Shown here: positions 1 to 29,006 of the stretch, one piece after another
Numbering within the stretch: position 1 is the stretch's first letter
Layout of the letters: the number at the start of each line of letters is the position of its first letter
Assembly (NCBI GenBank): GCA_028285285.1
Contig: JANQPW010000048.1
Coordinates: forward strand, 1-29,006
Length of the DNA stretch: 29,006 nt
Source of the DNA: Silvanigrellales bacterium
GTDB lineage: Bacteria > Bdellovibrionota_B > Oligoflexia > Silvanigrellales > Silvanigrellaceae
Reading direction: 5' to 3'
Translations under genes and position numbers: made by a program
Notes under the pieces: model-generated
The model's input: the letters and a program-made list of their open reading frames with translations, nothing else
Database searches by the model: none
Told to the model about the DNA's origin: nothing

Positions 1-130
1 TTCGCAAGGGCATCGAGTCACTCGGAGCTACGTCTTGGAGCAACTCAAGATTGATTTGTATTCCGGAGCACTCATTCTTTTTCGAAATAAATCAGGCCAC
101 TCTTTGAAGGCCATCTGCTTCGATGGAACG
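1..130 (+). pseudogene. tnpB: IS66-family accessory protein TnpB remnant (partial, frameshifted, 3'-truncated)
   Basis: Frame from base 3 reads RKGIESLG (IS66 TnpB motif FRKGIDGL). After a one-base shift near base 27-29 the frame of the 35..331 ORF reads YVLEQLKIDLYSGALILFRNKSGHSLKAICFDGT (TnpB motif DPFSGALFVFRN...LKILYWDG). Similarity stops after FDGT. Confidence 0.75.
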
Positions 131-474
131 GTGATCCCTTCAGTTCGAAGTTTCAGAAGGATTGGAAGCCTGTCACCTTGTCAAAATAAAAAAAGATCCA
201 TATTTTTAAGTCGCCAAACCAAAAAAAGGATCTTTTCGATGCAGGTGCATCTGGAACACAGAGTAATCGACCCCGAGCTGATGCGCAAGTGTTCTGCCTC
301 ACATGTAAATGGCTTTTTTCCTCATGCATGAACTACATTGCCGCACTCATCGTTTCTCTAACGCTCTTTCCTCTTGACCGCTTGTTTTCTTTTGCTCGAT
401 ATTTTCGTGCTTGAGCCATTCTGATCTCCCCCGAAGAGCAATAAACTTCTGTCATCCACGATGAATTTACCTAC

Positions 475-804
475 TCATGCTCTCTTCTTCTTCGAGGGCT
501 TGTTCACGTCCACCACGAGGTCCACACCATCTCGCCTCAGTTGATCCTGAAGAGCAACCTGAACGAAGGTCGAAATCCCGAAACCAAGAACCTCGGCCAT
601 CTCGGCTGCCTTTCTTGGGGAAGGAATTTTCCGGCCTTTCTCATAATCACACAGGTTCTGTCTTGAGATGCCCAGAATGCCCGCCATCTCGACTTGAGAA
701 TACTCTTCACCCTGTCTATGAGACACTAAAAGATCGGCGAAAGTTAGGGGGCCGAAGTCCCTCTCAAGCTCTTTGTGCCCGTAACGAGCCTTTTTAGTAG
801 TCAT
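475..804 (-). CDS. higA: XRE-family helix-turn-helix antitoxin (HigA-like)
   Basis: HTH core YSQVEMAGILGISRQNLCDYEKGRKIPS; lies directly downstream of a RelE-fold toxin and overlaps it by 11 bp. Confidence 0.8.
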   Translation of the reverse strand: MTTKKARYGHKELERDFGPLTFADLLVSHRQGEEYSQVEMAGILGISRQNLCDYEKGRKIPSPRKAAEMAEVLGFGISTFVQVALQDQLRRDGVDLVVDVNKPSKKKRA

Positions 805-1075
805 GCTTGTTCACCTTCACCTCTTCTACGACAGCCACAGTGACGCTGCCGTCCTTCTCTTCCTTGTAGATGGCTCTATACGCCCTATTGAGCCTCACTG
901 AACGTTGACCAAAGCGTGCCCCTTTCAGAGGCTCGTCATGCCACCTTGGCCTCTTCCTCGTCTCCCGTAACCCATCATTCCTGACGTCCAACACCCATTG
1001 CCTCAGCTTGTTCACAACGTGCTTTGGTAACTTCCTCAGAGCCTTCTCCACTTTTGGGAGATCAACTTGGTCCAA
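794..1075 (-). CDS. higB: RelE/HigB-family mRNA interferase toxin
   Basis: KALRKLP...HDEPLKGARFGQRSVRLNRAYRAIY is RelE/HigB-like; toxin-first order. Start placed at TTG 1075, 6 nt after GAGGAG (ORF track extends to 1105). Confidence 0.8.
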   Translation of the reverse strand: MDQVDLPKVEKALRKLPKHVVNKLRQWVLDVRNDGLRETRKRPRWHDEPLKGARFGQRSVRLNRAYRAIYKEEKDGSVTVAVVEEVKVNKHDY

Positions 1076-1095
1076 AGGAGTCTCCTCGTTAAATC

Positions 1096-1122
1096 CTATC
1101 GGCAAAAAAGTACTCTAATTTA
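1096..1122 (-). promoter_or_regulatory. Sigma28/FliA-like promoter of the TA operon
   Basis: Minus strand TAAA(1122-1119)-N15-GCCGATAG(1103-1096) versus consensus TAAA-N15-GCCGATAA. Confidence 0.55.
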
Positions 1123-1128
1123 GAGTAC
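1110..1128. promoter_or_regulatory. Perfect palindrome, probable HigA operator
   Basis: GTACTCTAA-T-TTAGAGTAC (9-bp arms) just upstream of the TA operon. Antitoxin autorepression at a promoter palindrome is standard for HigBA. Confidence 0.7.
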
Positions 1129-1606
1129 AATTTAACCTCATATCCCCAGAGCGTACTGAGAAGCACAGTGTCTACTGTAATCATTTATGTTTTTCTGACT
1201 TTTTCGAACTTCTGTAAGATTTGTGGAACTTTACAAGGCTGTCACAGACTTGCCTATCTTACTGCCGTTGCCTTCCTGTCCCCTACTCCAATCTGAAGCT
1301 CTCCCTTCTTACCAGACCCTCAGGTGGCCTCGGCCTCTTTTGTCCTGTCAAATCTGCCCGTTCGAGGTATCACCTAGGTAATAGTAAGGTGACAGTCCCT
1401 CCTGGCCCACCATTTCCTCCTCTCAATGCCTTTGAAATTTCAGACTCTTCAATCACTCAAAGTGAAGAGCACATGTGGCACACAGGTTGCTGCATGAGGT
1501 GCTTCCGAGTTTGTTTGAGTAGCCCGTCGGGCTGAAGAGAAACGATAATTCTGAGTCAATGCTCCGTTTGGGCGCACCGGTTTGCGTTCTAGAATCTGAA
1601 TAACCT

Positions 1607-2116
1607 TTGGCTTTTACGGTTTTCTACGTTTTATCGCTGAAAAGCCCGAAGGGAAGAGTGGTGCATGGCGTTCTGGAGTGTTCCATGTTGTACAGTCGAA
1701 GCACGCCCGAAATTTTCATTGAGAGTTTCAGGGCAGCCCATTTGCAAGGTGGGGTTCCTCAAAAAGACCATGTGGCACTTGCCCAGTTCTTGAAAAAGCT
1801 CTTTTTGACGGAGCACCCTGAAGAGGATCTTGAGTTCACTCGTGTGTGGAAGAATCAAATCTACTTTCAGATTCACGATGACTTTCAGCAAAAGCAGGAG
1901 GGTGTTGCTTACACAGACCTTCCGGAGCGTCACCTCCACATCATATCTACCGTTCTGAGGATCTGCGGATTCTCTCAATGGATTTGTCGCCTCACTAAAC
2001 ATGTCTCCCAGGGGCATGTCTATACTGAATTTGTGTTGGAACGGAGGTCCTCAATCGTTGAGGGTTCGGCACCCTATGCAATTTCTGAGCTTCACGGAAA
2101 ACTTCCGGGAAAATAG
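1607..2116 (+). CDS. Hypothetical protein, weak V4R/MetOD1-like character
   Basis: 169-codon ORF with protein-like composition; start uncertain (1607, 1658 or 1685). C-terminal ISTVLRICGF...TKHVSQGHVYTEFVL loosely resembles V4R-type domains. Confidence 0.55.
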   Translation: MAFTVFYVLSLKSPKGRVVHGVLECSMLYSRSTPEIFIESFRAAHLQGGVPQKDHVALAQFLKKLFLTEHPEEDLEFTRVWKNQIYFQIHDDFQQKQEGVAYTDLPERHLHIISTVLRICGFSQWICRLTKHVSQGHVYTEFVLERRSSIVEGSAPYAISELHGKLPGK

Positions 2117-2136
2117 ACTCGTGTGAAATCAATTCA

Positions 2137-2784
2137 GTGACCACCGGAGGCGTCGTGTCTGTATCTGCGACTGTTCGAAAAGAAGATTCGACCTGTGTGG
2201 AGCGGATGGCGATCGGAGAGTTTCGCCGGCTTTTTTCGGATCCTGCCCATCCAGTTGTGGAGGAGGTCATTGCTGGCCAAACGTTTATCTGTCCTTCTGC
2301 ATCTGTGCTTCCCCAAGTGCGAGACCTCATTTCCCTGTTCAGAATGGCCAGCCATTCCTTCAGTCGACATGAAGATGACTCGTCTTCACCGCTGAAAAAA
2401 CTCCTTGAGAAGCCGTTTGAAACGCCCTTTGAGTTCCATTTGAGTGCTTTGCCGAAAGGTGAATTCTGCTTTAAGTTGAGCACTCCAAGTTACTTTAGAA
2501 TGTTCTGTGCGATGTCTGCCTGTTTACTGACAGCTTGTAATTTCCGATTTGTGAGCTTTAGAGCTCTTGAGCTTTGCGAAGGCTCAGCGGCCAGCTCAGA
2601 CTATGTGAAATTTGCGTCTGCTGTGCAAAAGCACACAGAAGATCGCGGCAAGTCAGAACCAGCCATTCAGCCCGAAAAACACGTCAATGTGGATCGGAGC
2701 GGTTTCGACCACTTTTTAGAAGAGTTTTTGCACAACTACTTGAGCTCTTCTGTGTTGACTTTGACCTATTCCTCAGAGACCTGA
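2137..2784 (+). CDS. Hypothetical protein
   Basis: 215-codon ORF, 20 bp downstream of the previous gene, convergent with the CoA ligase; alternative start ATG 2206 after GGAG. Confidence 0.55.
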   Translation: MTTGGVVSVSATVRKEDSTCVERMAIGEFRRLFSDPAHPVVEEVIAGQTFICPSASVLPQVRDLISLFRMASHSFSRHEDDSSSPLKKLLEKPFETPFEFHLSALPKGEFCFKLSTPSYFRMFCAMSACLLTACNFRFVSFRALELCEGSAASSDYVKFASAVQKHTEDRGKSEPAIQPEKHVNVDRSGFDHFLEEFLHNYLSSSVLTLTYSSET

Positions 2785-2810
2785 GCGTCATTTCGTTTGA
2801 CTCTGAGTTT

Positions 2811-4157
2811 TCAGCAGGCCGTGCGGAGAAAATCCGAAATGGACTTTGCTCGGCTTCTTTCGCAGGCGAGCCAAAACGCTTCTTCAAACCCGTAGGTTGT
2901 GGTGTAACGTATTTTGTGATCCACGGATCGATTCGTTTTCCTACGAATCAACTGCTCAAGGCGGAGACGATCCTGTTTCTGTGGTGGGTAACCATAGAGA
3001 CACTCCACAGCACCATTGCGTGCACAAAGCGCGAATGGGGGCAAAGAAGAAAGGCTCTGCGCCGCCTGATTCGCAAACTGGTCAAGGCTCAACCACTCAC
3101 CTGAGGCATCTTTGATCATCAGGCCTTCGCGCCCGAGAATGTGAATTCTCTCGCCCTCACGTTCTGCCCAATCGCCCGTGGAGTACCAGCCTTCGTGTTT
3201 GGTTCCACTAGTGAGATCAAGGAACTCTGCGCAGTTTTCAAGCTTGAGCTGGAGGATTCCACCCTTTTCTGGCACTTGAATCTGCAAATGAGGGAGGATC
3301 TTCCCGGCGAGCAAAACCCCAGGTCCTGCTTCGGTCAAACCATACCCTTCCACAAGGCTCCCAAACCGTTTTTCAGCTTCCTTCGCAACACTGTCAGAGA
3401 GCTGTGCACCGCCGGTGTGAACAATCATGTTCTTAAAATGAGCCGACTGAGGAAGCAGTCGGCAGAGCAACTCTATCTGCCGTGGCACGAGTGCAATGTG
3501 AGAGAATTTATTTCCGTGATTCAGCAGCGCCCAACGGAGGTCTTGCAGACTCCTTGAGGTTGAAAACACGAGTCTTTGGTGTGTCCAAAGCCCAAGAAGA
3601 ACATCAAGAACCAAACCAAATGCGTGCCACAGTGGCAGGCAAGAAAGTCTGAAGTTTCCACGTTGTTGAGTGCTTGTTTCCGGAAAAAGATTTTGGTTTG
3701 ATGCGTGCACCTGAAGCTGTTTCAGAATCACGCTTTGGGGAAGGAAGACCACTTTTCTAGATTCACTGCTTGTTCCACTCGTTAGGAGCACCAGCGAATA
3801 GGGCTCAGATGAAGAGGAGCGAGTTTCCGACAAAGTTTTAAAGTCACGGGTGATTCGGTCTTGCAATTGAGTGCAAGCTCCCGGAGCCATGGGCGCAAAA
3901 ACCTTCCCTTCGGCCAAACAGGCCAGAAAACCGCAAATTGCCCGAACGGGATCGCTTGCGTCAAGGAAGAAAATCGGGCTTTCTCGTTGCTTTTGAATGA
4001 GGGAAGTCAGTCTTTCAATCTCACGGGAGAGCTGCTCTGCGCAAACCGGCACAAGAGAGGAGTCTTCAATCAGGAAATGTGTTTCCTTTGCAAGCAGAGA
4101 TTCTCGCAAAGAAGTGTACAGGTCGCTCTGCGAGGAGAAATGTGGGGTTTCGTCCAT
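2811..4157 (-). CDS. AMP-binding acyl-CoA ligase, probable (hydroxy)cinnamate:CoA ligase for PYP chromophore attachment
   Basis: ANL motifs LLTSGTS, EGYGLTEAG, STGD, ILGR; 9 bp downstream of the ammonia-lyase, and the pair is divergent from pyp. Substrate assignment is from context. Confidence 0.8.
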   Translation of the reverse strand: MDETPHFSSQSDLYTSLRESLLAKETHFLIEDSSLVPVCAEQLSREIERLTSLIQKQRESPIFFLDASDPVRAICGFLACLAEGKVFAPMAPGACTQLQDRITRDFKTLSETRSSSSEPYSLVLLTSGTSSESRKVVFLPQSVILKQLQVHASNQNLFPETSTQQRGNFRLSCLPLWHAFGLVLDVLLGLWTHQRLVFSTSRSLQDLRWALLNHGNKFSHIALVPRQIELLCRLLPQSAHFKNMIVHTGGAQLSDSVAKEAEKRFGSLVEGYGLTEAGPGVLLAGKILPHLQIQVPEKGGILQLKLENCAEFLDLTSGTKHEGWYSTGDWAEREGERIHILGREGLMIKDASGEWLSLDQFANQAAQSLSSLPPFALCARNGAVECLYGYPPQKQDRLRLEQLIRRKTNRSVDHKIRYTTTYGFEEAFWLACERSRAKSISDFLRTAC

Positions 4158-4166
4158 ATGATCACC

Positions 4167-5588
4167 TTATTCCCAGGCACGTGGTGTTCCTGGCGTGTGG
4201 TTCTTCCAGGCTTCGAGAGACGAAGACACGGAGAACTCACCCTTGGACCTCATTGCACAGGCACGTGTTGCCACAAAGTGAGCGGCGTCTGAGACAACTT
4301 GAAGAAGGAGTTTGGACTCAGCAAATATGTTTAATTTCGACATTGTTGCTGGTAGCACATCTTGATTGTATGACTCGGCAGGGGCGCTCATGAGCGAGCT
4401 CGGTAGGTTCGTTCCCCGCAGCTGTTGCAAACAGGCGGAAACAAGCTGGTGCACCCCTTTCACATGATCCACGCCAATATGAGATTGGTGAACGCCACGA
4501 GTTCCTCTTTTGAGGTTTGGTGGCAGACCGTGGGAAAGCTCCGGCGTCACAATAAGGTGAATTTGCCGATCGAGGAGATCTGCAATTCTCAAGCAAGTGT
4601 CGCTCAGTAAGTCTACAGCAACGGCCAGTCTCGCAGTAAAGAAACGACCGCCGTGGTGAAAACCAGAATCGGTTACCACAGGGTTGTCGGCAATGTTCTC
4701 TGCTTCAGAGAGGACACGCTTTCGTGCGTCATCTAGGTTTTCTTTGGCGGCCGTTAAGATTTGTGGTGCACATCGTATGCTGTACCGTTCCTGCAAAGCG
4801 CTGGCTTCTTCTTCGGTGCTTGAAAGAGGAAAGTTTTCGCGGATGCGCTTCTCCGATTGGCGCAAAACTTGTGATATTTCCAGAAGGTTCCTGTCTTCAT
4901 GAGTTCCCGAAACCAGAAGGCTCGGCTCAAAGGCCTGGGAGTCAATAGCAAGGGCAACGGCATTTCGAGCTGTTATTTCAATAGCCTCTTGGAGAAATCT
5001 CTCAGTGAAGTTGGTGAGATGAACTGCAAGCGAGCACATCATTGAATTGGTGTTCACCAGGGCCAGTCCATCGCGTGGGCCGTAGGGCAATCCTCTCTTA
5101 AAGAGAGGCTGCAAAGCGTGACTCATTGATATGAGATCTCCGCTGGCTCCAAGGCTTCCCAAACATGGAACTGTGGGGAGTTTTTCCTCATTAGAAAAGG
5201 AAACAAGGGCATCGAAACTTTTTGGGTGAATACCAGAAAGGCCAAGTCCGAGCTTTTGGCACTGGAGGCGTATGCCTCTACGAACCACCTCCGATTCAAG
5301 GGGTTTCCCTTTGCCAACACTGAGAAACTCCATCAGCCCGTTTTGATGAGACTCCCAGTGTTGAGATTGTGCCGTTTCCAGAACATTGTGGCCAAAGTGA
5401 GTGTTGAGGCCGTAAACAGGGCTATTGTGAATGTGCTTTTCAAGTCTGTCGTAGCTCTCTTGAACTCTTTTTCTCTGAAGCGGGTGTGCAAACACGCTTG
5501 TTTCCGCACTTCCCAGTCGTACGACACTTGACCAGCTCAGTTTTCCTGCTGAGAGTTGGAGCTCTCGAATACTCGTCACCGCGCTCAT
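4167..5588 (-). CDS. MIO-dependent aromatic amino-acid ammonia-lyase (PAL/TAL family)
   Basis: VYGLNTHFG, GSLG-ASG-DL (MIO triad at 5139-5147), QERYSIRC, ADNP, GLPPNL, NQDV. Confidence 0.9.
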   Translation of the reverse strand: MSAVTSIRELQLSAGKLSWSSVVRLGSAETSVFAHPLQRKRVQESYDRLEKHIHNSPVYGLNTHFGHNVLETAQSQHWESHQNGLMEFLSVGKGKPLESEVVRRGIRLQCQKLGLGLSGIHPKSFDALVSFSNEEKLPTVPCLGSLGASGDLISMSHALQPLFKRGLPYGPRDGLALVNTNSMMCSLAVHLTNFTERFLQEAIEITARNAVALAIDSQAFEPSLLVSGTHEDRNLLEISQVLRQSEKRIRENFPLSSTEEEASALQERYSIRCAPQILTAAKENLDDARKRVLSEAENIADNPVVTDSGFHHGGRFFTARLAVAVDLLSDTCLRIADLLDRQIHLIVTPELSHGLPPNLKRGTRGVHQSHIGVDHVKGVHQLVSACLQQLRGTNLPSSLMSAPAESYNQDVLPATMSKLNIFAESKLLLQVVSDAAHFVATRACAMRSKGEFSVSSSLEAWKNHTPGTPRAWE

Positions 5589-5706
5589 TGGCCACCCGGG
5601 GAACTCATCCCATGACTTGTTGTTCTCTTCTTAGCCTACGGCGAGTGTAGATGGGCACCTCGGCAAACATTTCTTGTTTGAGAATTGGACGATGCTGGGG
5701 ATTGGC

Positions 5707-5733
5707 TAAAGTTTTCTTCGGAGAAGCCGTAAA
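5707..5733 (+). promoter_or_regulatory. Sigma28/FliA-like promoter of pyp
   Basis: TAAAGTTT-N11-GCCGTAAA versus extended consensus TAAAGTTT-N11-GCCGATAA; 49 bp before the pyp ATG. Confidence 0.6.
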
Positions 5734-5782
5734 GAGCTCTGACGTTGGAACCGCAAAAAATTGAATAATCTTGGAGGTCGAC

Positions 5783-6151
5783 ATGACATTTGTTTCATCG
5801 GATATTTTGGGCAAATTGGGAAGTCTTGACCGAGCGTCAGCTGATCGGGCCCCATTTGGAATTGTTAAGGTTGACAACGAAGGCAAGATTCTCCTGTACA
5901 ACAAGTGGGAATCTGAACTTGCTGGAATTTCGCCCGACTCTGCTGAAGGAAAGAACTTCTTTACTGATATTGCGCCGTGTACCAACAACAAGCTTGTGCG
6001 TGGGCGATTTCAATCGGGGATTGACTCCGGGAACTTGGACCTCGAAATCAACTACACGTTCACCTACAAAATGAGGCCAACCAATGTTGCCCTTCATTTG
6101 ATGCACGACAAGGTCACTTCTTCTAACTGGGTTTTCGTATCTAAGCGATAA
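5783..6151 (+). CDS. pyp: Photoactive yellow protein (short, stand-alone PAS)
   Basis: PFGIVKVD...LLYNKWES (Y42, E46)...GKNFFTDIAPCT (C69)...YTFTYKMRPT...WVFV; ATG 5783 preceded by GGAGG; next to chromophore-synthesis genes. Confidence 0.92.
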   Translation: MTFVSSDILGKLGSLDRASADRAPFGIVKVDNEGKILLYNKWESELAGISPDSAEGKNFFTDIAPCTNNKLVRGRFQSGIDSGNLDLEINYTFTYKMRPTNVALHLMHDKVTSSNWVFVSKR

Positions 6152-6163
6152 AAGGAGATTCCG

Positions 6164-6526
6164 ATGAGCGCGCAAGAGATCATACAATTGAGAGAAACGG
6201 TGTCCAATTTGGAAGAACAGCTTGTCTCTTTGTATGACCAGTTGAACGGCCAATCAATCGATGCGCTTCACACGACGATTGAGAGTCTCGAAGAGCAACT
6301 CATCTCTCTTTATCAGGAGCGTCAAGAGGAATCGGGTGTTGTTTTCTCTGAAACGGTGGAAAACCTCGAAGCCCAAGTGATTGCTCTCACTGATGAAAAG
6401 ATGGAGCTCGAGAGAAACGAAGGCCATTATCTCAGAGAGATTTCTTCTTTGAAGAACCGAGCCCGAGAGGTTGGTGCAGCCTTGTTTGAAGCAGCGATCT
6501 TCAATTCAACAGGGAAAGCTGCTTAG
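6164..6526 (+). CDS. Small acidic coiled-coil protein co-transcribed with pyp
   Basis: AGGAG RBS, 12 bp after the pyp stop; heptad-rich 120 aa. Confidence 0.8.
   Translation: MSAQEIIQLRETVSNLEEQLVSLYDQLNGQSIDALHTTIESLEEQLISLYQERQEESGVVFSETVENLEAQVIALTDEKMELERNEGHYLREISSLKNRAREVGAALFEAAIFNSTGKAA
6194..6391 (+). repeat. Three intragenic repeats at a 78-bp (26-aa) period
   Basis: ETVSNLEEQLVSLY (6194), TTIESLEEQLISLY (6272), ETVENLEAQVIALT (6350). Confidence 0.85.
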
Positions 6527-6529
6527 CTG

Positions 6530-7789
6530 CTACAAGCTGCCCACCTCGAGGTCAATGGGGTTGACTTGGTGACGTTCGCCAAACTCCCTATCACTCCAAA
6601 GAGTCCATCCTTTTTTCAACAGAACTCTTTCAAACTGCCGACCATTCACTTTGTTTTCTGTTGTCACTGTCTCTGAGTCTTCCCATCGGTGCCAGCGCGG
6701 GCAGTAGAGGATGCTGCGTTGGTTCGACTTTGGCCAGCGGTCGGGGTTGCCCAACCAGTCTCCCTCAAGAATCACAAAATGGCTCTGTTTAACCAGGTGG
6801 GATGGTAAGGTGAAGTGGCCGCAGCTTCCGGAAAACAGACACCGTTTTTGGAAGGAAGCAAATTGTTGGTCAGAAAGGGTGACAGCCAGCAACAGCTGGT
6901 TCAAGCGCTTGCGTTTGAGAAGTTGTGTCGACAGGCCGAGTCCAACACCGTCTTTAAAAGCGTCAACTCTCCCATTCCCCGCAACTATTGCAATGCGGTT
7001 GGCTCCGAAAGGCAGAAGACAAGTGGAGAGCAGGGGGCCAATTGGCCCGTCCGGAACAATTAAATTTCCAGAGATGAGAGAAAGCAATTCAAGTCCGCAG
7101 AGAAGTGTGTGTGGACTTGCTGTTGCCAGCACTACGGCTCGACAGTTCGTCATGAGTGACCGCACCTCTGCGGAGAGCGCTGCGGTTGTGCTGTTTTCAT
7201 GGCACTTATCTGCGAGGTAAGCCAGATCGGCCCGACCCTCTGAGTCGCAGATCAGAAAAAGAGCGTGACCTCGAAAGATGGTGCGTCGAATCAAGGCGTG
7301 TCCTTTGCCGGAGAGCCAGATGGGAGAGGGAATCTGCCTTTCACCGAGAACATTGGAGAGAAGAGCCGATGCGTGTAGTTCTCTCAAACTTCGGCTAAAG
7401 CGCTCGCTCGAGTGGAGCTTGCGCCAGTGAATTTGCGTCGCTTCCTTCTGTGCTTCGGCGCGGCCAGTCACGCGTTGGCCTCTGTGGACAGCTGCCAATG
7501 AGCTTTTCCAACCCTCTTTTGTGTCACAGGAGCTGTGGATTTCGACTTCGTGCCAGCTGTAGATATCCAATTCCGGCGGTTGTGATTCATCGAATTGAAA
7601 CTCTAAAAGTTCTGCCCATTGCAAAGCAGCGGAGAGATCTTTTGACCCCTCGTCTTGAGACTCCTGCAGCGATGTTATGGGAATGCCTTCGCAGACAACA
7701 GACGAGGAAAGCTCTTTTGAAGTTCTTTTTTGTGAGCAAAGCATGTGATTGTGATGAATGAAAACGAGCCAACGTTCCGCGGTCATCAC
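6530..7789 (-). CDS. Hypothetical protein with degenerate glutamyl-tRNA reductase (HemA)-like motifs
   Basis: 419 codons starting 4 bp after the kinase stop; ASALLSNVLGERQI and VVLATASPH resemble HemA motifs; no TCNR catalytic motif. Confidence 0.55.
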   Translation of the reverse strand: MMTAERWLVFIHHNHMLCSQKRTSKELSSSVVCEGIPITSLQESQDEGSKDLSAALQWAELLEFQFDESQPPELDIYSWHEVEIHSSCDTKEGWKSSLAAVHRGQRVTGRAEAQKEATQIHWRKLHSSERFSRSLRELHASALLSNVLGERQIPSPIWLSGKGHALIRRTIFRGHALFLICDSEGRADLAYLADKCHENSTTAALSAEVRSLMTNCRAVVLATASPHTLLCGLELLSLISGNLIVPDGPIGPLLSTCLLPFGANRIAIVAGNGRVDAFKDGVGLGLSTQLLKRKRLNQLLLAVTLSDQQFASFQKRCLFSGSCGHFTLPSHLVKQSHFVILEGDWLGNPDRWPKSNQRSILYCPRWHRWEDSETVTTENKVNGRQFERVLLKKGWTLWSDREFGERHQVNPIDLEVGSL

Positions 7790-7793
7790 GAAA

Positions 7794-9149
7794 CTAGCTC
7801 GCTAGCTGCAGGTTGGCAAGCGTAGCAAGGGGAATAAAGAAGCAAAAAAGGGTTCCCTTCCCTTTGTTTGACTCCACTTCTATCCGTCCTCCAAGTTTGT
7901 CCAATTCTTCCTTCACAGCCGAAGTTCCAACTCCTCGCCCAGAAGAGGTGGTCACCTGATCCCCTGTGCTCACTCCCTCTGAGAACAGAGCCTCCACGAG
8001 ATCGTCTTGAGTTTCAGATGGAAGTCCAGCGCCTCGGGCTTTTTCTGCAATTTTCTCCCAGTTGATTCCTCGGCCATCATCAGAGATTCTCACCACGAGA
8101 TCGTTTTCAGTCTCTTCGGCCGAGAACTTGACCAGCCCATCAGGAGACTTCCCGAGAGATTCCCTTTCGCTGGGCTCTTCAAGTCCGTGGTCGACAATGT
8201 TTCGAAGGATGTGGATGAGGGAGACCCAAAACCCTTTGAGGCCATCTGGCACACGAAGAGACTCACTCTGCGTCTCGACTTTTAGTTTCTTGGCTGAGTT
8301 TTCGGCAATTCTTGTGAGCTGAGAGGCGAGCCTCTTGAAGCGTATTGCGACAGGATCCATGGGCAATCGAAGCACTGAAACGAGTATTTCGCTCCAGTCT
8401 GTGTTCGCCATTAAGTGCATCACAAGGTCGTCATATTCTTGGCGGGTCATGAGGATCATGTCATTGTTTTCCATGAGGCCCTGGAATATCTCGGTTGTCT
8501 CTTTCCACTGCTTTTGAATGTCGATGAGTTCGTCACGAATGCCTTCGGGACTACTTCCTTGGAGTTTGTCTTCAACCGTGTGAACCGTCTTGACGAGGCT
8601 TTGAATATTGTAGCAGCCTGAGTTGCCCTTCACGGTGTGCAGTGTTTTTGCAAGGGAGCTTTTGTCGCTGATCTCTCCGAGGTTTTCGATTAGTTCGTTT
8701 GTTTCTTTGAGGAAGGCTTTAGAAACCTCAATGTCTTTTAGTAAAGACTCGACGATCTGCTCCCGCTCAGAGTTTTGGGGTGTTGAGGAGGTCTCCAGTT
8801 TGAGGCGAACTGCATATCCTGCAAGGGTGCCTCCAGCGTTATCGGGCTGGAAATCGAGTGTGTAGCTTTGTTCACCCAACTTCGTGCGAGTGGGAAGCTC
8901 TGTGATCTGCATTCCGAAGAGTTCAAAATCTTGAACCCAGGTCGACAACAGAAACTTGAGTTGCTCTACTTCTGCGGGGTTCTCAGCAATCACGTCGGCG
9001 ATGTGGGTGTCGAGAAGGCCGCTCGACTCTGAAAAGCGTGATCTGAGGAGATGTTTTCCGCTCTCGCTCATGCGTTCGGTCAGGCGCCCGTCTGGCTCGC
9101 AGTAATAGATCACATCACCAAAAAGCTCGTAAAGCGAGGCGCTGGACAT
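7794..9149 (-). CDS. Soluble CheA-like histidine kinase (PAS-like N-terminus, Hpt, HATPase_c; no CheW domain)
   Basis: Hpt LHTVKGNSG; N-box HILRNIVDHGLE; ISDDGRGI; FSEGVST...SGRGVG; protein ends just after the ATPase domain; no hydrophobic transmembrane stretch seen. Confidence 0.88.
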   Translation of the reverse strand: MSSASLYELFGDVIYYCEPDGRLTERMSESGKHLLRSRFSESSGLLDTHIADVIAENPAEVEQLKFLLSTWVQDFELFGMQITELPTRTKLGEQSYTLDFQPDNAGGTLAGYAVRLKLETSSTPQNSEREQIVESLLKDIEVSKAFLKETNELIENLGEISDKSSLAKTLHTVKGNSGCYNIQSLVKTVHTVEDKLQGSSPEGIRDELIDIQKQWKETTEIFQGLMENNDMILMTRQEYDDLVMHLMANTDWSEILVSVLRLPMDPVAIRFKRLASQLTRIAENSAKKLKVETQSESLRVPDGLKGFWVSLIHILRNIVDHGLEEPSERESLGKSPDGLVKFSAEETENDLVVRISDDGRGINWEKIAEKARGAGLPSETQDDLVEALFSEGVSTGDQVTTSSGRGVGTSAVKEELDKLGGRIEVESNKGKGTLFCFFIPLATLANLQLAS

Positions 9150-9333
9150 CGTGACACTCCAGGTTCAATTTTAAAAAATTCTTGTGGAGTATTTTAACAC
9201 ACAGGCTCAGGGCGTTTCGCTCCTGCTCGCATTTTTTAATCTTGTGATTTTGCCCAAAAAAAGCACAACTTCTTCAAATTATTGAGAGCCTTCCGCTGCA
9301 TAAATTTTGCCGTTGACGTAAAAATGACAGATG

Positions 9334-9351
9334 TTTTTGGACAGCCAAAAA
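9334..9351. promoter_or_regulatory. Inverted repeat upstream of the gvpA promoter, candidate regulator site
   Basis: TTTTTGG-ACAG-CCAAAAA, ending 4 bp before the predicted -35 element. Confidence 0.4.
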
Positions 9352-9355
9352 TTCC

Positions 9356-9382
9356 TCAAGTCGGAAACACATCCACCGATGA
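9356..9382 (+). promoter_or_regulatory. Sigma28/FliA-like promoter of gvpA
   Basis: TCAA-N15-ACCGATGA, 40 bp before the gvpA ATG, which has a GGAGGAG RBS. Confidence 0.5.
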
Positions 9383-9422
9383 TTGGAGAGTGTTTTGACT
9401 CTTACAACTGGGAGGAGAAGAA

Positions 9423-9644
9423 ATGGCTACTGTTCAAAAATCGAATGACTCGAACTCACTTGCAGAGGTTGTTGACCGCATTCTGGATAAGGGTATCGTC
9501 GTAGATGCATGGGCACGCGTGTCCATTGTTGGAATTGAGCTTGTTGCCGTTGAAGCTCGCGTTGTAGTTGCTTCAGTCGACACATATCTCAAGTATGCTG
9601 ATGCAATAGGCTTGACGACGACCGCAGCAGCACCAGCAGCCTAA
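9423..9644 (+). CDS. gvpA: Major gas vesicle structural protein
   Basis: [19 protein letters not shown]...[24 protein letters not shown]: unmistakable GvpA. Confidence 0.97.
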
Positions 9645-9674
9645 CCATTCGGTCGCTGCGGGTCTGTTTCAAAA

Positions 9675-9695
9675 TGTGGGCTTTTTTTGCCCCAC
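9675..9695 (+). terminator. Stem-loop after gvpA (attenuator or mRNA stabiliser)
   Basis: TGTGGGC-T7-GCCCACA, 30 bp after the gvpA stop; no 3' U-tract, so not a classic intrinsic terminator. Confidence 0.55.
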
Positions 9696-9794
9696 AGTAA
9701 ACCGTCCTCACGCTTGTGAGGGCATCCTTTTCCTTTGTTTCGTTTTCAATTTTTAGGACACTGAGCTGGAAAGAACTCTCAGTTGAGGTCTCGT

Positions 9795-10292
9795 ATGGCA
9801 CGATCAGCTTATTCAGAGATGCGAGAATCATTTGCCAAACAAAGAGAGGAGCGGGCTCGCAGGCTCGATGAGATGCTGCAGCGAAGCCGTTCCGCTCGTC
9901 GAACGGTTCGACCCGTTTCGTCACCTCCTTTGCCCTCGGCACCTGCGGCTCAGGAAAAGGCGCAGCCAGAAGAACAAGAAGAGGTTCTGGCTTCCCCGAA
10001 GGTGCAAGAGGAGGTTGTGTCTCCTTCTCACGAAGAAGTGCCTCAGTCTGGTAACCCAGATTCACAGACGACCACTCCAGCAGAGTTTGAGACCATTGAG
10101 GCTTTTCTGCAAGGTTTGCCGGGGCAGGGCTTTCAACTGACGGTGTCGGAGCGGGATAAGCTTGCAAAACTGATGGCAAACGCCCTTTATGTGCAGGTCT
10201 CTACAGGCTTTTTTGAGGCGTTTTGCAAAGACTATTTGCGCACCTACATTCGTGATCGTTTGCAATCAACAGAACCGAGTGGAGCAAATTGA
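9795..10292 (+). CDS. Hypothetical gas vesicle protein in the gvpC position
   Basis: ATG 9795 after GAGGT; Arg/Glu-rich N-terminal helix, Pro/Glu-rich linker, helical C-terminus; stop overlaps the gvpN start. Confidence 0.7.
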   Translation: MARSAYSEMRESFAKQREERARRLDEMLQRSRSARRTVRPVSSPPLPSAPAAQEKAQPEEQEEVLASPKVQEEVVSPSHEEVPQSGNPDSQTTTPAEFETIEAFLQGLPGQGFQLTVSERDKLAKLMANALYVQVSTGFFEAFCKDYLRTYIRDRLQSTEPSGAN

Positions 10293-11359
10293 TGGCGGCA
10301 CCACATCAGAATCAACCCCTTTCGAATTCAGGCTCGAAACTTAACGAAGGGGCGCAAGACCATTCGGCACAAAACCCTTTGAACATTGCGGTTGACGTCG
10401 AGAGCCCAGACGTGTCTCAGCCAAATGTTCCCAGTCAATTGCAAGAAGATGAGGGTATCGTTTTTACGGAAGAAATCCGAGAAATCACCGAGCGTGCCTT
10501 AACTTATCTGGAGGCCTGCGATGCGGTCCATCTCTACGGGCCTCCTGGTTGTGGAAAAACCACCCTGGCATTGCGAATTGCAGCATCAATTGGTCAAAAA
10601 ATTGTGTTGATCCAAGGCAGCGCGGGGATGAGCCCAAATGATCTCGTGGGCCAGCGAAGCGGTTGGAACCGCAGCACTGTCGTTGACAACTTCATCCACT
10701 CGGTTAGTAAAGTTCAAGAAAGTACCCGTCTGGAATGGAAAGACAGCCACCTTTTTCGGGCCATAAAAAATGGCTACACAGTGGTCTACGATGAGTTCAA
10801 TCGGGCATCTCCAGAGGTGAACAATGTGCTCCTTTCCGTTTTGTCCGAGGGCATTCTGTTCACCCCGCATTCGGATGGTGGTTCCACAGAACCCTTTGTG
10901 AGGATCCATCCCAATTTTCGGATCATTTTCACATCCAATCCAGAAGACTATGCAGGGGTGCATTCCACGTCAGATGCTCTTTGCGACCGCTTTGTGAGTA
11001 TTAACGTGAGCCGTTATCGAGTTGAGACTGAAGCGGAGATCATCCGCATGAAGGGCGGTGTGGACTTTGCGGACGCTCTCACACTGGCTCAGGTCGGGAA
11101 AAAGATCCGCGAGAGCATTGGTCTACGACACAATTGGCCGAGCCTGAGGTCACTCATTTCCATCGCTACCGTGTTGCGCTTGCGAGGAGGCCGTGCCCGA
11201 CCTGGGGACGAGGTCTTTCGCTGGGCGATATCCGACATTTTTAATCCCGATCAACTCAAACCTGTTCGACAGGGAGACGAGGTTCTCCGAAAAAAAGTTG
11301 AAAACATCATTCACAAACTCTGCAAAACAGAGGTTTCTGGGGGAGAGTCTGCGGCATGA
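10292..11359 (+). CDS. gvpN: Gas vesicle AAA+ ATPase GvpN
   Basis: GPPGCGKTT, TVVDNFIHSV, YDEFNRASPEVNNVLLSVL, HPNFRIIFTSNPEDYAGVH. Confidence 0.95.
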   Translation: MAAPHQNQPLSNSGSKLNEGAQDHSAQNPLNIAVDVESPDVSQPNVPSQLQEDEGIVFTEEIREITERALTYLEACDAVHLYGPPGCGKTTLALRIAASIGQKIVLIQGSAGMSPNDLVGQRSGWNRSTVVDNFIHSVSKVQESTRLEWKDSHLFRAIKNGYTVVYDEFNRASPEVNNVLLSVLSEGILFTPHSDGGSTEPFVRIHPNFRIIFTSNPEDYAGVHSTSDALCDRFVSINVSRYRVETEAEIIRMKGGVDFADALTLAQVGKKIRESIGLRHNWPSLRSLISIATVLRLRGGRARPGDEVFRWAISDIFNPDQLKPVRQGDEVLRKKVENIIHKLCKTEVSGGESAA

Positions 11360-11697
11360 GTGCTGAGCGGAAGCGCATCTCCCGGCAACCTGCGCCGGCT
11401 CGATGTCAGGAAATTGCGCGTAACCGCTTTACTCTTGCGAATCTTGAGCTCATCAAGGCGCGACTTTTGAAAGACAGGCAGAAAACCCTTAAGCGGCTCA
11501 ACGACATTGAAAATGAGATTCTGCGCATCCTTCGAAAACAGGATGCACTCGAAGGCCACATTGAGGAATTGAGCCCGTCTGCACAAAGAAACGATGAGTC
11601 CTCTTCCCATTCTGAAGCCTCTCAGGCACAGAACTCGCGACAAACCAATGTTGACCGCATCACAGGCGGCCTTCTCACATCAGTAAAAGACAGGTGA
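11356..11697 (+). CDS. Small coiled-coil gas vesicle accessory protein (GvpV-like)
   Basis: ATGA overlap with gvpN; LANLELIKARLLKDRQKTLKRLNDIENEI resembles, from memory, Serratia GvpV, which also follows gvpN. Confidence 0.6.
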   Translation: MSAERKRISRQPAPARCQEIARNRFTLANLELIKARLLKDRQKTLKRLNDIENEILRILRKQDALEGHIEELSPSAQRNDESSSHSEASQAQNSRQTNVDRITGGLLTSVKDR

Positions 11698-11714
11698 CAG
11701 AGTCAGGAGAGTTC

Positions 11715-13550
11715 ATGCCGGAATTCAAAGGGCTTCACCAACTCCTCGAAATCGCAAAAGAGCTTGAAGAACGCCTTGACAAGGGCGGAGCCGTCTTTGA
11801 GTCGGGGGTTCAGACAGGGAGGGCCGGCGGTAGGGGAGGCACAGCCCCCAAGTTCGGTTTGAGGAATGAGGGCTCCCGTGACCTTCATCGGAGAAGAAGG
11901 GAGTCCCCGCGCCCCTCTTCCGTTGAGAAACCTCGGAGTGGGAAGCAGGAGCCAAACCTGCGAGTTGAGCCGAGCAACCAAGAGCACATGGGGGAACACT
12001 ACCAAGACCTGGTTGAACTCATGAGCTTGGCATTGGTACATGGTAACAAGCTGAGATCCATGGGTATTAAACCCACACGGGGTCTTCTTTTGTCGGGACC
12101 TCCCGGAACCGGAAAAACCATGGCAGCACGTGAGCTTGCCAAACAGCTCAATTGCACATTCCTTTCCATTAGTGGCCCAGAAGTGATGTCAAAACACTAC
12201 GGCGAGCCCGAAGCCAAGCTCCGATCAATCTTTGAGGAAGCGCGCCAGCTTGCGCCTGCAGTGATCTTTATCGATGAAATTGATAGCATTGCACCCCAGC
12301 GAGACAAGGTTGAAGGTGAAGTGGAAAAGCGGCTTGTGGCGCAGCTCCTGGCTTTGATGGATGGAGTTCATCAAAGCAATGAAAATTGGATTGTGCTAGC
12401 CACAACAAATGCACCTTCCCGGCTTGATCCAGCACTCAGAAGGGCTGGGAGATTTGACACAGAGATTTCGTTTAAGTCTCCAGATGAGAAACAGCGAGTT
12501 GCTATCCTGCGTCACCTGACTTCTTCAATAGAGGTTTCGCCAGGTGTTTCTTTTGAGGAAATTGCCCTGAAAACAGAGGGTTTTGTTGGCTCAGACCTTT
12601 CTGCATTGTGCCAAAGTGCAACGTTTGCGGCCATCAAGCGGGTTCACCCTGATGGAGTTTCTCACCTTCGAGAGCTCAGTGACGTCACACTCAATGCTGA
12701 AGACTTTGTTCGCGCGCTTTCAGAGGTGAGTCCCAGTATACTGCGGGGTCATCTTGTTGAGGTTCCATCCATTGGTTGGGACGACATAGGTGGAAACGAA
12801 GAGATTAAGTCCAGGCTTCAGGAAACCGTGGGTGCCTATTTTCATCACAAGGAGCTCTACCGCAAGGCTGGTGTGCAGCCTCCTCGAGGGGCCGTTCTTT
12901 ACGGACCTCCCGGAACAGGAAAAACGCTTCTTGCCAGAGCCGTAGCTCACCAGGTTGGTGCAAAGTTCATGGTCGTCAATGGGCCAGAGCTGGTCAGCAG
13001 GTGGATTGGAGACACAGAGGATCGCATCCGAGAGCTGTTTCAGCAAGCCAGAGAGGCTAGTCCCTGCGTTTTGTTCTTTGATGAGATCGATGCATTAGCC
13101 CCTTCGAGGGGAAGCTACGTTGGTGACTCCGGTGTGACAGACAGAGCTGTTGCTCAGCTGCTCACCGAAATTGACGGACTCAGTTCGTCTCGGGAAATTC
13201 TCATCGTAGCCGCAACAAATCGGCTTGAACTCCTCGACCAGGCTCTGCTTCGGGCCGGCCGCTTGGAATTGCACATCAGGGTGCCTCCACCTAGTCTGGA
13301 AGGTCGGAAGTCGATTCTTAAAATAAAGACAGCAATGAAACCACTTGTCGACGTTGATCTGGAACACTATGCGGTCGAATGCGAGGGTTGGACAGGGGCC
13401 GAGTTGGAGCAGCTTGTTACGGAGGCGTCACTCGGCGCCATACGTAGGCAAACTCGTCAAAGCTCGATTGACTTGGATGGTTTTAAGATTGAGCAACAAG
13501 ACTTTGACACCGCTTTTGCTGGGCTTGTAGCGATGAAGAAGGCCACCTAA
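11715..13550 (+). CDS. CDC48/p97-like double AAA+ ATPase lacking the CDC48 N-domain
   Basis: Two Walker A (GPPGTGKT) and two Walker B (FIDEID, FFDEID) motifs, ALRRAGRFD, ALLRAGRL. Start either ATG 11715 (CAGGAG RBS) or GTG 11694. Confidence 0.9.
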   Translation: MPEFKGLHQLLEIAKELEERLDKGGAVFESGVQTGRAGGRGGTAPKFGLRNEGSRDLHRRRRESPRPSSVEKPRSGKQEPNLRVEPSNQEHMGEHYQDLVELMSLALVHGNKLRSMGIKPTRGLLLSGPPGTGKTMAARELAKQLNCTFLSISGPEVMSKHYGEPEAKLRSIFEEARQLAPAVIFIDEIDSIAPQRDKVEGEVEKRLVAQLLALMDGVHQSNENWIVLATTNAPSRLDPALRRAGRFDTEISFKSPDEKQRVAILRHLTSSIEVSPGVSFEEIALKTEGFVGSDLSALCQSATFAAIKRVHPDGVSHLRELSDVTLNAEDFVRALSEVSPSILRGHLVEVPSIGWDDIGGNEEIKSRLQETVGAYFHHKELYRKAGVQPPRGAVLYGPPGTGKTLLARAVAHQVGAKFMVVNGPELVSRWIGDTEDRIRELFQQAREASPCVLFFDEIDALAPSRGSYVGDSGVTDRAVAQLLTEIDGLSSSREILIVAATNRLELLDQALLRAGRLELHIRVPPPSLEGRKSILKIKTAMKPLVDVDLEHYAVECEGWTGAELEQLVTEASLGAIRRQTRQSSIDLDGFKIEQQDFDTAFAGLVAMKKAT

Positions 13551-13594
13551 GGCCCGCTGACAAAGACCCCAAAGGACCAAGAAAGAAGGTTCAA

Positions 13595-14386
13595 ATGACC
13601 GAAGCCATTCAGCTCAACCCTGGGTTTTACATCTATGCAATAGCTCTCGGGGATGTTGCTATTGACTACGGACCCGTTGGGTTGAGGAGTTTTGAGGTCA
13701 CGAGTTTTTCCAGTGAGGGCCTCACGGCAATTGTGAGTAAATGCCCTGGCCACAAGATTCGTCCTGAGCGCAGAAATCTAAAAGCCCACCATGAAGTTTT
13801 GAAGCGTCTCGTTGCCGATCACGCTATTCTTCCAATGGGGTTTGGGTTGTGTGCTCCTTCTGAACAGTCGCTTTGTGGGCTCTTGAGCGACAACGCAGAA
13901 AAGCTGAAAAAAAACCTGGAAGCGATTGAGGGCTGCCGGGAATGGGGAGTGACGGTCAAGCTTGCAAATGGGGACCCTGCGCAGTGGATACTGGAGGTTG
14001 ATCCGGAGCTAGAAGAAAAGCGTAACGAGATCTTGCAATCTGGACACCAAATGTCGCGCGACGACCGGATGAATTTCGGGCAGCAGATCGCCCGTCAACT
14101 GGAGCAGCAGAGAGCCGCCTATGAGCTTGAAGTTCGAAAGTCGCTTGAGTCATGTTGTCGAGAGGTGCGCACCATTGACCTTAAGGCAGATGCTGAAATC
14201 TGCGGCTTTGCACTTCTTGTTGAGAAAGAAAATGAAGCCAAACTAGAAGAGAAAATCAGTGCCATGGCAGCGGGTCTTCCGGAAGCATTTGCTGTCTCTT
14301 TTTCAGGCCCTTGGGCGGCTCACAACTTTGTCGAAGTCCAAATGGATGCCAGCGCTCTTGAAGCGCAGGAGGGGGAGTCATCATGA
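13595..14386 (+). CDS. gvpF: GvpL/GvpF-family gas vesicle protein
   Basis: YIYAI, LKAHHEVL, ILPMGFG, SGPWAAHNFV; immediately before gvpG. Confidence 0.88.
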   Translation: MTEAIQLNPGFYIYAIALGDVAIDYGPVGLRSFEVTSFSSEGLTAIVSKCPGHKIRPERRNLKAHHEVLKRLVADHAILPMGFGLCAPSEQSLCGLLSDNAEKLKKNLEAIEGCREWGVTVKLANGDPAQWILEVDPELEEKRNEILQSGHQMSRDDRMNFGQQIARQLEQQRAAYELEVRKSLESCCREVRTIDLKADAEICGFALLVEKENEAKLEEKISAMAAGLPEAFAVSFSGPWAAHNFVEVQMDASALEAQEGESS

Positions 14387-14616
14387 TCGTTGTTGATAGT
14401 GTTCTCCTATTCCCGATGAAAGGTCTCCTCTGGCTAGCCGGCAAGATCAACGAGTCGGTGGCGCAGGATACAAAAGACCAAATCACAGAGGTCAAAAACA
14501 GGTTGTCGGAGATCTACTTGCTGGTTGAAACAGGTCAAATGAGTGAAGAAGAGTTTGACAAGCAGGAGTCTCAGCTCTTGGAAAAGTTAGATGAGCTTGA
14601 AGGGAGCTCTGATTGA
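14383..14616 (+). CDS. gvpG: Gas vesicle protein GvpG
   Basis: LLFPMKGLLWLAGKI...ETGQMSEEEFDKQESQLLEKLD; ATGA overlap with gvpF. Confidence 0.88.
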   Translation: MIVVDSVLLFPMKGLLWLAGKINESVAQDTKDQITEVKNRLSEIYLLVETGQMSEEEFDKQESQLLEKLDELEGSSD

Positions 14617-16610
14617 CTGATCGGGAACAAGCTCCGTTCAGTGCCGAAAAACTCAGAAGTAAGATCCTTGTGTTTTGCGGCAAAGGGGGGGTTGGAAAGA
14701 CCACTGCAGCGACTGCTGTGTCAAATCATCTTGCTCAGCACGGGGCCTCCGTTCTGCTTGTGAGCTTTGATCCTGCACACTCCGTGCAGGATAGGCTCAA
14801 GGGCGTTCACTATGAGTCTGCACGCTTGCAGACCCTCGAGTTTAACGCTTCCACTGAACTCGAGAGCTTCAAAGAGAAGTGGTTAGAAACAATCGAATAT
14901 GTTGCGGAACATGGGACCTTTTTTGAAAGGCAAGATGTTCAGGAGCTCTTTTCCCTTTCATTTCCGGGAATGGACGAGATGCTTGCATTTCTTTACCTTG
15001 GCCGCGCAATTGAAGAACTGAATGAAGGCGCTTACGACACTATCTGCATTGATACCGCTCCCACGGGCCATCTTCTAACTCTCCTTAAAGCAGAGGAAAC
15101 ACTCCTCCGGTGGTTTTCGACCTTTGGGAGCCTTCTTGGTAAAGAAGAGGAAATGTTTGCGCGATTTGGAAATCGAGGAAATTCGGCTCAGAAGTACCAG
15201 TCTGGGGCGTCAATTCAGATAGAGCAGCAAATTCATGATATTCAGCAAACCGGGGAGTGGCTTCATCGAAAAGCAGAGTTTGTGCTGGTTTCCCAGGCGG
15301 CCCCAATTGTTGTTGACGAAACAATTCGGCTTTGGCTTCAGCTGAGTGAGCAGAAGTTCATCGTCCAGTCTTGTATTGTCAACGATTTTCCACGGCACGA
15401 AGAGGGTTGTTCTCTTTGTCACTCAAATTTTGTTGAGGCAAACACGGAGGCCGAGAGACTTATGTCGGCCTTAGGAGCAGACTTGTCGTTCTTCATTCAA
15501 GCTTCTGGCGCTGCCGACAAGGGAGAGTTTGTTGAGAACTACGTGTCTCACCTCTTAGGCCCGCTCGACCATTCCGCTGAACGGAAATCCGCTGCCGTAC
15601 AAAAGAAACAAGTCCACGACTCTCGCGATGATCGAGTTGAGCTTTGCCACCGTCAGCTCTTTTTGTCGGTTGGTAAGGGGGGAGTTGGCAAAACGAGTTG
15701 GGCTGCTGCCATTGCCGTTGCCCTCGCGCAAAGTGAGGCAGGCCCATCTGTCCTTGTTATTTCGACCGATCCTGCCCACTCACTTGGAGATAGGTTTGGC
15801 GTTGCTTTGGGGAAGAAGCCTCAAACTCTGGAGTTTGAATTTAGTAGTGCAAGCGTCGATGCAATGGAAGTTGATCCCGCTCAGGAACTCGCTTCACTGA
15901 GGCAGAGCTTGGGTCGTCACATTGAAGAAGCATTCGGCGAGAAGTTGAACGGTTCGTCGTTTTCTCTGCGACATGACCAGGAGGCCATTCTTAGCCTTCT
16001 TGAGTTGACTCCCCCTGGCTTGGATGAGCTCATGGCACTGCTTGTTCTTTCAGATGCTTTTGAGCAGGGTTCTTACGATGCAATAGTTGTGGATTCTGCC
16101 CCCTCTGGCCACCTCGTGAGGCTTCTTTCAATGCCCGAAATCATCGAAGATTGGCTGAAGACGATCTTCTCAATCCTTCTCAAGTACAAAAATATTTTCT
16201 CTTCGCTTGGCCTCAATAAAGAGCTCTTTCTTCTCAAACGGAGAGTGAGGGCTCTTCGCGAGCTTATTCAAGATCCAACGCGATGTGGGGCAATCATGGT
16301 CACTCGGGCAACAGATATGTGCCTTGAGGAATGTCGTGATCTTCACAAAAATCTCCAAAAGCTTGGCACGGCGGTATCGGGTCTACTCATCAATCAGGTT
16401 CGTCACCGAGACTCCTGCAACATCTGTGATGACATGTTCAAAAGTGAATCACAAATCATTGACGCCTACCTGCAAGAGTTTGCGCCGCTGCAGCCTAAAG
16501 TTGTTCATAGTATCTATAGGAAAGACTGTGAACCAAAAACGAGCAAGGAGTGTTTCCTCATCGAAAAGCTGGTCGACCTTATCGAAATTCAGGGCGGCCA
16601 CAAGGGCTGA
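14613..16610 (+). CDS. Tandem ArsA/Get3 (TRC40)-family ATPase
   Basis: Two GKGGVGKT, (S/F/T)DPAHS and D(T/S)AP(T/S)GH motif sets; a CxxC in each half. Confidence 0.9.
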   Translation: MTDREQAPFSAEKLRSKILVFCGKGGVGKTTAATAVSNHLAQHGASVLLVSFDPAHSVQDRLKGVHYESARLQTLEFNASTELESFKEKWLETIEYVAEHGTFFERQDVQELFSLSFPGMDEMLAFLYLGRAIEELNEGAYDTICIDTAPTGHLLTLLKAEETLLRWFSTFGSLLGKEEEMFARFGNRGNSAQKYQSGASIQIEQQIHDIQQTGEWLHRKAEFVLVSQAAPIVVDETIRLWLQLSEQKFIVQSCIVNDFPRHEEGCSLCHSNFVEANTEAERLMSALGADLSFFIQASGAADKGEFVENYVSHLLGPLDHSAERKSAAVQKKQVHDSRDDRVELCHRQLFLSVGKGGVGKTSWAAAIAVALAQSEAGPSVLVISTDPAHSLGDRFGVALGKKPQTLEFEFSSASVDAMEVDPAQELASLRQSLGRHIEEAFGEKLNGSSFSLRHDQEAILSLLELTPPGLDELMALLVLSDAFEQGSYDAIVVDSAPSGHLVRLLSMPEIIEDWLKTIFSILLKYKNIFSSLGLNKELFLLKRRVRALRELIQDPTRCGAIMVTRATDMCLEECRDLHKNLQKLGTAVSGLLINQVRHRDSCNICDDMFKSESQIIDAYLQEFAPLQPKVVHSIYRKDCEPKTSKECFLIEKLVDLIEIQGGHKG

Positions 16611-16642
16611 AAAAGCTCTGCCATTTGAATGAGGAAGCCATT

Positions 16643-16885
16643 TTGAGCTCAGCAGAGAGAGGGAAGAAGATTGTGCAAGCGGAACAGAACTCTCTGCTGG
16701 ATGTCATCGATTCTGCCTTAGACACTGGAGTCGCAGCTCGTGGAGAAATCGTCTTGAGCGTTGCAGACATTGATCTTGTTTACATCAGTCTTGGTCTTGT
16801 GATTTCTGAGTTTGGCAAGCTCCAGAATGCCAGCACAACGCCAAAGAAACAGGAAGATTTGCCCCAGGGCGAGTCAGCAGTATGA
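16643..16885 (+). CDS. GvpA/J/S-family minor gas vesicle protein (GvpS/GvpM-like)
   Basis: SLLDVIDSALDTGVAARGEIVLSVADIDLVYISL; start uncertain (TTG 16643 after GAGGA, or GTG 16673). Confidence 0.8.
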   Translation: MSSAERGKKIVQAEQNSLLDVIDSALDTGVAARGEIVLSVADIDLVYISLGLVISEFGKLQNASTTPKKQEDLPQGESAV

Positions 16886-17160
16886 CCGACGCGAAGGATA
16901 CCCAAACTCGTGTTGATACAGAAAAGCTTGCAAATGGACTTGGTGGTTTAGCCCTGACAATTGTCAAGCTTCTGCATGAGTTGATGCAGCGGCAGGCGTT
17001 GAAGCGATATGAAAGAGGAGAGCTCAGCGAGGAGGAAATCGAGCGGGCTGGAAGGACTTTTCAAGCCCAGGCACAGGAATTGGCTCGGTTGTGCGATCTT
17101 TTTGGGGTCAAGGAAGAGGAGCTCAACCTCGACTTGGGACCGCTCGGCAAACTCATGTAG
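16882..17160 (+). CDS. gvpK: Gas vesicle protein GvpK
   Basis: GLALTIVKLLHELMQRQALKRYERGELSEEEIER...LNLDLGPLGKL. Confidence 0.93.
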   Translation: MTDAKDTQTRVDTEKLANGLGGLALTIVKLLHELMQRQALKRYERGELSEEEIERAGRTFQAQAQELARLCDLFGVKEEELNLDLGPLGKLM

Positions 17161-17180
17161 CAAACACTGGAGAAAGACCC

Positions 17181-17525
17181 ATGACGCATAAAACTGTGAC
17201 GACCTCAACCGGTGGTTCGAATCTTGTCGATGTGATCGAACGTGTGCTCGACAAAGGTATTGTTATTGCGGGTGATATCAAGGTCAATCTCGTGGACATT
17301 GAACTTCTGACCATTCAGATTCGTCTTGTCGTCTGTTCGGTAGACAAGGCGGTCGAAATGGGAATGGATTGGTGGAAAAATGGATCGAGCTTTCTTTCCA
17401 CAGATCAAAATGAAAAGGACGAGAAGAGTCTTGTTGAGAGAATTGAGCGTCTTGAGAGCTCAATGAGACAAGATCAGGCAGCAGTGGCGAGTGCGAAACC
17501 ATTTTTAGCTGATGCGCAGAGCTGA
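17181..17525 (+). CDS. gvpJ: Gas vesicle protein GvpJ
   Basis: NLVDVIERVLDKGIVIAGDIKVNLVDIELLTIQIRLVVCSVDKAVEMGMDWW; ATG 17181 after GGAGA. Confidence 0.88.
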   Translation: MTHKTVTTSTGGSNLVDVIERVLDKGIVIAGDIKVNLVDIELLTIQIRLVVCSVDKAVEMGMDWWKNGSSFLSTDQNEKDEKSLVERIERLESSMRQDQAAVASAKPFLADAQS

Positions 17526-17533
17526 GGTTAGCC

Positions 17534-18376
17534 ATGGAAAAACAAAGCGTTACTTCTCCCGTGTTGAAGTCTCCTCGCTTGGAGCGGGAACAAAGCCTGT
17601 GGATGCTCAAGAGTCTTGCGCTGACCTCCTCAAAGGACCAACGAGAGAAAATTGAGGTGGTGTCGCGTGAGTTGGGCCACTCGGTGTTTCCTTTTTCTTG
17701 CGGTTCCCAAATGTGTGGCTTGGTCATCTGCGCAGCTGAAGAAAGGCAGGAGTGGGTAAGAGACGACATCGATGAGCTTATGAAGAATATCGATTGGATT
17801 GCTCCCCGCCTGCAGCAACACGCAGGTGTCTGCAACACCATTCACAGCATCGCCCCTTCCATTCCCATCGGTTTTGGTAGCCTCTTTTCCTCGGTGGAGG
17901 CTATGACAAGCAAGGCTCAATCCGTTTTTTCTGGCCTTGATCAAAACAAGCTCTGGGAGCTCAGTGGACTTGAATGGGGTTTGACCGTGAAAAGAGCAGC
18001 AGCGACGGACACCGTTGCAACACCCAGAGAGTCTGCGGCTCACAACGCTGTTTCGGGCAGTTGCTATTTTCAGTCTTTGGCACGAAAAAAGAGACATCGG
18101 CAAAATGAGAGTGAGATAGCAGAAGACGTGCTAGATGGTGTGCGGAACATTCTTGCGAAGTGTGGATTTCCCACCAATTCTCTTTCAGTCAGAGAAGATT
18201 GGCAAAACGCAAAGTCGAAGGAGCGAGTGGTTGGTCGATTTGCGACGCTGGTGCCAAGAGACAATCAGAACTTTCGAACTGACTGCGCCCGAGCCTTCGA
18301 GGAACTCGCTCGTGAAAAGAGTTCATGCTTTCATTTTGAATGGAATGGTCCTTGGGCCCCGTTCAGCTTTGTGTGA
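17534..18376 (+). CDS. Second GvpL/GvpF-family protein
   Basis: WIAPRLQQHAGV, SIPIGFGSLF, EWGLTV, YFQSLARKK, NGPWAPFSFV. Confidence 0.82.
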   Translation: MEKQSVTSPVLKSPRLEREQSLWMLKSLALTSSKDQREKIEVVSRELGHSVFPFSCGSQMCGLVICAAEERQEWVRDDIDELMKNIDWIAPRLQQHAGVCNTIHSIAPSIPIGFGSLFSSVEAMTSKAQSVFSGLDQNKLWELSGLEWGLTVKRAAATDTVATPRESAAHNAVSGSCYFQSLARKKRHRQNESEIAEDVLDGVRNILAKCGFPTNSLSVREDWQNAKSKERVVGRFATLVPRDNQNFRTDCARAFEELAREKSSCFHFEWNGPWAPFSFV

Positions 18377-18383
18377 CTCTTTG

Positions 18384-19241
18384 TCACGCGGCTTTTGACG
18401 AGATCGCAGTATAGATTTGCCCCAAGGATGGTTCGTGCGCAAATGGTTCAAGAGCCTCTAGAATCATCGACACAAGTGATCCCGCATAGGTGATTTCTGC
18501 GTCAAACTCGCCTTTGGCCATTTTATAGCCCATTGCGGTGTTGATGATGAACCAGTTTGAGCGGAGTGCTCCACAGATCTGGGAAGCCATAAAAGCAACT
18601 TCCTCGTTGTCTTCTACGGGCTCGAACATTTTTCGCACAAACCCGATCCAGCGCAGGCCCATCTCTTGGAGAGCCGCGTGAGTGGCTGGATCTTCTTTAG
18701 TGTCTCCAATCAGCTCGGAGAGACGACTCGCAAAGGCGTCGTTGGTGAGAGAAGCGATCACTCTTTCTTTGAGGTTGCTATCTGTTGCAGACTCCTGCCC
18801 CGCTGAGTCACCCCCTTGAATAGACTGAAGGTCGCTGAGTAAACGCTCCCCTTTCTGAACAAAAGCTTCGACCTGGTTGATCATCGCATTGATCTTGTCA
18901 TCTGTACTAGACATGTGGCCTCCTCGGTTTGCCTGATCCAATTTTTTTTGTGTCCAATCACAACACATTTCGTAAAGCTTGCCCTGAACACAATGTTCAA
19001 AAAATGTTTCAGCCGCAGCCTCAACAAGGCTATCCAGCTCGGCTAAACCGAGAATCTCCTGACGTTCCCTCTCAGACAACTCAGACGTTGGAAGTGAATT
19101 GTCTTTAAGAGAAGCAGCCATTTGGAGATGCCGATAAGCCGCATCTCGGAATGCCCTGTGTTGAGAAGTCAACCTCACACTCCCCGAATATTGCATTTGC
19201 ATCTGACCTTCGGACGGTGGTGGGAAAACTTGAGGAGTCAT
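18384..19241 (-). CDS. Hypothetical helical protein; may start at ATG 18914
   Basis: 285-codon ORF convergent with the gvp operon (7-bp gap); strong GAGGAGG RBS before an internal ATG at 18914. Confidence 0.6.
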   Translation of the reverse strand: MTPQVFPPPSEGQMQMQYSGSVRLTSQHRAFRDAAYRHLQMAASLKDNSLPTSELSERERQEILGLAELDSLVEAAAETFFEHCVQGKLYEMCCDWTQKKLDQANRGGHMSSTDDKINAMINQVEAFVQKGERLLSDLQSIQGGDSAGQESATDSNLKERVIASLTNDAFASRLSELIGDTKEDPATHAALQEMGLRWIGFVRKMFEPVEDNEEVAFMASQICGALRSNWFIINTAMGYKMAKGEFDAEITYAGSLVSMILEALEPFAHEPSLGQIYTAISSKAA

Positions 19242-19427
19242 TGGTTTTGGGTGTCGAGCTTTGTTCGGAAACTCCTGCAGCGAGTCCCAAGCTAGGGGAA
19301 CAGTAGAAGAAATTTTCCTTGTGAACCATTCATATGCGGAGTGAAGAAAGTGGCCACTGGAGAGATTTTCCGTGGTTTACAATTGTGGTGTGCATCAACC
19401 CATCAACTCGCGCGAAGGAATGCGAAA

Positions 19428-20774
19428 ATGAGTATTCTTGAACGTTCGGTCTCTGAAAGTGAATTCTCGATCTCCTTCTCTGAAGGAATGCCCACGGCAG
19501 TTGGGCTGTTGACCGAAGCATCTCAAATTGATCTGGATTTGGCGAACGACCGTGCCAAACCCCTTTCGCTCAGTGGGTTGAGGGGCGCTTCGTGGGCTGG
19601 CCTCGACACATTGGTGAGAGTGCTGAAATCGGAGGAACTTTGGCAGGGGAAGCTTACGGAAGTGCCCATTGGCCTCTATGAGCAGTTGCTGTCCATTGAT
19701 GGGGAGTGGGCGAAGGAGCACACACAGAGCGTGCTTGCGGGAAGCTCTCGGTTGGGCCAGACCGACTCAGGGAGGCTGATGGACACGTCGGAAGTCATCA
19801 TGGCCTGTAAAAAAATGAAGAGCTTAGGCCCTTCATGTGATCTTTTGCTGGTCCAGCAGGCCATTCATGGCGAAGGCCTCATGAACCTCAAAGATATGAA
19901 AGAGTTTGAAGGAGAGGTTGCTCGTTACATTTGCTTTGTGGCAACGATACTATCGGCTTGCTCCTTGTCATTTGCTGCTCTTTCCTTCCGTGTTCTTTCC
20001 CAAGTGCTGGGAATACTTCGCATTCGAAAGGCCCTCCTTCTTTTTGGTGGCCCAAGCGCGCGATTTAGTGCTGAAGCCGACTTCAATGAGGCAAGGCTCA
20101 TTCATCGTTTGAAGAAGCTTGAAGGTGTCTCAGATGTTGTGCGGAACATGTCACTGGGCCTTGGAAGCTCTCTCTTCGGCGCGCTTTCTCAGAGCCCGTC
20201 GATTCGCCCCATTCAATTGCTTGGAATTCTTCGTTCCTTTTCGAAGACTAATGAAGCCCTGAAATCTGCTGTTGAACCGCTGGAGACGGTTGGAAGCCAG
20301 ATCATTGCTTCCATCGATCATTTCCTTGACCCAGCCCCAGTTCAAGAGGCCTGGATGCGGCTTCAAAGCTCAGAGGTTTCAAGCCGCCAGAAAGATGGAA
20401 TTTCGAGAATGCTTTCGGTTTGGGGTCAGCGCTCAGATGCAACGTGGAACGACCTTTGCGGTCAAATCAATGGTGTTGTTGAAAACCTGCCGGAAGCGGG
20501 CATGAATCTCATTGTTGAACTGCAGCAAATCGACACGCTTCGGCAAGTTCTGGAGCATCGCATGAGTGAAGCAAGCGCTCTCACGGAGAACTTTTCTCAG
20601 TTGTCGAATGTTCAGGTCTTTGAGCGGGAGTTTGAGGGGTCGTGGGGAATTAAAGAAACAAGCAGATGGCTTGTGACGAATCTTGAGAAGTCGGTGTTTG
20701 AGAGCTTCTTTCCCGACTCAGACCTGCACACCCAGGGTGATCTTGTTTCTGGAAGTGATGTGGTGTTCTTTTAG
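19428..20774 (+). CDS. Hypothetical signalling protein: STAS-like N-terminus and CheZ-like C-terminus
   Basis: LQQIDTLRQVLEH (DxxxQ) and terminal GSDVVFF; N-terminal IDLDL...SLSGLRGASWAGL loosely STAS-like; ATG 19428 after GAAGGA (ORF track starts at 19341). Confidence 0.55.
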   Translation: MSILERSVSESEFSISFSEGMPTAVGLLTEASQIDLDLANDRAKPLSLSGLRGASWAGLDTLVRVLKSEELWQGKLTEVPIGLYEQLLSIDGEWAKEHTQSVLAGSSRLGQTDSGRLMDTSEVIMACKKMKSLGPSCDLLLVQQAIHGEGLMNLKDMKEFEGEVARYICFVATILSACSLSFAALSFRVLSQVLGILRIRKALLLFGGPSARFSAEADFNEARLIHRLKKLEGVSDVVRNMSLGLGSSLFGALSQSPSIRPIQLLGILRSFSKTNEALKSAVEPLETVGSQIIASIDHFLDPAPVQEAWMRLQSSEVSSRQKDGISRMLSVWGQRSDATWNDLCGQINGVVENLPEAGMNLIVELQQIDTLRQVLEHRMSEASALTENFSQLSNVQVFEREFEGSWGIKETSRWLVTNLEKSVFESFFPDSDLHTQGDLVSGSDVVFF

Positions 20775-20809
20775 AGGCGATCTCAAAACATTATTTTAAG
20801 GTAATTGCG

Positions 20810-21622
20810 GTGAGCTTGTTTCGGTTACTTTGTGCTTTGAGTGTCCTCAGCATTCTCTCAGGTTGTTTCACGCGCTCCAGTCTTGCTGAGCCAAAAGATG
20901 ATTTCAGGTTGAACGAAGAAGTGTGCGTCTTTGGCCCAAACTGTTTAAACCTCGACAAGTTCTTTCCCATTCGTAGCGAAGATTCATCGCCTTACGAGTT
21001 CTACATCAATGATATCGGACAACTCACAACAACCACAGGAGGCGGAGATTTTGGACTTCTGGTTTTTGAGCGTCCACTGGAAGATTTTGTTTTGACTGCT
21101 CAGTTTAAAGTACCGGAAGGAAGCTTTGAATTGGCAAACTCTGGAATTTTCTTTGGCTTTATTGATCCTCGCATTCCTCTTGAAGATCTCACTCCCGGGG
21201 AGACCTGGCCCAGTGATTGGCGATCTCAGCTTCTCAATCGAACACGTGCCTTTCTTGCGGCCTGGACAGGAGTGGAAGTTCAGCTGCTTGCTGGCGCACG
21301 TGCCAATGAATTTGAACCCAGCACCCAAAATGGCAGATTTTATGGGGAAGAGAACCAAATCATGCACTCCGAATACCGGCTTGACCCTGGAGAGAGGTAC
21401 TCCGTCCGTGTTGAAAAACGAGGTTCACGTGAAAGGGTTTGGATGCGCTGGCTCGGAGAGGAAAATCAAAATCCGGATGCTTCGGAAACGCTTGTGTCCG
21501 AATTGAACCGATCGAACAGCGAGAGCCCTCGCTTCGGGTATCTTGGAATTCAGTCATACTACAACAACGATGGTGACTTTCGAGCACTCCTCTTCGAGTC
21601 GCTCACGCTGCGTCTTCCTTGA
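20810..21622 (+). CDS. Lipoprotein with DUF1080 (3-keto-disaccharide hydrolase-like) domain
   Basis: Lipobox LSGC; LEDFVLTAQFK, ANSGIFF, GVEVQL, GYLGIQ. Confidence 0.72.
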   Translation: MSLFRLLCALSVLSILSGCFTRSSLAEPKDDFRLNEEVCVFGPNCLNLDKFFPIRSEDSSPYEFYINDIGQLTTTTGGGDFGLLVFERPLEDFVLTAQFKVPEGSFELANSGIFFGFIDPRIPLEDLTPGETWPSDWRSQLLNRTRAFLAAWTGVEVQLLAGARANEFEPSTQNGRFYGEENQIMHSEYRLDPGERYSVRVEKRGSRERVWMRWLGEENQNPDASETLVSELNRSNSESPRFGYLGIQSYYNNDGDFRALLFESLTLRLP

Positions 21623-21644
21623 ACATCCTCACGTCAACCAAAAA

Positions 21645-22661
21645 CTATTTCGTCACGATCACTTCAAGGTCAAGGGTGATGGGCGAGTGGCGGCAGTCCG
21701 TCGTTTCGTCGTCACCCGTTGTGATCAGTTTCAGCTGCGCACGGTTTTGCAGCTGGGCGAGCCGAGCCATCTTGAGTCCGTCTTCTCCAGTGAGCTCGAG
21801 AGCGAACCTTCCAGGTTGACTGGTTCGGGGAATCTCGCATGCCGTTTCTCCTAGGCAATACGGGTTGGGTTCTTCATCAGGGCCTGGATTCATTCCGCCA
21901 AGGAGCTGAGGCCACTCGTAGAGAAACACGCCCGAAAGCTCTTCGATTTGCTCAAATCGCGCGTTGTAGTTGTGGCTTGAGAGAACAATGGCATCGTTGA
22001 ATGTGAGCAGCAGCTCGTCGTCATAGTTGAGTGTCTCAACGTTTGAGTTGATGCTGAAGCCACAGAGGGTTTTGCCTGCTTCGAGGGGGATATCGCTGAT
22101 CTCTTCAACCCGAGCTGTCAGCACTCCGTCGGAGATATCGCCGTTGTCACCTTCTCCCCATGGGCATCCAAAAGTGTCAAGTCCGTTGTCATCAAACACA
22201 ATTGTGTGTGTGACCGTTTCGGTGTTTTCTGCGCGACAGAGATTGATCAATTCCAGCTCTGGAGAAAGAGGATCGTCTGAGCCGCCGCTCCCGGGCAGTG
22301 GGGTGTCAGGCATGGGGGTATCGCTCGGAGTGCTGTCTGGAGAGCCTGGTTGTTGATCAGCTGTTGGGTCGTTCACTTGTGTGTCATCTGGCACCACACC
22401 TTCTTCTTGGCTGGGATCGTCGAGAGCGGGTTCCTCAGAGCCGCCAGAATCTGGTTCTGTGCTGCCGGCGGGTTCATTGGGGGCGTCGGCGGTTTGATCG
22501 GCTCCTCTGGCCTCAGGTTTGACCTCGGCTTCTTTTTCTTCGAGCTCGCCGGAGGGAGTTGGCAGTTCGGGTGGATCCTGAAAGGCAATGTTTTTTCCGC
22601 ATGCAATCAGCGCAAGCAGCAGAGGCAGGGCTATGCCAGAGCTCTTGGCGAAGCAAGACAT
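21645..22661 (-). CDS. Lipoprotein with acidic Pro/Asp-rich linker and Cys-containing C-terminal domain
   Basis: Lipobox LIAC at residue 21 from ATG 22661; low-complexity PDS/PSD/PDT linker. Confidence 0.7.
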   Translation of the reverse strand: MSCFAKSSGIALPLLLALIACGKNIAFQDPPELPTPSGELEEKEAEVKPEARGADQTADAPNEPAGSTEPDSGGSEEPALDDPSQEEGVVPDDTQVNDPTADQQPGSPDSTPSDTPMPDTPLPGSGGSDDPLSPELELINLCRAENTETVTHTIVFDDNGLDTFGCPWGEGDNGDISDGVLTARVEEISDIPLEAGKTLCGFSINSNVETLNYDDELLLTFNDAIVLSSHNYNARFEQIEELSGVFLYEWPQLLGGMNPGPDEEPNPYCLGETACEIPRTSQPGRFALELTGEDGLKMARLAQLQNRAQLKLITTGDDETTDCRHSPITLDLEVIVTK

Positions 22662-22950
22662 ATGTGAACTGAGTTTAAGCACGGCTAACTCCCTTCGCAG
22701 GTTGGCCCACCAAACATGGGCCCTGTTTTCGGGGAGTATCGGCAGGGAAAGGCCTTACTCAATGAAGACTGCTGAAAAAAGATTTTCAGGGAAAGGATTT
22801 GATGACCTTCAACTTGGTTTCTTTAGGTGTGAGTCGGCATCTCATGTTTATGTCAATCCGGTGCGCGGCTGTTGGCTCAATCTTTGCTTGCGAGTTGATG
22901 GTCTGGCAATCATGGTGCCTGGCTTTCCCCTGAAAATTGTGGAGTGGTCT

Positions 22951-23619
22951 ATGCGTGAACTTCGGTATTTAGCGGTGATTTCAATTCTCTTTTTCTATTT
23001 TTCGTGCGGAAAAGAGTCCGATGTGTCTCAAACGAAAGAGATTGTGACAAAGCCAAAAGTTGACAATTCAGCAGTCATTGCAAAAGGCGAATCGTACTGT
23101 GGCGTTCTCTTTGGAGACGATAGAACAGAGTGTTTTTCAACGCTCGCACGCACAGCTTCACTTGATGACGATGCGTTTTATCTCTGTGAGTCACGAATTT
23201 TTGTTCCAGCAGACCGGGTGAGTTGTCTCCAGGCTGTGAGCAACAAGGAGTATGAAGGCTATCAGCTCAGCATTTGTGAGGTTGAATTTGTGCCAGGCAG
23301 GCTGATTGATTGCTTGGATCGCAACGGTTTTGTGAGTGGTGGAGGAACCGCAGACGTGATACCTGAGCTCAGAAACTATTGCGACACTTCAGTGTTACCA
23401 GAACAAAGACGTGAGTGCCTTCAGGAAGTTGCGAGCACTCAGCTCATTGAAACAACCGCGCTCGATCTTTGCAACCAGCGTGTCTTTGTCCATGATCAGC
23501 GAATGCAGTGTCTGAGAGCCATAAAGAACCAAGTTTTGAATGAATTTATTCTTGAGCAAAGTTGCCAACTTGCTTTTAGTATTGACCAAATCTTGGCATG
23601 TGTTGAAAGCGCGCGGTAA
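22951..23619 (+). CDS. Cys-rich repeat lipoprotein
   Basis: ATG 22951 after GGAG; signal peptide ending FSC; duplicated six-Cys domain. Confidence 0.72.
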   Translation: MRELRYLAVISILFFYFSCGKESDVSQTKEIVTKPKVDNSAVIAKGESYCGVLFGDDRTECFSTLARTASLDDDAFYLCESRIFVPADRVSCLQAVSNKEYEGYQLSICEVEFVPGRLIDCLDRNGFVSGGGTADVIPELRNYCDTSVLPEQRRECLQEVASTQLIETTALDLCNQRVFVHDQRMQCLRAIKNQVLNEFILEQSCQLAFSIDQILACVESAR

Positions 23620-23643
23620 GAGCTCTGGCTGAGACACCGATTC

Positions 23644-23670
23644 TCAGTTTTGGGCGAGATCGTCCGATAG
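23644..23670 (+). promoter_or_regulatory. Sigma28/FliA-like promoter of the S8 protease gene
   Basis: TCAG-N15-TCCGATAG, 36 bp before ATG 23707. Confidence 0.45.
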
Positions 23671-23706
23671 CCTCTGAATGAGTTCGTGCTTGTTGAGAGG
23701 TTGTGT

Positions 23707-25239
23707 ATGAACTGGTCACGCGGTTGGGGAGTGATCTCTGGGGCTGTGTTTCTGACGCTTTTGTTTGTTCTGACGGGATGTCCGGCTGAAATTCAGAGCC
23801 CGGCCCCACGCGATAAAGAACCGGCTCAGAATCCTGACCCCCAGTCGGAAGTTGACCGACCCCAGCCCGGTCCAGGTGCAAATCCTCCAAACTCATCGGC
23901 AGCGAAGCCTGCTGAGTCAGACCCGTCGGAGCCAAACAAAGAGAGACAACCTGCGGTTCTTGTGATGGATGACGGGTTTGATGTGTCTCACCCCGTTTTC
24001 CAAGGGAAGCTTGCCGCCATTTACACCTTGAAGTGTCAGGGCTCTTCGAGCGCTCCTGCCGCGACCGCTGCGCTCAGTTACGAGGAGAAGCTTGCAGCGG
24101 CAATTGAAGATCTCAAGAGAGAGACTGTCTCTTGTGAAATTGTGAACGGGATTGGACTGGAAAAATCACCTGCGTTTCAGGAAATAGTCTCGCTGAGAGA
24201 CCGCTGGAACAGTGTCATTCAGAGCAAAGGTTCCGGGCAGGAGTCTTGGGACACCGATCTTTGGCTTCGTGTCACGCGTATTGTTGATGGTCTTGATGAA
24301 AACTATGAACCTGAGTTTTCTTACCATGGAACAAATACCGCTAGTGTGATTGCGTACCAGAACCCGAAGGCCACGTTGATTCTCCTGCAGGTTGAGTTGG
24401 CTTCTTCTGGTGAGGAAATCGCATCATCTGGCGGGTGTCCTGATCTGAATGAATTCGCCGAGGAGAACAGGATTCTCAAGGAGCCTTCGTTTCAAGAAGC
24501 TTTCATCAACCGACCGACCCTTGGAGTTGAGAAAGAACTCGATGACATCGTTGAGAAGCATGGCGTTCAAGTAGTGAACTTCAGCGCTGGGGCACCTCTC
24601 CACTCCACAATGGTGAATCTCCTCCGCGAGTCGGGATGTGTTTTCGATGAAACCGAATTTCTTCGACTGTCTGTGGAGCATGAGAAGATCTCACACGCAC
24701 TCAGTCAAGAACGGAAAAAGAAGCATCCAGAACCAGCAAATTTGCTCTTTGTTCAGTCAGCGGGTAACAGTGGTGCCCGCATAGACACAGTGGAAGATGC
24801 GGCCCGATGTCTGAGAGATGAGCAGACTCTGATCGTGGGCAGTCTGAACCATCAAGGAAGAATCAGTGATTTTTCAAACTATGGTGACTGCGTGGATTTT
24901 TACATTCTGGGTGAATCTGTTGTGGCTGCCGCTCCAGAAGGGTTCCTCACAAGTGTTTCAGGAACGAGTTTTTCGGCACCTTTGCTGTCGAGGCTGGTTG
25001 CAGAACAATTGACTCCCTTTGAAGATGCTACTAAAATTAAGGCTCTTTTGGCGGCTCGAGCCGACTCGAATCGGTTTCTCTTAAAAGAAGCCTATCCCGC
25101 GGAGCTTGCCTTTGAAAGCTCAACTCCTGTGAACTCCTTTTCTCTCACTCCTACCCCCACCCGCGTTGGAGAGTTTCCTCTTCAGAAGTTAAAAACCATC
25201 CAAAAAATGCGTCAAATTTTACGTCTTTTAGGACACTGA
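23707..25239 (+). CDS. S8 (subtilisin-like) serine peptidase, lipoprotein
   Basis: Triad VMDDG(D), YHGT(H), GTSFSAP(S); oxyanion SAGN; lipobox LTGC. Confidence 0.9.
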   Translation: MNWSRGWGVISGAVFLTLLFVLTGCPAEIQSPAPRDKEPAQNPDPQSEVDRPQPGPGANPPNSSAAKPAESDPSEPNKERQPAVLVMDDGFDVSHPVFQGKLAAIYTLKCQGSSSAPAATAALSYEEKLAAAIEDLKRETVSCEIVNGIGLEKSPAFQEIVSLRDRWNSVIQSKGSGQESWDTDLWLRVTRIVDGLDENYEPEFSYHGTNTASVIAYQNPKATLILLQVELASSGEEIASSGGCPDLNEFAEENRILKEPSFQEAFINRPTLGVEKELDDIVEKHGVQVVNFSAGAPLHSTMVNLLRESGCVFDETEFLRLSVEHEKISHALSQERKKKHPEPANLLFVQSAGNSGARIDTVEDAARCLRDEQTLIVGSLNHQGRISDFSNYGDCVDFYILGESVVAAAPEGFLTSVSGTSFSAPLLSRLVAEQLTPFEDATKIKALLAARADSNRFLLKEAYPAELAFESSTPVNSFSLTPTPTRVGEFPLQKLKTIQKMRQILRLLGH

Positions 25240-25365
25240 ACACCTTTTGTTTAGTTGTTATCTGATTCTTGTTAAGTTACATTTGTTGTTATTCACACAA
25301 TAGAAAAAGTATGCGTGCCGCAGTTCCTGCGTGAGCCTCTGAAAGAGAAAATGGGGAGGGAGCCA

Positions 25366-27366
25366 ATGCGTGTTTTCTGGAGATATTCAACTGTGGTTTT
25401 GTTCTCAAGTGTGGCTCTGCTGGCTTTAGGGTTGCAGAGGGCTCTTGCGTGTGACGACTCTAACGTGCCTGAGCCTCATTGGGTTCTTGGTGTTGGGAAG
25501 GCAGATGTGACGGGGCCAGCCTTGGGTGTTGTCATGATGGGTTACGTGGACCCTCAACAAAAAAGCAGCGGTATTCACATGCGTCAGTGGTCTCGGGCTT
25601 TTGTGCTGGAAGAGCCCTGCGATGGAGATCGGGTAGCGATTGCTGTGGTCGACGTGGCACAGATTTTTGGAAACGTGAAGCAGAGGGTGATCTCTCGGCT
25701 TCAGGAGCTTTTGCCTGGAGTGTATGACCAGCACAACACCATTGTGACCGCCACCCACACACACAACGGCCCGGGAGGATATGCTGGCCGATGGATGTAC
25801 AACCTCACTTCTTCGGGGCCGCAACGAGATAGTGTTGAGCCTCTCGTTGAGGGCATCGCCCAGTCTATTGCCGCGGCACACGAGAGCCGAATTGAGTCTC
25901 GTGTTTGGATGCATCAGTCATCGCTTTCTGGGGCGGGCTTCAACCGCTCCGAGCCGGCCTATAGGGCCAACCCTCAAGAAGAGCGCGAGGCCTACGGCGG
26001 TGATGTTGACGAGGAGTTTGTGCTTCTTCGCTTTGAGAACACAGCCGGTGAACCTTTGGGCTCGGTGAACTGGTTTGCGGTCCATCCTGTTTCCCTTTCT
26101 GCTCTTGTGTCTGTTATTAGTGGAGACAATAAAGGCCTTGCCGCTTATCTGTTCGAAAAGCGATTTCAGGAGATCGGTCGGGAAGGTTTTGTCGGTGCGT
26201 TTGCACAGAGCAATAGTGGTGATGTCAGCCCCTATCCGGTGACGGGGCCTCAGGAAGACGATTTTGTGAGAAACAAAAGAAACGCGGTACTGCAGTTTGA
26301 AAAAGCCACTGAGTCATGGGAAAACGCAGAGACAGAGCTCAATCCGCGTTTGGAGATGGTCAGTGTGGCAGTTGATATGAGCAGCTACCAATTTCAAGCA
26401 AAACATTTGCCAGGGCCGGTTTCAACTTGTTCTTCAGCGTTGGGAGTTGCCTTTGCTGCTGGAACAGAAAATGGTTCGCCTTTTCCGCTCTTTAATGAAG
26501 GAACAGTTTATGGTGACAATTGGCCAAAGATCACGTTGCTCCCTGCTTTGCAAAAGTGCCATGGAGCTAAACCAATACTTCTGCCAACGGGTATAATGCC
26601 AACGCCTTGGACAGATAATGTTCTGCCATTTCAGCTTCTTCGTATAGGTAACGTTGTGATAGCGGCAATTCCTAGCGAAATCAATACAATGGCAGGAAGA
26701 AGGCTGCGAGCTGCCTTGACTGCCGTTTTTGAGAACTCCGGCGTGGAAAACCCTACGGTTGTGCTGGCAGCGCTTTCCAATGCTTTTGCTCACTATGTCG
26801 CCACTCCCGAGGAATACAGCATGCAGCACTATGAGGGAGCATCAACCTTGTACGGTGAGCACACCTTGGACGCATTTATCGATATCTTTGAGAGACTGGC
26901 TGGAGATCTCCTTGGAGAGCCTCATGGGCTTCCGGTGGTTGAACTTCCTCCGTGGGAAGAAACAGAAATTGAGCTCCGCGTGTTTGTGGACAGATTGCCA
27001 GACGGTGCTGTGTTTGGAGAAGTGATCGATCAGCCGCAAGTGGCTGTCGCTCGAGGAAACAAGGCTGTGGCACGATTTTGGAGCGCTCATCCCCGTCAAA
27101 ACTTTAGGTCGAGAGACAGTTTTGTTTCGGTTCAACGCCTCGCAGGAGAGAGCTGGCTCGAGGTGTGGTCAGACAACGATCCCGACACTATCGTTCAATG
27201 GAATCGCGATCGCCGAAAAAGAACTCAGGCCGAGATTGAGTGGCATGTTTCAGCTGAGACACTTCCCGGATCATACCGTATATGCCACAGTGGTTGGAGT
27301 CGGTTAAAGCGTCAAGCGCAGCCAAGTTCTTTCACTGGCTGCACATTGCCATTTGCTATTGAATGA
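25366..27366 (+). CDS. Neutral/alkaline non-lysosomal ceramidase, secreted
   Basis: GKADVTGP, GIHMRQWSRAF, ATHTHNGPGG, NWFAVHP, GDNKG, QSNSGDVSP, YEGASTLYG; signal peptide from ATG 25366 (GGAGGG RBS). Confidence 0.92.
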   Translation: MRVFWRYSTVVLFSSVALLALGLQRALACDDSNVPEPHWVLGVGKADVTGPALGVVMMGYVDPQQKSSGIHMRQWSRAFVLEEPCDGDRVAIAVVDVAQIFGNVKQRVISRLQELLPGVYDQHNTIVTATHTHNGPGGYAGRWMYNLTSSGPQRDSVEPLVEGIAQSIAAAHESRIESRVWMHQSSLSGAGFNRSEPAYRANPQEEREAYGGDVDEEFVLLRFENTAGEPLGSVNWFAVHPVSLSALVSVISGDNKGLAAYLFEKRFQEIGREGFVGAFAQSNSGDVSPYPVTGPQEDDFVRNKRNAVLQFEKATESWENAETELNPRLEMVSVAVDMSSYQFQAKHLPGPVSTCSSALGVAFAAGTENGSPFPLFNEGTVYGDNWPKITLLPALQKCHGAKPILLPTGIMPTPWTDNVLPFQLLRIGNVVIAAIPSEINTMAGRRLRAALTAVFENSGVENPTVVLAALSNAFAHYVATPEEYSMQHYEGASTLYGEHTLDAFIDIFERLAGDLLGEPHGLPVVELPPWEETEIELRVFVDRLPDGAVFGEVIDQPQVAVARGNKAVARFWSAHPRQNFRSRDSFVSVQRLAGESWLEVWSDNDPDTIVQWNRDRRKRTQAEIEWHVSAETLPGSYRICHSGWSRLKRQAQPSSFTGCTLPFAIE

Positions 27367-27377
27367 TGGAGTAGCTT

Positions 27378-28682
27378 GTGAGGCGGCGAAATTGGGCCGG
27401 AAACCTGAAGTTTTCACAATCACGCACGGAGTCGCCGCGCAGTTTGGAAGAGCTCTGCAGGGTTGTTCGAGAAGCACCGCTGGTCAAGGCGCTTGGGTCG
27501 GGTCATAGTTTTTCTGATGTGGCCAATTCGCAAGGTGTTTTGATTCTCACCGACAACCTGAAACAGGTGCTTGATGTGGACCCTCATCGGGGACTCGTTC
27601 GTGTCGAGGCCGGGATAAAACTTTTTGAGTTGAATTCCTTATTGCATCAGCATGGCTTGTGTCTCCCCAGCTTGGGAGATATTGACCGACAGTCTTTGGC
27701 GGGTGTTGTTTCTACCGGAACACATGGAACTGGAATGGCTTGGGGTTCCTTTTCAGACGAGGAAGTCGTTCGAGGAATAGACCTGGTTTTAGCAAACGGT
27801 GAACTGCTTTCACTGTCGGCAGATCGTGAAGGTGATCGTGAGGCTCTTCGGGCCGCACGTTTGTCTTTGGGAACTTTGGGAGTCATTCATGCAATCACGC
27901 TTCAAGCGGCTCCGGCGCATCGGCTCGAGCATCGATCGAGTGTGATGTCTCTGACCGATGCGCTCCAACCCAAACATTATTTGGAAAATGATCACTTCGA
28001 GTTTTTTTCTTTTCCGTATTCCGATCAAGTGTTGGCAATTTTTAGAAACAAAACAGACGAACCTTTAAGGCAAAGAAGTGTTGCTCGTTTTTTTAACGAC
28101 ATTGTGATGGAGAATTGGGTGTTGGAGTCGGTGTTGCGCTTGTCTTCCCGACGTCCTTCGACCATTCGAAAGCTCATGCCGCTTCTGCCACGACTAGCGG
28201 GCGAAACCCAGTATGTGGACCATTCGCATCGGGTGATGATTGCGACACGTAGCGGAAAGTTTTACGAAACGGAGTATGCGTTTCCCATTTCACTTGCTGC
28301 AGATGCGCTTCAGGCTCATGCGAATGTTTGTGAGCATCACGCAGGATCGTCTTCTGATTTTTACCCCAACTACCCAACTGAGGTTCGCTTCACACGTGAG
28401 GATCGTGGAAACATGCTTTCACCCACGCAAGGAGAACCCTCGGTTTTCGTTTCTGTCCACACCCATCCGGCTTTTGGGCAGGGTTATCGAAGCTTCTTTG
28501 AAGACTTGTCTCGTGAGTTTTCAGCGTTGGGTGGTCGACCTCATTGGGGTAAACTCTTCTGGGAGAATCCCCGTAAAACATATGAAGAGTTCCCGGCCTT
28601 TTTAAAGCACCGAGAGGAGTGTGATCCTGGGGGTAAATTTCTCAATCCCTTTTTCAAGAGATTAATGGAAGAGAACACTTGA
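27378..28682 (+). CDS. FAD-linked oxidase, D-arabinono-1,4-lactone oxidase family (SphC-like)
   Basis: NWAGN, GSGHSFS, STGTHGTG, EVRF, GGRPHWGK. Confidence 0.88.
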   Translation: MRRRNWAGNLKFSQSRTESPRSLEELCRVVREAPLVKALGSGHSFSDVANSQGVLILTDNLKQVLDVDPHRGLVRVEAGIKLFELNSLLHQHGLCLPSLGDIDRQSLAGVVSTGTHGTGMAWGSFSDEEVVRGIDLVLANGELLSLSADREGDREALRAARLSLGTLGVIHAITLQAAPAHRLEHRSSVMSLTDALQPKHYLENDHFEFFSFPYSDQVLAIFRNKTDEPLRQRSVARFFNDIVMENWVLESVLRLSSRRPSTIRKLMPLLPRLAGETQYVDHSHRVMIATRSGKFYETEYAFPISLAADALQAHANVCEHHAGSSSDFYPNYPTEVRFTREDRGNMLSPTQGEPSVFVSVHTHPAFGQGYRSFFEDLSREFSALGGRPHWGKLFWENPRKTYEEFPAFLKHREECDPGGKFLNPFFKRLMEENT

Positions 28683-28683
28683 C

Positions 28684-29006
28684 ATGATTGACTTCGCTAC
28701 TTTGGCAAAGGAGCTGCGGACACATCACCTCCCACTCGCTTTTGTTGATCTTGATGCGCTCGACGCCAATGCCCAGCATCTCGTTGAGCGTGCCAATGGG
28801 TATTCCATTCGAATGGCCTCGAAGTCGCTTCGCTGCGTCTCTCTGATGAGAAGGGTGTTTGAAAAGCAGTCACAATTTCGTGGCTTGCTGGCCTATTCAG
28901 CGGCTGAGGCGGCGCAGCTCGCACACTCGGGATTTGACGACATTGTGATCGCCTATCCGTCAGTGGATGGTCCGGATCTTCACCAGGCGGCCGAGGTGAG
29001 TGAGAG
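28684..29006 (+). CDS. PLP-dependent alanine-racemase-fold amino-acid aldolase/deaminase (SphD-like), partial, runs off the window
   Basis: Not in the ORF track. Translated by hand from ATG 28684: MIDFATLAKELRTHHLPLAFVDLDALDANAQHLVERANGYSIRMASKSLRC...GFDDIVIAYP, with the PLP lysine in ASKSLRC. Confidence 0.85.
   Translation, partial: MIDFATLAKELRTHHLPLAFVDLDALDANAQHLVERANGYSIRMASKSLRCVSLMRRVFEKQSQFRGLLAYSAAEAAQLAHSGFDDIVIAYPSVDGPDLHQAAEVSE

Follow-up and report, generated by a model that had tools for sequence, protein, structure and literature searches.

A photoactive yellow protein and CheA-type kinase cassette flanking a gas-vesicle operon in a non-photosynthetic Silvanigrellales bacterium: a candidate light-responsive buoyancy island

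Introduction

The gene for photoactive yellow protein (pyp) adjoins gas-vesicle (gvp) genes in Rhodobacter capsulatus SB1003 and Loktanella sp. SE-62 (Kyndt et al., 2004, as cited in PMC3646047), and an earlier note on the DNA described here had rightly pointed to the Rhodobacter case. A candidate partner of the Rhodobacter photoreceptor is the PYP-binding protein PBP (RCAP_rcc01067), a small protein encoded beside pyp (Kim et al., bioRxiv 10.1101/2021.06.01.446672). In Leptospira, clade-B PYPs adjoin sensor-less chemoreceptors, an arrangement likened to CetA/CetB (Xing, Gumerov and Zhulin, 2022; PMC9664959). That survey counts fewer than five Bdellovibrionota genomes with PYP and does not mention gas vesicles; its gene-neighbourhood passages mention no partners resembling the CC120 and PAD proteins introduced below.

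Here we describe an island of about 16 kb (positions 2811-19241 of the window, that is, of the whole 29,006-nucleotide stretch analyzed) that joins PYP, pigment enzymes, signalling genes and a gvp operon. Relative to the published pyp-gvp loci it is new in three respects: the PYP belongs to a different clade, the host to a different lineage, and a kinase cassette is attached. Light-controlled buoyancy is a reasonable, if provisional, reading of this locus.

Host and Genomic Setting

The host is a freshwater, non-photosynthetic bacterium represented by a fragmented bin (1059 contigs, 83.5% complete, 2.2% contamination). Placement by a marker gene, as the earlier note had advised, puts it in the order Silvanigrellales (Oligoflexia), with RpoB 83% identical to that of a Silvanigrellales MAG; the figure is 79% for Spirobacillus and Pigmentibacter and 67% for Oligoflexales. 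The suggestion of Bdellovibrionota-like content and a possible predator is not upheld, as RpoB does not point to Bdellovibrio; Oligoflexia comprise pigmented freshwater heterotrophs and animal-associated bacteria (PMC12321486) and are not known as bacterial predators. No reaction-centre gene (Photo_RC) was found in the 83.5%-complete genome, in keeping with the reported lack of photosynthesis genes. The genome holds a single copy each of PYP, PAD, CC120 and gvp, and all four are on this contig.

The left flank (2-1105) is of mobile type. It holds a weakly matching IS66 TnpB/transposase fragment (2-331, plus strand; Pfam TnpB_IS66, E 0.002; PHROGs transposase, 2.5e-4) and a toxin-antitoxin pair on the minus strand, made up of an HTH antitoxin-like gene (475-804; PHROGs HTH regulator, 1e-7) and a RelE-like toxin gene (794-1105; PHROGs RelE-like toxin, 4e-5). 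No homolog of orf215 (2137-2784) was found in 30 relatives. On the right, orf477 (19341-20774, plus) is native flank and lies outside the system: it belongs to a lineage-specific family, with ORFs of similar length and 23-29% identity in family-level relatives that carry neither pyp nor gvp. PYP-linked genes flank the gvp operon on both sides, because the domain we call PAD, encoded beyond its distal end, occurs in 60 of 83 PYP loci; the genes farther out are native or of mobile type.

The Photoreceptor and Its Chromophore Enzymes

As the earlier note observed, a ligase and an ammonia-lyase gene on the minus strand are divergent from pyp on the plus strand; together the three would make up a complete kit for a p-coumaroyl-bearing PYP. 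The AMP-binding enzyme (2811-4157; PF00501, 1e-17) is a candidate p-coumarate ligase (pCL) whose homologs, 28-37% identical, adjoin pyp in 14 of 80 loci. The aromatic amino-acid ammonia-lyase (4167-5588; PF00221, 8e-69; MIO motif ASG) is a candidate tyrosine ammonia-lyase (TAL), with homologs beside pyp in 39 of the 80. Its selectivity position (His89 in R. sphaeroides TAL) is Phe here, Tyr in the closest relatives and His in Gemmatimonadales-type loci, and since TALs have His at this position, chromophore supply is uncertain.

The photoreceptor itself (5783-6151, plus; 122 aa) scores 120 bits against TIGR02373, under the 143 cut-off, and aligns without gaps to the solved H. halophila PYP in the PDB (E 1.5e-27). 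Tyr42, Glu46, Cys69 and Met100 are kept, while Thr50 is replaced by Ala and Arg52 by Ile. The best of 312 homologs is 69% identical, and the protein is of the Leptospira-like type (59-61% identity to Leptospira PYPs vs. about 42% to alphaproteobacterial plasmid PYPs).

Sigma-28-like promoters had been reported before both pyp and gvpA, and the first of these stands. A sigma-28 (FliA)-type promoter-like site (5707-5733, plus), 50 bp upstream of the pyp ATG, matches TAAAGTTT-N11-GCCGATAA with 2 mismatches in 16 positions and is the sole site in the window with three or fewer; the window-wide count of such sites is not above that of shuffles, and it has no conserved counterpart ahead of pyp in 19 other loci. 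The genome carries a fliA gene scoring over the curated cut-off. Before gvpA, no such site with four or fewer mismatches is present in the spacer.

The Signalling Genes

The partner gene noted beside pyp encodes CC120 (6164-6526, plus), a coiled-coil protein whose translation contains three repeats of about 16 aa (xLExQLxSLY) with a 26-aa period. Homologs adjoin pyp in 21 of 80 loci from several phyla, including L098 (49% identity). It is followed on the minus strand by orf419 (6530-7789), an orphan that is translationally close to the kinase gene (4-bp gap) and presumably co-transcribed with it. No match to orf419 was found in Pfam, NCBIfam or Atlas; its GC by codon position is gene-like, an independent Logan contig also carries the gene call, and its single-sequence AF2 model is poor (pLDDT 38.7). 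The genes of roughly 410 aa found after kinases in L188 and L191 are unrelated to it.

The kinase, HK451 (7794-9149, minus; PF01627 and PF02518, HATPase_c), is a soluble CheA-type protein with a PAS-like domain (aa 4-118), an HPt/P1 domain (124-220, with His171), P3-like helices (236-284) and a P4 ATP-binding domain (289-450). It has no P2, no P5/CheW domain and no membrane segment, and its matches to CheA NCBIfam models are confined to P4. The AF2 model (pLDDT 89.7) has T. maritima CheA P3P4 and P4 as its top Foldseek matches, and 36 homologs keep His171, the N box and the G boxes without exception.

Beyond the gvp operon, orf285 (18384-19241, minus) ends in about 125 aa (18387-18761) that form the unnamed PYP-associated domain, PAD, marked by invariant Trp, Asn, Tyr, Gly and Glu residues. 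A first phmmer round recovered it in L022, L074, L029 and L098 (E <= 3e-5); after iteration, which brought the tally to the 60 of 83 PYP loci, it usually lies directly after pyp. Neither orf285 nor its PAD matches a Pfam or NCBIfam family, and no homologs of the N-terminal 160 aa were found. The CheZ-like protein that the earlier note had placed on this far side could not be recognized, since neither orf285 nor orf477 matches any Pfam or NCBIfam family, CheZ included in the case of orf477; of the proposed kinase and phosphatase-like pair, only the kinase is retained.

The Gas-Vesicle Operon

The description of a soluble CheA-like kinase (HPt and HATPase_c, no membrane segment) divergent from a full gvp operon is borne out: the two are separated by a 273-bp intergenic region (9150-9422), which shares with the TAL/pyp spacer no operator-like word beyond A/T-rich 9-mers. 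The operon (9423-18376, plus) comprises 13 co-oriented, mostly overlapping genes, among them gvpA (9423-9644), the small unnamed orf169 (9783-10292), gvpN (10289-11359), the small unnamed orf113 (11356-11697), a Cdc48-like double AAA+ ATPase (11694-13550; two PF00004 domains), gvpF (13595-14386), gvpG (14383-14616), an ArsA-like double ATPase (14613-16610; PF02374), a gvpJ-like gene (16550-16885), gvpK (16882-17160), a second A/J-like gene of gvpA/J/M type (17091-17525) and a gvpL/F-like gene (17534-18376). Its Pfam matches are PF00741 (three genes), PF07728, PF06386 (two genes), PF05120, PF05121, PF00004 and PF02374. Neither a receiver domain nor a transcription factor, nor any other output gene, is encoded in the island.

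Recurrence of the Cassette

Genes for PYP, the coiled-coil protein, PAD and the kinase also occur together in other loci. HK451-subfamily kinases adjoin PYP in L098 (kinase 43% and PYP 69% identical to those here), L187 (PYP directly upstream) and L104, and adjoin PAD in L106 and L187; four Myxococcota loci have more distant, full-length matches to the kinase 2-4 kb away from pyp. Neither gvp nor PYP lies near any of 80 more distant homologs of the kinase from soil metagenomes.

In L104, a gvp operon, a kinase, a coiled-coil repeat protein and PYP follow one another on a single strand. Its kinase (P0370), 90 bp after the gvp operon, is the second-closest full-length HK451 homolog (E 3.7e-79), its 404-aa coiled-coil protein contains many copies of the CC120 motif, and its PYP is 61% identical to ours; the gvp products are 78% (GvpA), 43% (AAA), 44% (GvpK) and 37% (GvpN) identical. 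The contig is unrelated (67% GC vs. 50% here), and because both GC and gene order differ, the kinase-gvp linkage arose or was kept independently. These are the only two gvp-linked examples of the cassette found. No gvp gene lies within 10 kb of pyp in any of the 80 related PYP loci, none of the 15 PYP-carrying genomes tested has a GvpA-family gene, and gvp is missing in 129 of 131 genomes across the phylum. Since the 80 loci and the 15 genomes are without gvp, the cassette in most cases has a different output. The synteny of pyp, kinase and gvp that the earlier note proposed to survey is found in L104 and not in the related loci at large. Its relay from PYP to the kinase gains from the kinase-PYP adjacencies, and its gvp output from L104 and from the PYP-linked genes on both sides of the operon; the link to flotation is not general, and a predatory host is not supported.

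Possible Function and Alternative Explanations

We put at about even odds a reading of the island in which the PYP-kinase cassette is wired to the gvp operon on one accessory island and confers light-responsive depth. The L104 linkage, the bracketing of the operon and the Rhodobacter and Loktanella precedent speak for it; the lack of an output gene in the island, the related PYP loci without gvp and the lack of a promoter or operator motif common to pyp and gvpA speak against it. Blue light would bring PYP to its signalling state, which could reach the kinase with CC120 and PAD serving as adaptors, or could act directly on its PAS-like N-terminal domain, altering autophosphorylation at His171 of the HPt domain. 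The phosphoryl group might then pass to a receiver protein encoded outside the island and so influence gvp expression or assembly, such that the depth of the cell in the water column would track light.

A possible but rather less probable account is that the cassette governs swimming or other behaviour through a CheY-like receiver, as in phototaxis, and that it travels with gvp since both position the cell, with no direct wiring. Phototaxis via chemoreceptors is the view published for clade-B PYPs (PMC9664959), the kinase is of the CheA type, and related cassettes sit among chemotaxis genes: in the Bacteriovoracaceae locus L003 the PYP, coiled-coil and PAD genes lie inside a cheA-mcp-cheW-cheB operon, an MCP accompanies the cassette in L099 and CheX in L098. 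In L003 and L041 one protein combines PAD with a CheW-like domain, and the L003 arrangement with its fusion points to taxis. The flagellar-type site before pyp but not gvpA and the 15 PYP genomes without gvp fit as well. Yet HK451 lacks P5, and therefore the usual docking to receptor arrays; the window contains no che or mcp gene; the operon is bracketed by PYP-linked genes; and kinase-gvp adjacency recurs in the unrelated lineage of L104 in a different gene order.

Mere chance adjacency of two accessory modules in a recombination-prone, mobile-element-rich region, with orf419 and orf285 perhaps decaying, seems improbable. The transposase fragment and toxin-antitoxin pair, the absence of pyp and gvp from all 40 relatives, and the lack of homologs for orf419 and the N-terminal half of orf285 are in its favour, but the island genes are all intact and their codon statistics gene-like, the key residues for catalysis and chromophore are retained, composition is uniform across island and genome, and the same combination appears again in L104. 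Still more improbable is that the contig was mis-binned from another organism in the sample. The fragmentation and contamination of the bin, the relatives without pyp and gvp, and a right-flank ceramidase that is rare among relatives would suit such an origin; against it, the contig is typical of the genome in tetranucleotide composition (r 0.965 to the bin mean, rank 90 of 144), its GC falls inside the range of the bin, and homologs of orf477 occur in 9 of 18 family-level relatives, with a paralog elsewhere in the bin on a different contig.

Comparison with Known Systems

In Serratia sp. ATCC 39006, the gas-vesicle cluster includes the regulators gvrA-gvrB-gvrC. GvrB, a classical HisKA histidine kinase, is partnered by an NtrC-type regulator from the same cluster; gas vesicles are not produced without the kinase, and the system has no photoreceptor. 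Physical linkage of a kinase gene to the gvp cluster is common to both systems, whereas the kinase here is CheA-type, has no linked regulator and shares its island with PYP. Compared with T. maritima CheA (4xiv, 1b3q, 1i58), HK451 has the phospho-accepting His of HPt/P1 in an H-T-x-K-G-N motif, a P3-like helical hairpin and a P4 that is 30-35% identical (TM 0.8-0.88 on target); unlike CheA, it is soluble, lacks P2 and the CheW-like P5, carries a PAS-like domain at its N-terminus instead, and has no che genes nearby. As for the Leptospira clade-B proteins, a single-domain PYP is thought to signal to an adjacent chemotaxis-type pathway, and loci related to the island carry MCP, CheA and CheW genes. 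PAD proteins resemble PBP in size (130-170 aa) and in their position directly after pyp; PBP, described as N-terminal helices followed by beta-strands, is set apart by that description from PAD, which looks helical from sequence. Finally, as in R. capsulatus and Loktanella, a stand-alone PYP and chromophore enzymes adjoin a gvp cluster, and in both cases the gene neighbourhood suggests light-regulated buoyancy. Those hosts are alphaproteobacteria, R. capsulatus being a phototroph, whereas the present host is a non-phototrophic member of the Oligoflexia; the present locus adds a kinase of the CheA type, a protein of coiled-coil repeats and PAD, and no PAD turned up in the two alphaproteobacterial loci examined.

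Organization of the Locus and Its Host Lineage

The window comprises the entire contig C475, the longest in a genome bin that is split into 1059 contigs (4.85 Mb in total, 83.5% complete, 2.2% contamination), and was mapped from its ORF listing together with family scans. An AMP-binding ligase gene (2811-4157, minus strand; family scan) and an aromatic ammonia-lyase gene (4167-5588, minus strand; PF00221, 8e-69) both adjoin pyp (5783-6151, plus strand; ORF listing and family scan), as the earlier note had proposed, and pyp is followed by CC120, which encodes a 120-aa coiled-coil protein (6164-6526, plus strand; ORF listing). Next come orf419 (6530-7789, minus strand), which has no family match, and the kinase gene HK451 (7794-9149, minus strand; Hpt and HATPase_c), which a divergent spacer of 273 bp (9150-9422) separates from gvpA. 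The gvp block consists of thirteen genes in the same direction, overlapping for the most part (9423-18376, plus strand), beyond which lie orf285 (18384-19241, minus strand), whose C-terminal 125 residues form a PYP-associated domain that we call PAD, and orf477 (19341-20774, plus strand), a member of a family of 450-500-aa proteins.

At the left end of the contig lie a weak transposase fragment of IS66 type (2-331) and, beside it, overlapping genes for a RelE-like toxin and an HTH antitoxin-like protein (475-1105, minus strand). No homolog of orf215, also on the left flank, was found in relatives; the left end of the accessory block is not defined within the contig. On the right, orf477 homologs of equal length (23-29% identical) occur in nine of 18 family-level relatives, including relatives without pyp and gvp, and a paralog lies elsewhere in the bin. 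Since orf477 is lineage-native, the accessory block ends between orf285 and orf477. Members of the orf477 family, for which Pfam has no match, turned up in four other genera out of eight searched within the bacterial family, and a genome often encodes two or more. Further to the right (25315-29006), a neutral ceramidase gene (PF04734, 2e-147), present in only two of 30 relatives, is followed by two genes of the same orientation. In tetranucleotide profile the contig fits the bin mean (r 0.965, rank 90 of 144), and in GC content it stays inside the bin range; this fit, together with the homologs and paralog of orf477, argues against mis-binning. Composition is moreover uniform across the accessory block, so any transfer is not recent.

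RpoB of the bin (contig C976) is 83% identical to that of a 'Silvanigrellales bacterium' MAG, 79% to those of Spirobacillus cienkowskii and Pigmentibacter, and 67% to that of Oligoflexales, which places the organism in the order Silvanigrellales of the Oligoflexia. The suggestion of a predator is not supported, as this group is not known to include bacterial predators; the Silvanigrellales are heterotrophs of fresh water, pigmented and pleomorphic, and include a Daphnia pathogen (PMC12321486). The reported absence of photosynthesis genes holds for Photo_RC, which was not found in the 83.5%-complete bin, and a fliA gene was detected in the genome. Among 40 relatives, neither PYP nor a GvpA-family gene was found, and only two of 131 genomes of the phylum, this one included, carry GvpA-family genes; on that count, Oligoflexia would gain its first gas-vesicle cluster with that of the window.

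The Gas-Vesicle Operon

The gvp operon that had been claimed is present: the shell protein GvpA and GvpF/L, GvpG, GvpJ/M, GvpK, and GvpN all have Pfam matches above cut-offs, and GvpO and GvpC have no family match in the window. The order runs gvpA, orf169, gvpN, orf113, a double AAA+ ATPase, gvpF, and gvpG, and continues with an ArsA-like double ATPase, a gvpJ-like gene, gvpK, a second gvpA/J-like gene, and a gvpL/F-like gene. The positions of orf169 and orf113, after gvpA and after gvpN respectively, are those of unnamed genes in L104, a compared locus with a gvp cluster of its own, with which they have no sequence similarity; a relation of either to PAD was considered and rejected, both being unrelated to the PAD profile. 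The pattern reported for pyp-gvp islands of alphaproteobacteria, where the small gene preceding gvpN is related to genes of the pyp operon, does not hold in the window. The L104 cluster contains a counterpart, at 43% identity, of the Cdc48-like double AAA+ ATPase (11694-13550; 618 aa) and none of the ArsA/Get3-like double ATPase (14613-16610; 665 aa; PF02374, 5e-92). Both ATPases could act as chaperones for hydrophobic Gvp proteins.

PYP and Its Candidate Chromophore Enzymes

In PYP, Cys69 is the thioester site for p-coumarate, and Tyr42 and Glu46 hydrogen-bond the chromophore phenolate. The window protein aligns without gaps to the solved H. halophila PYP (PDB; E 1.5e-27, offset +3), its Cys66 corresponding to the chromophore-attachment residue Cys69, which is invariant in 20 homologs. 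Tyr42, Glu46, Cys69, Tyr98, and Met100 are retained; Thr50 is replaced by Ala and Arg52 by Ile, and subfamily-wide these positions hold Ala and either Ile or Val. The match to TIGR02373 spans residues 2-121 of 122 and scores 120.4 bits, under the equivalog cut-off of 143.05, which we read as marking a divergent clade rather than a non-member. This PYP also turns up in the assembly of run SRR20820731. A total of 312 homologs was recovered, the best of them 69% identical, from Bacteriovoracaceae, 'Bdellovibrionales', Erythrobacter, Leptospira, Ignavibacteria, Planctomycetota, Gemmatimonadales, and Myxococcota.

The lyase has an ASG MIO motif. At the position of the selectivity residue His89 of the R. 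sphaeroides TAL it carries a PAL-like Phe (codon 5325-5327, minus strand), where the closest PYP-linked lyases have Tyr and those of the Gemmatimonadales type have His. The lyase is therefore a candidate TAL, and p-coumarate in consequence a putative chromophore.

HK451 Is CheA-Like but Not a CheA

An AlphaFold2 model of HK451, built on an alignment of 36 homologs (mean pLDDT 89.7), predicts a PAS-like domain of beta2-alpha4-beta3 topology (residues 4-118), a four-helix HPt domain (124-220; PF01627), a helical hairpin corresponding to P3 (236-284), and a P4 ATP-binding domain (289-450). The best Foldseek matches are the P3P4 unit of T. maritima CheA (4xiv, E 2.6e-13) and many CheA P4 structures, to which the model compares with TM 0.8-0.88 on target and 30-35% identity. 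His171, which lies in the motif LHTxKGN, is identical in all 36 homologs, as are the N and G boxes. HK451 accordingly has the P1 HPt domain with its phospho-accepting His, P3, and P4 of a CheA, and it fails two defining features. A CheW-like P5 domain is missing (no PF01584 match, and the model stops approximately 10 residues past P4), as is a CheY-binding P2 domain (no PF07194 match, and no space between the HPt domain, which ends at 220, and P3, which begins at 236). The absence of P5 makes HK451 CheA-like, not a CheA. The soluble CheA-like kinase divergent from the gvp operon that had been described is thus present, with Hpt and HATPase_c domains and no membrane segment.

The neighboring orf419 returned no match in a family search or Atlas look-up, and its AlphaFold2 model, computed without an alignment, is unusable (pLDDT 38.7). 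Its candidacy as a HemA pseudoenzyme found no support from family or profile matches, and it is unrelated to the ~410-aa genes that lie behind kinases in two compared loci, L188 and L191.

A Cassette of PYP Neighbors in Other Genomes

We searched 80 genome loci with related PYPs, including 10-kb flanks, with all proteins of the window. The lyase was found beside 39 of the 80, CC120 beside 21, the ligase beside 14, and an HK451-like kinase beside eight; gvp genes occurred within these flanks at none. A first search round with the last 125 residues of orf285 brought weak matches to small ORFs next to pyp (E <= 3e-5 at four loci: L022, L074, L029, and L098), and the iterated search converged on a family found at 60 of 83 PYP loci. 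PAD, approximately 120 aa in length and with no Pfam family, is usually encoded by a gene of 130-170 aa directly 3' of pyp. Five residues never vary in its alignment (Trp, Asn, Tyr, Gly, and Glu), and each of them is found in orf285 (E 1.7e-27 against the PAD HMM). PAD in the window does not adjoin pyp and is situated 12 kb from it, beyond the gvp operon, so that the operon has PYP-associated genes on either side. A complex prediction for PYP and PAD, from their respective alignments, scored 0.01, which is evidence neither for nor against binding.

PAD also forms the N-terminus of ~490-aa proteins, and two of four tested have a CheW-like end. Such fusions of ~470-490 aa lie by pyp in a Bacteriovoracaceae MAG (L003:10801-12219) and in Sphaerotilus natans (L041:11898-13376). 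A PAD-CheW fusion would tie a PYP partner physically to chemoreceptor arrays. The order at the Bacteriovoracaceae locus is pyp, CC, PAD-CheW, lyase, ligase, cheA, mcp, cheW, and cheB, and at another locus (L099) an MCP gene lies downstream of the cassette; near the plasmid-borne PYPs of Niveispirillum and Indioceanicola, gvp, PAD, and the kinase were not found. The cassette is probably a general light-input module, and its usual neighbors are taxis genes.

When 1.8 billion representative proteins were searched exhaustively with HMMER, a small subfamily emerged that has the full HK451 architecture, including the N-terminal domain and a conserved C-terminal tail. At L098, a PAD gene that diverges from pyp comes after the kinase (P0369 type, 43% identical); the PYP there is the closest known (69% identical), and the CC protein is 49% identical. 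A second kinase of L098 (PAS-HPt-HATPase, 743 aa) and then a CheX-family gene lie at 1-2777. At L187 (kinase P0374), PYP (58%) stands between a weak CC-like gene and the kinase, which a PAD protein follows, and at L106 (P0372) the kinase has a PAD gene after it. In a sister branch of the kinase subfamily, at L188:6418-9579 and L191:7019-10028 (P0373 and P0396), the kinase always precedes a 56-58-aa gene and then a ~410-aa gene, and neither PYP nor gvp is present; the ~410-aa proteins of these loci share 62% identity and match no Pfam family.

The Link to Gas Vesicles

For the earlier note, pyp/kinase and gvp blocks that are unlinked in relatives would refute a light-buoyancy system, and the synteny survey divides on this point. 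Linkage recurs at L104 and L105, where the gvp genes run HSP20, Cdc48-like AAA, gvpF, x, gvpA, x, gvpN, x, gvpF, gvpG, gvpJ, gvpK, and gvpJ (x, unnamed gene). These are followed, 90 bp past gvp, by the kinase (P0370; 35% identical over its full length, E 4e-96), a 404-aa protein of many CC120-motif repeats, and a PYP (61% identical), all on one strand, with the contig ending 170 bp after PYP. GC content (67% at L104 vs. 50% in the window) and gene order both differ, which indicates that gvp, kinase, CC, and PYP are held together in two unrelated lineages. Beyond these loci, to the absence of gvp from the 80 PYP loci can be added that none of 15 PYP-carrying genomes tested, including four Myxococcota with PYP-adjacent kinases, has a GvpA-family gene, and that none of 80 more distant homologs from a JGI metagenome scan with the kinase alignment has gvp or PYP nearby. 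The gvp link of the PYP cassette is not general.

The regulatory sequences were searched in the same regard. The window was scanned for sigma-28 (FliA) sites of the form TAAAGTTT-N10-12-GCCGATAA, membership being defined by TAAAGTTT-N11-GCCGATAA before both pyp and gvpA. The sigma-28-like promoter that had been described for pyp was recovered as one strong site with two mismatches (5707-5733, 50 bp 5' of the pyp ATG); that described for gvpA was not, as its spacer has no such site with <=4 mismatches. The total of matches in the window equals the shuffled expectation, and the motif was absent 5' of pyp at 19 other loci, so the pyp site of the window is not conserved. The TAL-pyp and kinase-gvpA spacers have in common only A/T-rich 9-mers as possible operators.

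Proposed Mechanism and Its Rival

The genes of the locus are intact, catalytic and chromophore residues are retained, and PYP, CC, PAD, and kinase recur together; we consider it likely that these four constitute one signaling cassette. Lit-state PYP would alter the autophosphorylation of HK451, either via CC120 and PAD or via the PAS-like head of the kinase, and the phosphoryl group might then pass from His171 to a receiver encoded elsewhere, which would govern gvp. This mechanism is weakest at the receiver, which is missing. The CheZ-like protein that the earlier note had assigned to the far side was not substantiated, as neither orf285 nor orf477 has a Pfam (including PF04344) or NCBIfam match at E <= 0.01, and Atlas look-ups for both were uninformative.

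The main rival holds that the cassette steers motility and is merely co-located with gvp on one island. The taxis genes that usually neighbor the cassette, and the PAD-CheW fusions, are what such a role would look like, and the rarity of the gvp link is in keeping with it; against it stand the joining of the cassette to gvp in two lineages and the bracketing of the operon by PYP-associated genes in the window. We put the chances that the cassette output in this organism is gas-vesicle production at about even. Gas-vesicle output is also one part of a wider, tentative reading, which we regard as possible though rather improbable: that PYP, coiled-coil repeat protein, PAD, and PAS-HPt-CheA-like kinase are the long-sought modular route downstream of stand-alone (clade-B-type) PYPs, feeding in most bacteria into chemotaxis arrays via PAD-CheW fusions, and rewired to gas vesicles here and in an unrelated high-GC lineage, so that a heterotroph without photosynthesis, possibly associated with zooplankton, would set its vertical position by light. 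Overall, the observation of the earlier note is partly confirmed and its interpretation partly supported.

Significance and Comparison With Known Systems

Light-regulated buoyancy has until now been discussed for phototrophs and haloarchaea, and if the proposed output is true it would reach a heterotroph. For work with gas vesicles as acoustic reporters, a compact module leading from light to gas vesicles could be of interest as well. The idea of light-controlled buoyancy is not new, as the pyp-gvp neighborhood was published in 2004 for R. capsulatus; pyp lies beside gvp also in Loktanella SE-62 (PMC3646047). What is new is the lineage, Oligoflexia being otherwise without gvp, and the PYP clade; the P5-less CheA-type kinase within the unit; and two families without a name, CC-repeat and PAD, that are conserved widely as neighbors of PYP. 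The product of a gene neighboring pyp, PBP, binds Rc-PYP in vitro (bioRxiv 10.1101/2021.06.01.446672), and PYP signaling partners are still called unidentified in recent papers (PMC13250908, PMC9664959). The locus and its relatives offer three candidate partners, namely the repeat coiled-coil protein, PAD (in view of its wide distribution at PYP loci), and the P5-less CheA-type kinase with a PAS-like head, all of which are expressible and testable in vitro, as well as one concrete candidate output in gas vesicles.

Compared with L098, the locus of the closest PYP homolog, the window differs in that L098 has a candidate CheY-P phosphatase of the CheX family whereas the window does not. The neighborhood survey in PMC9664959 agrees with our finding of taxis genes as neighbors of PYP; gas vesicles go unmentioned in it, whereas in the window and in L104 the gvp genes are themselves neighbors of the cassette.

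Follow-up and report, generated by a model that had tools for sequence, protein, structure and literature searches.

The window, by which we mean the whole stretch of 29,006 nucleotides that was analyzed, carries on its minus strand a gene (positions 4167..5588) for a MIO-dependent aromatic amino-acid ammonia-lyase of 473 amino acids (P0001), a divergent member of a group of lyases that we call clade A and that have Tyr or Phe, followed by Leu, at the selectivity switch. On the same strand lies a gene for an AMP-binding acyl-CoA ligase (2811..4157; PF00501), a candidate p-coumaroyl-CoA ligase whose homologues adjoin clade A lyases in most loci. Because the ligase gene starts 9 bp past the stop codon of the lyase gene, the two are probably co-transcribed. 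Divergent from the lyase gene, across a gap of 195 bp, is a gene for a photoactive yellow protein (PYP; 5783..6151, plus strand). A scan of positions 2600-6300 for promoters and terminators returned matches at chance level only.

The PYP aligns without gaps to that of Halorhodospira (E 1.5e-27). It retains Tyr42, Glu46, and Cys69, the first two of which had already been picked out in an earlier reading of the DNA letters (hereafter the sequence-only reading), and carries the substitutions Thr50Ala and Arg52Ile. Its score with TIGR02373 is 120.7 bits, below the cut-off of 143, and no other PYP is encoded in the assembly, which is 83% complete.

Identity of the lyase and its selectivity switch

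The lyase belongs to the MIO superfamily, scoring 232.9 bits in a profile search with PF00221 (cut-off 27.3). The triad Ala148-Ser149-Gly150, precursor of the MIO electrophile (5139..5147, minus strand), is invariant in an alignment of 45 clade sequences. The lid-loop motif YGLNTHF (5394..5414, minus strand) contains the catalytic Tyr59 and an unusual Asn62, at a site where 41 of the 45 sequences have His. Since the triad and Tyr59 are kept together with Asn179, Tyr269, Arg272, and Asn408-Gln409, which completes the catalytic set, the enzyme looks catalytically competent. The active site of the homotetramer draws on three subunits. Its AlphaFold2 (AF2) model has a pLDDT of 89 and a pTM of 0.91, and the top fold match of the model is the tyrosine ammonia-lyase (TAL) of Rhodobacter sphaeroides, RsTAL (2O6Y; Foldseek, E 9e-23).

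The relation of P0001 to characterized phenylalanine (PAL), tyrosine, and histidine (HAL) ammonia-lyases was judged from profile scores against the PDB and from NCBIfam cut-offs. With the single P0001 sequence as query, the top PDB match was the PAL of Planctomyces brasiliensis (PbPAL, 9EQ5; E 6e-30), whereas a profile of the 45 clade sequences scored nearly equally with HAL (184.4 bits), RsTAL (182-184), AdmH (179), and PbPAL (174). No NCBIfam model reached its cut-off (best score 175.7 bits versus 524), and the models for HAL, PAL, TAL (FlxA, BagA), and aminomutases all fell far below theirs; the hutH model TIGR01225 gave 160.4 bits versus 539, the PAL model TIGR01226 gave 89.8 versus 519.15, and BagA_FevW gave 112.9 versus 1000. 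We considered and rejected a HAL function: the switch of P0001 is Phe-Leu rather than Ser-His, the residues at RsTAL positions 435/436 are Asn-Gln rather than Gln/Thr-Glu, and a true HutH (627 bits, Ser-His switch), the one other PF00221 gene in the assembly, sits elsewhere in the genome.

RsTAL (2O6Y/2O7B), the enzyme that makes the PYP chromophore, shares with P0001 the MIO fold, the same catalytic Tyr, Ala-Ser-Gly, Asn, Tyr/Arg, and Asn-Gln residues, and the PYP setting, in which gas-vesicle genes are present here too. The two proteins are nevertheless only about 24% identical; P0001 is some 50 residues shorter and has Asn-Thr-Asn, not Asn-Gly-Thr, after the catalytic Asn. Five further differences are His89 to Phe88, Asn432 to Glu405, Met405 to Lys377, Gln408 to His380, and Val409 to Gln381.

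The first of these lies at the selectivity switch, where the codon for Phe88 (TTT; 5325..5327, minus strand) takes the place of RsTAL His89 and of Phe137 in the parsley PAL (PcPAL) and is followed by that for Leu89. The segment HQNGLMEFLSVGKG aligns without gaps to LQANLVHHLASGVG of RsTAL (2O6Y; phmmer against the PDB, E 8e-26), which sets Phe88 on His89 and Leu89 on Leu90, and the register of the 45-sequence profile is identical to the pairwise one at this site. The gap-free placement of Phe88 in the sequence-only reading therefore stands, neither alignment bringing a His to the switch. P0001 lacks the His-Leu pair of Rhodobacter-type TALs and has the Phe-Leu selectivity motif of PALs. It also lacks the His that Tyr-His and Phe-His TALs have at RsTAL position 90; its residue there is Leu89, which is invariant across clade A.

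Phe-Leu is the motif accepted for PALs, and the change His89Phe makes RsTAL a PAL (PMC9321829; PMC5651878), with which the title of the crystallized variant, PDB 2O78, agrees. With P0001 as query this variant scores marginally above the wild type (E 8e-27 versus 8e-26). Both points would fit a strict PAL, whose product, cinnamate, would either serve as a UV-shifted PYP chromophore or be converted to p-coumarate by an unlinked hydroxylase. We consider such an activity distinctly unlikely for P0001; the low TIGR01226 score speaks against it, as do pocket, tree, and PYP evidence presented below. For the unlinked hydroxylase, already raised in the sequence-only reading, the genome offers five P450 genes, but none is on the lyase contig and nothing points to any one of them; nor was a hydroxylase gene found within the cassette at any PYP-bearing locus examined.

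A missing His89 is compatible with activity on tyrosine. Active TALs with Tyr-His, Phe-His, or Ser-His motifs are known, that of Idiomarina loihiensis included (PMC9321829; PMC5651878), and the Aeromonas TAL is active on Tyr and slightly on Phe (PMC9321829; PMC5651878). BagA has Tyr-His, the Idiomarina and Aeromonas TALs Tyr-His/Phe-His, and FjTAL/FlxA Ser-His; such enzymes demonstrate that tyrosine specificity can coexist with Tyr or Phe at position 89. The Idiomarina TAL, whose kinetics are taken from secondary citations, comes from a PYP organism, as does P0001. All known His89-less TALs, however, have His at position 90 where clade A has Leu, and clade A is therefore not among them. They form separate lineages, and the NCBIfam models of these TALs give P0001 only 113-137 bits against cut-offs of 700-1000. 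The combination of a PAL motif with Leu in place of this neighboring His is a point against tyrosine as the substrate.

Glu405, Gln381, and the aryl pocket

Glu405 (GAG; 4374..4376, minus strand) corresponds to Asn432 of RsTAL and Glu484 of PcPAL: pairwise and profile alignments both set PAESYNQDV of P0001 on STNAANQDV of RsTAL, and the residue is Glu in 44 of 44 clade A sequences, so that P0001 departs from the Asn432 of His-Leu TALs. Codon and alignments agree with the sequence-only reading, which had located a Glu within AESYNQDV where RsTAL carries Asn. Its broader premise, that TALs have Asn here, is correct for the His-Leu type (RsTAL and the group B lyases introduced below) but does not apply in general, as Glu occupies the 405 site in a close BagA/FevW relative with a Tyr-His switch (825 bits). 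Because this BagA-like enzyme shares the residue, Glu405 was ruled out as a PAL marker or PAL-TAL discriminator.

Glu405 pairs with Lys377, as in PALs, and PbPAL 9EQ5 as well as AvPAL/PcPAL-type PALs share with P0001 the Phe-Leu switch, Lys at 377, and Glu at 405, a set of residues that favors PAL activity. The same PALs differ from P0001 in that the site of Gln381 holds a conserved Ile, and they have polyketide or fatty-acid gene links where P0001 is linked to PYP.

Gln381 ends the segment Lys377-Gly-Val-His380-Gln381 (4446..4460, minus strand), which in the AF2 model forms the first turn of a helix spanning residues 377-392, and is a candidate phenol-recognition residue. It aligns with RsTAL Val409 (pairwise and profile) and with an Ile of PbPAL; a PDB search with residues 345-425 only gave weak matches and again placed it opposite Val409. 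From the 24-residue spacing to Glu405/Glu484 we take it to be the equivalent of PcPAL Ile460, the PcPAL numbering being in agreement with the PbPAL alignment. The RsTAL pocket details (Val409, Met405) are taken from secondary citations. Conservation of Ile460 among PALs is high; in PcPAL the residue touches para and meta substituents, and its replacement by Val, Thr, or Ser lets the enzyme accept p-methoxy-Phe (PMC9226071, PMC7355458). P0001 does not have the fully hydrophobic aryl pocket of PALs with an Ile460 equivalent; it has Gln381 beside His380, and this break in a conserved hydrophobic site argues against a strict PAL.

Clade A shows no variation at Lys377, His380, and Glu405, and a single lineage departs from Gln381. 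In the 45-sequence alignment Lys377, His380, and Gln381 are invariant, as is Asn-Thr-Asn, for which other lyases have Asn-Gly-Thr, and the polar pair at 380/381 is unique to the clade A lineage. The exception, found in the set of 95 sequences used for the tree described below, is the L030/P0126 lineage, in which Ile replaces Gln381 in combination with Phe-Leu; its wholly PAL-like pocket counts in favor of PAL activity. From the alignments and the PcPAL literature we infer that Gln381 is a specificity determinant, and it is a plausible hydrogen-bond partner of the tyrosine hydroxyl.

The polar pair would also suit an enzyme that reads a meta group. Clade A could act on another ring-substituted substrate, such as L-DOPA or a 3-substituted tyrosine, with His380 and Gln381 contacting the meta substituent and a non-canonical hydroxycinnamate as the product. 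The uniqueness of the pair and the fact that PcPAL Ile460 also faces meta substituents are in keeping with this proposal, as are two gene neighborhoods (a TauD-type dioxygenase adjoining lyase L017, and a flavin halogenase/monooxygenase in the cluster of L093, a lyase of the wider sister set of clade A). We nevertheless think it unlikely: the PYP cassettes contain no precursor-making gene, tyrosine would be the simplest substrate in any host gaining the cassette, and the PYP pocket is that of PYPs served by canonical TAL-type lyases, as detailed below.

A clade of lyases without the switch histidine

A search of 5.8 billion proteins returned 44 relatives of P0001 (E 1e-98 to 1e-58, 34-44% identity, 394-504 amino acids), after which E values fell from 1e-58 to 1e-38; the closest protein is only 44% identical. 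When 1.84 billion representatives were scanned exhaustively with a profile, about 27 full-length clusters scored above 490 bits, and the next match scored 299. Clade A comprises about 77 sequences, from Oligoflexia, Bdellovibrionota, Myxococcaceae, Erythrobacter, and Microbulbifer, and the literature searched yielded no characterized member. The switch residue is Tyr in 40 of the 45 aligned sequences and Phe in the other five, with Leu next in all 45 and His at the switch in none; over the clade as a whole the proportions are about 90% Tyr and 10% Phe, always followed by Leu. To judge from these alignments, the missing switch His is a property of the whole clade and not of P0001 alone.

A maximum-likelihood tree of 95 rows (IQ-TREE quick, LG+G4) places clade A on a long stem with 100% SH-aLRT support. 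At site 88 Tyr and Phe have interchanged at least five times on this tree, from which it follows that the Tyr hydroxyl is dispensable at this position. Phe is a recurrent minority variant in a Tyr-bearing clade, which weighs against the view that it marks P0001 as a strict PAL.

A switch Tyr in turn does not by itself identify a TAL. The specificity site of Arabidopsis PAL3 (AtPAL3) is a Tyr, and this enzyme is a 3-carboxy-tyrosine ammonia-lyase; plant PAL3-like enzymes with Tyr and Glu show negligible activity as PAL or TAL, and specificity in AtPAL3 depends jointly on the positions that correspond to Ile460 and Glu484 (bioRxiv 10.64898/2026.09.15.751672). AtPAL3 resembles about 90% of clade A in its switch Tyr but is built on a eukaryotic PAL scaffold and has Val and Ser where clade A has Gln and Glu. 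By analogy, the PAL3-like enzymes would caution against equating a switch Tyr with TAL activity; their negligible activities count against tyrosine as the clade A substrate, and both they and AtPAL3 lend some weight to a substituted one.

P0001 sits on a long terminal branch (1.13), and its sister is a Phe-Leu sequence from an Oligoflexales MAG. Such a branch, together with Asn62 where relatives have His, is a further point against tyrosine as the substrate and could, with the low identity to any other protein, indicate that P0001 is decaying or has been re-purposed (as an inactive protein or an aminomutase), its PYP drawing the chromophore from the environment. Many pyp operons do lack a TAL, and p-coumarate uptake is possible (PMC12826048). 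We regard decay or re-purposing as very improbable, however, because the open reading frame is intact with all catalytic residues retained, the AF2 model is confident, the 9-bp gap implies tight coupling to the ligase gene, and the cassette architecture is conserved among relatives.

One scan of species-representative genomes yielded 33 clade A loci, in Oligoflexus, Bdellovibrionota/Bacteriovoracaceae, Myxococcaceae, Erythrobacter/Porphyrobacter, Microbulbifer, and Spirochaetia. By tblastn, 17 of these 33 loci have a pyp gene no more than 8 kb away, and a ligase gene is present in most; the loci often also include a CheA-like kinase and a coiled-coil protein resembling that encoded by the window open reading frame at 6164-6526. 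The Phe-Leu lyase P0013 belongs to a coiled-coil/pyp/lyase/ligase operon whose PYP has Tyr42, Glu46, and Cys69. When the window PYP was used as the query, Oligoflexus tunisiensis Shr3 and two Microbulbifer genomes gave no PYP match, and their lyases occur in other contexts; such members tell against a role for the clade in making p-coumarate from tyrosine.

The PYP chromophore pocket and the product of the lyase

A second set of lyases, which we call group B, allows the PYPs served by clade A to be compared with those served by canonical TAL-type enzymes. Group B lyases, which came from Fimbriimonas/Armatimonadota and Sericytochromatia MAGs in the genome scan described above, have the canonical TAL signature, made up of a His-Leu switch, an Asn at RsTAL position 432, and the Asn-Gly-Thr motif. 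They form a clade separate from clade A on the tree and in several genomes are fused to the ligase (about 940-970 amino acids), but they adjoin PYPs of the same subfamily with the same chromophore pocket. At 16 chromophore-pocket positions, 18 clade A-linked and 7 group B-linked PYPs differ only by conservative exchanges and a small number of single substitutions, and Tyr42 and Glu46 are present in all 18 of the former. The two PYPs linked to Phe-Leu lyases also keep Tyr42 and Glu46, and their pockets match those of PYPs linked to canonical TAL-type lyases except at position 50 (Ala/Gly). If the product were cinnamate, a relaxation of constraint at the phenolate-binding residues would be expected, and no relaxation is seen in the clade A-linked PYPs. 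The shared pocket is the strongest argument that clade A and group B lyases deliver the same product, and it speaks against both a strict PAL and a substituted substrate.

It is improbable that the product of the whole clade with Tyr/Phe-Leu, His-Gln, and Glu is not p-coumarate but cinnamate or a cinnamate with other substituents. Because the entire PYP-linked family also lacks the switch His, P0001 most likely still makes p-coumarate. We infer that tyrosine is its substrate, and consider it probable that P0001 is a TAL of a new class with other, relocated determinants. The suggestion in the sequence-only reading that the enzyme may make cinnamate is, given the clade-wide loss of the His, the interchange of Tyr and Phe, the shared PYP pocket, and the non-diagnostic Glu405, the less likely one. 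The alternative listed there, a TAL using other determinants, is the best supported, with the near-invariant Gln381 as the candidate determinant.

According to the TAL model, P0001 would be an active MIO-dependent lyase that supplies the PYP chromophore, most likely by converting L-tyrosine to p-coumarate and possibly with some activity on phenylalanine, and the adjacent ligase would activate p-coumarate so that it can be attached to Cys69 of the PYP, whose gene runs divergently. The clade A lineage would never use the His89 switch, Tyr88 or Phe88 forming one wall of the aryl pocket. Recognition of the phenol would instead fall to other clade-fixed residues; Gln381, which replaces a hydrophobic Ile or Val on the para/meta side of the ring, is the main candidate, and His380 and the Lys377-Glu405 pair may contribute.

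The two-residue switch underlies both substrate calls for aromatic ammonia-lyases and TAL-mining screens. In one published screen, the sequences retained were limited to those with His-Leu, Tyr-His, Phe-His, Ser-His, or His-Gln (PMC9321829); since Tyr/Phe-Leu is absent from that list, clade A would be excluded or labeled as PAL. The TALs of pyp operons have been described as showing "strong divergence," an obstacle to confident substrate annotation, in a study in which the switch was not analyzed (PMC12826048). Should clade A turn out not to produce p-coumarate, an unexpected chromophore would be present in many PYPs; were its product non-canonical, the chromophore would be non-canonical too in a sizeable branch of PYPs (in Bdellovibrionota, Oligoflexia, Myxococcaceae, and Erythrobacter), even though these keep Tyr42 and Glu46. 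If clade A does make p-coumarate, it would represent one more, structurally distinct way of recognizing tyrosine, with the polar residue moved to the Ile460 site, would account for the divergence of pyp-operon TALs (PMC12826048), and would be a new source from which TALs for producing p-coumarate could be drawn.

The residue signature of clade A (Tyr-Leu, Lys-Gly-x-His-Gln, and Glu) is shared by the wider sister set, which consists of MAG proteins. Two of its members (L092 and L094) are PYP-linked, and two (L091 and L093) lie in aryl-polyene clusters; within clade A, the Phe-Leu lyase P0030 is likewise found within an aryl-polyene/flexirubin-like cluster.

Neighbors of the PYP cassette

The PYP, lyase, and ligase genes are repeatedly accompanied, in several phyla, by a gene encoding a soluble CheA-like kinase. 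In the window, this protein, which combines Hpt and HATPase domains, is encoded on the minus strand at 7794-9149, and CheA-like Hpt and HATPase kinases were also identified at lyase loci L006, L008-L010, L012-L014, L036, L049, L092, and L094 of the scanned genomes. A gene for a coiled-coil protein lies near pyp in the window (6164-6526, plus strand), with homologues at L007, L010, L012, L013, L024, L028, and L033 and a 238-amino-acid version at L084 (6760-7476). Many loci of the lineage carry this gene immediately 5' or 3' of pyp, and its conserved product is a candidate PYP partner. Adjoining the cassette are gas-vesicle-type genes (window 10289-18376), recognized from their translations only: an AAA GvpN-like gene, GvpL/F-like genes, an ArsA-like gene, and small GvpA-like ORFs.

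Related lyases in other genomic settings

Clade A, the lineage of the window lyase, also occurs in genomes in which searches with the window PYP as query detected no PYP, namely those of Microbulbifer variabilis ATCC 700307, M. epialgicus, and Oligoflexus tunisiensis Shr3. In M. variabilis ATCC 700307, genes for the lyase, a TauD/TfdA-family dioxygenase, and a PaaK-like ligase (L017, 7746-11462) form an apparent operon, with a LysR regulator gene divergent to them. The Tyr-Leu lyase of O. tunisiensis Shr3 has as its neighbors a GGDEF protein and a pair of proteins that match no Pfam family (L005, 5755-10616); as a cultured isolate, this strain would be handy material for biochemistry.

Aryl-polyene/flexirubin-like clusters house lyases of this lineage in the wider sense as well (L091, 5057-12529; L093, 2736-11472), their companions being KS, ACPs, ApeI/ApeP-like proteins, and an AMP-ligase; in L093, a flavin halogenase/monooxygenase is encoded immediately downstream of the lyase.

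Lyase fusions and the histidine ammonia-lyase

In Fimbriimonas/Armatimonadota metagenome-assembled genomes, a single protein of approximately 940-970 amino acids joins an AMP-ligase (AMP-binding region, residues 53-300) to a PYP-linked lyase with the canonical His-Leu signature (residues 479-949). Such fusion genes are found, for example, at L037 (6570-9479) and L043 (3277-6081), both on the plus strand, and PYP is encoded 2-4 kb upstream of the fusion. A Phe-Leu lyase domain scoring 299 bits against the clade profile is embedded at residues 1421-1882 of P0145, a 2,535-amino-acid protein that is presumably a megasynthase fusion.

The window's genome also encodes a true histidine ammonia-lyase (L001; G000:C86:317-1693), whose MIO-forming site reads Gly-Ala-Cys-Gly-Asp-Leu, with Ala-Cys-Gly replacing Ala-Ser-Gly.
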